Shown here piece after piece: positions 1-64,000 of a stretch of DNA of 64,000 nucleotides (position 1 is its first letter; every line of letters begins with the position of its first letter). The translations under genes were made by a program, and so were the position numbers. Source of the stretch: Phycisphaeraceae bacterium (GTDB taxonomy: Bacteria > Planctomycetota > Phycisphaerae > Phycisphaerales > Phycisphaeraceae); the NCBI GenBank assembly GCA_963674705.1, contig OY771506.1, positions 4,448,001-4,512,000 of the forward strand, written 5' to 3'. Below the pieces are notes generated by a model. It did no database searches, was not told the DNA's origin, and saw nothing but the letters and a program-made list of their open reading frames with translations.

Positions 1-438
1 GAACCCTATCTGCCCTATCTAAGTAACGATCCATTGCCACCCGCTCCACCGGGTGGTGGCGCATTTTGGCGTACCGGTTACTATTACAACCCAAACTTTT
101 ACACATCGTCCGCGATGAGTGTATACCTGCCCAGTGGTACGCGCGCCGGTATGCAACTAGTGGCCCGGAATACACGTGATTTTGACCAGGATCGTGTGCT
201 GATATGTGACACCATCAATACTCGGGATTCATACGCCCACCAAAAAGGAGGAGGAGGTTGGAATGGATCATTTATTGATGGGCATGTCCAATATTTGAAT
301 GATCCCGATGCCGTTGCATACTTTGAAGAACATCCACTTACTAGCACCAACAAGACAAACGAATTAATGGAAATTCTGGACCGTTTACAGAATACTGAGA
401 CACTCATCACAAGCGTATATCAGGCGGCGAATAACTAA
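1..438 (+). CDS. 3' part of a prepilin-type/H-X9-DG-motif (DUF1559-like) protein, truncated by window edge
   Basis: Frame open from base 1; C-terminal HQKGGGGWNGSFIDGHV resembles the H-Xn-DGH motif; followed by a PEP-CTERM gene like the paralogue at 46323. Confidence 0.7.
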   Translation, partial: EPYLPYLSNDPLPPAPPGGGAFWRTGYYYNPNFYTSSAMSVYLPSGTRAGMQLVARNTRDFDQDRVLICDTINTRDSYAHQKGGGGWNGSFIDGHVQYLNDPDAVAYFEEHPLTSTNKTNELMEILDRLQNTETLITSVYQAANN

Positions 439-538
439 CACGGTCGTTTGGTAATTAACTACACCATCTGATCAATTCGGGTAAATATTGGCTCAAACCT
501 TACCTTTAACTTTCACTAGTACTTGGAGAGGACCGGAT

Positions 539-1636
539 ATGAAAGATCATGTATTGAAAACAATGAGCTTGATGGCAGTTGCATCCGCGCTAGTCACGAC
601 TGCCACCATCCAAGCAGCGGTGGTCGATATCGGCACAGATGTGGGCTCTGGCGCCGACGCGGGTCTATACAATGATGACGGCTTCGTCGGCCAGGCTTTC
701 GCCGATACTTCGAATCTTAGCATTTATTCGATGGACATCCGACTGCTGACTGATGGTTCACTCACTCAACGATTCCGGGCTGGTATCATACGTTTGGACC
801 TTTCCAGCATAACAAAGGACTTCAGCAATCTGCTCAATGCCGGCATCAAGATTCAAAACGCATCGCAACAAAGAGAGATGATTATCTATGGATTGAATGA
901 TGGAGATGCGGAAGAATCCTGGGATGAAGGCACCATTACATGGAATACGACACCGGGTTTAACCCCTAATCCAACTTATGATCCAGTACTGACAACCGAT
1001 GGCCAGGTTGATACGCTCCGCTGGACGGAACTGGGTTATTGGACACCGATGGGGCCCGGTTCAGGTGGTACCACTACCGAATTTTCGACCACCTACCTCT
1101 CGACTGAAAATCCGGCCGGCTGGACAGACGACGAGGCGGCTTTCGCAGACGAATACGGCGAAGTCGATCCCAACTTTAACAGTAATCTTGTCAGCTTCCT
1201 TCAAGCTGATACAGATGGACAAGTCTCTTTATTGTTTATGATCAGTGAACGGCTTGGTCCTGCCAATGGTGGCAGCGTTGGTATCCGTACCAAGGAATGG
1301 GTCTTGGCCAATTCAGGGCTGACGACTCCGTCTATCGTCATGGAATTTGCTGACGGTAGCCTGGAAGGTGACCTTAATGGCGACGGATTCGTCGGCTTGG
1401 ATGATCTTGACATTGTGCTTGGCGCATGGAACCAGAATGTCCCCCCAGCCGATCCGGCTGCCGATCCGTCCGGTGATGGATTTGTTGGTCTTGATGACCT
1501 TGATGTCGTGCTGAATAACTGGAACGCCGGTACACCCCCGGTGACCAGCACCGTACCCGAGCCAACCGGTATCACCCTCCTTGGACTGGGTGGCCTGGTT
1601 ATGTTCATACGCCAACGCAGTACCTGGATAGTATAG
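539..1636 (+). CDS. Secreted PEP-CTERM protein with dockerin-like EF-hand pair
   Basis: ATG 539 after GGAGAGG; signal peptide; GDLNGDGFVGLDDLD / DPSGDGFVGLDDLD pair; VPEPT + TM + RQR tail. Confidence 0.85.
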   Translation: MKDHVLKTMSLMAVASALVTTATIQAAVVDIGTDVGSGADAGLYNDDGFVGQAFADTSNLSIYSMDIRLLTDGSLTQRFRAGIIRLDLSSITKDFSNLLNAGIKIQNASQQREMIIYGLNDGDAEESWDEGTITWNTTPGLTPNPTYDPVLTTDGQVDTLRWTELGYWTPMGPGSGGTTTEFSTTYLSTENPAGWTDDEAAFADEYGEVDPNFNSNLVSFLQADTDGQVSLLFMISERLGPANGGSVGIRTKEWVLANSGLTTPSIVMEFADGSLEGDLNGDGFVGLDDLDIVLGAWNQNVPPADPAADPSGDGFVGLDDLDVVLNNWNAGTPPVTSTVPEPTGITLLGLGGLVMFIRQRSTWIV

Positions 1637-1655
1637 TTTTCCTGTACATCCCTAC

Positions 1656-1699
1656 ACATTCGCGTGAGTTGATTCTCACGCGAATGTTTATTGTTTTTT
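1656..1699 (+). terminator. Intrinsic terminator
   Basis: Perfect 13-bp stem ACATTCGCGTGAG/CTCACGCGAATGT followed by T-rich tract, between convergent genes. Confidence 0.75.
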
Positions 1700-1731
1700 G
1701 CAAGGCATAATGAAGCAGGTAAACAATGATA

Positions 1732-2979
1732 TCATGCCATCCGATTCGCAATACCCTTCTTAGCCTCCGTGCGTATCTGGCCGGGTGTCTTTTTTAGTTG
1801 TCTGCGAAATACCGCATTCATGTACTGCTGATGCCTGAATCCAGAATTGAAGGCGATAACGTTCAGGGGTATATCCGTCTCGCTCAGAAGTCGCGTAGCA
1901 TGTCGAATCTTGGCGTCTTGAATCTCGGTCATAATGGTGTGCCCCATAACATTCCGGAAACGTCGTTGCAGAACACTTCTGGATAATGGAACCTGGCGTA
2001 ACACATCATCAATGCCGATACCCTCGATAGCGTGTGCCGAGATAAACCGAAGGGCGGCCACCACCTCACGGTCATCTATCGCTAGGACATCAGTAGAATG
2101 TCGCGTCACGATAGATGCCGGTGTGAGTAAGAAAGGCTTATCTGGAGCCTTGTCTCCCGACATAAGCTTGTCTAACAAGCCGGCCGCTTCATACCCCAGT
2201 CGCTGCCAATCGATAGGAACACTTGTTAGTGGTGGGGACGAAATCTGGCACAGCGGAGCATCGTTATCTGCACCGATCACAGCTAGTTCGTCGGGGATGC
2301 TGACACCGATCCGCTTTGCAGCCTCCAGTGTTAGTTGAGCATAGCCATCATTACATGCCATGATCCCGGCGGGTTTGGGGATCGAGTACAACCAGTCCGC
2401 CATACGTACCTGCCATTGTATCCAGGAATTGGGGTCGCTTGGATACAGCGGCATATCGTAGACACTGCATTCTAAGCCATCTTCACGCACGCGATCTGTA
2501 AACCCCTCCCGTCGCTGTGCAGATGGGATCATCCCTAAACGATGACAGAAACCAAAGTACCTGAACTTGCGCTCTAAAAGATGCTCGGCTGCAACTCGGC
2601 CAATTTGCTTATTATCAAAATACACAACCGGTAGGATCGGTTTCTCATCCTCCAAATAAGTATTGACGCAGGGGATATTCAACTTCTTGACGTGACCGGC
2701 GATTTTTTTGTTATCAAATCGGCCAATGATCCCCGTCACCACACGCTCAACCAGCCACTGCTCTAAATGATATGTCGTTTCTGTCGGTGGCGGCGCGAGC
2801 ATCACCGACCACGGCCTATGTGCCTTGATGTAATCGGCAATCCCCTGCAATAGTGGCGGACGCCACTGGACCAATAGCGCAACACGTGGTATGGACAATT
2901 TATTATCCAGTACGGCTTGCTCTTTTTTTATCTTGCGCTTGCCCATTGAGATCACGTAAAATATGGCGCGAACCGCCAT
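1732..2979 (-). CDS. XylR-family transcriptional regulator (periplasmic-binding-protein-like domain + AraC HTH)
   Basis: IGRVAAEHLLERKF, PAGIMACND, IPDELAVIGADND, PPLTSV, C-terminal AraC HTH (IAFNSGF...FRRQLKKTPGQIR); start may be 2946. Confidence 0.9.
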   Translation of the reverse strand: MAVRAIFYVISMGKRKIKKEQAVLDNKLSIPRVALLVQWRPPLLQGIADYIKAHRPWSVMLAPPPTETTYHLEQWLVERVVTGIIGRFDNKKIAGHVKKLNIPCVNTYLEDEKPILPVVYFDNKQIGRVAAEHLLERKFRYFGFCHRLGMIPSAQRREGFTDRVREDGLECSVYDMPLYPSDPNSWIQWQVRMADWLYSIPKPAGIMACNDGYAQLTLEAAKRIGVSIPDELAVIGADNDAPLCQISSPPLTSVPIDWQRLGYEAAGLLDKLMSGDKAPDKPFLLTPASIVTRHSTDVLAIDDREVVAALRFISAHAIEGIGIDDVLRQVPLSRSVLQRRFRNVMGHTIMTEIQDAKIRHATRLLSETDIPLNVIAFNSGFRHQQYMNAVFRRQLKKTPGQIRTEAKKGIANRMA

Positions 2980-3037
2980 AGATTATATGGTCATCGGACC
3001 CAAAGGCATAGTAAATTCTCCCCAATCCAATAATGGT

Positions 3038-5221
3038 TCATGCCATATCCATCATCGTAGAGGCGAATGGCTCCAAGCTAAATGCTACTGAACGGATCGG
3101 ATTCTGGACTACGGTCTGCTGAACTTGGTTCGTGTTATTCACAACAACTAACTTACCATGTTTCGGGTAATAAGCACAGTCTGTGTTGCAATTATTACAT
3201 ATCCATTGATTGATCTGCGAATCCATTTGAGCAGACCAGTAGATAGAGCGTAACAATAAACGTGCATTCCGCCCGTTATAGGTATGAGCTGCAAAATACA
3301 CGCTCCTGCCACTACCAAATTGCCTGATGGTAATCCTGGGTGAATTACCCTGTGCAGAGAGTACTTTTGTTTCAGGATCGATGATATAAATATCCTCGAT
3401 AGGTTTACCTAATTCAGGAGCTGGTCCAGCATCTTCCATAATGTAGTGATCGCTAGACACTACGAACGCATAACGATCAAAAGCCCTGGTCAGACCGAGT
3501 TCCCGATCCACGCCAAGAATGTCTGAAAGCTGAAAGAACGACGTCCCATGCCGATGTGCCGTTGGTTCACCTATCCCGATAAGTCCACCACCGGCATGCA
3601 CAAAGCTCCGAATGGCTGCCAGGATACCGGGCTCTGTCCACCATGATCCACCAGACCAGGAATCACCTGCAATCCCTGCATTAATCACAACATCCACATC
3701 CGCTGGTACGCCCTGCTTAAGGATGTCATCGAACGATAGGAACGACACTTCAACCGGTAAGCCAGAGAGCGATTCCATCGCTTCGTTGTAATAGTTATCA
3801 CGATTGAAGTGTCCACGGCAAGCCCATGCGCGCAGCTGCCCCCATGCCGAAAGGATCGCGACTTTGACGTCAGCCTGCCATGGTTTATCCCCATGATGCA
3901 GGTTGCGCAACTGCCTGAACTCATTGCCCATCAGTTCGATGTAATCGACAAAGTCAGGATGATTCTCCACCAAGTGAAGATATCCACCAAACCCGATTCG
4001 ATCCACGCCTTTACGCAGCAATGCACGGCGGATATCTGCCCAATAGGACTTGCATTCCAGTGTTGGGGTACCACCGGGCAAGAACGAAGGCGCCCCATTC
4101 ACCCCAGTCGGGAACAGATATGGGTGCATTCGCAGTTCCCGTACTAATACGTCCGGTGTCTCCGCAACTTTTCTGGCCTCAAATCCATTGAAAATACCAT
4201 CGATCACACCATCAAAGCCGAACCGCTTAAAGCGCTCGCCGTAAGGCTCGACACCCAGCCAATGGTCGTTGTAGAAAAAGAACGCTTGCTTGCCGTGTTT
4301 GTGGATCAGTTCAACGCATTTGCTTCCGAATCTGACAACAAACTCATTGATAAAATCAATCCATTCCCGGTAAAACTTGGAAGGCACCTTGTATGAATTG
4401 TTGTATTCGCCGGCGTTGACGAAGTCTTCACTCTTTGGCCGATAGCCGTACTTATTCTCGAATTGACGTATCGCTTCTGTACTGACAGAGAATTCATACG
4501 ACCCCCAATCGTTAACGATAAAACGACGCTTGGGATCATCTCCCCAGAACCACCAGAAGTTGTAAAACATCGAGGTCAGGCGGACAACGCTTGTGTGAGG
4601 ATGTTCATTGAGCCATTGCTCTAGGTAACTCATGATCCGCTCCCGTGCTTCCGGGTAGATCGGATCGATCGGCATCAGGTGTTCACGATCACCCCAATCA
4701 TTTGTGACGTGGTTATACATCGATATCTCCTCCCAGATCCGATAGGAGAAGAAGTTCACTGTGTATTGATGCCAGCGTCTGGTGTTTCGGATCGTGACTG
4801 TGCCGGATTCAGGCTTGAAGTCCCAATCCGAGACAGGTACTTCGTTGCCCGAAGTGCGGTCGAAAACTTGCCACCACTGTTTGGGATCATCATTCGTATT
4901 GATCTTGAACTGTTCACGGAAGTATCCACGCAGCAATTTGATCCCCAGCGTACCTGACTCAGCGATCACCGGCTGGCTCATCATGCAGCACTGCTGGAGT
5001 TTGTCGGGGTGCTTCTTTGCCCAATCGTTGTGTGCCCGGACGAGGCAGAGCGTGGAGTATATCTCGTATCCTGAACTGACAATCTCATCCGATAGCTGAG
5101 TGCCATCGCTGTCACGGATCACATCCGCCCCCCACCGCTTGGCAAGTTTCAGCGTTAAGTCCTCGTATCCGGCTTCACCTGGAAGCGTAAATCCGCCATG
5201 ATTGAGTGATTTATTGTCCAT
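3038..5221 (-). CDS. gnpA: GH112 beta-galactoside phosphorylase (GnpA family; resembles the Gal-beta1,4-Rha phosphorylase branch)
   Basis: GGFTLPGEAG, WGADVIRDSDGT, WEEISMYNH, NDHWLGVEPY, DRIGFGGYL motifs; 727 aa. Confidence 0.9.
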   Translation of the reverse strand: MDNKSLNHGGFTLPGEAGYEDLTLKLAKRWGADVIRDSDGTQLSDEIVSSGYEIYSTLCLVRAHNDWAKKHPDKLQQCCMMSQPVIAESGTLGIKLLRGYFREQFKINTNDDPKQWWQVFDRTSGNEVPVSDWDFKPESGTVTIRNTRRWHQYTVNFFSYRIWEEISMYNHVTNDWGDREHLMPIDPIYPEARERIMSYLEQWLNEHPHTSVVRLTSMFYNFWWFWGDDPKRRFIVNDWGSYEFSVSTEAIRQFENKYGYRPKSEDFVNAGEYNNSYKVPSKFYREWIDFINEFVVRFGSKCVELIHKHGKQAFFFYNDHWLGVEPYGERFKRFGFDGVIDGIFNGFEARKVAETPDVLVRELRMHPYLFPTGVNGAPSFLPGGTPTLECKSYWADIRRALLRKGVDRIGFGGYLHLVENHPDFVDYIELMGNEFRQLRNLHHGDKPWQADVKVAILSAWGQLRAWACRGHFNRDNYYNEAMESLSGLPVEVSFLSFDDILKQGVPADVDVVINAGIAGDSWSGGSWWTEPGILAAIRSFVHAGGGLIGIGEPTAHRHGTSFFQLSDILGVDRELGLTRAFDRYAFVVSSDHYIMEDAGPAPELGKPIEDIYIIDPETKVLSAQGNSPRITIRQFGSGRSVYFAAHTYNGRNARLLLRSIYWSAQMDSQINQWICNNCNTDCAYYPKHGKLVVVNNTNQVQQTVVQNPIRSVAFSLEPFASTMMDMA

Positions 5222-5236
5222 AACAGAGCAGATTAC

Positions 5237-5275
5237 AAAAACCCCGATGTAACGCCAACTCGTTACATCGGGGGT
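5237..5275 (-). terminator. Intrinsic terminator-like hairpin between the GH2 and GH112 genes
   Basis: 13-bp stem CCCCGATGTAACG/CGTTACATCGGGG followed by TTTTT on the minus strand. Confidence 0.65.
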
Positions 5276-5326
5276 GAATTATCAATCAAATATGCAGCAT
5301 GGACGAGCCCGTTTGCTCACAATCCA

Positions 5327-8521
<3,195 letters not shown>

Positions 8522-8636
8522 CTATTGTTAACCCACTGGAGGCAACAAGATACCAAAGCAATAGATACATTGCAGTAATCGCCAATGAAATAATATGTTG
8601 CACAACAAAGAAGGCCTAAGTATTGACTTACAAGCA

Positions 8637-9704
8637 CTAATCTTCAGTTATCCAACGCCGCCGCCAAGCAGGATAGTCTTTGGTAAGCAGTGATTCTGCC
8701 CGACGAGAATACCAGGCATATCCCAGGCGTCGTTCGGCTTCTACTTCCGACAGTTCGTAGTGAATGACGCCGTCACGCCCGCTGAAAATCGGCCGATTGG
8801 TACCGATCTCGTAGAAACGAGCCCACCATCGCTCGTTTGTGTCTTTTGAGGATACCAGCCTTCGGTCCTGATCACCGTTGGGCAGCATGATGCGTTCATA
8901 GGACACACCGTAAATAGCCGTCATGTCAAACCATTCAACTGCACCGTTTATAGCACGTACTATATCTGGTGATGGATCGTCGATGCTCATAAGTAGCTGT
9001 ATAAGTTTTACTGATTCGGCGCCGCTAAGCGAAGGGTGTTCATATGCACGAGCCTTTACGGGTTTGAGCGTAACCGCGTCATGCTGAGCACACCAGACGG
9101 TCGGATGTCCATCGACGACGACCTGAGTTCTTAAAATGATCCGGATGCCTCGCTCATATGCGTCTGCCGCTTGTTGGCGGTGTGATTTATTGATAATAGT
9201 GAAAGGCTCCTTCGCTGATGCAATCTCTTGCATCAGCATCATTACATGATACATGGCGTCATCGTTATAGGTGATGGCATCATGATAGCTTCCACACAGC
9301 GGGTAGTACTGTGGCCAACCGCCATTTTCGTATTGTGCCTTGAACAGATAATCCTGGCCTTGGGAAAATGCCTGTAAACAGCGGCGATCTCCCGTCAACG
9401 CGATTACACGTGCGAGGACACGCATCTCGGCTACGGTAGCTTGATTGTCTATAGTAGCCGGCTTATCAATATCGGTATTTAGCTGCTCTTGATCTACTGG
9501 CTCGGAGGGATCGTAATTTTTATCCCATCCGCCACAGGCTCGCTGACGCGCGAGGATATTTTTAATGATAGGTCTACCTTCATCAGATACATACCATTCT
9601 GCGGGCATATTGGCCAGTTTCACCCAGTCGACAGCAATTGCGCGGCCAGGTGAAACCAGCAATATAATCGTGATGATAACGCTAACACACCATTGCATAA
9701 TCAC
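8637..9704 (-). CDS. pelA: PL10 pectate lyase (PelA family), secreted
   Basis: Signal peptide; TIDNQAT, GGWPQYYP, ITYNDDAM, WCAQHD, ARAYEHPSLSGAES, WARFYEIGTNRPIFSGRDG. Confidence 0.9.
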   Translation of the reverse strand: MIMQWCVSVIITIILLVSPGRAIAVDWVKLANMPAEWYVSDEGRPIIKNILARQRACGGWDKNYDPSEPVDQEQLNTDIDKPATIDNQATVAEMRVLARVIALTGDRRCLQAFSQGQDYLFKAQYENGGWPQYYPLCGSYHDAITYNDDAMYHVMMLMQEIASAKEPFTIINKSHRQQAADAYERGIRIILRTQVVVDGHPTVWCAQHDAVTLKPVKARAYEHPSLSGAESVKLIQLLMSIDDPSPDIVRAINGAVEWFDMTAIYGVSYERIMLPNGDQDRRLVSSKDTNERWWARFYEIGTNRPIFSGRDGVIHYELSEVEAERRLGYAWYSRRAESLLTKDYPAWRRRWITED

Positions 9705-9721
9705 TATGCTATCTTAATAAC

Positions 9722-10588
9722 TCACGGTGTGTAGTCATAGTCTTCCGTCGTGGCGTTATTCGCCCAGTAACGCATATCGTCAAGTTCATTGGCTGACATA
9801 CCGGCCACATGACCATCAAAGAATGCGATATCGGCGTTCGGCCCGTAGCGACCTTTGGGCAAGCCCATAAGCGTACCAGCAGAGTCCACGTCAATGGCAC
9901 CACCATTATTGTGCCACTTCTGCCCGTTGGCATGCGGTGCAAACAAGTCAAAATAGCCGGAATCAGGGTCGTCCGGATTCAGGCCGGGCATGCTTGCGTA
10001 GCTGTCACCGAACACTATTAGATCAGATGGTCGCCTTACTTCGCTATTGATGTACACCACATGCTTCCCGACATTCGGAAAGGATGTGTTGTCCTTGGAA
10101 ATGAAACCATCAAAGTTGTGATGCCCACCGACGTAGATGCCGTTGAGCCCAAACGATGGAAAGGCGCTTAGCTTGTACAACTGAACCGCAGCATCACTAT
10201 CGGTGATTTGTGGCAGTTCAGGGGGATCTGCATGGCTATAAACGATCTCCCACACATCTGACACATATGAAATAAGTCGCCACGGATACCTGCCGGAGGC
10301 GGGGTAAACGATCGACTGACCATGATAATCAGCCGTGAAGTCTTCGTAATAGTACGATTTGAAAGGATAGCCGGGCAGTACCATGTCGGCATAGTCACTC
10401 TGATAGGCCGAATAAGCGGTCACCAATTGCCGAAGGTCGCTCTTGGACTTGACCTGTTGGGCAGCCTTACGTGCCTGACTCAGAGCAGGCAACAGGATGC
10501 CGATCAGCAGCGCGATGATACTTATCACAACCAACAGCTCGATGAGCGTGAAGGCATGGCGATGATTAATATTTACTTGGTAAGTCAT
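9722..10588 (-). CDS. Prepilin-type N-terminal cleavage/methylation protein with C-terminal DGH motif (DUF1559-like)
   Basis: [45 protein letters not shown]. Confidence 0.88.
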   Translation of the reverse strand: MTYQVNINHRHAFTLIELLVVISIIALLIGILLPALSQARKAAQQVKSKSDLRQLVTAYSAYQSDYADMVLPGYPFKSYYYEDFTADYHGQSIVYPASGRYPWRLISYVSDVWEIVYSHADPPELPQITDSDAAVQLYKLSAFPSFGLNGIYVGGHHNFDGFISKDNTSFPNVGKHVVYINSEVRRPSDLIVFGDSYASMPGLNPDDPDSGYFDLFAPHANGQKWHNNGGAIDVDSAGTLMGLPKGRYGPNADIAFFDGHVAGMSANELDDMRYWANNATTEDYDYTP

Positions 10589-10670
10589 GCCTGGAACCCT
10601 TGTTGTCAGTTAAGTCACCCCAGCTATGAAGACTTTCAACATTTAATCTATCAAGTGTCATGCTGGCGGA

Positions 10671-10826
10671 TTATTGTGATTGCATACGAACCTCTTCTGA
10701 GGTCAATGCTTTGTTTTTGGTAATCGATCGTCTTGACGTCCACCAGATTGTCACTGCATACCCCCACATCAAACCGATCGCCACGATGTATGCAAGAATG
10801 GTGTGCTGGAGTGGATCCATATTCAT
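10671..10826 (-). CDS. ccmD: CcmD-like small membrane protein (51 aa; not in the ORF track)
   Basis: Hand translation MNMDPLQHTILAYIVAIGLMWGYAVTIWWTSRRSITKNKALTSEEVRMQSQ; ATGA overlap with ccmC stop, GGAGGTG SD, one TM helix then basic tail. Confidence 0.72.
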   Translation of the reverse strand: MNMDPLQHTILAYIVAIGLMWGYAVTIWWTSRRSITKNKALTSEEVRMQSQ

Positions 10827-11539
10827 GCGACACCTCCAAGCCGACCCCTTACGATACTTTGAGACTCGTGTTGCCCACCGTCTTCAAGTTCTTCATGCTG
10901 AACTCGTTGTAGCAGGAAACGTGCAATAACTAAACCCACAGAGATCATGGTGACCGGTATCATGCAGACAAGGAGCGTCCACTTCATTTCTGTAGTCAGC
11001 GTGATCGATGAGGGATGGATGTCAGGCATCAACTTGACAGACAAGTAAACCAACGGCACATCAACAAAAGCCACGATTCCATATACTGCACTCACCAATG
11101 CCCTACGCTGTCGGGATTCGATTGATGGGCGTATCACAAGATAGGCCACGTACAGTAACCAGAGCACAAGACTGAAGGTTAAGCGCGGGCTCCAGGTCCA
11201 CCATACACCCCATGCACTGTGCCCCCAGATCATACCTGTCAGTAGAACCACACCACACAGTAGTACGGCGACCTTTGCTGACGACACTGCCAGATCGTCC
11301 CATACCTGTCGTCTTTGCCAAAGGTAGCCGACCGATGCGATGAAACAGACCAGGCAAGCCAGGAATGTATTAATGGCCACGGGCAAATGGAGATAGAATA
11401 CTTTTTGCACGATGCCCATCGTTTCTTCGACAGGTGTCCAGAAGAAAATCATGGCGGTCGCGACAGTAAACAACATCGCGGTCACCAGCCAGTATATTGC
11501 CCATATTGTCCCACTTATATGTTTCATCACAAATCCCAA
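10823..11539 (-). CDS. ccmC: Heme exporter/cytochrome c biogenesis protein CcmC
   Basis: VFYLHLP, WGHSAWGVWWTWSPRLT tryptophan-rich motif, DIHP; start may be 11527. Confidence 0.92.
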   Translation of the reverse strand: MGFVMKHISGTIWAIYWLVTAMLFTVATAMIFFWTPVEETMGIVQKVFYLHLPVAINTFLACLVCFIASVGYLWQRRQVWDDLAVSSAKVAVLLCGVVLLTGMIWGHSAWGVWWTWSPRLTFSLVLWLLYVAYLVIRPSIESRQRRALVSAVYGIVAFVDVPLVYLSVKLMPDIHPSSITLTTEMKWTLLVCMIPVTMISVGLVIARFLLQRVQHEELEDGGQHESQSIVRGRLGGVA

Positions 11540-12217
11540 TCATGGTTCGAGGATCAACTCAAACACGAGCCAACTCACAGTCAGGTATATCGCATCGAAT
11601 GCAATCAAGACCAAAACGCCAGTGGTATTAAAAGGTTCGTTGTCACCAAATAGGCGCATCATCATTTGAGTGGAAACGATCACTAAAGGCAGAGATACCG
11701 GAAAGATAAGGATAGCCAACAATCCACCCTGCAGGCGCGTCGAACTGACTGCAGCTGAGAACAACGTGCCGACGGCTGCAAATCCTACAAAACCTCCAGC
11801 CATGATCGCGACAAACCCGATCGGCGAAGCGGACAAATCGAAGCCAAACATGATCACCGCAACCGGTGTTACGACCAGCGATAGCGCGACCATCAATATC
11901 AGGTTGCTCAGTAATTTACCTGCATAAATTGCACCGCGATCAACAGGTGCCAACATGAGTCCGGCTAATGCGCCATCATGTCGCTCGACAGCCATGGTTT
12001 TTTCAAAGCACAAGACTCCGCCGAAAAGGTAGGCGACCCATAGGACCGCCGTCGCTGCGATTCCAGACTTGACCTGCTCTGGTCCTAGACCAAGACCGAG
12101 TACTACAACGATCAGCACACCCAGTACAACCACCAGTCCAAGCGTCTGTCGGCTGCGGGCTTCAATACGAAGATCTTTACTACTAATCAGAATGATTTGC
12201 TGGAGCACATGCGTCAT
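11540..12217 (-). CDS. ccmB: Heme exporter protein CcmB
   Basis: KDLRIEARSR, ERHDGALAGLMLAP, IYAGK, LLAILIFPVSLPL; about 6 TM. Confidence 0.92.
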   Translation of the reverse strand: MTHVLQQIILISSKDLRIEARSRQTLGLVVVLGVLIVVVLGLGLGPEQVKSGIAATAVLWVAYLFGGVLCFEKTMAVERHDGALAGLMLAPVDRGAIYAGKLLSNLILMVALSLVVTPVAVIMFGFDLSASPIGFVAIMAGGFVGFAAVGTLFSAAVSSTRLQGGLLAILIFPVSLPLVIVSTQMMMRLFGDNEPFNTTGVLVLIAFDAIYLTVSWLVFELILEP

Positions 12218-12999
12218 TGCCCGATCACCTCCCGCGTCACCGCTTCCGGATCAGCAAGATGGATCGGCTGGTCACATACAATATGCCCTTGACGCAAGAC
12301 AACCACACGTTTGGCAAGCTCAAGGCTTTGTCTGACATCGTGGTTTGTCAGGATGATGGTTTTACCTTCAGCATTAAGTTCGGCCAGCAGGTTCGTGACA
12401 GACACAACTGAAGGAACATCCAACCCTGAGAACGGTTCATCAGCCAGCATAAGATCAGGGGCATGCATTAAAGCCCGGGCTATGGATAATCTCTGCACCA
12501 TACCTCGGCTGAATGTTTTTACCTGGCTCTTAGCACGCTCCGCTAAATCAACACGTTCGAGCAATTCCATGGCACGCTCTGCGTGTCGTCTGACACCATA
12601 GAGTTTGCCAAAGAAGATAAGGTTCTCGATTGCTGAAAGATCGCGGTATAGCATCGGCTGATGACCGATGACACCGATCCGAGCACGGAGTTTAGGATTC
12701 GGACGATTCGCGGCTTCACCGAAGAGTGATATCCTCCCGGCAGTCGGTTGACTGAGCATCGCGAGTATGTGCAGCAGTGTACTTTTGCCGGCACCATTTG
12801 GTCCAAGCAGCGTCAGATATGAGCCTACCGGCACATTCAAGCTCAGTTTGCGTAGCACCCATCGTTCGTCATACCGCTTACACACTTGATTAAGGCATAC
12901 CGCAAGACCCGCCGATTCACTCTCGGCACGATTAGTTTCTAACACGGGCTCGGCGGTCATGCTGATCATCGGTAGATTAATTAGGTTAACCGGCTGCAC
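12214..12999 (-). CDS. ccmA: Heme ABC exporter ATPase CcmA
   Basis: GPNGAGKST Walker A, FSRGMVQR signature, LADEPFSGLD; position in ccm operon. Confidence 0.88.
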   Translation of the reverse strand: MQPVNLINLPMISMTAEPVLETNRAESESAGLAVCLNQVCKRYDERWVLRKLSLNVPVGSYLTLLGPNGAGKSTLLHILAMLSQPTAGRISLFGEAANRPNPKLRARIGVIGHQPMLYRDLSAIENLIFFGKLYGVRRHAERAMELLERVDLAERAKSQVKTFSRGMVQRLSIARALMHAPDLMLADEPFSGLDVPSVVSVTNLLAELNAEGKTIILTNHDVRQSLELAKRVVVLRQGHIVCDQPIHLADPEAVTREVIGQ

Positions 13000-14047
13000 C
13001 GGTAGGTTCTGGTTTACGGGAGGGTTTCATCATTACAACCAATGCCGCTAGAGCAACCGCTCCCCCACCAATGCCAGCGATCATTTTCATCTGACCCGAT
13101 TGGCCGCTTGCCGGATTTATCAAGGCAGGTGTGGCGGAGGAAGACTGCTCTTCACCGGCCGGCTCTACTTCTATTGTCACACTAATCGGTGTGCCTTTTT
13201 CGAGTTCTTTGCCCATGAACATCCGAAACTGTTTATTCCCGGCCTTGAATGGTTCACCGGCGGTCAGGCCCACCGCTTCAACCTTGGATTCATCGTCGGG
13301 TAGGAATACCATCATCTGCTTGATCGGCGCGTCAACTGTTAATGGCAGCTTGAATACACCATTCACTGGGGCAAGCAGGTAGTTGATGTGTAATTCGTTT
13401 GTACCTGGTATTAGTGGCATACCACTGACAAGTTTGCCATCTTCAACAAGCACATTGTCAGGCGCAAAGCCTCTACCCGGTTGCACGTGGCTGGCGTGCT
13501 GTGGGATCGGCATGGTAATTGTGATCCGTTCGAGCGTTTTCTGTTCAGCTTGGTCCCCCTTTGCAGGTTGTTCAAGGTTTCCGGTTTCGTTAGCGACAAC
13601 TGAATCCCCCGCTTTATCAGCACTTGGAACCTCAACCGGCTTGCCTATGTAACTCTTCTCAGTTGGGTTTACCACCGCCCAAACCTCGGTCACATGCATT
13701 TGATCTTCCATCGGTCGAACAATCAGATGACGAACAGCGACAAACCATTCCGGTTCTACCTCAGTGGTTTCGTAGACAACTTCCGGTGCCTTGGTGACGG
13801 GTGGATGTCCCGCCGGCATCTGGCCGTGGAATCGTTTCACCGGAGGATGGCCTTGAGGCATCTCCGGTTGCCCTTGCGGCGTCTCCTGTTGCCCCCCCGA
13901 CACGGGAGGATGGCCCGGAGGCATTTGTGGAGATTGCTGTGCTTGTTCATCACCCGTGGTTTGCGTCTCTTCAGCGTGCAACGAGCCCGTGGCAAGACAC
14001 AGGGACACGGCGAGAGATAATACGAACAGGAAAGCTATGCGTATCAC
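12986..14047 (-). CDS. Periplasmic C-terminally anchored protein in the ccm operon with three MPxGHPPV repeats
   Basis: Signal peptide, MPPGHPPV/MPQGHPPV/MPAGHPPV, C-terminal TM; overlaps ccmF stop. Confidence 0.75.
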   Translation of the reverse strand: MIRIAFLFVLSLAVSLCLATGSLHAEETQTTGDEQAQQSPQMPPGHPPVSGGQQETPQGQPEMPQGHPPVKRFHGQMPAGHPPVTKAPEVVYETTEVEPEWFVAVRHLIVRPMEDQMHVTEVWAVVNPTEKSYIGKPVEVPSADKAGDSVVANETGNLEQPAKGDQAEQKTLERITITMPIPQHASHVQPGRGFAPDNVLVEDGKLVSGMPLIPGTNELHINYLLAPVNGVFKLPLTVDAPIKQMMVFLPDDESKVEAVGLTAGEPFKAGNKQFRMFMGKELEKGTPISVTIEVEPAGEEQSSSATPALINPASGQSGQMKMIAGIGGGAVALAALVVMMKPSRKPEPTGAAG

Positions 14048-16146
14048 TTGATCGGCTCCGTTTCTTTGTTACTTATATTTGTATTGATGGTTGAACTGAC
14101 TTCGCAGAGTCCTTCGCCCGCTAGCGCCAGGTGCACCGAAGCGGGCTTACGTTTATTCTGCGATGTAGATTCAGGTGAGGACATAGGACCAGGTACGGTC
14201 TGGCTCATCAAACGTGGCATCAGACAGAACACTGCCCCTATTGACATGACAATCCCACCGATCCAGATCCATGCGACCAGTGGATTAATGATCGCCTGTA
14301 TCGCAACGAGTGAACCGTCTTCATTCCAACCGCCGAGTGTCAGGTAAGTATCACGCAACCATGTGGAGTTTAGTGCAACCTGAGCGCTGGGCTGCTCGGA
14401 CTTGTCATAGAATCGCCGTTGCGGACGCAGTTCAACAGGTGTACCACCATTTGAAGGATACAGGTTGACTTGCGCTTCAACCGCGGTGTAGTTGGCCTGA
14501 CGATTTTGATGTAGGCCGGCGAAGGTGATCGTGTACCCACTGATGCTGGCAGATTCACCCGGTGAGAGTCGGAAGTTCTGCTCGACACCAAAGAGGCTGG
14601 ACCCAGCCACACCGATCATGAATAACACCATACCGATATGAACAAACTGCCCACCATACCTCCGATGGTTACCATCGATTACGTGCAGTGTCGCTGTTAC
14701 TGCCGTTTCCTCCTCAATCTTCAAACGCTGCTTGACCGCATTGGCGAGACCGACGCCTACGCTGAGGATCGACACGGTCGCTATGGCCGCACAGGCCAAC
14801 GCCCAGGGATCTGTCAAGCCTAAAGCGGGCGCTATAACCAGCACTATTGCAGCCGTGATTGCAGGGATCAGCAGCCCTTTAGCAAGGGATCGGCCGGCAT
14901 CCTTGCCATAGGTCAATAAGGGCCCAACCGCCATAACAGCTAACAGTGCCAGGCCCAATGGCAGAACAATCTTGTTGTAGAAATTGGGTCCAACAGTCAC
15001 CGGCTCGGGCAAGACCACACTGCTGATCAGCGGGAAGATCGTACCGACCAGTGTCGTCAAAGTGATGATCACTAACAGAACGTTCACCGCAAGGAACGCG
15101 CCTTCCTTAGTAAACATGCCTTCCAGCGACTTCTCGCTCTTAAGCAGCTTATGGCGCCAAATAATCACCGCCATACTGATGACCACGCACAATCCAAGGA
15201 ATACCAGGAAGAACGTCGCGACCAGCGAACCGCCAAAAGCGTGCACAGACTGAACCACACCACTACGTGTCAGGTAAGTGCCGAAGATGCAGAGCAGGAA
15301 AGTCACCGAAATCAGCACCGCGTTCCAGGTCTTAAACATACCACGCTGCTGCTGGATCATGATCGAATGCAATAGTGCGGTGCCGGTCAGCCAGGGCAGG
15401 AGCGATGCATTTTCGACGGGGTCCCACGCCCAGTAGCCGCCCCAGCCCAACTCGATATATGCCCACTTAGCACCTAAGAGGATCCCGATGGTCAGGAACA
15501 GCCAAGACACCATCAGCCATTTACGTGTCGCACCGATCCACTGGTTATCTTTTCGCCCAGCGATCAAAGCCGCCAAGAGCATCGCCCAGGGGATTGTGTA
15601 CGCGGCATAACCGACGAACAGTAACGGCGGGTGGATGATCATGTACGGGTCTTGAAGCAATGGATTAAGACCACGGCCATCTACTGCCCTCACCGGTAAC
15701 TGCTCAAATGGATTGGCTGCGAACAACATCAAGGCCGCAAAGAATCCGCAGACCATTGCCAGTATCCTGATCATCACAGCCTGCTCGATGGTTTCACGCT
15801 TACTGTAGCTATACACTGCAACAGCACTCATACCCGCCAGCAACAGTGTCCAAAGCATCAGGCTGCCTTCCTGGCCGGCCCAGAAAGCAGCGATCTTATA
15901 GCCGGTGGGTAAAGCTTTTTCTGTATAGCTGGCGACGTATGCGTTCTGGAAGTCGCTGTTAATCAAGGCCGACAAGAGCGACCAACAGCTAAGCACAATC
16001 ATCACAACGTAAACATAAATCAACCGTCTTGCCCAGAGCAGCGCACCAGTCAGTCCATCCTTAGCCGCAAGCGCAGAGCAAAAAAACGCTCCAGCAGCTA
16101 TGAGCATCGCCCCAATCAAGCTGATGTAACCCATATCTGCTGTCAT
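14044..16146 (-). CDS. ccmF: Cytochrome c heme lyase CcmF
   Basis: WAGQEGSL, GLNPLLQ, IHPPLL, WGGYWAWDPVENAS, LTRSGVVQSVHAF. Confidence 0.95.
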   Translation of the reverse strand: MTADMGYISLIGAMLIAAGAFFCSALAAKDGLTGALLWARRLIYVYVVMIVLSCWSLLSALINSDFQNAYVASYTEKALPTGYKIAAFWAGQEGSLMLWTLLLAGMSAVAVYSYSKRETIEQAVMIRILAMVCGFFAALMLFAANPFEQLPVRAVDGRGLNPLLQDPYMIIHPPLLFVGYAAYTIPWAMLLAALIAGRKDNQWIGATRKWLMVSWLFLTIGILLGAKWAYIELGWGGYWAWDPVENASLLPWLTGTALLHSIMIQQQRGMFKTWNAVLISVTFLLCIFGTYLTRSGVVQSVHAFGGSLVATFFLVFLGLCVVISMAVIIWRHKLLKSEKSLEGMFTKEGAFLAVNVLLVIITLTTLVGTIFPLISSVVLPEPVTVGPNFYNKIVLPLGLALLAVMAVGPLLTYGKDAGRSLAKGLLIPAITAAIVLVIAPALGLTDPWALACAAIATVSILSVGVGLANAVKQRLKIEEETAVTATLHVIDGNHRRYGGQFVHIGMVLFMIGVAGSSLFGVEQNFRLSPGESASISGYTITFAGLHQNRQANYTAVEAQVNLYPSNGGTPVELRPQRRFYDKSEQPSAQVALNSTWLRDTYLTLGGWNEDGSLVAIQAIINPLVAWIWIGGIVMSIGAVFCLMPRLMSQTVPGPMSSPESTSQNKRKPASVHLALAGEGLCEVSSTINTNISNKETEPIK

Positions 16147-16559
16147 TGGATCGCCTCAATACGCTTTTCGTGTTCTTCTGACTGGTATTTGCTGGCACAT
16201 TTGGTCATCAGCGTGTCAGCCTGAAAGACACCGACTTCATCGAGTTTGCCCTCGACCATCACCTCACAACCAGGTTTGAAGGTATCCGGAACGACGCCTT
16301 CAAAATGGACCGGCACGCTATTGCTGGTGCCGCGCAGATCAAATGACGCCGTAAGCATGGCCGGTTGAACCTCAACTTTGTCTTCGTCCACCAGGCCATA
16401 CAACCGGACACGACGATGCTGGTAGCTGTCGTCCAGGACGAAGTCATCTACGTGCATGTAGTAGACCCAGCCGCTCTTGACTCCCGCGACGGCCAGGTAA
16501 CTTACCGAGGCGACCAATACCAGCCCCACAATCAACATTTTGATACGAACGTGTGTCAT
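16143..16559 (-). CDS. ccmE: Heme chaperone CcmE, CxxxY (System I*) variant
   Basis: VYY, VRLYGLV, GVVPDTFKPG, EGKL, LMTKCASKY; ATG 16559 preferred over the ORF-track start. Confidence 0.92.
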   Translation of the reverse strand: MTHVRIKMLIVGLVLVASVSYLAVAGVKSGWVYYMHVDDFVLDDSYQHRRVRLYGLVDEDKVEVQPAMLTASFDLRGTSNSVPVHFEGVVPDTFKPGCEVMVEGKLDEVGVFQADTLMTKCASKYQSEEHEKRIEAIQ

Positions 16560-16596
16560 AGCCCGTCCCTTTACACAAAGTTCCGGGATACATATC

Positions 16597-16611
16597 ACAA
16601 AGTCGATGCCA
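16597..16611 (-). promoter_or_regulatory. Possible sigma54 promoter for the ccm operon (imperfect -12)
   Basis: TGGCATCGACTTTGT: GG-N10-GT instead of GC, about 40 bp upstream of ccmE. Confidence 0.4.
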
Positions 16612-16717
16612 AACCATTTTTCGATGAAACCAAGGCATCCGGAATGTAAATGTACTGTAAATAAAGTACTTGCGACACAGACGTCGGATCCTCGCCTACC
16701 GGATGTCGCCCCCCGAA

Positions 16718-16731
16718 TCTCAAGGTTGAGA
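16718..16731. promoter_or_regulatory. TCTCA-N4-TGAGA palindrome, putative activator site
   Basis: TCTCAAGGTTGAGA between divergent ccm and tetraheme promoters; same motif at 33182 and 37180. Confidence 0.65.
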
Positions 16732-16908
16732 ATCAGAATTCAGGGTCCATCCTGCCACCGGGAAGATGGGCCATTTAGCACAGATAGCTGTATTCCAATC
16801 TCCGGGAATTCCGATTCCCCTGCTTTCTTACTGTTGGGTAACAGCTAACTAATGAGTGTTTTGGAGGGCCGATTTCAGGCTAAAAAAGGCACATTATCTT
16901 TTATTGGG

Positions 16909-16924
16909 TGGTACAGCTCTTGCA
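16909..16924 (+). promoter_or_regulatory. sigma54 -24/-12 promoter of the OmcE-like tetraheme gene
   Basis: TGGTACAGCTCTTGCA = GG-N10-GC with TTGCA. Confidence 0.72.
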
Positions 16925-17227
16925 TTAGGTACCGGAGAAGGTCTCTATTTAAAGCGAGAAACACATGTCCACCATTCAGGCACAATCAGGTCCCATCGGG
17001 ACACCATCACTTGAAAGGGCGCCACCGGGTGGGCGGGATTGGATTGAGAGACGCCGGTCGCCTTGAGGGGGGGCCGGCCCAGTGATCTGTTCTTTGAATC
17101 GTGAATTTACCCAGTTTGAAAAATAAGACGCCCCGGCCGAAACGCCTACACGCATGACACGGCAAGCGAATCGAACCGAGGCGACAGCCACTTAGGCCAA
17201 AAACATCATATGTAAGGAGAGGCCTCA

Positions 17228-17833
17228 ATGAAAACAAAACTACTCGTCGGAGCAATCGCGGTGGCGGGTCTTGCGTTCGGGATGAACGGCACATCATATG
17301 CCGCCCACTCGGACCATGGCTGCGTTAACTGCCATATGCCCCACAAGTCCGGCGACCCAACTGATCCCGATGCCTACGGTGTGCCCCTGTGGAGCACCGC
17401 CCAGACAGCGGATGGATTGCCGACCTTCGATCTGTACACCAGCGCCAGCTTAGACGCGACAGACGTCAGCCAGCCCAGTGGCCCCAGCAAGCTATGCCTG
17501 GGTTGCCACGACGGCAGCTACGCCGTCTTCAGCTACATCCCCGACTCCGAAGCCATCTTCGAGACCGGCGATCTGGCCAGCTCGCACCCGATTTCGTTCA
17601 CCTATGACGACGCACTGGCAACTGCTGACGGTGGTCTGAAGCAACCCAGCACCGTAACCTCGGGCCTGGGCGGCACCATCGCCGAAGACCTGCTCGACTC
17701 ACAGGGCAAGATGCAGTGCACCAGCTGCCATGATGTTCACACCAGCGGACACGGCGATTACTTGTTGAAGTATGACATCGACGCCGCCTCCGAACATGAA
17801 GCCCTGCTCTGCCGGGCTTGTCACAACAAATAA
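17228..17833 (+). CDS. Secreted tetraheme cytochrome c, OmcE-like (candidate filament subunit)
   Basis: Signal peptide; CVNCH, CLGCH, CTSCH, CRACH; OmcE-type pattern CHxPH..PLW..FxLYxS..SxLCxxCHDG..DLxxxHPxxF..CxSCHxVH..LCxxCH at extreme C-terminus; SD TAAGGAGAGG. Confidence 0.85.
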   Translation: MKTKLLVGAIAVAGLAFGMNGTSYAAHSDHGCVNCHMPHKSGDPTDPDAYGVPLWSTAQTADGLPTFDLYTSASLDATDVSQPSGPSKLCLGCHDGSYAVFSYIPDSEAIFETGDLASSHPISFTYDDALATADGGLKQPSTVTSGLGGTIAEDLLDSQGKMQCTSCHDVHTSGHGDYLLKYDIDAASEHEALLCRACHNK

Positions 17834-17867
17834 GTTCAATCCGTTTCGAGCAGCGTAGAGACCAAAT

Positions 17868-17908
17868 CAAAACGGGGCCCGTTCACTTGGCGGGCCCCGT
17901 TTGTTTTT
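17868..17908. terminator. Bidirectional intrinsic terminator
   Basis: AAACGGGGCCCG/CGGGCCCCGTTT stem with A-run before and T-run after, between convergent genes. Confidence 0.8.
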
Positions 17909-17941
17909 AATCTTGCAGACTAGCGTGTATAAGTGCTTCGC

Positions 17942-19036
17942 TTACGGATTCTTCATCTTCCCAAATGCGTAAACGCCGATCTTATTGTCGCCGAATTGAT
18001 TCGCCAGGAATATCAAGTATTCCGGCTCAAATCCCGGGGCCATATATTCCCTGTATAAATCAATACTGGAGCGGTCGATTGTAATCCCCGCAGGCAATCC
18101 CATCCTATCCGGACCGTCTGTAGCGCCGCCAAAAAAGAGCAGTGTTTGGCCTTCAGGGTTGAATAGCTGAACGATTTCCCATTGGGCGTCGGCAATATAG
18201 ATCACGCCATCAGGATCGATCGCAATGCCCTTGGGACGAGCGAAGTAGCCCGGGCGGTCGCCAGGCTCACCGATAAGTTTAAGTAGATTCCCTTCAGGAT
18301 TGAATACCTTGACTGTGCTGAGTTCTGAGTCGACAACGTAGATATTCCCGTCCGGTCCAATAGCAAGATTCGTTGGATAGCGAAGCTGATCCGGCTCGCG
18401 CCCTTTGCTGGAGAAGCTACGAAGCAACTCGCCGCTGGATTTAGACCAGACTTCGATCTTGCACTGCTTGATGTTACAGACATACAACTGATCACCGTCA
18501 ATAGCTACATCAATCGGCACACAACGGACAGGATCACCCATTGCACGGACAAAGCGGTCATTGGCATCAAACACCAGAATCTGTGACTTCTGAGGATGAG
18601 TATCACAGATATACTTCGTGCCGTCCTTGTCGATAGTGATATTGACCGGGCCAAAGAAGCTGTCTTCCTGACCCAAGCGTGAATAGGTCTTGTTCGCCAA
18701 GTCGTAGATATGCACGCAATGTAACGGGATGTCGCAGACATACAGCTTCTGATTGTAGACGGCCAGACCATAAGGCCCGTGCATCTTGTGCGGTGCTTCG
18801 GTCTGCTGCTTATCACCCACAACAAAATCGGCAAAAGAGCTCTTTTTAATCATCCAGCGCTCGGCGTCGCTGAAACTGGTCAGGAACTGCAAACGAGGTT
18901 CAGAAGGCGGCGGCGGGTAGAAGATGGCGTTAGTCTCGACAGTAACCTCCTGCGGAGCTGAGGTACAGCCGCCGACACCTGATAAGACCCACAGCGTGAG
19001 TGAGACAATTAATAACATTCGGGTCCATGCGTTCAT
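17942..19036 (-). CDS. NHL-repeat beta-propeller lipoprotein
   Basis: Lipobox-like VGGC; FYPPPPSEPRLQF; NHL repeats (LRYPTNLAIGPDGNIYVVD, FARPKGIAIDPDGVIYIAD). Confidence 0.88.
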   Translation of the reverse strand: MNAWTRMLLIVSLTLWVLSGVGGCTSAPQEVTVETNAIFYPPPPSEPRLQFLTSFSDAERWMIKKSSFADFVVGDKQQTEAPHKMHGPYGLAVYNQKLYVCDIPLHCVHIYDLANKTYSRLGQEDSFFGPVNITIDKDGTKYICDTHPQKSQILVFDANDRFVRAMGDPVRCVPIDVAIDGDQLYVCNIKQCKIEVWSKSSGELLRSFSSKGREPDQLRYPTNLAIGPDGNIYVVDSELSTVKVFNPEGNLLKLIGEPGDRPGYFARPKGIAIDPDGVIYIADAQWEIVQLFNPEGQTLLFFGGATDGPDRMGLPAGITIDRSSIDLYREYMAPGFEPEYLIFLANQFGDNKIGVYAFGKMKNP

Positions 19037-19107
19037 ATCTGATCTCCTGCGGGTCTACCCCTGACATAATGTTCGTGTGTACCGAAAGCTTCGATCCATA
19101 TATCTAC

Positions 19108-19123
19108 TGCAACTGTTGTTCCA
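19108..19123 (-). promoter_or_regulatory. sigma54 promoter of the NHL lipoprotein gene
   Basis: Minus strand TGGAACAACAGTTGCA = GG-N10-GC. Confidence 0.7.
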
Positions 19124-19162
19124 GCAGAAAACCCACTTCACGAGACACAGTCAGCATCTGTC

Positions 19163-19178
19163 TCTCATTTTTAAGAAT
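19163..19178. promoter_or_regulatory. Degenerate TCTCA-N4-TGAGA site
   Basis: TCTCATTTTTAAGAAT (one mismatch) between two divergent sigma54 promoters. Confidence 0.5.
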
Positions 19179-19280
19179 AATCGCCCAAACGAAACTGCAG
19201 ATTCTATTTGAAACTATACGTAAACTCTTGGCATACAACAAGATTCGCCGATCAATATCATCGCGGGTAGTAGTCCCAGT

Positions 19281-19296
19281 CGGCACAGACTTTGCC
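19281..19296 (+). promoter_or_regulatory. sigma54 promoter of the decaheme-porin-NHL-12-heme operon
   Basis: CGGCACAGACTTTGCC = GG-N10-GC. Confidence 0.7.
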
Positions 19297-19321
19297 TTAT
19301 ATCGGTGGAGAGGCTGCGCTT

Positions 19322-20485
19322 ATGACGTTTGGCAAACTGAGATACAACAAAGCGGGCTGCGACCATGCCTATGTCGGTGGTGTCCGCTGTGTGATGTGCT
19401 CATTTTGCAGAATCATGCCCATTCTCGTAGTCGTGCTGTGCTTCGTTCTAATCTTCCTGACAGGCTGCCAGGACGAAGTACAGCGATACAAGACGCTGAG
19501 TTTCTTCTTCGATGGCGTGCCAGTGCCGGAGGGTTACGATCCACCCCATAAAACCGAGGAACTGATCGGGCCTTGGGGTGTAGCCATCCCGGCAGACAGT
19601 GACCTTGGCAGGCAGATGCTGGCCGAACGAGATGCCTGGCCAGACCAACAGTCAACACAAGTGACGGAAGAAGTTTTCTTCTATCACACACCGTATCAGA
19701 AACGAGACTGCTTCGGATGCCACAATGAAGAGCAGGGATATACCCCACCGACTACCGGGGCCGAACTTTGCAGCAAGTGCCACGAATCCTACATCGAGTT
19801 TGAGCAAGACGACTGGGTTCATGGCCCCGTCGTGGTTGGTAAGTGTGGTTGGTGCCACGAGGCCCACAAATCTGAATACCCCTCGCTGACCAAAGAAGCC
19901 CAGCCCGATCTTTGCATGACCTGCCACGATCCGTACTTCATTGAAAGCGATCAATTCCATGCCGGCCTTGAGGATAAGCAGTGCTCACGGTGCCATGATC
20001 CGCATGCATCAGGCAACCGTCTTCTTCTTGCTGATTCCCGTACGTACGAGCGTCGTCAAGCGACCTTTGCATTGTTGCCTTCTCCCCACGCAGGCTGGCC
20101 CAAGGACCTGTGCAGTAAATGCCACATCCCCGAGCAGTCCAATGCCTTGACTGAAGATGTCGATTCAACCTGCATTTCGTGCCACGATGAATACACAGCG
20201 GATAACACCGAATCGACTCATATTCATGAAGCGGTTACACAAGGCAAATGCACAGCCTGCCACATGCCACACCGCTCAACAATGCCGAAACTGATCCGCG
20301 CTGATGCGGAAAAGATGTGTTATCAGTGTCACAAACCAGAAGAATTACAGAACGGTAAACACCCAAATGTCACACGTGTGGATTGCCTGATCTGCCATAA
20401 CGGTCACAGTTCTCCTCGGCCTTCGCTGCTCAAACAAGATATTCCTGGCGGCGCCCAACAGGCAAAGGCAGGTGTTGAGCCATGA
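19322..20485 (+). CDS. Decaheme cytochrome c lipoprotein
   Basis: 10 CxxCH; lipobox LTGC; TLSFFFDGVP; paired CxxCHxxH repeats; start 19322 (SD GGAGAGG) or 19394. Confidence 0.9.
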   Translation: MTFGKLRYNKAGCDHAYVGGVRCVMCSFCRIMPILVVVLCFVLIFLTGCQDEVQRYKTLSFFFDGVPVPEGYDPPHKTEELIGPWGVAIPADSDLGRQMLAERDAWPDQQSTQVTEEVFFYHTPYQKRDCFGCHNEEQGYTPPTTGAELCSKCHESYIEFEQDDWVHGPVVVGKCGWCHEAHKSEYPSLTKEAQPDLCMTCHDPYFIESDQFHAGLEDKQCSRCHDPHASGNRLLLADSRTYERRQATFALLPSPHAGWPKDLCSKCHIPEQSNALTEDVDSTCISCHDEYTADNTESTHIHEAVTQGKCTACHMPHRSTMPKLIRADAEKMCYQCHKPEELQNGKHPNVTRVDCLICHNGHSSPRPSLLKQDIPGGAQQAKAGVEP

Positions 20486-22485
20486 GCCTGCATCTGCCGC
20501 GATCAGTTGGTGTCTTGGTGCTTCTGATGTTTCCGTCGATAACGGCGCATGCTCAGTCGACCGCACCAATCCAGCCCATGAACATCACCGGGTTTGAAGG
20601 CGACCTGTTATTCACCGGACACTACCGGATCGACGAAGAAACCAGCGGCAATGGTCAGGTGACCGAAGAAAAAGATATATTCTTCCGTGAAGAGCTTGGT
20701 TTGAGATCCAGTGGTTACTTTTATCACCCCAATCTGGTCGATTGGAGCGCCGGTCTCAGACTCGGCCTGACACAGCAACGTATCGACATTAATAACGAAA
20801 GCTACGACTCCGACGGCGACATTTTCGGATACAACCTCAATGCGCTATTCCTGAAGGAAAAGCCCGTCTCTGTACGTGCCTATGCCAGAAAAACAGACGA
20901 CTTCATAGATCGCAGCTTTGCCCGGCAGATCGAGTTAAAAACGCGCGTCGAGGGCGCCGAGGTTTACATCAAAGGGCAGACACCCATCACACTTCTGTTT
21001 GAACAAAGCGACATCTATGAAGAATCAGACATAAGAACCGACGATGAGACTTCAGACTTGTTCCGCTTCCAGATGATAGATGCACGCAATCCGGATCTGT
21101 TTTCCGAACTGGTTTATGAACATGAGGATGTTGATAAGACAGCAACGTTCTTCCTGGACGGTGAACCCCCGGTGATCCAGGACCTGCCCGACCGTCGAGA
21201 TGAAGTCAGGCTTACAAACAGATGGCGGTTCCCGGATGGCGACCTGACGCACTCTTTATATGGCCATTTACGCCTGCTACGACGACGTGGGGCATTCAAC
21301 AACGATCTTGCCAGCTTCAACCAACGCCTGGATCTACAGCACAGTGATACACTCACTACGTTCTACCGGATTCAAGCATTAACTGATGATACGGACACTC
21401 AGAAAGAAGACCTGCTGGAAGGCGAAGTCGGCTTTATCAAGCAGTACTATCAGAGTTTGTCCGTGACCGGCCGTGTCTTTGCCACGGATAACAAGTTCGA
21501 CAGCAGTGAAGAGCAGAGCTACGGTACCTTCTTTGACTTCGACTATCGTAAAAACACCCCTGTGGGGCGATATAACGCAAGCCTAGGGGTCGGAACGGAT
21601 TTTCAAGACCAGAGTTCAGATTCCGGGTTTAGGAGTATACGAGATGAAGCCGTCGTTCTGGCTGGCGTGACGCCGCAGCAGTTGAGTGAGCCAAACGTCG
21701 TTCCTGGATCGGTTGTGGTTACCGATGTTAATAATGCGGTCACCTTTATTGAAGGCGTGGATTACACGCTTCAGCAATTCGGCCAATTTACTGAGATCGT
21801 GCGATTGGTTACCGGGTCGATCGTCGATGGTCAGCTCGTACTGGTAGATTACGAGGTTGAAGCGGCCGAAAACGCCAACATTCAGACTAACAGGATCCAT
21901 CTTCGTCAACGTCTTCAGATTCAAGACACTCCGTTTGCTTTACTCACTGAATACCGTTTGCGTGACGAAAAACTGCTTTCTGGAGATGATCCCGGGAATC
22001 TTGATCGGCAGGAAATAATCATGTTCGGCTTGGAGTACCATGAAGACCCGTTTACGATTGTCGGCGAATACGAACAGCGCGACCAGCGCCTCTCACCATC
22101 TTCCGTCTCGTATCTTGTTCGAGGCACCTATGACCAGGTATTCAACGACACGATGACCACGACTATCGGCGCTGATTATGAAAACCTGGATTACACCGAT
22201 GCCGAAGACTTCGACCTGGAACCGGGCCGGGACTTTTTAGATCGCTACGGCGTATTTGCTCATACAACAGTCAAATTGCGGCGGGACCTGCTTACACGAT
22301 TCGAAGCCAGCTACAACGATATGAAAGGCAGAGACAACAATAAGCTGGCACGTATCGGAGCATCGTTGAACTATCGGCGTGGGAATCTTAACTTCACGAT
22401 CAGCGGTTACCATGAGGAGTACGAACAGGAAGATGAAACCGGTGATAATGATGTAATCCGCTTCACGCTCAGGCGTTCCTTTTAA
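20482..22485 (+). CDS. Outer-membrane beta-barrel protein (putative porin of a porin-cytochrome or secretion complex)
   Basis: Signal peptide, alternating amphipathic strands, C-terminal IRFTLRRSF; ATGA-coupled to the decaheme gene. Confidence 0.75.
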   Translation: MSLHLPRSVGVLVLLMFPSITAHAQSTAPIQPMNITGFEGDLLFTGHYRIDEETSGNGQVTEEKDIFFREELGLRSSGYFYHPNLVDWSAGLRLGLTQQRIDINNESYDSDGDIFGYNLNALFLKEKPVSVRAYARKTDDFIDRSFARQIELKTRVEGAEVYIKGQTPITLLFEQSDIYEESDIRTDDETSDLFRFQMIDARNPDLFSELVYEHEDVDKTATFFLDGEPPVIQDLPDRRDEVRLTNRWRFPDGDLTHSLYGHLRLLRRRGAFNNDLASFNQRLDLQHSDTLTTFYRIQALTDDTDTQKEDLLEGEVGFIKQYYQSLSVTGRVFATDNKFDSSEEQSYGTFFDFDYRKNTPVGRYNASLGVGTDFQDQSSDSGFRSIRDEAVVLAGVTPQQLSEPNVVPGSVVVTDVNNAVTFIEGVDYTLQQFGQFTEIVRLVTGSIVDGQLVLVDYEVEAAENANIQTNRIHLRQRLQIQDTPFALLTEYRLRDEKLLSGDDPGNLDRQEIIMFGLEYHEDPFTIVGEYEQRDQRLSPSSVSYLVRGTYDQVFNDTMTTTIGADYENLDYTDAEDFDLEPGRDFLDRYGVFAHTTVKLRRDLLTRFEASYNDMKGRDNNKLARIGASLNYRRGNLNFTISGYHEEYEQEDETGDNDVIRFTLRRSF

Positions 22486-22496
22486 AGGTGTCATGC

Positions 22497-23579
22497 ATGT
22501 TCAATGCCACACAATCAACAACCTGCCTTAGGGCGATCACAGCCATATTTCTTGTGTTGTCGATTGTCGGATGTGCTACACCGGACAAATCGGACCAAGC
22601 CTATCATCCGGTCTGGCCGCCGCCACCGGCACAACCACGCGTCCGCCACATCATGGACATCCACTCACCCGACGACCTGCGTAAGCCGTCCGCATTGGAT
22701 AACTTGGGCAGGCTTATCACAGGCGGTGGTAAACAGATCCTGACACGGCCAAATAGTGCCGCCGTTGTCGGTAATAATCTGCTCTGTGTAACGGACCAGG
22801 AATGGCAGGGTGTTCATCTGATGCGTATGAATTCTTCCGGCTCAAAGTTTGTATCACTGGCCACAGACAAACTCCACTTCGTCTCTCCTGTTGGTATCGC
22901 AGAGTTTGGGAAACTAATAGCGGTATCCGATAGTGCCCTGAACAACGTCTACCTACTGACACAGGATGGCAAACCTGCCGGGCAGATTGAGGTTCAGGAT
23001 GGTTTCGCCCGACCGACTGGAATGATGTACGACACTGATAGGGATGAGTTGTATGTTGTCGATACGCTTGCCAATCAGGTTTACGTGTTCGATAGGCATG
23101 GGGATTTGGTTAGGAAGTTCGGATCACAGGGTATCGCTCCCGGGCAATTCAATTACCCAACGCATATTTTTGTTGACAATAGAGGCCGTGTGTTTATCAC
23201 TGACTCGATGAACTTCCGCGTGCAGGTTTTCGATCGCGAGGGTAACTACCTGTTCGATATCGGTGCACACGGCGACGCCAGTGGTTTTCTGGCAGTACCG
23301 AAGGGTGTGGGTGTGGATTCAGTTGGCCACATCTATATCGTCGATTCCTACTTTTCAAACGTACAGGTCTTTGATGAGAAAGGCACATTCTTACTTAGCA
23401 TCGGGGGGCCCGGCAAAGGGATCGGCCAATTCCAGGTACCTTCCGGTCTGCATGTTGACAAAAACAACCGTATCTATATCTGCGACAGCTATAACAGGCG
23501 GGTCCAGGTTCTCGAGTACCTGGATGAAGTAAGCGAAGGAGTTGCGAATCATGAAAACGATTCAGCCACTGATCATTAG
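22497..23579 (+). CDS. NHL-repeat beta-propeller lipoprotein
   Basis: Lipobox IVGC; VWPPPPAQPRV; FNYPTHIFVDNRGRVFITDSMNFRVQVFD repeats. Confidence 0.9.
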   Translation: MFNATQSTTCLRAITAIFLVLSIVGCATPDKSDQAYHPVWPPPPAQPRVRHIMDIHSPDDLRKPSALDNLGRLITGGGKQILTRPNSAAVVGNNLLCVTDQEWQGVHLMRMNSSGSKFVSLATDKLHFVSPVGIAEFGKLIAVSDSALNNVYLLTQDGKPAGQIEVQDGFARPTGMMYDTDRDELYVVDTLANQVYVFDRHGDLVRKFGSQGIAPGQFNYPTHIFVDNRGRVFITDSMNFRVQVFDREGNYLFDIGAHGDASGFLAVPKGVGVDSVGHIYIVDSYFSNVQVFDEKGTFLLSIGGPGKGIGQFQVPSGLHVDKNNRIYICDSYNRRVQVLEYLDEVSEGVANHENDSATDH

Positions 23580-25230
23580 CGTTATAGGTCTTGGCATCTG
23601 CCTGTTGTTGAGTGTCGATGGTATCGCACAGAGTCAGACATCAGATGTCGCATCGACCAAGCACAATCTTTCTTCAACCGGACCAGGTACCGTGCGTGTT
23701 GAAGGCTCATCAGGTGTCTGCAGGTATTGCCACACGCCTCACAGTTCTAATCCAATCGCACCGCTCTGGAACCGGGATGATCCGGGCACCTACTACCAGA
23801 CATATGAAAGTTCGACACTTGTAGCAGACGTCGGGCAACCCAGCGGTTCGTCGCGTTTGTGTTTGAGTTGTCACGATGGCACCATCGCGCTGACGCAAAC
23901 CTACAATCCCAATAATGCTCCAGGTGGCAGTACGGTTTTCATCACATCCAGCGACAGGGGATACATCGGCACAGACCTCAGCGACGATCACCCGATCAGT
24001 TTCGTATACGATTCAGGGCTTGCCGTCGCGAAAGGTCAGTTGCGAGACCCCTCATCGTTACCGCCAGAGTTGCCGCTGGACCACAACAACCATGTGCAGT
24101 GCACAACCTGTCACGAACCGCACGATGATTCTTTCGGCAACTTCCTGAGAATGGACAACACGGAGTCTCGCATGTGCCTGAGTTGTCACGAGCCGGACAA
24201 CTGGGCCAGTTCGGCACACGCCAATTCTGGTGCATCGCTGGCGGGCTCTGATGCCATCTGGGACAACATATCCGCATCAACTGTACGTGAAGCGGGTTGT
24301 GAGAGCTGCCACCGTCCCCACACCGCCGGTGGCCGAGAACGCTTACTTCGACGTGAAGCCGAAGAAGACAACTGCATGGACTGCCACGATGGTACAGTCG
24401 CCCGCGTCGATCTAAGTCCTTCACTTAATGCTCTTAGCACGCATCCTGTCAGATTGACGACGGGGGTTCATGATCCGACCGAGTTGCCTTCGACCATGAG
24501 CGAGCATGTCGAATGTGCAGACTGCCATAATCCTCACCAAGCCAGCCGCGGCGGCCCGAGACAGGCGCCCTATATTCAGCCTGCAATGGCTGGCGCAATC
24601 GGTGTGATGAATGCGGGTCTCACTCCGGGCGAAGCACAATACGAATACCAGGTGTGCTTCAAGTGCCACGGCTCACGCAATGTCAGCCAGCCGACTGTGG
24701 ACCGTATCTATGACAACAGCGATCTGGCCGATGCTTTTGACCCACCGAACGACAGTTATCATCCTGTACAGACACAAGGTAAAAACCCGAATGTTCCCAG
24801 CCTTGTACAGAAGTACAAGACGACCAGCATGATCTATTGCAGCGACTGCCACGGCAGCGATGATCCTTCCGTGAGAGGACCCCATGGCTCACGATTCTCC
24901 CCGCTGCTGACGCATAATTACAACACACGCAATAACACCACGGAAAGCCCGCAAGCCTATGCGCTTTGCTACGAATGCCATAACCGAGCAAGTATCCTGA
25001 GTAATGAGAGCTTCGCAAAACATAAGGAACATCTCGATTCAAACGCATCCTGCGCTACATGCCACGATCCGCACGGCGTCAGAGAGAATACTCACCTGAT
25101 TAACTTCGATCGCACAACGGTCAGTGCCGCGAGTAACGGCGTCGGGCCGATATTCCGAGATAGTGGTGTGTTTGCAGGCTCTTGCACATTGTCTTGCCAC
25201 GGTGTAGACCACATTGACAAAAGCTACTAG
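23551..25230 (+). CDS. Secreted 12-heme cytochrome c with N-terminal OmcE-like tetraheme domain
   Basis: 11 CxxCH + terminal CTLSCH; N-terminal TKHNLS..CRYCHTPH..PLWNR..SRLCLSCHDG..GTDLSDDHPISF..CTTCHEPH..FLR..MCLSCH; SD AAGGAG. Confidence 0.9.
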   Translation: MKTIQPLIISVIGLGICLLLSVDGIAQSQTSDVASTKHNLSSTGPGTVRVEGSSGVCRYCHTPHSSNPIAPLWNRDDPGTYYQTYESSTLVADVGQPSGSSRLCLSCHDGTIALTQTYNPNNAPGGSTVFITSSDRGYIGTDLSDDHPISFVYDSGLAVAKGQLRDPSSLPPELPLDHNNHVQCTTCHEPHDDSFGNFLRMDNTESRMCLSCHEPDNWASSAHANSGASLAGSDAIWDNISASTVREAGCESCHRPHTAGGRERLLRREAEEDNCMDCHDGTVARVDLSPSLNALSTHPVRLTTGVHDPTELPSTMSEHVECADCHNPHQASRGGPRQAPYIQPAMAGAIGVMNAGLTPGEAQYEYQVCFKCHGSRNVSQPTVDRIYDNSDLADAFDPPNDSYHPVQTQGKNPNVPSLVQKYKTTSMIYCSDCHGSDDPSVRGPHGSRFSPLLTHNYNTRNNTTESPQAYALCYECHNRASILSNESFAKHKEHLDSNASCATCHDPHGVRENTHLINFDRTTVSAASNGVGPIFRDSGVFAGSCTLSCHGVDHIDKSY

Positions 25231-25249
25231 CGAGTGATTACGATTTCAT

Positions 25250-25292
25250 ATAATCAGACGTTTGTACCGTGTTAGTCATAAAGTCTGATTAT
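25250..25292. terminator. Hairpin between convergent cytochrome operons
   Basis: ATAATCAGAC...GTCTGATTAT inverted repeat; no clear U-tract. Confidence 0.4.
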
Positions 25293-25314
25293 CGTGCAAC
25301 ATTGTCCGGCTGAT

Positions 25315-26334
25315 TCATTGCCTGGCAGATCGATGCTCATAAGCATTGCGATATGCTACTGCCGCCTGCTCCCATTCCTGGTCGTGTTCATGGACGCGTC
25401 CGAGATAGTAGTAAGCCTCAGAAGGATCAGGATTCACGTTCAAGGCAGCATCTAACGCAACTTTCGCCTCTTCGTAGCGATCTAACTCAACCAAGGCGCG
25501 TCCGCGGAGCGTCTGAACACGCCACGTCGGCGCCTTGCCTTCAGGTATTGTGTCAAGCTGAGTGATGGCTTGAGTTGGATTTTGTTTAATCACATACACA
25601 CGGGCCAACATCAGGATCAATTGCGTATCCTTGGGATCAATCGTTAATCCTTGTTGTAATTCTTGCAACGCAAGGTCGGTTTGCCCCTTTTCAAGCAACC
25701 GCTCCGCCATGTGTAAATGTCTTGAAGCGACACTGTCCGGCGTACTGGCTATTGTTCCATTTGATTTTAGCCGTTCTTCCAAGGCAGTTTTATCAATAAC
25801 GCCGTTCGCGTAATCGACATAGGCCTGCAGATCCTTGCCGTACGATGCTCGCAATCCTGGCATGTGTGCAACTCGGTTACCTGCCGGATCAATGACTTCG
25901 GTCGTTGGCCATACCCGTACAGATAATTGCCCTGATGCGTCGTAATCCTGGTCAATCACAACTGGACCCGCCCACTGGCCGGAATCCTTGATACGTTTGG
26001 CGCCCTCAGCGGCATCTTGGCCACTGACGACAAGGATAGGCTGGATCAAGTCTTTATGTGCAGGATCAGCTAAGAGCACATTGAGTTGGTTCATCGCAGT
26101 GTCACTGCGCTCCTGGTCGGCTTTGACAAACAGGATGATGCTGGTCTTGCCTTCGACAGGCACTCCGATTTGATCGCCTTCCGCATCCGTCACACGCCAT
26201 TCGATCTGGGCCACTGCTATCTGATCTGTAGATTGTGACATTGCGATATTGCCATGCATGGCAAGAGATAGTCCCAAGGCAGCAGTACAAAGTGTTTTGA
26301 GTCCGTACTTCATCATATGATTGTGCTGTTTCAT
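25315..26334 (-). CDS. Secreted protein: thioredoxin-like fold lacking CxxC plus TPR repeats
   Basis: GKTSIILFVKADQERS, PVVIDQD, VRVWPTTEVIDPAG (TlpA-like) then TPRs (ALNVNPDPSEAYYYLGRV). Confidence 0.72.
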   Translation of the reverse strand: MKQHNHMMKYGLKTLCTAALGLSLAMHGNIAMSQSTDQIAVAQIEWRVTDAEGDQIGVPVEGKTSIILFVKADQERSDTAMNQLNVLLADPAHKDLIQPILVVSGQDAAEGAKRIKDSGQWAGPVVIDQDYDASGQLSVRVWPTTEVIDPAGNRVAHMPGLRASYGKDLQAYVDYANGVIDKTALEERLKSNGTIASTPDSVASRHLHMAERLLEKGQTDLALQELQQGLTIDPKDTQLILMLARVYVIKQNPTQAITQLDTIPEGKAPTWRVQTLRGRALVELDRYEEAKVALDAALNVNPDPSEAYYYLGRVHEHDQEWEQAAVAYRNAYEHRSARQ

Positions 26335-26345
26335 GGCATGGCTTT

Positions 26346-27686
26346 CTATTGCTGTGCGGTGTAATCGACAGGATTCTCACGGTCATATGCTTTGTGCTGA
26401 TGGCAACCGGGCGTACACGATCCGCCGGTATCGGTCTGCTCGTAATTGATCGGTAACTCCCAGTTACCATATGGAACGGTTTCTCGCAGATGCAGAGCCA
26501 ACGTGCTGGCGTGAACACTATGGCACGCCCTGCAGCTCCGTCCGCGTGGATCCTTATTCACATGCATATAATGCATGTTGGTATCACCATTACGGAATCC
26601 GGTCAATCCCTTTGCTTCTGGTGTTAGCACCAGTTGCTCGTCATGACATTCAAAACAAAGCTTGTAACTGTTAATATCAAACGGCTGGTAGAACGTTTCG
26701 GGGTATTCTTCGGTGAGTAGGTTTGAGAATTCTGAACCGTGAACATTATGACACCCGCCACAACTGCCCTCGGCAACCGGGCCGTGTTTAATGAGGTTCG
26801 GATTTGTAACTTCCGTCACAGCGGCGACATCCCGCCCATCGATTGCTGTAACCGGCTCGTTGTGACAGGTCATGCAGATGTCAACGGGTTTATCTTTCAT
26901 CAGGTTTGCCAAATCGCCGCCGTGTGGCGTATGGCAATTCCCACACGCCCGGTCCTGCGTAACTGCTGTGTGCTGATACTTAGCAGTGGTAACCGCTTCT
27001 TTTACCTGTTCATGGCATGATGTGCACAATTCATTTTGAGATTCACGGATAAACATCGGGAAGTTTGATCCGTGCGCATCATGGCAATTCATGCAATCCT
27101 CTTTAACAGGCTCATGCACAAACGTAACTTTGCTAAGCTGATCATTCATCTCCGTATGACATGTAACACACAACTCCCGGCCGGTCTCGACCAGAAGCTT
27201 AGGCTTTGTAGAAGCGTGTGCCTGGTGACACATCCCGCAGGCGCCGGCCGCAACCGGGCCATGAATAAACTCCATATTCGCTGTCACATCCTGGTGGCAT
27301 GATGCACACAACTCATTCATCGTTGGCTTCTTCAGAGAGTTACTATCAAATCCACCATGCGGATCATGGCATCCGGTACAGTCGCGTGTGACCAGTGGTT
27401 CGTGCAATGTTGCCCCCTCTGGCACCTCGATGACGTGGCAGAATGTACAGGTTTCAGCCTTTTCTCTTGCCGGCTTATACGTGTGTGTCTTAGCATCAAC
27501 CAACGTATGACAAGCATCACAGGCATTTACATTCACAGGTCCATGCAGAACCTTGTGATCTTTTACATTCGCATGGCAATCCGCGGTGACACAACTCTCG
27601 GGCTTGATCTCTGTCGTCGGTTTATCGAGCCCCATACAAAGGGTTGTGCATAGCACAAGCATGATAATTGTCTGGTAGTACTTCAT
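26346..27686 (-). CDS. Periplasmic 15-heme cytochrome c
   Basis: 13 CxxCH + CVTADCH + CTPGCH; signal peptide. Confidence 0.92.
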   Translation of the reverse strand: MKYYQTIIMLVLCTTLCMGLDKPTTEIKPESCVTADCHANVKDHKVLHGPVNVNACDACHTLVDAKTHTYKPAREKAETCTFCHVIEVPEGATLHEPLVTRDCTGCHDPHGGFDSNSLKKPTMNELCASCHQDVTANMEFIHGPVAAGACGMCHQAHASTKPKLLVETGRELCVTCHTEMNDQLSKVTFVHEPVKEDCMNCHDAHGSNFPMFIRESQNELCTSCHEQVKEAVTTAKYQHTAVTQDRACGNCHTPHGGDLANLMKDKPVDICMTCHNEPVTAIDGRDVAAVTEVTNPNLIKHGPVAEGSCGGCHNVHGSEFSNLLTEEYPETFYQPFDINSYKLCFECHDEQLVLTPEAKGLTGFRNGDTNMHYMHVNKDPRGRSCRACHSVHASTLALHLRETVPYGNWELPINYEQTDTGGSCTPGCHQHKAYDRENPVDYTAQQ

Positions 27687-29233
27687 GAGGGTCCCCCTTG
27701 TGAGGGTGCTTCGTTGGTATTGGGTGAATCTACAGTTTGACCACGGATATACTCTTTGGGTTCATGACATCCCGGCGAGCAACTACCACCGGTCTCGGTT
27801 CGGCTGAAGTTGATAGGCATGGCCCAGTTTGATCCCTCGAAGGGCACATCGGACGCGATGTGATCGGGGCGGTCGCTTCCGTGAATATCGTGACAAGTCT
27901 TACAGGTCCTGCCTTTTTCATCCTTATGAACGTGCACGTAGTGCAGGTTCCGATCACCCTGACGGAATCCTGTCAGACTGTCTGTATTCTCAGTAAGGAC
28001 TAGATCAGCGCTATGACAACTGAAACACAGTGCGTAATTGGTCAGATCGAAGCTCGCATAGAAAGATTCTGGAAATGCTTTAACCAGCAAGCGTGCATTT
28101 TCACCACCATGCACACTGTGACATGCAGCACAGTCTCCCGACCGGATCGGGCCATGCAGATACTTTTTATTGAGTGTCGCCTGCATATCCTGCACGGTGT
28201 GTCCATCGGCCGCGATGACAGGTTTATCATGGCATTGCATGCAGAGTTTGTCGGTTCTGTCTTGCAACAGAGCTTGCCCCCCTGCCGCGTGAGGATTGTG
28301 ACAGTTCGCACAAGCATCATCAATAAACAAGGCATCATGTGACACGGGTTGTGTCTCTATACGTTTTGCCATACCGTCATGACACGAGAAGCAGCCTTGG
28401 GCTATTGGTTGCGATAGATGGAATGGATTCTCGCTGGTGTGCGCATCATGACATGTTGTGCAACCGGTCTCGGCTGGTTCATGAACGAATGGCGAGTTAG
28501 CCATACTGACCTGAATACCGGTATGACAACTGAAGCATTGATCAGGCTGTTCACCTTGCCGAAGAAGATTCGCAGCGTTAGATTCGTGTGGTTCATGACA
28601 GACCGTGCACTGCCCCGCAGCAAATGGGCCGTGAGCATACTTCTTAAGTGGGATCTGGTGACAGGTTGAACATAACTGCTCAACTGATGGCTCGGTCAGA
28701 AGGAACTTCGTATCCGAACTATGTGGGTCATGACACGCGGTACAACCACTGATTTCAACAGCCTCGTGCTCGTGTGACCGCATACCAATGACCGGATGAC
28801 AGAATAGACATGTCTGATTGCCCTCACGTTTTAGCGGGAAGACATGCTTGCCGGTATCTTGCTCATGACACGACTCACAGTTGGCAACAGCAACCGGACC
28901 ATGAATCTGCTTTTGAGTCATAAATTGTGTGTGACATCCGGGCGTAACGCAGGTAGCCCCTACGGCCATCGGCTCGGTTGGTTTGGGCAATGGTTCAGCA
29001 GCTTTAAATCGGCTGGTTGAGCTGGATGATGAATTATTCTGATTAGCCTCAAAGTGTGAAGTGGAGGAGGCCGTGGCAGATGTGCCACTTTTGCTATCAG
29101 CTTCTGGCGTCTCGTGGCCACAACCAGCTATACCGAACATTGCCGTTATGCTCAACAGCATCACAAGCATACAACGCGTTGATACATACCGCGATGTTCG
29201 TGTATTAATCGATTTGGTCTGTGGCTTTGTCAT
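27683..29233 (-). CDS. 15-heme cytochrome c lipoprotein, paralogue of 26346-27686
   Basis: Lipobox IAGC, Ser-rich linker, 13 CxxCH + CVTPGCH + CSPGCH. Confidence 0.92.
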   Translation of the reverse strand: MTKPQTKSINTRTSRYVSTRCMLVMLLSITAMFGIAGCGHETPEADSKSGTSATASSTSHFEANQNNSSSSSTSRFKAAEPLPKPTEPMAVGATCVTPGCHTQFMTQKQIHGPVAVANCESCHEQDTGKHVFPLKREGNQTCLFCHPVIGMRSHEHEAVEISGCTACHDPHSSDTKFLLTEPSVEQLCSTCHQIPLKKYAHGPFAAGQCTVCHEPHESNAANLLRQGEQPDQCFSCHTGIQVSMANSPFVHEPAETGCTTCHDAHTSENPFHLSQPIAQGCFSCHDGMAKRIETQPVSHDALFIDDACANCHNPHAAGGQALLQDRTDKLCMQCHDKPVIAADGHTVQDMQATLNKKYLHGPIRSGDCAACHSVHGGENARLLVKAFPESFYASFDLTNYALCFSCHSADLVLTENTDSLTGFRQGDRNLHYVHVHKDEKGRTCKTCHDIHGSDRPDHIASDVPFEGSNWAMPINFSRTETGGSCSPGCHEPKEYIRGQTVDSPNTNEAPSQGGPS

Positions 29234-30774
29234 GGCGCCGCGTTAGCCGTCCCTCCCGAATCAATATGCGGGGTATCCTTCAGTGCTTCCAGTACCTCGG
29301 TGTAGTTGTCCATCGATACGTTCAACAAGGCAGTGGCATAGGTAATGTTGTGTACACCATGCCCCAGCTTGACCAATTGGAGATTGTGATCTGCATCATC
29401 GATCATGCGTTGCAGATCCAATTCCTTATTCGGCTCGATAACCGCAGTTTTCATCGACTCAGAGCATTGCTGCTGCAATTGTTCTGTGCTTTCGAGATGT
29501 TGTTGAATCGTGTCTCGCCAGATATCGAGCATTTCGCCGTAGTGCGAACCGTGGCATTTGTCGCACGCCGCTTGTGCCGCTACATAAGTTTGGCCGACCA
29601 CATTCGCCACATCACTGGCAAACTCTCTTTGTTGATGACACGCCACACAGTCAACCTGCGATGAGAACATCGGGCTGGGCATGTCCGGCACACCGCGCCC
29701 GCCGACCCCGCTATACAGTTCAGCCGGACCGTTGTGCGTCATGTTGTGACAAGATGCACATGTGCTCTGATCCCCGCTGCTATGCGACTCCGGCATAAGG
29801 CTTCCCGATGTCGCTAGACCGGCTGTTAAATGATGCACGATCTGGATGTGGCAGCTCGAGCACTCAACCTTGTTCTCAGTGATATGAATCTCATGTATCT
29901 TGCCCGTTTCACCGTACTGTGCGATCTGCACTGGTTTGTTATGGCAGGTCCAGCAGAACTGCTTAGGCACTGCGCCATCCCCACTGACCGCGTCGATGTG
30001 ACAATTCTCACATGTCACACCACGATCCAGGTATTCGTCATGATTAAAGACACCTGTTGCCAACTGTATCTCACCTGAAGGCGCATCATGACATGACCGG
30101 CATCCGCCTAGTGTCTCATCGTCCCGACCGTGCTTGAGACCTTTGAAGTGACAGAGGAAACAGGTGTCAAGCGTCACAACAAGGTGCTGCCCCTGCACAA
30201 TCTGTGAGTGGCACGACACACAACGCAACTGCTTACCCCTGCGTAATTCGGTTAAGTGAGGGGTGTGATCAAATTTGATCGTGATCTCCGTGCCCCGCTG
30301 TGTCTGGATCGGCCAATCAACTTTGCCTTGCAGCAATCGCTTCTCATGGCAACCTGACCGCATGCATGACGAATCGCGGATCTCCGCATGGGGTTTGGAG
30401 CCATAAGTATTCGTGATGTACTTCGCCGCCTGACTGGAAGCTTCCCACTTGCCCCTGAGCGTATTTTCAAGCCCGGGCTCGAAGTGGCAATCGACGCAAG
30501 CCACATCCTTATGTGTCGATTCGTGCCATGCCTGATAGTACGGCTCCATGATGTGACACGACCGGCAGAAGTCCGGCTGCATCGAATACTCTGCAAAACC
30601 GGCAGAACCAACCGCTCCCCCTACCACGACGATAAGAAACCAGCCCCATAGGTTGGGCAGGTATCGCAGGCGTTTGCCCTCACGTCGTTTCACCCCGATC
30701 CAGCGTATCCACTTGCGTGGCTGTTTCTGGTTTTCGGATTCAGTTCCAGTATTGTCGGTCTTGCCCTCGCCCAT
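29230..30774 (-). CDS. Membrane-anchored NapC/NirT-type multiheme cytochrome (12 hemes)
   Basis: N-terminal TM then PDFCRSCHIMEPYY..W..STH..VACVDCH; 11 CxxCH + CMRSGCH. Confidence 0.85.
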   Translation of the reverse strand: MGEGKTDNTGTESENQKQPRKWIRWIGVKRREGKRLRYLPNLWGWFLIVVVGGAVGSAGFAEYSMQPDFCRSCHIMEPYYQAWHESTHKDVACVDCHFEPGLENTLRGKWEASSQAAKYITNTYGSKPHAEIRDSSCMRSGCHEKRLLQGKVDWPIQTQRGTEITIKFDHTPHLTELRRGKQLRCVSCHSQIVQGQHLVVTLDTCFLCHFKGLKHGRDDETLGGCRSCHDAPSGEIQLATGVFNHDEYLDRGVTCENCHIDAVSGDGAVPKQFCWTCHNKPVQIAQYGETGKIHEIHITENKVECSSCHIQIVHHLTAGLATSGSLMPESHSSGDQSTCASCHNMTHNGPAELYSGVGGRGVPDMPSPMFSSQVDCVACHQQREFASDVANVVGQTYVAAQAACDKCHGSHYGEMLDIWRDTIQQHLESTEQLQQQCSESMKTAVIEPNKELDLQRMIDDADHNLQLVKLGHGVHNITYATALLNVSMDNYTEVLEALKDTPHIDSGGTANAAP

Positions 30775-30784
30775 GACTGGTCTC

Positions 30785-33034
30785 CTAGAGTAATCCCAGC
30801 CCCGCCAGAACGATCAACACAACCATCGATAACCCGATCGCCATCGCAGACACACCTACAAGTACCGCAACAGTTCGTGTCCACTTCGGTGGCGTCGGAA
30901 CCCGCAACGATTCCAACTCCCCGGTTTCCTTAATCCGCTGATATTCTGCCGGCCTTTCGTGCTCAAGTTCTTCCTCCGGCACGACACCAGTAAAGATCAC
31001 ATCATCCACCGGGAACTTCTCAGGACGCAGATTCGCGTTGAAGAAGTGGATCGTGAAGATGAAACCCGCCGCCAACAGCGCCTCGTACCCGTGCACGATT
31101 GTCGCAATATTAAACGACCAACCGGGGATGAACTTGGAGAAGAAGCCTGGGAACCAGAGCATCAAACCGGTGCTGCCGATGATGAAAGTACCCGCGATCT
31201 CCGCCCAGTAGTCGAACTTCTCCCAATAGGTCCAGCGATCGAATGCGGGCTTGCCTTTGCCGGTGAAGAACCAACGGAACATGCCCAGACAATCGGTAAA
31301 ATCCTTCCATCGGGGAAGCAGGGTATACGGCCCCATCAGCAGTGTCTTGGCCGGTTTCTTGCGGAAACGCTTGTAGACACCCACAAAGTGCACAACAAAA
31401 TTGATGACCAGAATAATGGCAAAGAAGCGGTGCCAGGTTCCCGCCGCTTCCACACCCCCCATGCCATACGCCAATGCCTTGGCCCACCCCTGATCGGAGA
31501 AGAGCAACGGCATGCCAGTCAGCGTGAGGCCGAAGAATGTGATCGCAACAAATGCGTGATTGACCCGATTGATCTTCCGGAATCGCTTTACTGAATAGGC
31601 CTGCTTCTTCGCGGCGGCTTCGCCTGCGGGTACTGGATGATTCTTCTTCTCAACCAGTGAACGGATCAACCACAACACGGAGTGCAGCCCGTAGAATCCA
31701 AAGGTGATGCTCATCAATATAATGAAGTATGTCCAGACCCCCGCAAGTAACGGGTACTTCTCCCAGTCCCGGAAGTCGGCGTGGGGCATGAACTGCACGA
31801 ACTTGGCGTTTGCTTCCTTGTGGCACTCACCACAGGTTGAAACAAGATTGGCCTCATTGACCCGTGAATCCGGATTCTCTGCAGGCAGGATGTCATGTGC
31901 TCCGTGACAATCACTGCAACGTGCGGCACGTGATGAGCCAAGTTGGTTCACCTGGCCGTGATAACTCATGCGATATGTGTCATAGAACGAACGAGCGATA
32001 CCGCTATCAGTCGACAGACGTTCATGGCACTGCCCGCACTCCCCGATGATGTCACGCATAAAACCGGGCGTCCCCGCCTGTGTAATGGAGTGGGCAGTAT
32101 GACAATCCGTACAGACAGGCGCATCGGGATTATCTTCTGCTAACCGCTGCCCGTGAATGCTCGTGACATAAACCTCTTCGATCCCGCTGTGACAACTGCC
32201 ACATGTGTCTGGGATATGCGTCCGGTTCACCGAGGAGCCTTCATCACTGCTGGGCAAGATATCGTGCGCCTTGTGGCAATCAACACAGGTCGCCGCCACG
32301 ATCAACCCCGCTTCACGGACCGCCTTGCCATGGACACTTTCCATGTAGCTTGTGACGTATTCGGAAGAATCCAGTCCGTTTGCTAACTTGTCGTGGTGCT
32401 CGCTGTGGCAATCTCCACAGAGGTTGACTACATTAAGCGGATACGTCTTGGCCCTGCGATCGGTCGATGGATAGATATCGTGCCCCCCGTGGCAATCAGC
32501 ACAGGTTGGCGCCGAATCATCCCCATTAGCCAGCGCTTCAGCGTGGATACCCCGACGATGCTCCGCCGCAGCAGTCGTGTGACATGCACCGGTGCAATTC
32601 ACCTGCTTCATCTGCATCGCGTGTGGCAGAAACTGTGCATCTTCGTGACATGAAGTACAAGCCAGCGCCGCGTGAGGACCGTCGGCTAAGGCATCCGGTG
32701 TGACAAAAAGACCCGGCCTCTCGACCGGCTCCGCTTCCAGAAGGGACCGATCCTCCGGCGGGGCGACCATTGAGCGCCGCTCCGCGACTGACAGATTGGA
32801 GATATGGTGTTGCCCGTGGCAGTTATAACAGCGATTGTTCTGGGTCTGTGCCTGGGTCAGTTCGACCGCCCAAGCCGGAGCTTGATACAAACCAATGACC
32901 GCAAGACATATCAGCAGCTGACAGAACAAACCACTCACGGCGTGCCCACAACTCGTGATTCGTCCTTTAGTGCTTTCAATCATCGTAGATACGTCCCTGA
33001 TCATCCCCGCCGGATTCCAATTACGACCGGTCAT
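30785..33034 (-). CDS. CbcL-like fusion: multiheme c domain (11 hemes) + FdnI-type cytochrome b membrane domain
   Basis: 10 CxxCH + CTGACH; NH..LTGMPL, WHR, DRWTYWEKFDYWA, HGYEALLAAGFIFTIHFFN..RPEKFP; ORF-track start 33124 falls inside the promoter, so ATG 33034 (SD GAGG) used. Confidence 0.87.
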   Translation of the reverse strand: MTGRNWNPAGMIRDVSTMIESTKGRITSCGHAVSGLFCQLLICLAVIGLYQAPAWAVELTQAQTQNNRCYNCHGQHHISNLSVAERRSMVAPPEDRSLLEAEPVERPGLFVTPDALADGPHAALACTSCHEDAQFLPHAMQMKQVNCTGACHTTAAAEHRRGIHAEALANGDDSAPTCADCHGGHDIYPSTDRRAKTYPLNVVNLCGDCHSEHHDKLANGLDSSEYVTSYMESVHGKAVREAGLIVAATCVDCHKAHDILPSSDEGSSVNRTHIPDTCGSCHSGIEEVYVTSIHGQRLAEDNPDAPVCTDCHTAHSITQAGTPGFMRDIIGECGQCHERLSTDSGIARSFYDTYRMSYHGQVNQLGSSRAARCSDCHGAHDILPAENPDSRVNEANLVSTCGECHKEANAKFVQFMPHADFRDWEKYPLLAGVWTYFIILMSITFGFYGLHSVLWLIRSLVEKKNHPVPAGEAAAKKQAYSVKRFRKINRVNHAFVAITFFGLTLTGMPLLFSDQGWAKALAYGMGGVEAAGTWHRFFAIILVINFVVHFVGVYKRFRKKPAKTLLMGPYTLLPRWKDFTDCLGMFRWFFTGKGKPAFDRWTYWEKFDYWAEIAGTFIIGSTGLMLWFPGFFSKFIPGWSFNIATIVHGYEALLAAGFIFTIHFFNANLRPEKFPVDDVIFTGVVPEEELEHERPAEYQRIKETGELESLRVPTPPKWTRTVAVLVGVSAMAIGLSMVVLIVLAGLGLL

Positions 33035-33117
33035 GGTTTGGCCTCGCATTCGGATGGCTGGGATTGAATCACGCCGACCACGCGAGGCGCGTACATACAA
33101 CCACCCAATTGCTGCAT

Positions 33118-33133
33118 TGCACACCGCGTGCCA
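33118..33133 (-). promoter_or_regulatory. sigma54 promoter of the inner-membrane/periplasmic cytochrome operon
   Basis: Minus strand TGGCACGCGGTGTGCA = GG-N10-GC with consensus TGGCACG. Confidence 0.78.
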
Positions 33134-33181
33134 AGTGAGATTGCCCTAAAGCCAGCTATATAAGCTTGTTAATCCCCGTAC

Positions 33182-33197
33182 TTCTCAGATGTGAGAA
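33182..33197. promoter_or_regulatory. TTCTCA-N4-TGAGAA palindrome, putative upstream activator site
   Basis: TTCTCAGATGTGAGAA about 80 bp upstream of the predicted sigma54 start site. Confidence 0.68.
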
Positions 33198-33232
33198 TGC
33201 CCCTTCCCGCCAACTCCCGTTCACAAGACCAT

Positions 33233-34543
33233 TTACCCCTCCCGGTTAATGGGCAGGTGGATAATTGCCGTGACGCCCTCCCCGGGCTTGTTATCGAACT
33301 CAATTCGCCCCCCCTGCCGTCGGATCAGGTTGTAGCTGATCGCCAGCCCCAGGCCGGTCCCTTTCCCGACTGGCTTGGTGGTGAAGAATGGCTCGAACAG
33401 GTGTGGCATGTGCTCCGGATCAATCCCCGGACCGTTGTCGGAAATCCATATCCTGCAGAACTGGCCGTTAAAAGCTGTCCCGACTTCAAGCCGCGGATTA
33501 TCCACTTGCCCTTCTTCCAGTGCATCCAACGAATTGAACAAAAGATTGGTCAGCACCTGCTGCAACGCATGCGGCTGTACTTCACACGCCCGGTTCTCCG
33601 ATGACAATTGCTTGTCTATCGTGACCTTGCGCTGCCTCCGATCAAACCGCGACATCTGCAAAGCCGACTCGACCTGGTCATTAATCGATACCCGCTCCCA
33701 GTGATAGTCAGTTGGATGAGCAAAGTCAGTTAGTTGACGAACGGTTTGCTTGATACGCTGGACCTGCTGCCGAAGGGATTCAATATTCTCCGGTGTCAGG
33801 TGCTTGTCGTTTCGCTGAATGAGTTGAAGTACGCTGTCCATGCTGGCTAGCGGGTTAGCGACTTCATGGGCAACTCCCGCAGCCATCTGCCCCAACCCAA
33901 CCATCTTCTCCTGCTGGATCATCGCCTCTTGCTGTTTCCGCAATTGCCGAACCAAGGCACGCACCCGGCGATTTCTTGCAAGCAGGTGCCAGTGATTGCG
34001 ACGCAGTGCATGCATGATGTGATTGGCCAGATAGATCGTCACCAGCAGCATGACCGCCCAGCCGACAAGCATTAATCGCTCAATGAATGTTTGAGGCAAG
34101 CTATCACTTACCGCCAGGCAACCCATCAACATCAACATCGCCGACAGAGCCACGCCATACGCATGCGCCGGCTGAAACAACATGCTCGTGAATACCATGT
34201 GGAACACAAAGAAGCCTATCAAAGGGCTCTGCAGACCACCTGTCCAGGTTGTCAGGATTGCCAGGCACCACAAGTCAGGCAGAATATGCAGCCAGACAAT
34301 CGGAGCATGTTGTCCCGAGTTTGTCTTGTAATACCTGAGCCTCTGCCTAAGTACGGCGTTGTAGGCAATGATCAGCCCCCCGATCACGACCATCCATGGC
34401 GCCATTGGATACCAATGCAGCCATAGCCAATCCAGGCCCGAAGCCAGGATCACGACCGCTGCCGCGATCCAGCGCAGCCGCACCAGCCAGACTATTTGCT
34501 GGATAAGCAAGCGCGTGGATTGATTCAATTGCTGTTCCGCCAT
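33233..34543 (-). CDS. Membrane sensor histidine kinase with RegB/PrrB-like TM domain
   Basis: WLVRLRWIAA, TGGLQSPL; H-box AAGVAHEVANPL; N, G1 (DNGPG), F (FEPFFTTK), G2 (GTGLGL) boxes. Confidence 0.88.
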   Translation of the reverse strand: MAEQQLNQSTRLLIQQIVWLVRLRWIAAAVVILASGLDWLWLHWYPMAPWMVVIGGLIIAYNAVLRQRLRYYKTNSGQHAPIVWLHILPDLWCLAILTTWTGGLQSPLIGFFVFHMVFTSMLFQPAHAYGVALSAMLMLMGCLAVSDSLPQTFIERLMLVGWAVMLLVTIYLANHIMHALRRNHWHLLARNRRVRALVRQLRKQQEAMIQQEKMVGLGQMAAGVAHEVANPLASMDSVLQLIQRNDKHLTPENIESLRQQVQRIKQTVRQLTDFAHPTDYHWERVSINDQVESALQMSRFDRRQRKVTIDKQLSSENRACEVQPHALQQVLTNLLFNSLDALEEGQVDNPRLEVGTAFNGQFCRIWISDNGPGIDPEHMPHLFEPFFTTKPVGKGTGLGLAISYNLIRRQGGRIEFDNKPGEGVTAIIHLPINREG

Positions 34544-34567
34544 GCTGGATTTACCCGCACGAAGTGA

Positions 34568-35611
34568 CTACCTGCCCGCCGATGACTCGGGCCCGTCCTC
34601 TCGAGTCGATTCCTGCAGGTCCAGCATTTTAACACCATCCACGTAATCAGTCAGCACCACCCGCTTTAGCTGCTTCAGTGACGCGATCACCCCGGACATC
34701 CGATGCAGATTTTCCTGGATCTGCCCCAACCCCTTCTGTAGTGCCTCGTCAGGCCCGGATCGGCGTCGAAGCAGTGTCAATTGCAGGTCAATGGTGGTGA
34801 TCGCGTTGTTCAATTCGTGATTTAAGGTCAATGCGGTCTGCTGGAGCGTCTGGATACGCCGACGCTCATTTTCCTGAAGCTGCTCCGCCAGGCTGTTGTA
34901 GGCCTGCGCCAGTTCATCAAATTCGTCCGACTGGCCGATCACCACCCGATGCTCGAAGTTTTCCTTGGCTAATTCACGGCTGGCGTGTACGAGCCTGCCG
35001 ATAGGTCGAAGAACCATCCCGGCGGCACGCAACATCATCAATATCGACGTGTTGATTACGACCATAAAGCCAAGCGCAATCGCCACCACCAGCCAGCGGA
35101 ACTGCCCCGTCAGGATGGACTGCTCATCCCGTGAGTGTGCCTGGACATGGCGTGAGATTTCAAGCAGTTCATAGTGCATCTGTGCAGCCCGATCCAGACA
35201 CGCCATGTTGTACTGAAGCGATAATTCACGATCATTCGCTGTCGCCAGGATACCGACCAACGACTCAAATTCTTTCATGTCCGCCATATATTGCTGATAT
35301 GTCGGATAAATCTCCGGTTGCTTGATCGAATGATGCGAACCGAGTTCTACCGCCACCGCGTTCATCGCTTCGATCTCATCGACAAGCTGGTCCAGGTGTT
35401 GCTGCCGACCGGTCTGTAATGCATACAACTCGACCTGTACCGTCGACAAGCGAGTGTTTAATTCACTGGTGTGGTCAACCGCCATCGCGGCCGTGCGCAG
35501 GTTGTCCATGTCCACAAACACACGCTGCAATGACCACAAGGCAGCCACCGCCAACACCATGAGCATCGCGGCCAGAGTGACCAGGATCAGCATCAGTTTA
35601 CGGCGCAGCAT
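34568..35611 (-). CDS. Two-TM sensor with HAMP and H-box (HisKA-like) but no ATPase domain
   Basis: Periplasmic helical domain, HAMP (RPIGRL..DEFDELAQAYN), TLNHELNNAI, protein ends soon after; ATG 35611 with SD. Confidence 0.78.
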   Translation of the reverse strand: MLRRKLMLILVTLAAMLMVLAVAALWSLQRVFVDMDNLRTAAMAVDHTSELNTRLSTVQVELYALQTGRQQHLDQLVDEIEAMNAVAVELGSHHSIKQPEIYPTYQQYMADMKEFESLVGILATANDRELSLQYNMACLDRAAQMHYELLEISRHVQAHSRDEQSILTGQFRWLVVAIALGFMVVINTSILMMLRAAGMVLRPIGRLVHASRELAKENFEHRVVIGQSDEFDELAQAYNSLAEQLQENERRRIQTLQQTALTLNHELNNAITTIDLQLTLLRRRSGPDEALQKGLGQIQENLHRMSGVIASLKQLKRVVLTDYVDGVKMLDLQESTREDGPESSAGR

Positions 35612-36647
35612 GCTGGAAGCCCCCTTCTTCTTTTGCAGATAGCATATCGGACCGCATCGACTGTAACGCCGATTCCGGAGCCACTCCGATCTCATTCCAA
35701 TCCGGCCCCAGCTTTTCAATCATGTCATAGACAGACTGGAATTCCTCACGATCGCAAGGTTGAAACCTTGCAATACCAAACACTGACAAAACCCGAAGAC
35801 CTGCCTCGTTCTTATCCATATCCAGCAGAACGCTCGTTAATTGCTTGACCAGACTCACATCCAGATCACGCCGGACCAGCAGTGCGTTGTTAGGTACCGG
35901 TTCACCAACAGCCAATCTTCGGTAATGGATTGCCGGATCCGCCTTTTCAATGGCATCGATACGCAGGTCTTTCGCTGCCCCCGCATCCACTCGACCAAGT
36001 TGCACCTGATGTATTACCTGATCGTGTGTACCGACCCATCGTATGGTCACACGCTTGTCACCACTTAACAGGCCATGCTCACTAAGAACATACATCGGGA
36101 ACAGATGGCCGGCAGTCGTTGTCTGGATCATCGCGATGGATCGCCCTGCCAGGTCTTCCAGGCTGCGGATTGGTGAATTTTCCCGCACGAAGATAACACC
36201 GCGATAAGTACTGACGCCATCTGCTGTCTCCGGCTTCACAAGCACACGGGCATCCAACTGCCTGAGGGTCATCGCTCCTACCATCGACCCCATAAATGAC
36301 GCATCTGTTTGCCCATCAGCCATGTCCTTGAACGCCTGTTCATAATTGCTGGGCGTAACTAACTCGATCGGCCGTCCAAGCTCCTCCGACAGGTAATCTG
36401 CAAGTGCATGGTAGCGGCGACGCTGCTCAAAAACGTCTCGCTCGGGCATGATGCCGATCCTCAAAGCGACCATCCCTGACACGTTACGCACAGGTGAAGG
36501 CATATCGGTCTGCTTGTCCGGTTTGGGTTCTCGGCTCAACCAACAAAGCATCAAAAGAATCAACACCAACAGCGTACAGCTGAGAATCACCATCGAAATG
36601 CGCATGCGAGCTACTGCCATCAATCCATTCCTGCAATCTTCTTTCAC
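35598..36647 (-). CDS. PhnD-family (phosphate/phosphite/phosphonate-type) substrate-binding protein, N-terminally anchored
   Basis: LRIGIMP, LADYLSEELGRPIEL, YRGVIFVR, TTTAGHLFP, GTHDQVI, PVPN; no ABC permease nearby. Confidence 0.85.
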   Translation of the reverse strand: MKEDCRNGLMAVARMRISMVILSCTLLVLILLMLCWLSREPKPDKQTDMPSPVRNVSGMVALRIGIMPERDVFEQRRRYHALADYLSEELGRPIELVTPSNYEQAFKDMADGQTDASFMGSMVGAMTLRQLDARVLVKPETADGVSTYRGVIFVRENSPIRSLEDLAGRSIAMIQTTTAGHLFPMYVLSEHGLLSGDKRVTIRWVGTHDQVIHQVQLGRVDAGAAKDLRIDAIEKADPAIHYRRLAVGEPVPNNALLVRRDLDVSLVKQLTSVLLDMDKNEAGLRVLSVFGIARFQPCDREEFQSVYDMIEKLGPDWNEIGVAPESALQSMRSDMLSAKEEGGFQHAAP

Positions 36648-36695
36648 GACTTACCCAGCACTACTACAAATCTCGCGCCGAACTGGCGAGAGAAC

Positions 36696-36711
36696 TGGTA
36701 TCCCGTTTGCG
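36696..36711 (+). promoter_or_regulatory. sigma54 promoter upstream of the ygbA-like gene
   Basis: TGGTATCCCGTTTGCG = GG-N10-GC. Confidence 0.62.
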
Positions 36712-36768
36712 ATAATTCTGACCGGACGAAGAAATCCGATTCTGTGATTAACCTGCGGAATACTTCTA

Positions 36769-37152
36769 ATGATTTTGCCTGCAAATAAAAACCAATATAA
36801 AGATATAAAAACCTTTAATGATCTGCATTTGCTCATCAAATTCATTGAGGTTTACTGCCAAGGCCATCATTCTGAACAAGCAGAATGCGATCTGTCGTTC
36901 TTGAAATATGTTGATCTGAAAGAACTTACGAACAAATTGCCGGACCTGTGCCCGGACTGTCAGAAGCTGCTTACGCATGCCCTTGTTAAACGCTCAACAT
37001 GTCCAATGGACCCTAAACCGACTTGTAAACACTGCACAAAGCACTGCTACCATCCCCATTACCGACAGCAGATTCGTGAGGTGATGAAGTATTCCGGTAA
37101 AAAGTTGGTGCTGCGAGGGCGGATAGATTATCTGATACATCTACTTTTTTGA
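36769..37152 (+). CDS. ygbA: YgbA-family ('nitrous oxide-stimulated promoter') Cys-rich protein
   Basis: IEVYCQGHH, LCPDCQKLL, CPMDPKPTCKHCTKHCY, IREVMKYSG. Confidence 0.85.
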   Translation: MILPANKNQYKDIKTFNDLHLLIKFIEVYCQGHHSEQAECDLSFLKYVDLKELTNKLPDLCPDCQKLLTHALVKRSTCPMDPKPTCKHCTKHCYHPHYRQQIREVMKYSGKKLVLRGRIDYLIHLLF

Positions 37153-37179
37153 GTGCAATTGAGAGGAAAATGACTTACA

Positions 37180-37197
37180 ATTCTCACTCTTGAGAAT
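37180..37197. promoter_or_regulatory. Perfect ATTCTCA-N4-TGAGAAT palindrome upstream of the activator gene
   Basis: ATTCTCACTCTTGAGAAT, 90 bp before the NtrC-family start. Confidence 0.68.
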
Positions 37198-37286
37198 GTT
37201 GGCGGGCGTATCTTTCATAACCAATGCGATGTCGACAAACGGGTAGTACCGGTTCGTCAGAGGACATCTATCTGCAGGCTAAGTCC

Positions 37287-38657
37287 ATGAGCAAATCGAT
37301 CCTGATTGTTGAAGACGAGGAGGTGTTACGCCAGAGCCTCGCGGAACTGCTTTCCGATGAAGGCTATGAAGTCCAGCAGGCATCCGACGGCAAGCAAGCG
37401 TACGAGTTGATCCTCGATCATCCGGCCGACCTGATCCTGACGGATATCCGCATGCCGAATATGGACGGCCTGGAACTGCTGGGCAAACTGCGACAGACCG
37501 CCCCACAGACGCCGGTCATTATTCTCACGGCCTACGGCACGGTGGAAAGCGCTGTCGCCGCGATGCACAGCGGCGCCCATGACTACATGCTCAAACCCGT
37601 CAACTTCGACGAGGTTTTGTTGAAGATCGAACGTGCGCTTGAATACGGCGATATGGACCGCACACGCCAAGTGATGACCGATCAGCTTGCAGAAGACAGC
37701 ACCTTCCACAATCTCGTCGGTGAAGCACCAAACATGACCCGCTTGTTTGATACGGTGAAAAAACTCGCCACCGTAAAAACAAGTGTGCTGATCGTGGGCG
37801 AATCCGGGACAGGCAAAGAGCTGTTCGCCCGGGCCGTACATTACAACGGTATCACACGCGATAAGCCTTTTGTCGCGGTAAACTGCGGCGCAATCCCTGA
37901 CAACCTGATCGAGTCGGAACTCTTCGGCTATCGGCGAGGCGCCTTCACCGGTGCTATCCGTGACAAAAAGGGATACTTTGAAGCCGCACATCACGGGACC
38001 CTGTTTCTCGATGAAATATCCACACTCCCATTAAGCGTACAAAGCTCATTGCTGCGTGCATTGGAGCAGCGAGTCGTCGTTCCCGTAGGGGACACTCAAC
38101 CCAGGCCGGTCGATGTCCGGATCATCGCCGCGAGCAACCGCGATCTTAAAACCATGGTCTCGGAAGGCGAGTTCCGTGAGGACCTGCTTTACCGCTTGGA
38201 TGTGGTCAAGCTGGAATTGCCGCCGCTGCGTCAACGTAAAGAAGATATCCCCGCATTGGTCCATCACTTCCTGAATAAATACACGCAAGCGATGAATAAA
38301 CACGTGCTGGGGATCACGAATGACGCCATGCGCGCGATGCTCTCGCATGAATGGCGGGGAAACGTACGCGAACTGGAAAACGTTATTGAAAGAGCCGTGA
38401 TCTTCGCCGAAGACCGGCACATCGAACCTGAGGACCTGCCCTTTGCCGTCCCCGGACTCGGCCACGATGATTCTGAATCCTTGAAAGAAGCGATGCGCCA
38501 GTTCGAACGCCATCACATCATGTACTGCCTCAAGAAACACAACTTCGATAAGGCCGAAGCCGCCAAACATCTTGAGATCGGGATCTCCAGCCTCTATCGC
38601 AAGCTGGAAGAACTAAACATCCCTAAAAAGTTTGATGAGAATCCTACCCCCGTCTAA
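37287..38657 (+). CDS. sigma54-dependent NtrC-family response regulator
   Basis: Receiver (ILIVEDE, TDIRMP, KP), GESGTGKE, GAFTGA, LFLDEI, WRGNVRELEN, Fis-type HTH. Confidence 0.95.
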   Translation: MSKSILIVEDEEVLRQSLAELLSDEGYEVQQASDGKQAYELILDHPADLILTDIRMPNMDGLELLGKLRQTAPQTPVIILTAYGTVESAVAAMHSGAHDYMLKPVNFDEVLLKIERALEYGDMDRTRQVMTDQLAEDSTFHNLVGEAPNMTRLFDTVKKLATVKTSVLIVGESGTGKELFARAVHYNGITRDKPFVAVNCGAIPDNLIESELFGYRRGAFTGAIRDKKGYFEAAHHGTLFLDEISTLPLSVQSSLLRALEQRVVVPVGDTQPRPVDVRIIAASNRDLKTMVSEGEFREDLLYRLDVVKLELPPLRQRKEDIPALVHHFLNKYTQAMNKHVLGITNDAMRAMLSHEWRGNVRELENVIERAVIFAEDRHIEPEDLPFAVPGLGHDDSESLKEAMRQFERHHIMYCLKKHNFDKAEAAKHLEIGISSLYRKLEELNIPKKFDENPTPV

Positions 38658-38688
38658 AGGTGCAATTTAAATCCCCCGCAACTGTCGA

Positions 38689-40668
38689 CTATCGCCTGGT
38701 AGCGATGCGCTTTTCACCATAAACCTTCATCTCATAGATCGTCGGCGAATACCAGTTGTTCGGATTGTTGTGTAGATGAGCACCGTGAACGGTCAATCTC
38801 ACGTACCGCGCCTCGGCCGGCTTCTCCAACACATCACTCGTAAAGCCGTAGGTCTTGCTGACGATCGTATTGTCTGTATCAGTGCGGTCCAGTAACGTAG
38901 TCCACATCTTGCCATCGAGGCTGCCATCGATCGTATAGGTGTAATAGCCTTCCGATCCCTTGTGGATATACCAGGAGGTCTGGACGTTCTTAATGACGCA
39001 AGGTGAACCGAGGTCCACACCAATCTCGAACGGCCAGTCTTTCCGATCGCTGCGGAAGAATGTGTCATAGTCCCCGTCAAATGCCTTCGCTACTTCATTA
39101 CCGAGACTGCCCGGGATAGAAGCCTCCGCAGGCTGATCCTGCGAAAGCAGTTGCCCTAGCTCCACCGGCACAATCTCCTTACGGGCAACGTCATAAAGCA
39201 GGTACGGCACATAATCAAAGAAAGCAAAACCATCGGCAAAACGCACCGGCATGATGACCTTTCGGCTCGTGCTATCCCCTCGGATCCAGCGGTTGGCTGC
39301 CATCACACGAACGTATGGCTCGCTGTCGCCAAACTCGATAATCGGGCCCGACTGCGACGAGAAAGTGGAGTTGTTCCCGATCGAGCGCGGCTCGCTCCAA
39401 GGCCCATACAACGAACGAGATGAAACATACCCGCCCCGGCTGGGATACCAGCCCGCCGCCTGCGAGAAGAAGAAGTAATAGAACTCGCCATGCTTCACGA
39501 TATGCGGCGCTTCCCGGTACCCCCCTTCCATCACCTTGGCGACGATCTCCGTCACATCGGTGTAGTCGTCATTCATCTTGAAGATGTAGAGCGTAGCATT
39601 CGCGCCTTGTCCGAGAACGTTCGAGGCCGCCACCAGGTAACCCTGGCCGTCCTCATCTCGGAAGATCGACATGTCGCGAACCTGCACATCGAACGGGTTG
39701 TAGATGTGGTGGATGGTAAAAGGCTGCCCCGGCGTCGCGGTCGCGACCATCGCCCTGCCGTGCCCGTACCGTGGACCCGACAGTTCCCAGTGACACCACC
39801 ACACGATCTTGTCATGCTTTGCGTCGTAAAACTGCGTGCCGGCCTCGAACTTCACATCCGCCATATCAGGATGGCTGTTGCGATCCATCACGACCGGCCC
39901 CTGCGTCCAATGCTCCAGATCCGGCGACGTCCATTGCGTAACGATCAACGATGTCCCGTCGCGCTCCCTGCGATATTCATAGTAAGTATCTCCCACCTTG
40001 ATCGTCTGTTCACGCAGACGTTTTTCGTTCGCCGATTCATTTGAAATACGTGAAAGACCGGTCGGCATCTGCCTGGTTGTGATCGATTCGACGCTCGATT
40101 CAACAGAGCCATCCTTCGAGCTTGCTTTCAAACGGTAATAGTAAGTACCCTCAGCCAAAGCGTAATCGTTGCAGGATCGACCGGCCCCTTCATAGATTTT
40201 CTCAAACGGACCCGAATCCTGCGACGCCCGATAGACTTCAAACTTTTCATAATGCCCGGATGTAGCCCACTGCAAAGCAACGTTATTAATGGGCCCTCTA
40301 TCACTGGTAGCAAACAACGAAGCACTCAATCCGATCTCCGGAAGCTGTGCTTGCTGCAACTCACGCTTTTCCAGCCCCGACATGCTGCGTTTCAGTTCAT
40401 TAAACGCTTCGCGCAATTCAGCCAGGCTCGCATCGTCCGATCGCCCAGCCTCACGTGCCGTATTCAGCGCTGAACGCATGTCGTTCCAGCTCCGGATCGT
40501 GTACTCATGCTCAGGCACTTGACGCGCCTGCTCCACCAACTCGTTTACTTTCTGCCTGGCCTGCTCATCGCCAGCACCCGGCTCAGCAGCCTGCGTACCG
40601 ATCGCGAAACATGTGACAAACAACATGCATACAAAAACAACTGCTTGATGATAAATGCTTCTATTCAT
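38689..40668 (-). CDS. Secreted GH43 (exo-beta-1,3-galactanase-like) with FIVAR-like, FN3-like and F5/8-type C domains
   Basis: RDMSIFRDEDGQGYL, REAPHIVK..YYFFFSQAAGWYP, TFSSQS; AFDGD..ARYVRL..IYEMKVYG. Confidence 0.78.
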   Translation of the reverse strand: MNRSIYHQAVVFVCMLFVTCFAIGTQAAEPGAGDEQARQKVNELVEQARQVPEHEYTIRSWNDMRSALNTAREAGRSDDASLAELREAFNELKRSMSGLEKRELQQAQLPEIGLSASLFATSDRGPINNVALQWATSGHYEKFEVYRASQDSGPFEKIYEGAGRSCNDYALAEGTYYYRLKASSKDGSVESSVESITTRQMPTGLSRISNESANEKRLREQTIKVGDTYYEYRRERDGTSLIVTQWTSPDLEHWTQGPVVMDRNSHPDMADVKFEAGTQFYDAKHDKIVWWCHWELSGPRYGHGRAMVATATPGQPFTIHHIYNPFDVQVRDMSIFRDEDGQGYLVAASNVLGQGANATLYIFKMNDDYTDVTEIVAKVMEGGYREAPHIVKHGEFYYFFFSQAAGWYPSRGGYVSSRSLYGPWSEPRSIGNNSTFSSQSGPIIEFGDSEPYVRVMAANRWIRGDSTSRKVIMPVRFADGFAFFDYVPYLLYDVARKEIVPVELGQLLSQDQPAEASIPGSLGNEVAKAFDGDYDTFFRSDRKDWPFEIGVDLGSPCVIKNVQTSWYIHKGSEGYYTYTIDGSLDGKMWTTLLDRTDTDNTIVSKTYGFTSDVLEKPAEARYVRLTVHGAHLHNNPNNWYSPTIYEMKVYGEKRIATRR

Positions 40669-40791
40669 GGTTAATCCTGCCTTTCGGGTATCGCAGCGTA
40701 CAAGCTAGCAACACTCGCCTTGCTTGGGAATTGCAAACATGCTTTACATCAAGATTTGCCACGCCCTGCTTTACATCACCAAACCCAAACA

Positions 40792-42051
40792 CTACGGCGT
40801 CGGCGGCTGAACACCGCGGGCAATATACTCCGCCAGCCATTGCAAACGCATCGACGCATGAGAGAAGAACATCTTATACCCCTCGCAGAGGATCGATGCT
40901 TCGGGCTTATCGCCACGGTGCGGCCGATCCTTCGGACAACCGCCGTGACACAAATTGAACCACTCACACTTCATGCAGGTATCAGGCAGGTCGAGTTTGC
41001 GCCGGGCAAACGCCCCTAATGTGTCATAGTCCACACGCTCGGGCCAGGCGATGTTGCCGTCTTTGTCGTGGCCGTTGATCGTAAGCTCAACAGGCGCATC
41101 ATCATTAGCCGGAACCTGGCTTTTTGAAATATGACCGATGCGCCAGCGCTTATCAACAAAGTGATCGCAGCCGAAAACGTCACCACTGGATTCGATGGTC
41201 AGTTGCCTGTGGCAGGACTCGCTGTATATACAAAGCGGCGCATGGTTGCCGAGGATCTGATGTAGCGCGGTGTCGAAGTCTCGCACAGAAACCTTGTCAC
41301 GATACTTCTCAAACCAGAGATCGAAAGTCTCGCACATGAATCGGCCGTAGTCATCTGGCCTGGGTGAAAAGGGTGCAAGCACAGGTTCGCCCGTTGCTTC
41401 ATCCGTTTCCCACTCGACCGCCGGAATGAATTGCAGCCAGGTTTCACCAAGCCCGATCAGGTACTCGAACAAGTGCGTTGGATACTTGACGTTCTCCCGA
41501 TGCAGCACACATAGGATGTTGTGCTCAACGTTGTGCTTGCGCAGCAGCTTCAAACCGCGCATCACCTTGGCGTGTGTCTTGCTGCCATCTTTGTCGTAGC
41601 GGTGCTTATCATGCAGCGGCGGCCCGCCATCAATACTGATACCGATAAGAAATGCTTCACGCTTAAAGAACCGACACCAATCGTCATCCAGCAGCGTGCC
41701 GTTTGTCTGAAGAGCATGAACCACTTCCTGGCCGTCGCGCTGAGCGTCCTTCTGAATCTCAACCGCTTTTTCGAAAAACGGGAGCCCCGCGAGTGTCGGC
41801 TCTCCGCCCTGCCAGCAAATGGTCGCCTGATCCGGCGCGGCCGCGATGTAATCCCGAAGCGTCTTTTCAAGCGTCTCCAGACTCATCCGCTGTGTCTTCC
41901 CGTCATAGATACGGTCAGCCACATCCAGGTAATAGCAATACGCACAATCCAGATTGCAGGCCGCACCGACCGGTTTGATCATCAGCGAAGCGCTGGACAT
42001 CACCCGGGCATCGTAGGCCCCGGTAGTTTCTATGGAACTGTTGCCTGCCAT
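40792..42051 (-). CDS. Anaerobic sulfatase maturase (radical SAM/SPASM, ChuR/AslB family)
   Basis: MIKPVGAACNLDCAYCYY, WQGGEPTLAG, LQTNG, CDHFV, C..C..C.GGCPK. Confidence 0.92.
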   Translation of the reverse strand: MAGNSSIETTGAYDARVMSSASLMIKPVGAACNLDCAYCYYLDVADRIYDGKTQRMSLETLEKTLRDYIAAAPDQATICWQGGEPTLAGLPFFEKAVEIQKDAQRDGQEVVHALQTNGTLLDDDWCRFFKREAFLIGISIDGGPPLHDKHRYDKDGSKTHAKVMRGLKLLRKHNVEHNILCVLHRENVKYPTHLFEYLIGLGETWLQFIPAVEWETDEATGEPVLAPFSPRPDDYGRFMCETFDLWFEKYRDKVSVRDFDTALHQILGNHAPLCIYSESCHRQLTIESSGDVFGCDHFVDKRWRIGHISKSQVPANDDAPVELTINGHDKDGNIAWPERVDYDTLGAFARRKLDLPDTCMKCEWFNLCHGGCPKDRPHRGDKPEASILCEGYKMFFSHASMRLQWLAEYIARGVQPPTP

Positions 42052-42217
42052 GTGACTATGGTAGCGTCAATACCTCGCCTCACTGAAAATGTCGGGGGGG
42101 GTGCCGTATATTATGCCAGGATCGTCATAGAATTACATAAACTATTAATATTCAATTATTTACAATATCATCCTATTGCTTTCACTTCTTTTTTTCCTTC
42201 ATGGTCATGCTATAAAC

Positions 42218-42264
42218 TTGCCAAACGTTCGTTTCAGTAATATGTTTTAAACGATCGTTTGAAA
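42218..42264 (+). promoter_or_regulatory. sigma70-type promoter with two palindromic operators for the TetR gene
   Basis: TTGCCA-17-TATGTT; AAACGTTCGTTT (42223-42234) in the spacer and AAACGATCGTTT (42249-42260) over the start site. Confidence 0.65.
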
Positions 42265-42294
42265 CTGGAGGCCGGGCTGATCCGGAGAATCGCC

Positions 42295-42936
42295 ATGACG
42301 CAGGAATCACACACGACAGGCACTCGCGAACGATTGCTAGAGGTTGCTTCCGAATTGTTTGCCGAGAAGGGATATGCGGGGGTCAGTATTTCGGAAATCA
42401 CCGGCATGGCCGAAGCCAATAAAGCCGCAGTGAACTACCACTTCGGGAGTAAGGAAAAGCTCTACCAGGAAGCCTGGCGGCACGCCCACGAACGGGTCAC
42501 CACACTCATCCCGCCCGATGGCGGTGTGGCGGATGACCAGCCCGCCGAGTTACGCTTGCGTGGCAGGATCCGTTCCGGCCTGCAAAGGGCCATGCACGGC
42601 GACGCCATTGAATTCCGCATCATGCGAAACGAAATGGCCAATCCCACCGGCCTGCTCCACCAGGTCATCGAAGACACCATCGAACCACTACGCCAAGCAA
42701 CCCAAAACATCCTCGCTGAATTGCTCGGACCCAAAGCAACCGAGATGGATATACAGCTCTGCGAGTTATGCGTGGTCTCCCCCTGGCTTCACCTGAAACA
42801 TCACAAGCACGCGAGCAAACACAAAGGCCTCGCCCCCGTGATCAATGAAGACATGCTCGAGCCGGTTGCCGACCACTTCACCGCTTATGCCCTCGCAGGC
42901 ATACGACAGATCCGCGAGCGTATCGGGCAGGGATAG
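42295..42936 (+). CDS. TetR-family regulator with CerR/DUF1956-type C-terminus
   Basis: TRERLLEVASELFAEKGY..ANKAAVNYHFGSKEKLY; REMANPT-like motif; ATG 42295 after GGAGA. Confidence 0.9.
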   Translation: MTQESHTTGTRERLLEVASELFAEKGYAGVSISEITGMAEANKAAVNYHFGSKEKLYQEAWRHAHERVTTLIPPDGGVADDQPAELRLRGRIRSGLQRAMHGDAIEFRIMRNEMANPTGLLHQVIEDTIEPLRQATQNILAELLGPKATEMDIQLCELCVVSPWLHLKHHKHASKHKGLAPVINEDMLEPVADHFTAYALAGIRQIRERIGQG

Positions 42937-43036
42937 GTTGATAAACAAGTAGCATCAGCTCCGGAACCGACTTCTAACACGCTCCGACAAAAATGGCTTC
43001 GAATACGAAACAAGCACGACGCATGAGTAACCGCTG

Positions 43037-44428
43037 ATGGATGCACTGGTCCAGAAAGGCGTGATCAGAACGCTGTTTTCGATGGCTGTGCCCATGCTGG
43101 CCGGTACGTTCGCGATGAATGCCTACAACCTGACCGACACCTGGTTCGTCTCTCGCCTGGGAACGCTTCCACTGGCGGCGATGGGATTCACGTTCCCGGT
43201 AGTGATGTTGATCACATGCGTGGGTAGAGGCATCGGCTCGGGTGTCACAACACTTGCAGCCCACGCGATGGGACGCAAGAACCATCTTGAAGCTGAACGG
43301 TTTATCGGCCAAGGCATGATCATGGGCCTGGTCGTGACGATTCTCTTGTCCATCCTCGGATACCTGCTCATCAATCCCGTCTTCCGCCTGCTTGGTGCTG
43401 ATGATAAGACGCTGCCATTAATCGGCGAATACATGCGCACCTGGTACGTGGGCACCGTCTTCATGACGATACCGATGCTGGCGCATGGTACGCTGATCGC
43501 GGTCGGTGATTCACGCGCGGTCAGCCGGCTCATCGTGTTAGGCACCGTGTTGAATGTCATCCTCGACCCGATCTTCATCTTCGGATTCCTCGGCATACCC
43601 GCGATGGGTATCCAAGGTGCAGCGCTTGCCACCGTCATCGCACAAACTTTGCCGGTTGTCTGGCTCATGCATCTGCTGATCCGTAAGCATTACCTGCTGA
43701 CACGCGCCTCGGTTGCCTTGTCAGACAGCCTGGTCGTGATGCGCCGCATCAGCCAGTTTGCGATCCCCGGTTTCTTGAGCATGATCCTCATGCCGATCTC
43801 CGCCTCGGTGATTACCAAGATCCTCAGCTCGTTCGGCCACGAAGCGGTCGCCGCAACCGGTGCGGCAGGACGCCTGGAAATGTTCGCGTTCATGGTTCCG
43901 ATGGCGCTGGGCATCTCACTGACGCCCTTCGTAAGCCAGAACTTCGGTGCCGAGCGCTTAGACCGACTGCGCTACGCACAGAAAGTCAGCACGCTTTTCG
44001 CACTTGGTTATGGCGGATTCATCACCTGCTTGTTCTACATCACCGCCCCCTGGCTCGCGGCCGCATTCACCGAAGACCCGAAAGTCACCGAGGTGCTCGT
44101 AACCTACATCCGGATCGTCGCCTTCGGTTACGGCATGATGGAAGTGCATCGCTACTGCACGTTCTTCCTCACAGGCATGCACAAACCCATGGCCTCAACA
44201 TGCCTCAACGCGATCCGCGTGCTCATCTTCCTGGTCCCGCTGTCTTACCTGGGCGCATATCTCGGCGGCATCAACGGTGTATTCATCGGCCGCTTGGCGA
44301 CCGACCTCATCGTCGGCGCTATAGGCATCGTCTGGGTAGTGATGACGCTAAAGAAAGATCACACACCATCCTCCCACAGCCCGAGCAGATCGGACTCACA
44401 CGATCCTGAATACATGGCGGAGGCATAA
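43037..44428 (+). CDS. MATE-family efflux transporter
   Basis: YNLTDTWFVSRLG, LNVILDPIFIFG..GIQGAALAT, SQNFGA; about 12 TM. Confidence 0.92.
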   Translation: MDALVQKGVIRTLFSMAVPMLAGTFAMNAYNLTDTWFVSRLGTLPLAAMGFTFPVVMLITCVGRGIGSGVTTLAAHAMGRKNHLEAERFIGQGMIMGLVVTILLSILGYLLINPVFRLLGADDKTLPLIGEYMRTWYVGTVFMTIPMLAHGTLIAVGDSRAVSRLIVLGTVLNVILDPIFIFGFLGIPAMGIQGAALATVIAQTLPVVWLMHLLIRKHYLLTRASVALSDSLVVMRRISQFAIPGFLSMILMPISASVITKILSSFGHEAVAATGAAGRLEMFAFMVPMALGISLTPFVSQNFGAERLDRLRYAQKVSTLFALGYGGFITCLFYITAPWLAAAFTEDPKVTEVLVTYIRIVAFGYGMMEVHRYCTFFLTGMHKPMASTCLNAIRVLIFLVPLSYLGAYLGGINGVFIGRLATDLIVGAIGIVWVVMTLKKDHTPSSHSPSRSDSHDPEYMAEA

Positions 44429-44579
44429 ACATCCCGCTCTGGTATGACATGTCAGCCAGAATCATAGGTCCACCCGTTGGTCTATGTGCCGTTACCCCAT
44501 CCGGAGGTAAATCTCATGACACAGCCTTGCACATTCAACGAACTCATGCAATCCTCTTGTAGTTCAATACGATCCAGTT

Positions 44580-45755
44580 ATGGCAAAAAAAACATCCATC
44601 ATGCAACAATCTCGCCCGCCACGTGTCGCTATCATCTGCGACGTCAGCACCGGCTACGGCAGAGAAATCACCCTCGGGGCAACACGATTTGCTAACCTCC
44701 AACGCGAATGGGAACTCTGCACCGAAACGATCGCCGGCCATGCGATCGATATGTTGCCCAGATGCGACGGTGCGATTGTCGCTTCCGGTAATCCGGAAGT
44801 GTACGACCTGGTCGCTTCCCGATGCGAGCGAGTTGTGTATTGTCCGGTTACCTTGGACGTCGAGCGACGCCCGGTGGTTTCGGTGGATGATCGGGCTGTC
44901 GGCGCATTGGCGGCAGAACACCTGATCGGCTGCGGCCTGAAGAACTTTGCGTACTACGGATTCCCCGAATCCAGCGCGTTCGATCGGCGACGATATGAAG
45001 GTTTCTCAGCCACCCTCAAGTCTTATGGCTACGCATGCAGCACCTGCAAATTCCCCTGGCCCCCCTGGCCTAACCGCCTGACTCACAACCACCACCCGCA
45101 ACTGCTTGAGTGGATCGAATCGCTGCCCATGCCTTTGGGCGTCATGGGTGTCACCGACATGCAGGCCCATGACCTGGCCGGCGCATGCCTGACCGTGCAA
45201 ATCCCCGTCCCCGAGCGCGTGGCGATCGTCGGCGTCGATGACGACCCGCTGCTTTGTGAGTCCGCCTGGCCGCCGATCACCAGCGTGGCGTGTGACTTCA
45301 AACGCGTCGGCTATGAAGCAGCCAAGACACTCAAACGTTTGTTGATGAAGGAAAAACTCCACAAAGAGGAGCTGTGGATCCACCTGCCACCACGCGGCAT
45401 CACCGAACGACAGAGCACTGATATCGTGGCGGTAACTCAACCTGAAGTCGCCGAAGCCATCCGGTATATCCGCGAACACGCCTGCGACCCCTGCACCGTC
45501 AAGGACATCCTGCATGTCGTGCCAGTCGGTCGTCGCTGGCTTGAAATGCAGTTCAAGCAGACTCTCGGCCGAACACCGCACGACGAAATCAATCGCGTCC
45601 GAATGGATGTTGCGCGTCGCCTTCTGACCCAACCGGACCTGTCCATCGTCGACATCGCCGAGCGTTGTGGATTCACTTCAGCTCAAACTTTCAGCCGGGC
45701 TTTCTCAGACGCGGTCGGTACAACACCCGCAACCTACCGACGTAAAAGGACTTAA
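44580..45755 (+). CDS. XylR-family transcriptional regulator
   Basis: DDRAVGALAAEHL, VPERVAIVGVDDD, PPITSV, RQSTD, AraC HTH (IAERCGF..TTPATYR). Confidence 0.9.
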   Translation: MAKKTSIMQQSRPPRVAIICDVSTGYGREITLGATRFANLQREWELCTETIAGHAIDMLPRCDGAIVASGNPEVYDLVASRCERVVYCPVTLDVERRPVVSVDDRAVGALAAEHLIGCGLKNFAYYGFPESSAFDRRRYEGFSATLKSYGYACSTCKFPWPPWPNRLTHNHHPQLLEWIESLPMPLGVMGVTDMQAHDLAGACLTVQIPVPERVAIVGVDDDPLLCESAWPPITSVACDFKRVGYEAAKTLKRLLMKEKLHKEELWIHLPPRGITERQSTDIVAVTQPEVAEAIRYIREHACDPCTVKDILHVVPVGRRWLEMQFKQTLGRTPHDEINRVRMDVARRLLTQPDLSIVDIAERCGFTSAQTFSRAFSDAVGTTPATYRRKRT

Positions 45756-45838
45756 ATTGCTTTATGTCTGCCCGGGGGGATGGTAAATACATCGCGATAG
45801 GTGTGCGCATATAGCTTAAAAATGAACGCATTATGCAA

Positions 45839-45866
45839 TTGCCTTGCAATTCACTTGGTTTATAAT
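45839..45866 (+). promoter_or_regulatory. Candidate sigma70 promoter for the prepilin/PEP-CTERM cluster
   Basis: TTGCCT-16-TATAAT in AT-rich intergenic DNA. Confidence 0.4.
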
Positions 45867-46322
45867 TGAAACGTACATATTGTTGTTACATCAGCAGCCT
45901 ACCGCTGTTGTTTCACACTTGGAGAAGCCACATACGGATTATTGTGTTGCCAGTAACCTCATTATTATTCGGTTATTATGGCAAATTGTGGTAGCGGGAT
46001 TTGATGCAAGAGCTTGGAGTTCAAAATTTTGTATTTGGGGTGCTCATGGTGGCCCCTTCGATAACAGAGACATCGGTCCTGGGCTGATCAATAATGAACT
46101 CAGCGCAGATGTAAGCATGGTGTTGCGGGCGCGGCTGATAATGTGCAAGAGACGTCAAATAAAAATGGCTTCATGTCTGATCTTCGCATTGATCGACAAC
46201 TAACGACCGCCGTCCGACGCGCAACATCTTTTTCTTATGAAGCGAACAACAGTGACCACAAGAAACGAACACGTTTATGGTCGCAACAGGGTCTACCCGG
46301 TAGCAAGAAAAGGTGAGATAAC

Positions 46323-47222
46323 ATGGAAAGTCGAAACCGTCTCAATCGTAATGGATTTACACTCATCGAACTCCTGGTGGTCATCAGCATCATCGCGCTG
46401 CTGGTCGGCATCCTCTTGCCCGCACTGGGCGCGGCACGCAGCTCAGCCAGAAATGCCAAATGCCTTTCCATGACACGCCAGCACGCGCTGGCCTGGTCCG
46501 CAATGTCTGTCGATCATAACGACGAGTTCTGGAAGTATGACTTCTACAACTTGATTCATGAAGCCCTGGAAGACTACATGCCCATGACCGGCGACGCGAG
46601 CACCGGCCTGATCTGCCCCGAAACCGAACTGCCCGAGCCCGCGCCCGGTGGTTACGACGCCAACTCGTCGGGGAATTACAGTAACAATGGTACCGCCTCG
46701 GAAGCCGTCCTCTGGAACCCCGTTGCCAATGACGGCACGTACAAGTTCTCCTCTTACGCCTTCAACGGTTTCCTCTATCACAACAAGGAAATGGGCGTGC
46801 GCGGCGCCTGGGGTATCGGCGGTTTCGACTACAACCTCGCCAAATACAGTGCCGACAAACAGAACATCCTCGATAATTACTACTTCGGCGCCAACGTCGG
46901 GCACATCCCCAGCCCCTCACAAACCCCCACCTTCGCAGACAGCAACCGCGTCGACACCTGGCCCATGGACTCGCTGGTTTACACCACCATCAGCACCGGA
47001 AAACTCGTTACCAATTCGGGTAAGGATTACGAGAACAAGATCGTCCGCATGCAGTTCAGAAGGCACTCCGGCGATGCCATCAACATCTCCTACGTCGACG
47101 GCCACGGCGAATCCCCCAGCGTCAACGACCTGTGGCACTACAAGTGGCACAAACAGTTTGAACTCAAAGATGCAAACGTAACCGGCAGCTGGAGCAGCGG
47201 CGGCGCGCCGCCATCTCGTTAA
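46323..47222 (+). CDS. Prepilin-type N-terminal cleavage protein with H-X9-DG-like C-terminus (DUF1559-like)
   Basis: [48 protein letters not shown]. Confidence 0.9.
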
Positions 47223-47349
47223 CCGTTGACTCGACACATCCAGAATGCGAGGGATGAAGAGATAAGTAGCGTTTAAAACAGTTTCGGAACCTCGGCGATT
47301 CGAGCATTTTATCGCCGACGATGTATCGATCACTTTATTGGAGGAGAAC

Positions 47350-50300
47350 ATGATGAGATCTTCAGGTAAAACCGGTCTGACCGGCATCGCGGGCATGTCG
47401 CTCGCGTTGATCTGTGGTATCCCGTTTTCATCGGTCGCCAGCGCGCAATGGGCTGTGGATGCCGATGGCAACTGGACCGATACCGCCAACTGGACCGGCG
47501 GCATCGTCCCCGCCGCAAATGGTGACGCCGTCTTAGGCACCATCATCACCGACAACCGCACCGTCACCCTCGACAGTAATGTCCAACTCAACAGCCTCAC
47601 GTTCAACAACACCTTGAACGCGGGCGACTACTTCCTTGTCCCGTCGACCAGTCAGACATTAACCCTCACCGGCGACGCCGCCATTGATGTCACCGGTCGG
47701 CACTGGATCAAGGCCGAACTCGCAGGCACCGCAGGCATCAACATCAGCGGCGCCGGCGAGCTCGTGCTCGACGCGGACAACTCCTTCAGCGGCGGCCTGA
47801 ACGTCGACGCCACCAACCTCGCCGTCCTCAACACCGACGCCATCCCCGCCGGTAACGACATCACCGCGATCAACGGCGCCCAGATCCGCTTCTGGGGCAC
47901 CGACAACGCGTGGTTCGCAGGTCAAGGCGCAACCGGCTTCGGCACGATGACCTTCGCCGACAACATCTCCGTAGACGCCACCAGCTACGTCACCGTCAAC
48001 GACGGCTCCAATATCACCTTCACCGGGACCATCTCCGGCGACGGCGAGTTCCAGGCCAGTAATTCCCTGGGCAATTACAACTACACCGATGTCACCTTCA
48101 CGACCGCCAACACATACGCCGGTGCTACCCGTCTTTGGGACACAACGATGACCATCACCGGCACCGGCACGCTCGGGACATCCAACGGCACGCAAGCCAG
48201 CGGCACCTTCCTCTCCTTCGAATCGCAACTGGTGCTCGATAACGTCAACCTCGGCAACGAATACCTGTTCCTGGATGAAAACGCCGACGGTGAGCGGGCC
48301 AAGATCGCCAGCAGTGGCAACAGCGCCATCTCCGGCAACATCTACGCCAGTGAATACGATGACGGCAGCCACTACGAATTCTCCTCCGCGGCCGGCGGCA
48401 CACTCACGCTCAGCGGAACCATCTCAGCTTACGACGGCGCAGCCCCCAATGACCGGTACATGGTCTTCTCCGGTGATGGTGACTTCTCCGTGAGTAAGAT
48501 CACCGACGCCATCGTCGATACCGACGGCAACTACCTTGACGTCAGCACCGGCGCCAACGTCCACGTCGTTAAACGTGGCTCCGGCACCCTGACTATCACA
48601 ACCGCCACCGACAACCTCAACGACTACTGGGAAGCAGGCACCGTCGTCGAAGGCGGCACCCTCGTCGTCCAGTCCGACGGCAGCAACGCCGGCGAACTGC
48701 GCAGCGCCGACATCCAGGTCCTCTCAGGCGCAACGCTGGACATCAGCTCCTTCAGCAACTACAGCCTGCAGGTCACCGAGGACCCGGACGGCACCGCATT
48801 CAACGGTGACGAAATCGGTCAAACACTCAGCGGCACCGGCACCATTAACGTCGGCTCCGGAACCATCTTCGCTTATGAAGATGCGGTCTTCGCTCCGGGC
48901 GTCGACGGCGCAGGCACGCTCAGCATCAGCGGCAAACTGAGTATCAATCAATCGCAAGCCAATCCCAACGGCGGGCTGAACTTTGACCTTAGCGGTTCGG
49001 CTGCAGGCGACAACGACCTGCTCGCCGTCAGCAACAGCCTCGACCTCGACGCCGGCGGAGGCGGGACGTTCAAGCTCAATGTCACACTCACCGGTGACAC
49101 GCTGGATACAAGCCCGTACACAATCATGACCGCGGGCAGCACCGCCGGCTCATCAGCCTCGAGCGGCAGCTTCGACATCGCGATCTTCAACGAACAAGGC
49201 ACGCAGCTTGACACCCGTCAGGATGATTCGGCGTCGGTCAGCATCAACGCCAACAGCGTGACCGTCCAGTTCTCCGCGGTCGAGTCCATGAACTGGACCG
49301 GCTCGGTTGACAACACCTGGGACATCGGCACGACCGGCAACTGGAACAGCAGCGACAGCCTCTTCTATGACCTGGACAGTGTCAACTTCAGCGGCACCAA
49401 CACCGTTGACATCCCCGCTTCGGTTACCCCCAGCGGCCTGACCATCAGTAGCGGTTCAACCACCTTCACCGGTGACGGCGCGATCCAAGGCAAGGCCGAC
49501 CTCGCCATCGCCGCGGGCGCAAGTGCAACACTCGGTAACAACGGCGTCAACGCTTTCGCCGACATCAGCATCGGGGCCGGTTCAACATTGAACGCCAGCC
49601 TCGTCTCCGGTGAGTTGCAGGTCAACGGCGACCTCAGCGGCTCAGGTACCCTCAACGTCACCAGCTCCGCCGTCGTGCTCAACGGTGACAACAGTGGCTT
49701 CACCGGTTCGATGACCATCAGCGATGCGAGCGTCGTACCCAATACCGCCACCGCGCTGTCCGGCACCGTCACCGCCAACAGCAACGCCACCATCGGTGTC
49801 TACGGCCAGACATGGACCAACAGCACCGCCATGACGCTCAACGGCGGCACGCTGCGTGTCGGCGGCGGCGACGCCTCGGCGGTCAGCTTCACCGGTAACA
49901 TCAATGTCGGCGCCAATGGCGCAACCATCCAGGTCGACGGCGGCGTGGGTGCAGACGGTGCGACTGTCAACAACGTGCTCATCGGCGCAAACGCGATGAC
50001 CGCAAACGTCGGCGCCAACTCAGCGCTGAACGTGACAGGCACCGTCAGCGGTTCCGGCACACTGACGGTCAGCGACACCGGCTCCATGGTCATGGCCGAC
50101 GGCTCTGCCTTGACCGTCTCCAACATCAACGTGACCAACGGCTCGCTGGACGTCTCAGCGATGAACGCCGGCGCGGGTCTGACACTCGCCAGCGGTCAGG
50201 TCCTCAATAACGACTCTGAGAACACCGTCACCGGCAACATCTCTGCCGGCACCGGCTCGACCATCAGCGGTCACGGCACGTTCGCCAACAACATCACCGT

Positions 50301-51687
50301 CCAGAGCGGCGCGAACCTTCAGATCGGCCTTGATGGCATGAGTTCCTTCATCGCCAACAAGGGCCTGCTCGATGACTTCGACAGCTACTCGACCGGTAAC
50401 ACAAACACCGCCACCGGTAGCGTCTGGAACGAGGAAGTAGTGGTCTCCGGTCTCTCCAGCATCGTCGCCTCCGACCAGGGCAACTCGCTTCAGACACTCG
50501 GCGGTTCCGCATGGAGCGGCGCTGAGCGTGACCTCACCGGCACCGCTGCCGCCGTGGAAGTCGGGCAAACACAGGCCTTCTTCTGGCAGGTCATGCCCTC
50601 GGACGACTCCGGTGCTTACACCGCACCCGCCAACTTCTACGACTTCATGATGGGCCTGAGCACCAGTGTCGATCAGATCAACACGACCGATGCCTGGTCA
50701 GACTTCGCCGTCATGCCGTTCGTCGATAATGCGGCCGCAACACCCTACGTCGCCGCACTTGACGGCAACGCTCCATGGTGGACGGCATTAGCTACCGAAG
50801 AGTGGTGCAACATCTGGGTCATCGTCGACAACGACGCCACCAGCCCGAGCTACGATGTGTACGTCGCCCTCTCATCAGACCCCAACAACCCGGTGCTGTT
50901 CGCGGAGAATGCGTACTGGCGTGGCGGTGACAATACCGAAGGTAATCCGATCACCCCAGGCACGGCCCTCAATGCGATCGGCTTCATGGCCGCCGGTGCT
51001 GCCAACAGCAACCTCCTGATCGATAACATCTGGTACTCGGAAGACCCCGCGGACTTCCTGACCAACCCGCTTGTCGATGCATGGACAGGCAACATCGCCG
51101 CGTATGAAAACGAGACCTTGACCGTGGAAGGCGACCTGGTCCTTTCAGCCGGCGCAACCGTCTCGTTCGATATCGCGACCGACGGCATCAACGACCTGTT
51201 GAATGTCACAGGCACACTGACCGCCGGCGGCACGCTCGAGGTCACGTTGGACGCTTCGATCTCGGCACTGGCTGAAGGCGATACGTACGACATCCTCGAC
51301 TTCGCCTCAGCTACCGGCTCGTTCGCAACGCTCAACCTGCCGACGCTCGATGCCGGCCTCAGCTGGGACACCAGCAACCTGCTGGTCACCGGTATCATCG
51401 AAGTCATCGCAGGTGGCCAACTCGATGGCGACCTGAACGGTGATGGATTCGTCGGTCTGGCCGACCTGGACATCGTCCTGACACGCTGGAACCAGAACGT
51501 GACTGCAGGCGACTGGACGCAAGGCGATCCGTCCGGCGACGGATTCGTTGGACTGGATGACCTTGACTTCGTGTTAATCAACTGGAACAACGGCACACCA
51601 CCGAGTTCCAACGCCGCGATCCCCGAACCGGCCAGCCTCGCGCTGCTGGGCCTGGGTGGCATGGCGCTACTGAAGCGTCGTGGTTAA
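47350..51687 (+). CDS. Large PEP-CTERM surface protein with autotransporter-associated beta-strand repeats and dockerin-like pair
   Basis: SD GGAGGAG; GNWTDTANW, KRGSGTLT, NTYAGAT repeats; GDLNGDGFVGL pair; IPEPASLALLGLGGMALLKRR. Confidence 0.88.
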   Translation: MMRSSGKTGLTGIAGMSLALICGIPFSSVASAQWAVDADGNWTDTANWTGGIVPAANGDAVLGTIITDNRTVTLDSNVQLNSLTFNNTLNAGDYFLVPSTSQTLTLTGDAAIDVTGRHWIKAELAGTAGINISGAGELVLDADNSFSGGLNVDATNLAVLNTDAIPAGNDITAINGAQIRFWGTDNAWFAGQGATGFGTMTFADNISVDATSYVTVNDGSNITFTGTISGDGEFQASNSLGNYNYTDVTFTTANTYAGATRLWDTTMTITGTGTLGTSNGTQASGTFLSFESQLVLDNVNLGNEYLFLDENADGERAKIASSGNSAISGNIYASEYDDGSHYEFSSAAGGTLTLSGTISAYDGAAPNDRYMVFSGDGDFSVSKITDAIVDTDGNYLDVSTGANVHVVKRGSGTLTITTATDNLNDYWEAGTVVEGGTLVVQSDGSNAGELRSADIQVLSGATLDISSFSNYSLQVTEDPDGTAFNGDEIGQTLSGTGTINVGSGTIFAYEDAVFAPGVDGAGTLSISGKLSINQSQANPNGGLNFDLSGSAAGDNDLLAVSNSLDLDAGGGGTFKLNVTLTGDTLDTSPYTIMTAGSTAGSSASSGSFDIAIFNEQGTQLDTRQDDSASVSINANSVTVQFSAVESMNWTGSVDNTWDIGTTGNWNSSDSLFYDLDSVNFSGTNTVDIPASVTPSGLTISSGSTTFTGDGAIQGKADLAIAAGASATLGNNGVNAFADISIGAGSTLNASLVSGELQVNGDLSGSGTLNVTSSAVVLNGDNSGFTGSMTISDASVVPNTATALSGTVTANSNATIGVYGQTWTNSTAMTLNGGTLRVGGGDASAVSFTGNINVGANGATIQVDGGVGADGATVNNVLIGANAMTANVGANSALNVTGTVSGSGTLTVSDTGSMVMADGSALTVSNINVTNGSLDVSAMNAGAGLTLASGQVLNNDSENTVTGNISAGTGSTISGHGTFANNITVQSGANLQIGLDGMSSFIANKGLLDDFDSYSTGNTNTATGSVWNEEVVVSGLSSIVASDQGNSLQTLGGSAWSGAERDLTGTAAAVEVGQTQAFFWQVMPSDDSGAYTAPANFYDFMMGLSTSVDQINTTDAWSDFAVMPFVDNAAATPYVAALDGNAPWWTALATEEWCNIWVIVDNDATSPSYDVYVALSSDPNNPVLFAENAYWRGGDNTEGNPITPGTALNAIGFMAAGAANSNLLIDNIWYSEDPADFLTNPLVDAWTGNIAAYENETLTVEGDLVLSAGATVSFDIATDGINDLLNVTGTLTAGGTLEVTLDASISALAEGDTYDILDFASATGSFATLNLPTLDAGLSWDTSNLLVTGIIEVIAGGQLDGDLNGDGFVGLADLDIVLTRWNQNVTAGDWTQGDPSGDGFVGLDDLDFVLINWNNGTPPSSNAAIPEPASLALLGLGGMALLKRRG

Positions 51688-51700
51688 TCCTCAAACTCAC

Positions 51701-51734
51701 CACACGGGCTCCTTAACGGGGGCTCGTGTGTTTA
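51701..51734 (+). terminator. Intrinsic terminator
   Basis: CACACGGGCTCC/GGGGCTCGTGTG stem (G-U pairs) followed by TTTA. Confidence 0.6.
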
Positions 51735-51878
51735 CTCACCGTTGAACGGCTTAACCGGGGCGACATGTGGAAACCGTGAAGTCACTGGCTAAAGTCACGC
51801 AAATGATGCGTGCAATAACCTTATCCGTAACACATGCGCCATCATTCGGTTCGGCAACAACCTGTTGAAGATGTTCTG

Positions 51879-54800
51879 ATGAAAAATCAAGTATCACTTC
51901 GTAGCACGACGCGAGTAAGCACCACCTTTGCCGTCATTCTCTCTTGCGTTGTCCCCCTTTGCACGGCAACGACCCACGCACAATTGACCGGCGACCTGAT
52001 CGCTCACGACCCCTCCACCGTCATCTACGACAGCGGCCGGTACTACAGCTTCAGCACCGGCGACCATGTCGGTGTCCGTTCCTCCGCCAACCTGACTTCA
52101 TGGACATACGAGCCGACCGCACTTGATTCGATCCCCTCATGGATCTACTCAGCCGTGCCGGGGTATTCAGGCAGTTCGCTGTGGGCGCCGGATGTCATCT
52201 ACCTAAACGGCCAGTACCACCTGTACTACTCCGCCTCCGTCTGGGGCACCAAACTCTCGGCCATCGGCCACGCCACCAGCCCCACACTCGATCCCGACGC
52301 ACCCAACTACGGCTGGACCGACCAGGGTATGGTCATCAGCTCGAATCACAGTTCGCCCTACAACGCGATCGATCCCTCACTCATGCTCGACGACAGCACC
52401 GGTCGGCTGTGGATGACATGGGGTTCGTTCAACAACGGCATCTACGTCAAGGAACTCGATCCCCTCACCGGCGACCCGCTTAATTCATCGCCCGGCATCA
52501 ACGTCGCCGCTCCAAGCCCCACGCCCGAGATCGAAGGCGCGGCCATGATGCAGCACGACGGCTACTACTACATGTTCGTCAACTGGGGCGGCTGCTGCAG
52601 CGGCGACAACAGCACCTACAACATCCGCGTCGGCAGAAGCACAAGCCCCACCGGCCCGTTCCTCGATAAGGACGGCGTCAACATGCTCAACGACGGCGGC
52701 ACGCTCTTCCTCGACGACGACGGACAAAAGATCGGCCCCGGCCACTTCAGCTTCGCCAACATCAACGGCCAGGACACGTTCAGCTACCACTACTACGATG
52801 CAGACCAGTACTGGACCGGCGACATGACCGGCCTGCCCCTGTTCGCCATGCGCAACCTCTACTGGACCAGCGACGCCTGGCCAAGCATCGCCGCGGTCAA
52901 CCCCAACTGGACAGGCTCCGCCAGCAGCAGTTGGTCGCAGGCTTCAAACTGGACCGACGCCACCGTCCCCGACGGCGCAGGACACATCGCTAACTTCACT
53001 TCCAACTCCGCGGGTCAATACAACGTCTCGCTCGGCAGCAACCGAACCCTCGGCACGATCAACTTCCGTGGCTTTGGCTCATACACAATCGGCTCAAACG
53101 CCGGCCCCACCATCACCCTCAGTGACATCAACGGCGAACTGCCCACGCTCAACGTTGCCGAACGTCAACACACCATTGCCGCACCGATCGCCGCCCAAGA
53201 CAACCTCGGCGTCAACGTCACCAATGTCTACGGTTTGCTCCAAAGTTCTCTCACACTCACCGGCGGCGTCACCGCACCGCAACTCACCAAATACGGCGGC
53301 GGCGAACTCATCCTCGATGGTATAAACAACTTCGCCGGCTCCGTCTTCGTCCGCAAAGGCGAACTGACCATCACCGGCACCGTCACCGCCAACTCGTACA
53401 CCAGCATCGGATACATCCAAACAGAGACCGGCATCTTAAACGTCCAAGGCTCGGGCAGCTTCACCGCAAACGGTGATCTGAACATCGGCGACACAGGTCA
53501 AGGCGCCAATGCCGCAACCGGCACGCTCAACCTCTCCGACCAGGCAAGCGTCACCGTCACCACCAACGGCGGCTTCTACGTCGGCTCCGGTTACTTCTCC
53601 AACACACCCGCCTACGGCACGGTCAACCACTCCGGCGGCACTCTCACCGTCAACCGCACATCGGATGGCTCGTTCATCATCGGTGGACGCAATTCAGAAG
53701 ATGCCGTTGGCGTCTACAACTTCAGCGGCGGAACCGTCAACGCGAACACAAACGTCTTCGTCGGCGGGCGGGGTGAAGGCACTGTCAATCAAACCGGCGG
53801 CACGTTCAACGCTAACGCATCCATATCGATCGGCAGGTACAACGGCTCAACCGGCATCTGGACCATCAGCGACAGCACTCTGAATCAGACCGACACAGGC
53901 AACGAACTGATCGTCGGCCAGCAGGGCCAGGGCACACTGACGATCACGCGTTCCGGCGAGGTAAACGCAAGCGGCACTGTCCTCATGGGTGATTCCTCCA
54001 GCGGCAGCGGTACCATCAACCTCAACAGCGGCACGCTCTCCCTTCCAACAATCGAACGCGGCTCTGGTACCGCAATCTTCAACTTCAACGGCGGCACTCT
54101 CCGCGCCACCGCCAACACCAGCACATTCATGCAAGGGCTCTCCCAAGCCAACGTCCAGTTCGGCGGCGCGGTGATCGACACGCAATCCTTCGACATCACC
54201 ATCGCACAACCGTTGATCCACGACAGCTCGCTTGGCTCAACACCGGATGGCGGGCTGATCAAACGCGGCGACGGCGCACTCACACTCACCGCCACACAAA
54301 CCTACACCGGCAACACCACCATCGAAAACGGCACACTCGCCCTGACGTCCGATGCTTCGATCAACAACGTCACAAGTTTCAATATCAATCCCGCCGCGAT
54401 ACTCGCCCTGGAAATCACCGACACCGCTGACCTGAGCACCATCGACGTCAACGGCAACTTCGCCGCCGACGGCACGCTCCGCATCACGCTAGCTGCCGAC
54501 GCTACCGCCCCACAATTCGGTGACGCCTACGACCTGCTTGACTTCGCCACACTCACCGGTGCGTTTGATGTGCTGGACCTGCCCTCGCTGAGCCCGGGCC
54601 TCGTCTGGAACACCGCCAACCTCCTCAACGCCGGCATATTAACCATCGCCATCGCCGATGATATCGCGGGCGATCTCAACAACGACGGCTACGTCGGCCT
54701 CGACGACCTCGACCTGATCCTCAACAACTGGAATACAACTGTCCGCGACGGTCACCCGTCCGATCCCTCCGGCGATAACTTCGTCGGCCTCGATGACCTG

Positions 54801-55037
54801 GACATCGTCCTCAACAACTGGAACAACGGTACACCGCCGGATGCGTTAACCAACATCCCCGAACCAACAACACTCGCATTATTGTCCCTCGTCGGCATCG
54901 CCATGACCCGACGGCCACATTACCGAATTGGCTATCGGGAGCATAACGATGTCATATCCCCCCGAACTTCACACGGGCCCCTGAATCGAGGGCACGTGGG
55001 TCTCTATCCGAGGTGGATGCACGATTTGGATTCGTAA
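51879..55037 (+). CDS. GH43 arabinanase-like enzyme fused to beta-strand-repeat stalk, dockerin-like pair and PEP-CTERM
   Basis: AHDPS, LWAPDV, NAIDP, WGSF, IEGA, GGCC..STYNIRVGRS..GPF, GPGH; IPEPTT + TM + RR. Confidence 0.87.
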   Translation: MKNQVSLRSTTRVSTTFAVILSCVVPLCTATTHAQLTGDLIAHDPSTVIYDSGRYYSFSTGDHVGVRSSANLTSWTYEPTALDSIPSWIYSAVPGYSGSSLWAPDVIYLNGQYHLYYSASVWGTKLSAIGHATSPTLDPDAPNYGWTDQGMVISSNHSSPYNAIDPSLMLDDSTGRLWMTWGSFNNGIYVKELDPLTGDPLNSSPGINVAAPSPTPEIEGAAMMQHDGYYYMFVNWGGCCSGDNSTYNIRVGRSTSPTGPFLDKDGVNMLNDGGTLFLDDDGQKIGPGHFSFANINGQDTFSYHYYDADQYWTGDMTGLPLFAMRNLYWTSDAWPSIAAVNPNWTGSASSSWSQASNWTDATVPDGAGHIANFTSNSAGQYNVSLGSNRTLGTINFRGFGSYTIGSNAGPTITLSDINGELPTLNVAERQHTIAAPIAAQDNLGVNVTNVYGLLQSSLTLTGGVTAPQLTKYGGGELILDGINNFAGSVFVRKGELTITGTVTANSYTSIGYIQTETGILNVQGSGSFTANGDLNIGDTGQGANAATGTLNLSDQASVTVTTNGGFYVGSGYFSNTPAYGTVNHSGGTLTVNRTSDGSFIIGGRNSEDAVGVYNFSGGTVNANTNVFVGGRGEGTVNQTGGTFNANASISIGRYNGSTGIWTISDSTLNQTDTGNELIVGQQGQGTLTITRSGEVNASGTVLMGDSSSGSGTINLNSGTLSLPTIERGSGTAIFNFNGGTLRATANTSTFMQGLSQANVQFGGAVIDTQSFDITIAQPLIHDSSLGSTPDGGLIKRGDGALTLTATQTYTGNTTIENGTLALTSDASINNVTSFNINPAAILALEITDTADLSTIDVNGNFAADGTLRITLAADATAPQFGDAYDLLDFATLTGAFDVLDLPSLSPGLVWNTANLLNAGILTIAIADDIAGDLNNDGYVGLDDLDLILNNWNTTVRDGHPSDPSGDNFVGLDDLDIVLNNWNNGTPPDALTNIPEPTTLALLSLVGIAMTRRPHYRIGYREHNDVISPRTSHGPLNRGHVGLYPRWMHDLDS

Positions 55038-55067
55038 CAAAACCACGTGAGTCAAAGTGTGAGACAC

Positions 55068-57650
55068 ATGAATCAAAACCCGACTCATCCGGCCCCGGTC
55101 GCCTTCTGCGTATCCGCGCTGTTGACGGGGACGGCACTCGGCCAGAACACAATCAACTTCAGCGTCAACGACGCCGGCATGAGCAAGTCAGTCCCAACCT
55201 GGGGCGTCGATATCGCCTGGGCCAACTACAACAACGTACGTCAGAGCATCGAACATATCGGGCTGAACAACGTCGATATCGCGCGTGTGCTTGTCTACGT
55301 TGATGAACCACTGGTCGATCTGGGCGGCGGCAACTACGGATTAACAAACGCGGCGAAGTCGAAGATCGATAATCACCTTGCGCTCGCCGCCATGGCCGGG
55401 AACAATATCCCACTCACCTTCGGGATCGGCGGCAGTGATCCCGGCTCGATCGACTCGGACTACGTCTCCGGCTCGGGGATCAACGTCAGCAACTACGTCC
55501 GCGTGATTAAAGCCACTCAGGAATACATCAACAGCCGACCCGGTTTCAGCTCGTCACCGATCTATGCCATCGAGCCGTTCAACGAGCCGGACTTCAACTT
55601 CACGCAGGCGAATCCCACCGACTTAAACAACATCATCCAGCAGCTAAGGACGTATGATGAGTTTCGCACCACGCTCATGATGGCGCCGAGCACGCTCAAC
55701 AGCGACAACGCCCAGTGGTGGTACGATCAGGTCCCGCAAGCCACCGCGGGCTCATCGCACCTGCTTGCCGGTTCATTAACCTCATGGACGAACTTCATCG
55801 ATTACGTCAACAACGACGGAAAAACGTTCATCAATCCGGAAATCCACAGCATGGGCGAAATCCTCGCCGGCGCTGAACACGGCATGGCGGCGGGGATGGT
55901 CTGGGCGGATGTGCTCCGTGGACGCGGCACGCTGATCCAGGCTTCCGACGGCGATCGACTCGGTTATGCTGAAGACCTGGCAAACCAATCCGCAGGCGCG
56001 GTCTACCGCGCGCCCGACGGGCAGGTCTACGCATTCGCCGGCGGGCTGGAACGAGACTACACCGGTTCGCCCAGCACCTACCGCTTTGTCAGCACCGATC
56101 AGGATGTCTACTTCAACGGCATCCCGGTGCGTGAATACTTCATGCCCACCAATAACGACCATGTCGTTTCCGATACGGATAACGACTTCCAAAACTACGG
56201 GTCGTGGTCTTCCGAAGGCGCATTCGTCAATATCGATACCGACGACTCCGGCGTCCCCGCGCTCGACGGCTACCGATGGAAGATCGTCAATGTAAACGAC
56301 GGCTCGGTCATGGAAGTCGTCAACGGCGGCACAAGCAACGGCGCGCAGATCGAATCGGCAAGCGACGACGGCGGCGTAAACCAGATGTGGCGCATCACCC
56401 GCACGCGCAACGGGTATTACCACCTGTACAACGCCGCCAGCGGACTCACCGCCGAGGTCGCGAACCTCTCACTGAGCAACGGCGCCGATGTCCGTCAATG
56501 GGGCACCGCCGACAACGCCGGCCAGCAGTGGTACATCGAGCAAGCGGGCGACGGCACATTCCATATCCGAAACGCGCACAGCAACAAATACCTGGACGCC
56601 TCGCTCAACAGCGACAACATCATCCAATGGGAAAATAACGGCGGGCTGCAGCAGCAGTGGCAATTCGTCATGGCCAACCCGACCCACGGCCCGCAGGCGC
56701 AATACCTCTTCCAGACAAACACGAACGACTCCGCCGGTACAAACCACGCCACAACGTTCGGCAGCCCAACCTACGTCGCCGGCCCGTCGGGCGAACCTGA
56801 CACCGCGATCGAATTCGACGGCAACAACGATTATCTTCAACTGCCTAACGATATCGCCAACACCGAAGACATTACCATTGCCACGTGGGTCAAGTGGGAC
56901 GGCGGCGGCGAGTGGCAACGCATCTTCGACTTCGGTAATAACACCGATGAATATATGTTCCTCACGCCGTCAAGCGGGAGTAACACGCTGCGCTTCGCCA
57001 TCACCACAGGCAGCGGTGCTGAAGAACAAATCCTGGAAACCGATCCCCTGCCCATCGGCGAATGGGTCCACCTTACACTCACACTCGGCGGCAACACCGG
57101 CATCCTCTACATCGACGGCACACCCCAGGTCGCGGGCCAGATCCTGTTCGACCCCACCGACTTCAACCCCGTCAACAACTACATCGGCAAAAGCCAATGG
57201 CCCGACCCGCTGTTCAACGGAACGATCGCCAACTTCCAGCTCTTCAACTACGCACTGCACCCCACGCAAATCAGCGCGTTATACGATGACAGCCTCCCGC
57301 CACTTGTCGGTGACCTCAACAGCGACGGCTTCGTCGGCCTCGACGACCTCGACATTATCCTCTCCAACTGGAACAACTTCGTCCGCGACGGCAATCCCGC
57401 CGACCCCTCGGGAGACAACTTCATCGGCCTCGACGACCTCGACATCGTGCTCAACAACTGGAACGCCGGCACACCCCCCAATAACCCCGCCGATATCCCC
57501 GAACCCACCAGCACCGCTTTGCTTGGGCTCGGGCTCTCGCTCTTGTTTACCAGACGTCAACACCCCAACCCTCTTACAAGGTCAGAGGGAGTAATACCAA
57601 CCTGCGTCATTCGCAATAATCTACAGAACAACTGTAACCCGAACACATAA
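55068..57650 (+). CDS. Putative glycoside hydrolase (unassigned EPFNEPD domain) + ricin-B lectin + LamG + dockerin-like pair + PEP-CTERM
   Basis: WGVDIAW, IEPFNEPD, NPEIH; QMW/QQW repeats; WQRIFDFG LamG; IPEPTS. Confidence 0.78.
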   Translation: MNQNPTHPAPVAFCVSALLTGTALGQNTINFSVNDAGMSKSVPTWGVDIAWANYNNVRQSIEHIGLNNVDIARVLVYVDEPLVDLGGGNYGLTNAAKSKIDNHLALAAMAGNNIPLTFGIGGSDPGSIDSDYVSGSGINVSNYVRVIKATQEYINSRPGFSSSPIYAIEPFNEPDFNFTQANPTDLNNIIQQLRTYDEFRTTLMMAPSTLNSDNAQWWYDQVPQATAGSSHLLAGSLTSWTNFIDYVNNDGKTFINPEIHSMGEILAGAEHGMAAGMVWADVLRGRGTLIQASDGDRLGYAEDLANQSAGAVYRAPDGQVYAFAGGLERDYTGSPSTYRFVSTDQDVYFNGIPVREYFMPTNNDHVVSDTDNDFQNYGSWSSEGAFVNIDTDDSGVPALDGYRWKIVNVNDGSVMEVVNGGTSNGAQIESASDDGGVNQMWRITRTRNGYYHLYNAASGLTAEVANLSLSNGADVRQWGTADNAGQQWYIEQAGDGTFHIRNAHSNKYLDASLNSDNIIQWENNGGLQQQWQFVMANPTHGPQAQYLFQTNTNDSAGTNHATTFGSPTYVAGPSGEPDTAIEFDGNNDYLQLPNDIANTEDITIATWVKWDGGGEWQRIFDFGNNTDEYMFLTPSSGSNTLRFAITTGSGAEEQILETDPLPIGEWVHLTLTLGGNTGILYIDGTPQVAGQILFDPTDFNPVNNYIGKSQWPDPLFNGTIANFQLFNYALHPTQISALYDDSLPPLVGDLNSDGFVGLDDLDIILSNWNNFVRDGNPADPSGDNFIGLDDLDIVLNNWNAGTPPNNPADIPEPTSTALLGLGLSLLFTRRQHPNPLTRSEGVIPTCVIRNNLQNNCNPNT

Positions 57651-57806
57651 ATCACTAAGCTTTGGGTGCCCCATTATGCCCGAAAGGCATACGGTGCTTC
57701 ACACCGACAACACTTCAGATTTGTATAATACGTCAGCGCATCTTCCCCGCGCGGACGCTGCCATTCTGAACAAACCGAAACGCGATACATCACACGCCGA
57801 GATCAC

Positions 57807-60245
57807 ATGAACATGAATAAGATCACACGTTTCGTCACACTGACACTCACACTGACACTCTTCGGCCTCTGCTTGTCATTCTCCCCTAAGACCTGCGGCC
57901 AAAACGTCCTCTACTTCAACACAATCGACCCCGGCGAAACCAAAGCCATCTATACATGGGGTATCGACACCGCCTGGCCCAGTGTCGACAACATGCGCCA
58001 GGGTCTGACACACATGGGCGTCGACCAGACCGACTCCGTCCGCATGTGCTTCTACGTCGACGATCCGCTGACCAGTACCGGTGAGCTCGGTGAAAAGAGC
58101 AAGCGCAGGCTCGACCGCCACATGCAAATCGCCAACAGGGCCGGCGACAAACCCTGGGCCCTGTTGCCCGCCACCGAAGACTATGTCCACGACTGGTACA
58201 AGGACGGCGAGAGGATCCGCGCCGATCGATGGGTCGCGCTGCTCGAAGCGACACAAAAATACCTCGGCAAACCCGTCGCCGTCATCGAACCGTTCAACGA
58301 ACCGGACTGGGGCTGGGGGCAAGGCTCACCAGAAGACCTGCTCAACATCCTGCAATTGCTGCGAAAAAGCCCGCACTTCAAAAACACAAAACTCGGCGGC
58401 CCCGCCACGCTCAACAGCGACGCGTTCCGCCGGTGGTACACCGTCATCAAGGACGAGATCGACATCGGCTCAACCCATACACTCGCCGGCAGCTTCGACA
58501 ACTACGTCGACTTCATCAAACAAGTCAAAGCCGACGGCCTCGAAGCCTCCAACCCCGAAGCACACAGCGTCGTCGAAGCCATCATCGGCGCGGAGTATGG
58601 CTTGCACGATGTCACCTGGTGGGGCGCTCCCTTCCGCTCGCGCGGCCTGTTCGTCAAAAGCTGCCAGGGCAAACGACTCGCCTACCTCGAAGACCGTGAA
58701 GCCTGGTCCGCCGCCGCCGTCTACCGCGCGCCGGACGGCGTCATCCGCGCCTTCGCCGCAGGCATCGAACGACAAGGCAATCCGACCTCTTATCGCTTCG
58801 TTGTCGGCGACCGCGCCGTCTACTTCGATGGTGTGGGCCCGACACGCGTACTCGACTTCCCCGTCGAACGACACGCCGAAGAAGTGATTGAAGTCGCCTT
58901 CGGCCATGACATCCCCCCGGTACTCAACGGTCAACGCTTCGTCATCGTCAACCGCGCCACCGGCAAAGCCCTTCAACTCAGCTCCACCGAAGAAGGCTCA
59001 ACCCTTCAACAAGACGCCATCGACAATACGCTCGATGAAAAGTGGGACGTCGCCCGTGCTCGCCACGGCTATTACACGATAAAGAACGCAAAGACGCGCA
59101 AGGCCGCCGCGATCCGCGGTTGGAATCTGCTCGACGATGGCGAACCGATCTGCAATATGGGCGATGGCGGTTACGAAACCGGCATGTGGGACTTTGAATA
59201 CCTCGGCGAAGGCTGGTTCCACATCCGCAACAACTACACCTGCAAACTCATGATCGCTGACGGCGACAGCATCGTCCAAGGTGCTGCTGCAACCAGCGAA
59301 GCCCAGCAATGGCGGTTATTCCCCGCCGATTACCCCGTCGACTTCGATGCGCCTCAGCCGCCTTCAAACCTGAAAGCAACCGCCAAAGATGCCGCCGTTG
59401 CACTTACATGGGATGACAACGGCCAATCGGACATCTCCAAGTACACGATCTACCGTTCCGCAATGTCGGGCGGCCCATATGATGTCATCGCTGAATCAAC
59501 AACAAACAGCTACACCGACCCCACCGCCAACAAGCATCAGCCTTACTACTACGTCGTGCGTGCGACGGATCACGCGCTTAACCCATCAGATATCTCTTCC
59601 GAAATCACCGCCACTCCCACCGGCAAGCCCGCGTTGATCACGCACCTCGAGTTTGAAAACAACATGCGCGATTCATCCGAAAACGGTTTCGACGCAACCA
59701 TCCACGGCTCACCCATGTTTGCCGACGGCAAGTTCGGCCGATCCATCCAGCTCGACGGCAGGAACGAATACCTCTCGCTGCCGCAGGCCTCCATCAACAG
59801 CGAAGACTTCACCTTCACCGTCTGGGTCTACTGGTTCGGCGGCAACTGGGTCGCCGGCCCCACATGGCAACGCCTGTTCGACTTCGGCTACGACACCGAA
59901 CACTACATGTTCCTCTCGCCTCAATCCAACGATGAGAAGCTCCGCTTCGCGATCAAGAACGGCGGCGAAGAACAACGCTTAAACGCCCCCGCCCTCGAAC
60001 GAAACAAGTGGACCCACCTCGCCGTCGTCCTCGATGGTGATACCGGCAAGCTCTATATCAACGGCAAACTCGCCGACAAACAAACAATCACCATCGACCC
60101 CGCCGACCTCAAACCCATCACCACCTGGATCGGCAAAAGCACCTTCAACAACGACCCCATGTTCCTCGGCCGAATCGACGACCTGCGCATCTACAACCAC
60201 GCGCTATCCGAAAGCGAAATCAAAACACTAGGCCAACCACGCTAG
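57807..60245 (+). CDS. Paralogous putative glycoside hydrolase + ricin-B + FN3 + LamG (no PEP-CTERM)
   Basis: Signal peptide; WGIDTAW, IEPFNEPD, NPEAH, VYRAPDG; FN3 (PSNLKA..LTW..YYVVRA); WQRLFDFG. Confidence 0.78.
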   Translation: MNMNKITRFVTLTLTLTLFGLCLSFSPKTCGQNVLYFNTIDPGETKAIYTWGIDTAWPSVDNMRQGLTHMGVDQTDSVRMCFYVDDPLTSTGELGEKSKRRLDRHMQIANRAGDKPWALLPATEDYVHDWYKDGERIRADRWVALLEATQKYLGKPVAVIEPFNEPDWGWGQGSPEDLLNILQLLRKSPHFKNTKLGGPATLNSDAFRRWYTVIKDEIDIGSTHTLAGSFDNYVDFIKQVKADGLEASNPEAHSVVEAIIGAEYGLHDVTWWGAPFRSRGLFVKSCQGKRLAYLEDREAWSAAAVYRAPDGVIRAFAAGIERQGNPTSYRFVVGDRAVYFDGVGPTRVLDFPVERHAEEVIEVAFGHDIPPVLNGQRFVIVNRATGKALQLSSTEEGSTLQQDAIDNTLDEKWDVARARHGYYTIKNAKTRKAAAIRGWNLLDDGEPICNMGDGGYETGMWDFEYLGEGWFHIRNNYTCKLMIADGDSIVQGAAATSEAQQWRLFPADYPVDFDAPQPPSNLKATAKDAAVALTWDDNGQSDISKYTIYRSAMSGGPYDVIAESTTNSYTDPTANKHQPYYYVVRATDHALNPSDISSEITATPTGKPALITHLEFENNMRDSSENGFDATIHGSPMFADGKFGRSIQLDGRNEYLSLPQASINSEDFTFTVWVYWFGGNWVAGPTWQRLFDFGYDTEHYMFLSPQSNDEKLRFAIKNGGEEQRLNAPALERNKWTHLAVVLDGDTGKLYINGKLADKQTITIDPADLKPITTWIGKSTFNNDPMFLGRIDDLRIYNHALSESEIKTLGQPR

Positions 60246-60270
60246 AACGTCTGCGAGAAGTTTTTTTGCC

Positions 60271-60300
60271 ACAGATGAACACAGATAAACACAGATAAAT
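60271..60300 (+). repeat. 3 x 10-bp tandem repeat ACAGATRAAY
   Basis: acagatgaac acagataaac acagataaat. Confidence 0.75.
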
Positions 60301-60327
60301 ACAAGAACGAATCGTAGATGCGCGAGC

Positions 60328-60375
60328 TCGGCGCGGGACTCCCGACCCCGCCGAAACCACCGGCCGCAGGTCTCC
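60328..60375. repeat. REP-like GC-rich palindromic element
   Basis: TCGGCGCGGG-actcccga-CCCCGCCGA hairpin followed by CCGCAGGTCTCC. Confidence 0.5.
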
Positions 60376-60421
60376 AAACCATGAGACTAAATAACACATG
60401 AAAGATGCAAGTTAACTAACA

Positions 60422-60454
60422 CCTTCTCCCCTCGGGAGAAGGCCGGGATGAGGG
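60422..60454. repeat. REP-like palindrome
   Basis: CCTTCTCCC-CTC-GGGAGAAGG followed by CCGGGATGAGGG. Confidence 0.6.
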
Positions 60455-60780
60455 CCGGATTGATTAGGTGTACCAATCAAATACGTTCGCATAAAGGTGG
60501 TTCGGGGTGGTCTCTTGTAGAATCTGCAGCCATGTTGGGAATGACGAATTTAGTTGCCGAATTATTAGAGACTGATATTGGCAGTGATAAACTGCTTGGA
60601 TTGGCTGCGAAAAACGAGCGCCTTGATACGATGAGATATCTAATCGAGCGAGGCGTTAATCCATTCAAGGGATTTCTGCTTGAAGATAAAACAAAAGTAG
60701 AAGAGTTGGTAAAGCGGGGCAAAGAAGATGCCTATCATTTGCTTATGCAAGCACGCAATGCATGGGGCAAGTCCAATTAG
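60448..60780 (+). pseudogene. Ankyrin-repeat gene fragment (AT-rich)
   Basis: GWSLVESAAMLGMTNLVAELL and LLGLAAKNERLDTMRYLIERGVNP; the ATG lies inside the REP-like element, so a real N-terminus is doubtful. Confidence 0.5.
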
Positions 60781-60824
60781 AGCGATCTCAATCCAAACGT
60801 AGCCAGTAGCCTCCTCCCCTTACC

Positions 60825-60863
60825 ATCATCCCCACACAGGCGGGGATCCACGTCTTTGGATTC
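60825..60863. repeat. Truncated GTCATCCCCGC..GCGGGGATCCA-type palindromic repeat
   Basis: ATCATCCCCACACAGGCGGGGATCCA-cgtctt-TGGATTC (second half cut short). Confidence 0.55.
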
Positions 60864-60867
60864 ATTG

Positions 60868-61023
60868 GAGAATTACGGCTCGATCGTCCTGGTGATCGGC
60901 AACTCCGCGGACACAGACTACGATGTGCCGATCGAGGTCGGCAGACGAACTGATAACAACACCATGCATGTGAAGCTGCCCACCCGCTCGATCAACACCT
61001 TCATCATCCCGCCGGTTAAGTGA
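60868..61023 (+). pseudogene. 3' remnant of a GH30-like gene (C-terminal beta-sandwich)
   Basis: Hand translation ENYGSIVLVIGNSADTDYDVPIEVGRRTDNNTMHVKLPTRSINTFIIPPVK*; no start, begins at the repeat. Confidence 0.5.
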
Positions 61024-61522
61024 TCGGCCAGGTGCTAAGGCGCATCGGGCGGCAAGCAAAATTACACAATAGTTTTATATTTTTTAGCCGTAGCCGACTA
61101 GCCGACAGACAGCGGCCTATGGGTCGCGAGTTGCCCAAGCCGGACCGGCCCAGGTTGTCAAAACGGGAAAGTTGGGTAAACCGACGTCTATCCGGGAATG
61201 GCCGTGATCGTGCGCATGCTGTCCAATCACGACAGCACTGTGCGCCCGTCGAGTGGTGGATAATTGGGTGGCCGCATCTGCCGGATTTGCTTCCGATCGC
61301 GGCTTGGTTTAGCCCAAACAACCCGGATCACCAAGCTACCCCAAACATGGCTTCATCAATGCGATTTTGAGGATGGGCGTGTGAAGATAGACAAGTTGAA
61401 CCCGCTTAACCTTAGGCAGCACCCCTGCCCTGAACGCTCTGAGCCGGGCTCGATATCCATACGGCTCCGTATCCCCGATCAGAATTTAAGCAGTCAATAC
61501 ATTCTTCGATCCCGGTAACATT

Positions 61523-61566
61523 GTCTATAACATAGACTTGTATTTAACCCCGTGTGCTATTATAAT
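61523..61566 (+). promoter_or_regulatory. sigma70 promoter with adjacent inverted repeat
   Basis: TTGTAT(61538)-17-TATAAT(61561); GTCTAT-AAC-ATAGAC abuts the -35. Confidence 0.65.
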
Positions 61567-61576
61567 AGTAATTCAT

Positions 61577-61665
61577 ACTGCTCGGATTCGGGCGTGGAGA
61601 GGAGAAGCATATCTCAGCTATCGCTGAAGTTATTTTTCTCATCTCACAACCAAATCCGGGACAGT
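61577..61665 (+). other. Long imperfect hairpin in the 5' leader of the PEP-CTERM gene
   Basis: ACTG/CAGT, CTCGGATT/AATCCGGG, GAGA/TCTC, GGAGAAG/TTTTCTC, TCAGC/GCTGA nested around loop TATC. Confidence 0.55.
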
Positions 61666-61727
61666 GTTGATGACATACTGCAACTTCGCGGTCTTACTAT
61701 TCAGGTCTGTTTTAAGGAGAGAGAAAG

Positions 61728-62777
61728 ATGAACTTGTCAAAGGGTCAAGTCGGCTTGGGCATGCTTGTTTGCGCAGCCGCAATTGCACTTCCAACCAGCG
61801 CAAACGCCGCTGCTTATGTGCAAGTCAAAACGCAAGCTGAGTTGAACAATGGTTCGGGCCTACCCTATCAACGCGCGATCGCTACTTACGATGACATCAT
61901 CTACACGGTGAATGCCAGCAGCTCCGACTTTGCGATCGTTAAGATCGATGGCGGCACAATCACCACCATCGCGACGATGGCTTCCACACTCGCCGACCTC
62001 GGCGCTGCTTACAACCCTGACGATCCGTTCCCCGGCAACGGTTTGGAAATCGTCGACAGCGGCGCAGCGGTTCAGATGATCGACACACGCAACGACGAAG
62101 TGTATCGCTTCGACACCACCACCGGCACGGCCAGCATCTATGTAAGCCAAGCTGACATCGTCGCGGAAACCGGACTGGCTTCGGCCGCGCTCGCGAACTA
62201 CAGCGGCACGACCAACACCGGCATCCCCGTGTTCTACGATACGACAAGCGACAACCTGCTGATCGCCCCCTCCGCCGGCGTGGTTGACACATTGATCAGT
62301 GCTGTGGACATCGCTGCCGCCAACTGCGAGATGTCCAGCGGCATCACCGCAGACCCCAGCGGCAATCTCTACTGGGGCTCGAATGCCAGCGATGCGATCT
62401 GGAAGTTTGATGGCACGAACCTCACGATGATTGCGGACGTTGCCGACTTCGGTGCCGCTGCAAACAGCTTCAGCGGTGACATGATCTACGCACCGGACGG
62501 CCTGATTTACTTCCGTGCCGATCCCGACAACAACAACCGCGGTCTGTTCTCCATCGACCCCAGCGCGGTCGACCCGGGCAGCACGGTCACCGTGGTCCTG
62601 AGCGAAGCCGAACTCGACGCCGGCCCGATGGCCAGCAGCTTCACCTCCACGCTTTCGTGGTATGACGGCAAGCTTGGTTTCCACAAGATCTCCGACAGCG
62701 GCTACTACCTCGTCCCCGAACCGGCCTCCCTGGCCCTGCTCGGCCTCGGCGCCCTGGCGATGTTCCGTCGTCGCTAA
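61728..62777 (+). CDS. PEP-CTERM protein, probable beta-propeller
   Basis: SD TAAGGAG; signal peptide; GITADPSGNLYW, DMIYAPDGLIYF; VPEPASLALLGLGALAMFRRR. Confidence 0.88.
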   Translation: MNLSKGQVGLGMLVCAAAIALPTSANAAAYVQVKTQAELNNGSGLPYQRAIATYDDIIYTVNASSSDFAIVKIDGGTITTIATMASTLADLGAAYNPDDPFPGNGLEIVDSGAAVQMIDTRNDEVYRFDTTTGTASIYVSQADIVAETGLASAALANYSGTTNTGIPVFYDTTSDNLLIAPSAGVVDTLISAVDIAAANCEMSSGITADPSGNLYWGSNASDAIWKFDGTNLTMIADVADFGAAANSFSGDMIYAPDGLIYFRADPDNNNRGLFSIDPSAVDPGSTVTVVLSEAELDAGPMASSFTSTLSWYDGKLGFHKISDSGYYLVPEPASLALLGLGALAMFRRR

Positions 62778-62829
62778 GTCAATGTCAGAAATATACTCGG
62801 TTCTATGAACCGTCATTAAACTGAATATG

Positions 62830-62861
62830 AAAAAGGCCGGCAATTGTTGCCGGTCTTTTTT
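62830..62861. terminator. Bidirectional intrinsic terminator
   Basis: AAAAAGGCCGGCAA-ttg-TTGCCGGTCTTTTTT. Confidence 0.8.
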
Positions 62862-62890
62862 ATTGAGTGCACGCCCCTTACGGCATACAT

Positions 62891-62909
62891 AACGGGGTCT
62901 GACCCCGTT
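62891..62909. repeat. REP palindrome at the 3' end of the RAYT gene
   Basis: AACGGGGTC-T-GACCCCGTT. Confidence 0.8.
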
Positions 62910-63622
62910 TTAGGGATTTGCCTTGGGCCGGCCGGGTCTACGGACGGTGGATTCGAGGCCGAAGGTTTGGATGGTGCGGTTCCGCCATTGATCATTGCCG
63001 AACGGTGAACAGCGGTTGGCGCTGGTGCGCAGTGCGTTCAGTTCGACTTCGCTGAGCGGGGTGTTGACGGTTCGTAGCCAGTTGCGGGGTCGGCCGCGCT
63101 GGGGCGATGTCAAACCACGGATGGGCCAATCGCTGAGTAGTTGCTGTTGATCAGTATCGCCAGACTTCCAACGCCATAATCCTGACCATCTCCACGCTGC
63201 CGCCGACTCCACCAATCCCGCACGCATCGCATTGCGTTCGACGTATCGGCAGACGGTCAGCAGATGTTCGTTGCTTTGGATCAGAAAGGATTTGAAGCGT
63301 CCCTGGTACAACGGCCCGTCTCCCACGCTCTTGTGTGCAACCCGGTAACGCCCGGCGTGGGTCGTGGTCAGCCACTGCATGAACGGGCCAAGCGCGCCGT
63401 CGGCCTCGGTCTTGAGGACCAGGTGCCAGTGGTTGCCCATCAGGCAGTAGGTCAGCAACCGGACAGCCCCGCCGCTTCGTTCGACCGCTTCAGCCAGGAC
63501 CTTTTCGAACGCTTCGAAGTCGCCATCCTTGCGAAACATCCGCCACCGCCCGGCCGTACGGCCGTACGGTTCAGGACATGGTAAGCATAGCCGCCGACAT
63601 CAACGCGTGGAGGTCTTGGCAT
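62910..63622 (-). pseudogene. REP-associated tyrosine transposase (RAYT, Y1 HUH), frameshifted
   Basis: N-terminus MPRPPRVDVGGYAYHVLNR from ATG 63622 is out of frame with YCLMGNHWHL (HUH), LYQGRFKS, YVERNAMRAGLV; tandem CCGTACGG at 63554-63569. Confidence 0.85.
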
Positions 63623-63656
63623 ACGTGTAGTTTAGGTCCGGTCGCCAAGCCCGTCA

Positions 63657-63677
63657 AAACGGGGTCTGACCCCGTTT
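63657..63677. repeat. REP palindrome upstream of the RAYT gene
   Basis: AAACGGGGTC-T-GACCCCGTTT, followed by tandem CCGTTTCTTCCG x2 (63672-63695). Confidence 0.8.
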
Positions 63678-63697
63678 CTTCCGCCGTTTCTTCCGCG

Positions 63698-63919
63698 TTC
63701 CGTGGCAACCGGATCGACGTGGCTGCACGCGACGCGATCGTAAACGATCCGGTTCTTCAACCGCTATTCCACAGTCAACGGCTGCGGAGTTTCTACACGC
63801 GTGGTCCCGATTCCCGCGACACACTGACGGGGCGTTGGTGGGACATGACAACCCCCGGTCAGTGGAACGCACATGTAACCCGCTACGGGCCGGGCGGCAC
63901 GCTGCTACCCACGCGATGA
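63698..63919 (+). pseudogene. Orphan C-terminal fragment resembling a polymorphic (RHS-type) toxin tip
   Basis: FRGNRIDVAARDAIVNDP..YTRGPD..TGRWWDMTTPGQWNAHVTRYGPGGTLLPTR*; no plausible start after the REP. Confidence 0.4.
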
Positions 63920-63957
63920 CGATACGAACAGAGGTATAGTATTGCCGAGAGAAACCG

Positions 63958-64000
63958 ATGAACAAGAAGAAACTGCAAGAACGGTGGTCGGCACAAGACA
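63958..64000 (+). CDS. Start of an ORF running off the window (possible immunity gene)
   Basis: ATG after GAGAG; MNKKKLQERWSAQD... Confidence 0.3.
   Translation, partial: MNKKKLQERWSAQD

Follow-up and report, generated by a model that had tools for sequence, protein, structure and literature searches.

A 28-kb multiheme cytochrome locus of a Phycisphaeraceae bacterium encoding a candidate OmcE-type filament subunit and a candidate end-piece

The window analysed here, a 64,000-nt stretch of a Phycisphaeraceae genome, contains a block (10671..38657) in which seven multiheme cytochrome genes are grouped with a ~28-strand beta-barrel, two NHL lipoproteins, a Ccm operon and sigma-54 regulators:

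10823..11539, minus strand: ccmC (PF01578; TIGR01191 E=3e-27)
11540..12217, minus: ccmB (PF03379 E=7e-28)
12214..12999, minus: ccmA (ABC ATPase; TIGR01189 127 bits against a cut-off of 131.6)
12986..14047, minus: membrane-anchored GHP-repeat protein between ccmF and ccmA (no Pfam or NCBIfam family)
14044..16146, minus: ccmF heme lyase (PF16327, PF01578)
16143..16598, minus: ccmE with a CxxxY motif (PF03100; motif from the translation)
16909..16924, plus: sigma-54-type promoter of the tetraheme gene (1 mismatch, GG and GC kept)
17228..17833, plus: OmcE-like secreted tetraheme, candidate filament subunit (4 CxxCH; PDB matches)
17859..17913, no strand: hairpin lying between the tetraheme gene and the convergent NHL1 gene, likely terminator (inverted repeat with 23-nt arms and a 9-nt loop)
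17942..19036, minus: NHL beta-propeller lipoprotein 1, NHL1 (PF01436; lipobox C24)
19108..19123, minus: sigma-54-type promoter of NHL1 (1 mismatch)
19292..20485, plus: decaheme lipoprotein (10 CxxCH; lipobox C59; synteny)
20482..22485, plus: plug-less outer-membrane beta-barrel, ~28 strands, inserted domain 383-460 (AlphaFold2)
22488..23579, plus: NHL beta-propeller lipoprotein 2 (PF01436; lipobox C29)
23542..25230, plus: secreted 12-heme cytochrome, candidate filament cap (11 CxxCH + 1 CX3CH)
25315..26334, minus: exported thioredoxin-like/TPR protein (TPR families; weak N-terminal ResA match, E=7e-4)
26346..27686, minus: periplasmic 15-heme cytochrome b (13+2; motif count)
27683..29233, minus: 15-heme lipoprotein cytochrome a (13+2; motif count; lipobox C38)
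29230..30774, minus: NapC/NirT-anchored 12-heme cytochrome (11+1; PF03264 E=2.5e-13, TIGR03153; one N-terminal helix)
30785..33124, minus: CbcL/MtrH/MtoC-family quinol oxidoreductase (10+1 c-hemes, b-type membrane domain; PF01292, cytochrome b561)
33118..33133, minus: sigma-54-type promoter of the cbcL-napC-15h-15h-TPR operon (1 mismatch; similar site in two relatives)
33233..34543, minus: membrane histidine kinase (HisKA + HATPase)
34568..35719, minus: HAMP-HisKA sensor without ATPase domain (Pfam domains)
35598..36647, minus: PhnD-like periplasmic binding protein (PF12974 E=2e-55)
36769..37152, plus: YgbA-family protein (PF11756)
37224..38657, plus: sigma-54-dependent response regulator (receiver + AAA + Fis HTH)

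A recount over the seven multiheme genes, in the order of the list, gave 4+10+11+13+13+11+10 = 72 CxxCH and 0+0+1+2+2+1+1 = 7 CX3-4CH motifs, exactly the 79 of the original prediction. These genes represent 7 of the 17 six-frame open reading frames of the genome with at least two CxxCH. The true start of the decaheme gene is probably downstream of the annotated TTG, and that of the CbcL-family gene probably near 33034-33049.

Chimerism of the contig, which had been named as a possible refutation, was ruled out. A single contig from run X1 (possibly the source sample) spans 10538-27900 with zero differences, single contigs from runs X3 and X7, belonging to two other studies, are collinear over 8112-27900, and genome G004 carries the same genes with the same flanks. 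The host had been expected to be a Phycisphaerae-like heterotroph, and its 16S gene shows 100% identity across 1510 nt with that of a Phycisphaeraceae genome (82% with Fontivita). The block is flanked by GH2, GH112-type phosphorylase, pectate lyase and GH43 genes, and the host genome contains many glycoside hydrolases, two futalosine-pathway menaquinone genes, NrfAH, an octaheme reductase, ACIII, and aa3 and cbb3 oxidases; RuBisCO was not found in it.

The block had also been described as an island. Its composition is indeed atypical (GC 52.4% versus 56.6%; rank 2 of 197 in tetranucleotide composition), but that of the 38 kb upstream is even more so (GC 49.8%), no tRNA genes were found in the 64-kb window nor repeats at the block boundaries, and the block is present genus-wide, with the tetraheme and napC genes in 8 of 10 genomes. 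The block lacks the mobility marks and sporadic distribution of a horizontally acquired island; it is a common conserved module and not a host-specific island. The signature 12-heme gene occurs in about a fifth of the Phycisphaerae genomes (87/400), and six core parts were found together in 30 of the 37 barrel loci of at least 15 kb (31 of all 52 barrel loci). The inner-membrane module is often unlinked: cbcL/napC-like genes lie 10 kb or less from the barrel in 15 of 52 loci, and in Fontivita the distance is about 4 Mb. A paralogous set of the cluster genes is present in Fontivita pretiosa, which is in culture. Linkage of the core to CbcL-like genes was also observed in gammaproteobacterial and Desulfarculales loci, and the same core appears in Thiodiazotropha records. 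No stand-alone tetraheme was present within the fetched stretch of three of the 37 long loci.

The regulatory cassette that had been claimed was confirmed, and sigma-54 sites are common to the tetraheme gene, NHL1 and the cbcL operon. The block contains 3 of the 88 sites detected genome-wide, against 0.44 expected, and all three head transcription units; 13 of 22 homolog rows have the NHL1 site in their upstream region, and the genome carries rpoN. No Ccm copy other than the operon of the block is present in the genome, which also has a separate housekeeping CcsBA-type gene, in line with the proposed self-contained heme maturation. The ccmE of the operon is of the CxxxY type, which we take to be the cysteine type of System I*, and the gene of the GHP-repeat protein occupies the same place between ccmF and ccmA in relatives.

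The assignment of the tetraheme as OmcE-like was confirmed by matches to the PDB chains 7TFS (E=1.8e-8) and 9YUQ (E=1.8e-6), with profile E values of 3-4e-12. It is ~25-34% identical to Geobacter-type OmcEs and retains the four non-motif His of OmcE; H27, H39, H120 and H171 are invariant in 64/64 sequences. Its N-terminus lacks ~15 residues, the first His lying 5, not 19-24, residues before motif 1. The stand-alone tetraheme diversifies faster than the OmcE-like module fused to the 12-heme protein, and is often duplicated. From its sequence, it is a candidate for polymerization into a conducting filament, and its own sigma-54 promoter and terminator would fit a high-copy subunit.

The first four hemes of the 12-heme protein form an OmcE-like module (residues 17-217 match 7TFS, E=2.7e-24), and in a quick tree the fused modules group in one clade across phyla (42 rows, SH-aLRT 99). 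The family has 28 conserved His; of the non-motif His, 16 are kept in 98% or more of 51 proteins, which is four above what 12 hemes need. A heterodimer prediction with four hemes supplied scored 0.70 for the complex with the tetraheme, while the best of three controls scored 0.01; the mark applied had been passed by 116 of 157 solved complexes and by 2 of 215 mismatched pairs, counts that carry over roughly to this setting. The runs agreed in at least 72% of contacts, with partner pLDDT of at least 81, and the predicted interface is head-to-tail, with the heme-1 face against the heme-3/4 face. Since both chains are OmcE homologues, the score possibly reflects memory of the solved OmcE filament. 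The module and the docking agree with the adaptor role that had been assigned to this protein and, together with the single clade and the surplus invariant His, suggest a candidate nanowire anchor or tip. The omcE literature lists such an end-piece as missing: the start, anchoring and end of cytochrome nanowires are described as open, and OmcE operons are reported to encode no tip candidate (PMC13712944).

The product of 20482-22485 was claimed to be a beta-barrel, a non-barrel fold being a named refuter; its AlphaFold2 model folds as a barrel (mean pLDDT 90.2, pTM 0.76) with ~28 strands, as counted here from the DSSP list. It gave no Pfam match and no sequence match to any PDB chain, and its top fold match was MtrB (6R2Q_B; TM 0.42, Z 15.2, rmsd 8.7, 429 aligned). 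In the paralogous cluster type, a pentaheme takes the place of the adjacent decaheme, and the decaheme is absent at its position in 4/4 long Thiodiazotropha loci, whereas the OmcE-capped 11/12-heme stays beside the barrel.

The cbcL-napC-15h-15h-TPR genes gather 53 heme motifs in one operon. As had been anticipated, the first encodes a CbcL-like protein, with an N-terminal multiheme region and a PF01292 domain; it is 41% identical to single 9-heme proteins of ~635 aa in three Geobacter-type genomes. A hydropathy scan of its C-terminal half placed 4 helices above threshold, versus 5 in homologues (about six in the family). The NapC/NirT-type protein has the N-terminal helix, a CxxCHxM first motif and the Lys; where an acidic residue is expected, all 13 other rows of the subfamily have Gln, some of these rows repeating a locus. 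We take CxxCHxM, Lys and the acidic residue to have quinol-site roles in NapC/NirT. The C-terminal 316 columns of 15-heme cytochrome b are 39% identical to the 9+2-heme cytochrome of a Geobacter-type omcE locus.

From these data we lean towards a sigma-54-controlled trans-envelope conduit ending in an OmcE-type filament, which would mainly export electrons from sugar oxidation. By analogy with known CbcL, the CbcL-family protein would oxidise menaquinol in the direction we infer; the co-operonic NapC-anchored 12-heme and two 15-hemes would then bridge the periplasm, presumably in that order, and the decaheme lipoprotein may pass electrons to the barrel complex. The modelled barrel and the two NHL lipoproteins would secrete and hold the wire, as suggested by omcE and uet, and the OmcE-like module of the 12-heme would let this protein cap the tetraheme polymer at one end, as a base threading the barrel or as a mineral-facing tip. 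The sole Ccm copy would serve as a dedicated maturation system. The continuous route proposed originally thus retains its CbcL-family, barrel, 12-heme adaptor and tetraheme components, whereas its decaheme-in-porin step is doubtful because of the pentaheme in the paralogous type and the missing gene in Thiodiazotropha. Extracellular acceptors would be metal oxides, humics or partner cells, used when oxygen and nitrite are short. The evidence for the cluster consists of sequence and predicted structures, and its transcription and filament formation are predictions from these.

Host physiology (menaquinone genes, no RuBisCO found, hydrolases, NrfAH, oxidases) favours export, and export under anoxia is the most likely direction. 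The same machine could run inward, with reduced minerals, Fe(II) or humics feeding electrons through menaquinone/ACIII to cbb3/aa3, which would give a heterotroph extra energy at oxic-anoxic interfaces. The host has ACIII, aa3 and cbb3, the same core occurs in Thiodiazotropha, which are sulfur oxidisers, the barrel and 12-heme are homologous to proteins of uet-order loci, a system proposed for uptake, and NHL/multiheme clusters of D. ferrophilus have been linked to cathode uptake. We nevertheless regard uptake as somewhat unlikely: the lack of a detected RuBisCO, the carbon-fixation marker searched for, and the abundant CAZymes indicate an electron-rich cell, and the two OmcE filaments with solved structures belong to metal reducers. 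It is also rather improbable that the locus encodes a porin-cytochrome conduit lacking a long filament, in which the barrel and 12-heme (with or without the decaheme) make up a short, fixed wire and the tetraheme, as a monomer or short surface extension, meets humic quinones, polysulfide, sulfur oxyanions or other soluble or colloidal partners. The shortened tetraheme N-terminus, the MtrB-like barrel fold, the long loci devoid of a stand-alone tetraheme and the PhnD-like sensor, which suggests a small-anion signal and presumably resembles tetrathionate/thiosulfate sensors, are compatible with such a wire; the invariance of all four OmcE distal His, the tetraheme's own promoter and terminator, and its faster diversification and frequent duplication argue for a polymer.

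Filaments formed mainly for adhesion, biofilm structure, or metal scavenging or detoxification seem very improbable. A biofilm role has been suggested for bundled OmcE, and what cytochrome filaments do physiologically is reported to be under dispute (PMC11077965); however, the quinol oxidoreductase operon shares the sigma-54 signature and the locus, and 79 hemes plus a second maturation system would be costly for such purposes.

If the export conduit is functional, Phycisphaerae would connect the turnover of polysaccharides with the cycling of iron, manganese or humics; the available description presents them as facultative anaerobic degraders of complex carbon, and such a system is not discussed there. 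We put forward only tentatively, as possible though rather doubtful, that the OmcE-capped 12-heme is the missing end-piece and joins omcE and uet into one superfamily of barrel-mounted wires, and that polysaccharide-degrading Phycisphaerae, of which about a fifth have this gene, are a sizeable overlooked set of electroactive heterotrophs coupling glycan breakdown to minerals or partner cells via a complete quinol-to-filament circuit. This cluster type encodes a candidate end-piece beside a barrel, with a testable interface. The full circuit and its own maturation genes lie within 28 kb, and therefore suit heterologous study, and F. pretiosa offers a cultured relative open to testing.

The original statement that no system of this kind had been described does not hold, in view of the omcE parts list, the sister uet cluster, and the DFE- and CbcL-type matches in Phycisphaerae already in print. 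In the CbcL/MtrH/MtoC family, two planctomycete homologues had been counted, and the family works in both directions with no direction-specific feature (PMC6295460); an N-terminal multiheme region and a b-type membrane domain are shared, and the protein described here differs in its 10+1 hemes and its co-operonic NapC-anchored 12-heme and two 15-hemes. MtrCAB (PDB 6R2Q) also has a plug-less large barrel beside a decaheme gene, but with 26 strands versus ~28, an rmsd of 8.7 and an MtrC that is absent from the block. An MtrAB porin-cytochrome was rejected by sequence, as the decaheme scored 85 bits against the cut-off of 192 for the DmsE/MtrA family TIGR03508 and the barrel lacked Pfam and PDB sequence matches. 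Multihemes clustered with two NHL propellers, likened here by description, are found in DFE_448-451/461-465 of D. ferrophilus (PMC5815863) and, by a second-hand account, in the osc cluster of omcS. The DFE clusters are described without a porin, and deletion of similar D. ferrophilus cytochromes is reported to leave Fe(III) oxide reduction going.

The minimal omcE nanowire cluster has a published six-part list and is known from five phyla, Planctomycetota not among them, with filaments solved from the metal reducers G. sulfurreducens (PDB 7TFS) and D. soudanensis (PDB 9YUQ) (PMC13712944). Shared with it are a tetraheme in which four further His accompany the four motif His, a pair of multihemes, two propeller lipoproteins and a large barrel, as well as adjacent heme-maturation genes, which are Ccm here and ResB/CcsB there. 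The short tetraheme N-terminus and the linked CbcL/NapC operon are features of the present locus, and an OmcE-fused 12-heme was present in 0 of the 6 Geobacter-type loci examined (L094-L097, L099, L100). The barrel families show no clear homology (hhalign 20%, E=0.001, over the C-terminal third and with a 6-sequence template; best E=9.5e-4 for the A1 profile against Geobacter-type omcE barrels). The uet cluster of Ca. Tenderia electrophaga, Tenderiales and some Gallionella, proposed for uptake (bioRxiv 2022.05.06.490989; PMC10734462), shares the tetraheme, the 28-strand barrel, two NHL proteins and an undecaheme. The uet loci compared were identified through their gene order, with PPIase, c7 triheme, ResB and TPR confirmed, and not through Tenderia accessions. 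No open reading frames for the UetB PPIase, UetDEG trihemes, UetF cupredoxin, ccsAB or batABD occur in 10823-38657; the 12-heme has 562 aa versus about 900, the barrel has an inserted domain, a deca/pentaheme lipoprotein is added, and the host is a heterotroph. The barrel aligns with uet-order barrels (hhalign 95.8%, E=8e-9, 519 columns), the 12-heme is 31% identical to the uet-order undecaheme over 455 columns, and the N-terminal module of the latter falls in the same clade. In its parts, the six-gene core matches the minimal omcE cluster; the homology of its barrel and 12-heme places it nearer to uet.

The cluster (10671..38657) comprises the following features:

10823..16598 (-), ccm operon
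17228..17833 (+), tetraheme cytochrome
17942..19036 (-), NHL lipoprotein 1 (NHL1)
19292..20485 (+), decaheme cytochrome
20482..22485 (+), barrel
22488..23579 (+), NHL lipoprotein 2
23542..25230 (+), 12-heme cytochrome
25315..26334 (-), TPR protein
26346..27686 (-) and 27683..29233 (-), 15-heme cytochromes
29230..30774 (-), NapC-like protein
30785..33124 (-), CbcL-like protein
37224..38657 (+), regulator

Counting motifs on the translations reproduced exactly the inventory of the original prediction: the seven multiheme genes hold 72 CxxCH and 7 CX3-4CH motifs. Pfam and NCBIfam models, together with lipobox reading, placed two NHL lipoproteins, one TPR protein and a sensor/regulator cassette in the same block. 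The same models gave the maturation operon the order ccmE-F-X-A-B-C, and no match to the ccmD, ccmG or ccmH/I families was detected in this operon. A GHP-repeat protein lies between ccmF and ccmA (12986-14047) and is conserved alongside the cysteine-type ccm operon. A genome-wide search found no second copy of the ccm genes; a 678-aa CcsBA-type gene is located elsewhere in the genome, separate from the cluster, and two cluster-less genomes of the same genus contain one CcsBA-type match each and no more. From the lack of a second ccm copy and the single match in the cluster-less relatives, we infer that the Ccm system travels together with the cluster; maturation is self-contained, as predicted, in that the sole ccm copy sits within it.

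Three strict sigma-54 sites head the tetraheme, NHL1 and cbcL units (88 sites genome-wide, 0.44 expected per 28 kb), and rpoN was found in the genome. The enrichment concerns the strict form only, since the loose pattern with 2 mismatches was observed 31 times against 40 expected. Among the homologous loci, in counts that take in the window itself and some loci fetched twice, a strict site was present upstream in 9 of 17 tetraheme rows, 13 of 22 NHL1 rows, 2 of 22 decaheme rows and 2 of 6 cbcL rows, and in none of the 18 barrel, 9 TPR or 7 regulator rows. A search of 10000-39500 against Rfam gave no match, and thus no known riboswitch in the ~300-nt tetraheme leader. In two relatives (L026:5047-6417 and L029:6349-7626), a radical SAM gene resembling AhbC/NirJ1 (a heme biosynthesis family, with the hit below cut-off) adjoins the regulator; this gene is missing from the block in the window.

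The 667-aa orphan at 20482-22485 had been claimed as a barrel, and AlphaFold2 confirmed an outer-membrane barrel with a pLDDT of 90.2 when an alignment of 64 homologues was used (29.9 from the single sequence). The model has ~28 strands, counted by hand, lacks a plug, and carries an extra domain inserted at 383-460. Its top fold match was MtrB, by a narrow lead (TM 0.42; Z 15.2, rmsd 8.7, 429 aligned; runner-up Z 13.3). The barrel profile had no match among PDB sequences, and on this result and the NCBIfam models the label MtrAB was dropped. An atlas search returned 30 look-alike clusters and no Pfam family. The inserted 80-residue domain (21628-21867) showed a weak phage tail-tube match (NF052337, E=2.7e-6, below cut-off) and belongs to no Pfam family; it is not present in barrels of loci with the gene order of uet, the cluster of Tenderiales and some Gallionella.

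On the inner-membrane side, the NapC-like protein has a Gln at the position where NapC-type quinol sites are expected to carry an acidic residue, so this protein may serve as a relay anchored in the membrane and not as another quinol oxidase. The C-terminal half of the 15-heme proteins is common to a cytochrome of the Geobacter omcE locus. The product of 30785-33124 belongs to the CbcL family, defined after the accessible text of PMC6295460; it shares 41% identity with a single 9-heme protein in each of three Geobacter-type genomes and had no match among PDB sequences.

The genome is a single 5.54-Mb contig, and over 1510 nt its 16S is identical to the one in a genome recorded as Phycisphaeraceae. 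Contigs from two other studies are collinear over the left boundary and the core, and G004, another genome with the cluster, has the same genes and the same flanks, which excludes a chimeric contig. The flanks encode glycoside hydrolases and a pectate lyase, and RuBisCO had no match in the genome; with the 16S, this bears out the heterotrophic Phycisphaerae-like host proposed originally. The genome also encodes ACIII with an aa3-type oxidase, a cbb3 oxidase, NrfAH, an octaheme tetrathionate-reductase-family protein, an Hmc-like 22-heme cytochrome, two menaquinone (futalosine) genes and two NiFe hydrogenases with neighbours of cytoplasmic type. By gene content, the host looks like a facultative heterotroph. 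A second trans-periplasm candidate was observed at L003:8659-14287 (G000:C1:1538658-1544286, in the source genome), where a 22+3-heme HmcA-like cytochrome with a C-terminal TPR, 34% identical to the 15-heme proteins, adjoins a fused HmcB/HmcC (HybA/HybB)-like gene. Downstream of the cluster, 47338-60245 holds four large high-GC genes (one for a PEP-CTERM protein, one for a GH43 that carries passenger repeats, and two for ricin-lectin/laminin-G proteins), and 62910-63539 encodes a REP-associated tyrosine transposase.

The cluster is real, intact and widespread in Phycisphaerae. The tetraheme query matched 8 of 10 genomes of the same genus, 9 of 24 of the same family and 12 of 40 related ones, and the napC-like gene was matched in 8 of the 10 same-genus genomes. 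The OmcE-like module of the 12-heme protein was found in 87 of 400 other Phycisphaerae genomes, every match at E <= 2.4e-46, with 15/16, 22/27 and 20/25 genomes in three families and 0/23 and 0/24 in others. Within the phylum, the barrel profile matched 16 of 400 genomes, in 11 cases near full length, and 42 of 52 barrel loci are records titled Planctomycetota or a subgroup. The complete six-gene core (17228-25230) is present in 31 of these 52 loci, and in 30 of the 37 loci of at least 15 kb. Two cluster types were distinguished, the decaheme type of the window and a paralogue with a pentaheme. The same core also occurs in Desulfarculales, Thiodiazotropha and related genomes of those groups; two surveys there gave 35/301 and 48/401, counts that take in other OmcE-like genes too.

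The term "island" holds for composition, which is atypical, yet the upstream flank is more so; the cluster is genus-wide and neither a tRNA nor boundary repeats were found around it, which rules out a recent mobile island. A stretch of ~80 kb of low GC (49-54% vs 56.6%; G000:C1:4400000-4480000) includes the cluster and upstream sugar genes. The 5.5 kb from 17001 to 22500 (tetraheme, NHL1, decaheme, barrel) share 98-100% DNA identity with G004, most flanking 500-nt blocks are 86-96% identical, and near-identity returns in shorter patches at 23501 and 40001; these outer-surface genes were likely exchanged recently between the two species. Two records titled Actinomycetes/Actinomycetota (L049, L050) carry the full barrel cluster and nest in the Phycisphaerae type in the tree, the label being likely a mislabelling or mis-binning. 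Two to four tandem OmcE-like genes, including 5-/6-heme forms, were seen in L056, L057, L072, L078-L080 and L084, suggesting interchangeable filament subunits. In gammaproteobacterial loci (L125, L126, L129, L089-L092), the core precedes a CbcL-like pair in split form (7+1 or 6+2 hemes, the cytochrome b being separate), genes for an 8-heme and a 3-heme protein and, in some, a large 10-18-heme gene. The cultured Fontivita pretiosa, a facultative anaerobe, has the paralogous six-gene core with ccm (L117) and a cbcL-napC-15h-15h-TPR operon (L116).

Residues 17-217 of the 12-heme protein match OmcE at E=2.7e-24, a stronger hit than that of the stand-alone tetraheme. A quick tree of 112 modules, with five unreliable long-branch rows, unites the 42 fused modules of 11-CxxCH proteins in a single clade (SH-aLRT 99); outside the uet-order group they are mostly 185-189 residues long, whereas stand-alone subunits differ widely. 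Across 51 distinct proteins, conservation reaches 98% or more at the 12 motif His and at 16 further His, four above the need of bis-His ligation for 12 hemes. When residues 30-330 were modelled together with the mature tetraheme and four hemes, the predicted complex scored 0.70, and the best of 3 controls 0.01; of 157 solved complexes 116 attained the docking mark, and of 215 mismatched pairs 2 did so, figures that apply here only roughly. The runs share at least 72% of contacts, with partner pLDDT of at least 81, although the network may have passed the pair by having memorised the OmcE filament. In the model, the 12-heme protein turns its heme-1 face (residues 34-75) to residues 115-120, 167 and 184-201 of the tetraheme, and Pro66/His67 lie opposite Cys167 and His120. 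In the OmcS filament, the equivalent His ligates across subunits. From the model we infer that His67 would ligate tetraheme heme 3; for OmcS, the accessible part of a review confirms only that an interfacial heme takes a ligand from the neighbouring subunit.

The accessible text of the omcE paper (PMC13712944) calls for either an anchor whose His exceed the need or a tip bearing additional hemes, and reports none in its operons; the 12-heme protein is a candidate that fits either role. The original route ran through the decaheme and porin and then the 12-heme protein. For the latter part, the OmcE match and the predicted docking support the 12-heme protein as adaptor to the tetraheme. The decaheme step is doubtful, the gene being a pentaheme in the paralogue and lacking from this place in Thiodiazotropha and uet-order loci; judged by gene content, the constant partner of the barrel is the 12-heme protein, not the decaheme. 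Three things are left standing: a locus with the complete quinol-to-filament set, a candidate for the end-piece of nanowires and, as a cultured organism for tests, Fontivita pretiosa.

As originally stated, sequence does not decide the direction of electron flow. Export through a filament, favoured by the heterotrophy of the host, is on balance the probable role. Electron uptake, to which the kinship with uet and the host oxidases point, seems unlikely, and a conduit working without a filament somewhat more so. Against any respiratory reading, export included, the accessible text on D. ferrophilus states that deletions of comparable cytochromes left Fe(III) oxide reduction unblocked. A non-respiratory role is considered very improbable.

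The absence of any described system of this kind, also claimed originally, was not upheld, given the omcE parts list, the homology to uet and the wide spread in Phycisphaerae. The tetraheme matches both solved OmcE filaments in PDB and profile searches and keeps its four non-motif His in 64/64 sequences; homology to OmcS was not detected by profile (E=0.45). According to the accessible text of PMC13712944, the smallest omcE cluster consists of OmcE, two multihemes, two propeller lipoproteins and a large barrel, the same parts list as 17228-25230, and Planctomycetota is not among the five phyla named there. In the accessible text of each source, HMM hit lists give DFE variants (D. ferrophilus cytochromes) and CbcL for Phycisphaerae, a potential for iron reduction for four Planctomycetota MAGs, and 24 genes labelled "iron reduction" for one Phycisphaeraceae MAG; none of these texts describes an OmcE cluster, and a class-wide Phycisphaerae survey searched only mtrBC. 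The literature searched, which lay outside subscription journals, yielded no description of a planctomycete OmcE cluster. Geobacter-type omcE loci (such as L099, whose tetraheme matches 7TFS at E=7e-119) differ in having an 8-heme, a 9-10-heme, ResB/CcsB and a 720-800-aa barrel with no detectable kinship to that of the window. The uet cluster, as given in the accessible text of the Tenderiales preprint (bioRxiv 2022.05.06.490989), comprises a tetraheme, a PPIase, a 28-strand barrel, trihemes, a cupredoxin, two NHL and an undecaheme; it is proposed there for electron uptake, and OmcE is not mentioned in that text. The named Tenderia UetC was not reached via a gammaproteobacterial barrel homologue, a Leptothrix record being the only result. 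In loci picked by the published uet gene order, the barrels align with that of the window over 519 columns (95.8%, E=8e-9), the undecahemes are 31% identical to the 12-heme protein, and the tetrahemes are OmcE-like, as is that of the window. Since the omcE parts list is combined here with a barrel not detectably related to the Geobacter-type one, and the barrel and undecaheme homology leads to uet, the cluster is, as far as sequence comparison goes, a third architecture that lies between omcE and uet, belongs strictly to neither and would work like both.

What the first reader, a model, noticed from the sequence alone, without database searches (positions are those of the whole stretch)
17228..17833. 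Stand-alone OmcE-like tetraheme with the hallmarks of a highly expressed filament subunit
Seen: 201 aa, four CxxCH, the last at the extreme C-terminus; inter-heme motifs (PH, PLW, FxLYxS, SxLCxxCHDG, DLxxxHPxxF, CHxVH) match my recollection of G. sulfurreducens OmcE, which polymerises into nanowires. The gene is monocistronic, with its own sigma54 promoter, strong SD, terminator and visibly more C-ending codons than its neighbours. It lacks the TKHxLS N-terminal segment and has AHSDHG instead. Inference: structural wire subunit, perhaps with a different inter-subunit heme ligation.
Basis: partly seen in the sequence, partly recalled or inferred. Interest (0 to 1): 0.88.

Follow-up and report, generated by a model that had tools for sequence, protein, structure and literature searches.

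The report
OmcE-type nanowire cytochrome in a planctomycete
A planctomycete bacterium carries a four-heme protein that matches OmcE, the building block of Geobacter's conductive filaments, inside a large cluster of cytochrome, outer-membrane-pore-like and heme-attachment genes, so it likely builds protein wires of its own, in a phylum where our literature searches found none named.

Summary
The ORF is real: 201 aa, four CxxCH. Its only PDB sequence hits are the two solved OmcE filaments (7TFS, 9YUQ), and its model's only fold hit is 7TFS. The sigma-54 site (13 of 69 related loci, 0.6 expected), Shine-Dalgarno, terminator and C-ending codon excess check out; the codon excess is not family-wide (29 of 58 loci).

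Two corrections. It is not stand-alone: it sits in a 28-kb electron-export island of a Phycisphaeraceae genome (barrel-like protein, two NHL lipoproteins, 10-, 11- and two 13-heme cytochromes, CbcL-like and NapC-domain membrane cytochromes, ccm genes, sigma-54 activator). And the TKH histidine is not lost: His27 (103/103) takes its column, so all four distal histidines remain; only the loop is shortened.

It belongs to a planctomycete subfamily, sister to Geobacter OmcE/UetA, with a different barrel. Best reading (0.6): nanowire subunit, likely capped and fed by the neighbouring undecaheme, whose N-terminal domain is itself OmcE-like. Polymerisation, location and expression are untested. A sister lineage shares this block near-identically, suggesting recent transfer. 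New variant of a known kind.

The parts
16909..16924 (+). sigma-54-type -24/-12 site
   Evidence: conserved in position in 13 of 69 related loci; function not tested
16935..17227 (+). predicted ~290-nt 5' leader with conserved blocks and hairpins
   Evidence: start inferred from the -12 box; no Rfam match of note; single-sequence fold z -0.05
17214..17219 (+). Shine-Dalgarno AAGGAG, 8 nt before ATG
17228..17833 (+). OmcE-like tetraheme cytochrome c (P0001); residues 1-25 likely Sec signal peptide; distal His candidates H27, H39, H120, H171
   Evidence: cleavage site inferred by eye
17870..17910 (+). intrinsic terminator-like hairpin with T tail, between convergent genes
17942..19036 (-). NHL beta-propeller, lipobox-like motif
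19292..20485 (+). 10-CxxCH paired-CXXCH cytochrome, lipobox-like motif (true start probably downstream)
20482..22485 (+). 667-aa likely outer-membrane beta-barrel
   Evidence: C-terminal RxF conserved; HHalign 96.5% to Uet-type barrels (86), 4% to Geobacter omcE barrels (85); nearest Pfam-bearing atlas clusters are porins at 0.85-0.88, lead only (70); 9 amphipathic strands vs max 7 in 200 shuffles (129); no model obtained
22488..23579 (+). second NHL beta-propeller, lipobox-like motif
23542..25230 (+). undecaheme cytochrome whose first four hemes form an OmcE-like domain with TKHNLS; candidate wire base
   Evidence: (E 9e-24 to 7TFS); role inferred
25315..26334 (-). TPR protein with weak thioredoxin-like N-terminal match
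26346..29233 (-). two 13-CxxCH paired-CXXCH cytochromes (26346-27686, 27683-29233), likely periplasmic relays
29230..30774 (-). NapC/NirT-domain 11-CxxCH membrane cytochrome (ImcH/CymA-like architecture; label recalled)
30785..33124 (-). 10-CxxCH domain fused to cytochrome b (CbcL-like architecture; label recalled)
33233..38657 (.). two sensor-kinase-type genes, a periplasmic binding protein and an NtrC-family sigma-54 activator (37224-38657 +)
   Evidence: control of the tetraheme promoter inferred
10823..16598 (-). cytochrome c maturation system I: ccmE, ccmF, hypothetical, ccmA-like ABC ATPase, ccmB, ccmC

Best explanation
The gene encodes an OmcE-like four-heme cytochrome with all eight heme-binding histidine positions kept, which likely polymerises head to tail into a conductive filament that is predicted to leave the cell through the neighbouring barrel-like protein. 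Steps: (1) shown: OmcE sequence and fold, four distal His, C-terminus two residues after heme 4, full accessory cluster; (2) inferred: Sec export and heme attachment by the divergent Ccm system, sigma-54-driven expression as a single abundant mRNA; (3) inferred: His39 (after heme 1) would bind a heme of the next subunit while His27, on a loop shortened from 18-22 to 4 residues, would stay an intra-subunit ligand; (4) inferred: the undecaheme's OmcE-like N-domain would cap the last subunit and carry electrons through the barrel with NHL lipoproteins as scaffolds; (5) inferred: electrons would flow outward, from quinol via the CbcL-like and NapC-domain proteins and the 13- and 10-heme relays, to minerals, humics or partner cells when oxygen is short.
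Confidence: 0.6

Rival explanations
1. It is the outer tip of a porin-cytochrome conduit: one or a few copies dock on the undecaheme at the cell surface, as proposed for UetA/UetJ, without forming micrometre filaments.
For: Cluster shares tetraheme + barrel + two NHL + undecaheme with the uet cluster; the barrel is related to Uet-type barrels; UetA-position tetrahemes hit the same profile (L121, L105; E 1e-12, 2e-13). Codon bias is not family-wide.
Against: A separate promoter, terminator and codon bias would be unnecessary for a 1:1 subunit. Self-complementary ends (donor His, two-residue tail) give no stop to polymerisation. The uet authors themselves allow polymers.
Confidence: 0.24
2. It is a wire, but with a changed interface: the N-terminal His is the bridging ligand in OmcE, so the 4-residue spacer forces a new ligation or helical geometry.
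For: Spacer is 3-5 in 36 of 38 planctomycete-clade loci vs 10-22 in 40 of 41 others. PMC12203936 names heme 2 as the cross-ligated one. N-terminus is unresolved in the model.
Against: His count and order are unchanged; structural alignment starts at model 25 / chain 30, next to OmcE His31. In OmcS the bridging His follows heme 1 and the first His lies close before heme 1 (recalled, no call); eLife PMC9473688 says OmcS and OmcE share the pattern.
Confidence: 0.18
3. It is an abundant soluble periplasmic carrier or electron store serving the island's membrane cytochromes.
For: Cleavable-looking signal peptide, no lipobox, acidic (pI 4.5); separate high-level expression also fits a shuttle.
Against: OmcE fold leaves one heme without a ligand in a monomer (PMC13712944); both solved relatives are extracellular filaments; the island already has 10- and 13-heme relays; tight linkage to the barrel (77).
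Confidence: 0.1
4. The system takes electrons up (Fe(II), Mn(II) or cathode oxidation) rather than exporting them.
For: Uet-like partners are tied to electron uptake; the genome has two heme-copper oxidase subunit I genes and a bd oxidase.
Against: No RuBisCO hit; flanks hold a pectate lyase and glycosidase-like ORFs; CbcL/ImcH-type architectures mark outward EET (121). Direction is a separate question from filament formation.
Confidence: 0.2

Closest known systems
Geobacter sulfurreducens OmcE (PDB 7TFS)
   Same: Four CxxCH, four distal His in the same order, inter-heme motifs, two-residue C-tail, fold; NHL lipoprotein, barrel and multiheme neighbours.
   Different: About 25% identity; His-to-Cys1 spacer 4 vs 19; barrel not detectably homologous (85); system I (ccm) rather than ResB/CcsB maturation; no glycosyltransferase genes among the scanned neighbours; extra undecaheme.
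Desulfuromonas soudanensis OmcE bundles (PDB 9YUQ; PMC13712944)
   Same: Sequence match; parts list of the minimal, glycosylation-free cluster (20).
   Different: Different clade by proxy (L132, L133); those clusters have 8- and 9-heme partners and a 755-791-aa barrel, no undecaheme (77). Bundling loops are not conserved in the family, so bundling cannot be inferred.
Uet cluster of Tenderiales and Gallionellaceae (UetA tetraheme, UetC barrel, UetH/I NHL, UetJ undecaheme)
   Same: Tetraheme, barrel, two NHL proteins and an undecaheme with OmcE-like N-domain; barrels related (86).
   Different: No trihemes, PPIase or cupredoxin here; a 10-heme and two 13-heme proteins instead; tetraheme in another clade (124); host lacks RuBisCO (120).
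FeGenie-type DFE/CbcL/PCC hits reported in Phycisphaerae and other Planctomycetota MAGs
   Same: EET potential in this phylum has been noted.
   Different: The passages read name no OmcE or nanowire subunit in Planctomycetota; whether those hits are this cluster was not tested.

Membership tests
OmcE-like nanowire cytochromes (criteria of PMC13712944) | four CxxCH motifs with OmcE-like sequence | tested here: met
OmcE-like nanowire cytochromes (criteria of PMC13712944) | four further conserved His | tested here: met
   H27, H39, H120, H171; H27 is placed by alignment across a gap
OmcE-like nanowire cytochromes (criteria of PMC13712944) | OmcE fold | tested here: met
OmcE-like nanowire cytochromes (criteria of PMC13712944) | large outer-membrane beta-barrel gene nearby | tested here: met
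   667-aa protein; barrel call rests on sequence evidence, no model
OmcE-like nanowire cytochromes (criteria of PMC13712944) | beta-propeller lipoproteins and multiheme cytochromes nearby | tested here: met
OmcE-like nanowire cytochromes (criteria of PMC13712944) | polymerises with one heme ligated by a His of the next subunit | not testable with these tools
   no multimer model or experiment available
OmcE orthologue in the strict sense (Desulfuromonadia omcE locus) | groups with Geobacter/Desulfuromonas OmcE | tested here: not met
   separate clade; proxies L093, L102, L132, L133 used, quick tree, midpoint root
OmcE orthologue in the strict sense (Desulfuromonadia omcE locus) | purHDE-resB-ccsB context and homologous barrel | tested here: not met
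   ccm genes instead (11); barrel HHalign 4%, E 0.01 against a 5-sequence profile (85)
Uet cluster | tetraheme, barrel, two NHL, undecaheme | tested here: met
Uet cluster | trihemes UetD/E/G, PPIase UetB, cupredoxin UetF, ccsAB | tested here: not met
   none in the island

The most novel reading that the evidence does not exclude
Planctomycetes, Bacteroidota, Ignavibacteria, Calditrichota and others share a third architecture of OmcE-type nanowire, in which an undecaheme with an OmcE-like N-terminal domain is the missing anchor: it donates the bridging His to the last subunit and threads seven more hemes into a 660-aa barrel. The planctomycete subunit has a minimised, His-first N-terminus, and the wire block moves between sister species as a unit.
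Probability: 0.35. Interest if true: 0.85.

Novelty: new variant of a known kind. Interest (0 to 1): 0.62.

Why it matters
OmcE wires are solved only from Desulfuromonadia, and the 2026 survey lists five phyla without Planctomycetota. A complete wire-plus-conduit island in an oxygen-respiring Phycisphaeraceae would extend long-range electron transfer to heterotrophs not thought of as electroactive. How these wires are started, ended and anchored is stated as open in PMC13712944; the undecaheme gives a concrete, testable anchor encoded in the same cluster. The alignment also ties UetA/UetJ to the OmcE family. The limit: everything about function is by homology and context.

Full report

2. Expression signals. 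A sigma-54-type site lies at 16909-16924. Alone it is weak (18 of 100 shuffles match), but it is 1 of 7 strict sites in the 5.5-Mb genome, a relaxed form lies upstream of 13 of 69 related genes with enough flank against 0.63 expected, all 13 in the planctomycete clade (kin are not independent), and both boxes are invariant in 6 of 6 close leaders. An RpoN domain and an NtrC-type activator in the island are present. SD and a 14-pair terminator hairpin are real. C-ending codons: 105/196 vs 2429/8162 in 20 neighbours (p 8e-12); CAI 0.545 against 22 ribosomal-operon genes, the 85th percentile of 3792 mechanically called ORFs, while neighbours rank 3rd-60th. Against: in 58 related loci the tetraheme beats its barrel/undecaheme partners in only 29, and the surrounding region is low in GC (48-54% vs 56.6%), which sharpens the contrast here. 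No RNA run holds the stretch.

3. It is not stand-alone. The gene sits in an island from 10823 to 38657: ccm maturation genes; the tetraheme; NHL lipoprotein; 10-heme cytochrome; 667-aa barrel-like protein; second NHL lipoprotein; undecaheme; TPR protein; two 13-heme cytochromes; a NapC/NirT-domain 11-heme protein; a 10-heme plus cytochrome b protein (CbcL-like, label recalled); sensors and the activator: 72 CxxCH motifs in seven genes. PMC13712944 (abstract, Results parts 1-2 of 4, Discussion and passages read; supplement unreadable) picks likely nanowire homologs by a nearby barrel and beta-propeller lipoprotein and gives the minimal cluster as two multiheme cytochromes, two such lipoproteins, OmcE and a barrel. 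Among the 80 best of 236 loci from genome contigs, a barrel homolog is within 10 kb in 54 and a 10-11-heme OmcE-like protein in 49; among the 38 loci of at least 18 kb, 34 and 32.

4. Host and spread. The nearest relatives are Phycisphaeraceae/Phycisphaerales records (72-100% identity). OmcE-like matches occur in 8 of 10 other genomes of the genus, 23 of 143 of the family and 14 of 400 sampled from the phylum; these counts include undecaheme-only matches. More distant loci are Bacteroidota, Ignavibacteriota, Calditrichota, Acidobacteriota and others. The genome has two heme-copper oxidase subunit I genes, a bd oxidase, NrfH with a NrfA-like partner, an octaheme reductase, an Hmc-like pair and no RuBisCO hit: by inference a facultative heterotroph.

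5. The N-terminus. OmcE has TKHDLS with His31, 19 residues before Cys51. Here His27 lies 4 residues before Cys32, is invariant (103/103), and aligns in the TKH column of a 12-sequence alignment spanning all subgroups. H39 (102/103), H120 and H171 (103/103) complete the set; H30, H175 and H190 vary. Spacers are 3-5 in 36 of 38 planctomycete-clade loci and 10-22 in 40 of 41 others (L048, a broken frame, left out). So the loop was deleted, not the ligand. Which His bridges subunits in OmcE I could not see. PMC9473688 and PMC12954529 (passages) say only that one heme takes a His from the neighbour and that OmcS shares the pattern; from memory that His in OmcS follows heme 1, which maps to H39. PMC12203936 (passages) names heme 2, which could point to the N-terminal His. 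I put about 70:30 on unchanged ligation. PMC6771412 and PMC11936953 (passages) did not settle it.

6. Placement. A quick tree on heme cores of 65 chosen rows separates Geobacter/Desulfuromonas OmcE proxies with UetA-position tetrahemes (98), undecaheme N-domains (97), and most tetrahemes of 660-aa-barrel clusters (91), within which the planctomycete group has 98. The barrel matches Uet-type barrels (96.5%, E 8e-10, 324 columns) but not Geobacter omcE barrels (4%); both target profiles hold five sequences. L121 has the published uet gene order (bioRxiv 2022.05.06.490989, passages) and its tetraheme hits our profile. So this is a third cluster type between omcE and uet, not a strict OmcE orthologue.

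7. Mechanism (inferred). Export and heme loading by Sec and Ccm; head-to-tail polymerisation, fitting the invariant two-residue tail (116/116, 79/79, 14/14 four-heme rows; 5, 1 and 16 rows with other heme counts dropped). PMC13712944 notes that each subunit has a heme needing a His from the next, asks for an anchor with a spare His and finds none in omcE operons. The undecaheme fits: its residues up to about 217 match OmcE at E 9e-24, it has His67 after heme 1 to donate, and His260 after heme 5 could satisfy its own heme 3. Geobacter-type loci lack it, so it cannot be universal.

8. Recent transfer. L003, about 91% identical in the flanks, differs at 1 position in 17000-18999 and at most 3 per 250 bp to 22249, and again at 11 positions in 23250-24249, the OmcE-like domain of the undecaheme. 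A contig of run X3 is consistent with the same mosaic (367 differences in 13000-16623, 469 in 16715-27997), a contig of X7 is not (218 in 16715-19348), and X1 matches the window exactly and may be its source. X3 may not be independent of L003. This is one event, direction unknown; it suggests selection on the wire block.

9. Literature. Searches (listings) gave no title or abstract start naming an OmcE-type wire in Planctomycetota; PMC13712944 has no occurrence of the phylum in its main text but says OmcE-like tetrahemes are widespread. EET genes in Planctomycetota are reported generically in bioRxiv 2022.03.26.485925 (passages, 54), PMC5566968 (passages, 57; PCC4, a different cluster), PMC13264449 (passages) and PMC10732223 (passages, abstract, section 11; 122, 123, 125). 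bioRxiv 2026.05.27.727921 (passages, section 9; 106, 110) shows OmcE-like models in Acidobacteriota/Verrucomicrobiota clusters. PMC12133095 and PMC9769857 (passages; 59, 105) add nothing specific. bioRxiv 2025.11.06.686851 (passages; 121) warns that nanowire homologs need not form wires. Subscription papers and supplements were not searchable.

10. Verdict. Observation confirmed; interpretation partly supported. New variant of a known kind: OmcE-like by every sequence, fold and context criterion tested, outside the strict OmcE locus. Wire subunit 0.6; interest 0.62.

Noticed in passing
window 16935-22250 and 23250-24249 vs L003: Near-identical tracts inside a ~91% identical sister locus; they cover the tetraheme, NHL, decaheme, most of the barrel and the undecaheme's OmcE-like domain. 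Suggests recent homologous transfer.
   Followed up: partly
window 16990-17225: Long leader with conserved blocks and hairpins in 6 close relatives; no Rfam family, covariation unconvincing.
   Followed up: partly
window 20482-22485, residues about 387-471: A segment inside the barrel-like protein weakly matches a phage tail-tube model (NF052337, 27 bits, cut-off 60); possibly an inserted beta-sandwich, reminiscent of an usher plug (speculative).
   Followed up: no
L121:933-1760, L105:745-1626: Tetrahemes at the UetA position and the UetJ N-terminal domains are OmcE-like, linking the uet uptake cluster to the OmcE family.
   Followed up: partly
L019, L016, L066, L071, L072: Three to five short OmcE-like paralogs (4-6 hemes) near one barrel cluster; candidates for minor, tip or terminator subunits.
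   Followed up: no
L011, L012, L024: Planctomycete-type tetrahemes in records labelled Actinomycetota or Woesearchaeota; transfer or binning error.
   Followed up: no
L125:6659-12287 (G000): 22-heme cytochrome next to a fused HmcB/HmcC-like protein in the same genome.
   Followed up: no
window -18000 to 42000 region (bins): GC is 48-54% around the island against 56.6% genome-wide and 58-62% in loci L004, L005, L008; the low-GC zone extends beyond the cytochrome genes into carbohydrate-enzyme genes.
   Followed up: partly
window 36696 and 19281: Relaxed sigma-54-like sites upstream of the activator gene and of the decaheme-barrel operon.
   Followed up: no
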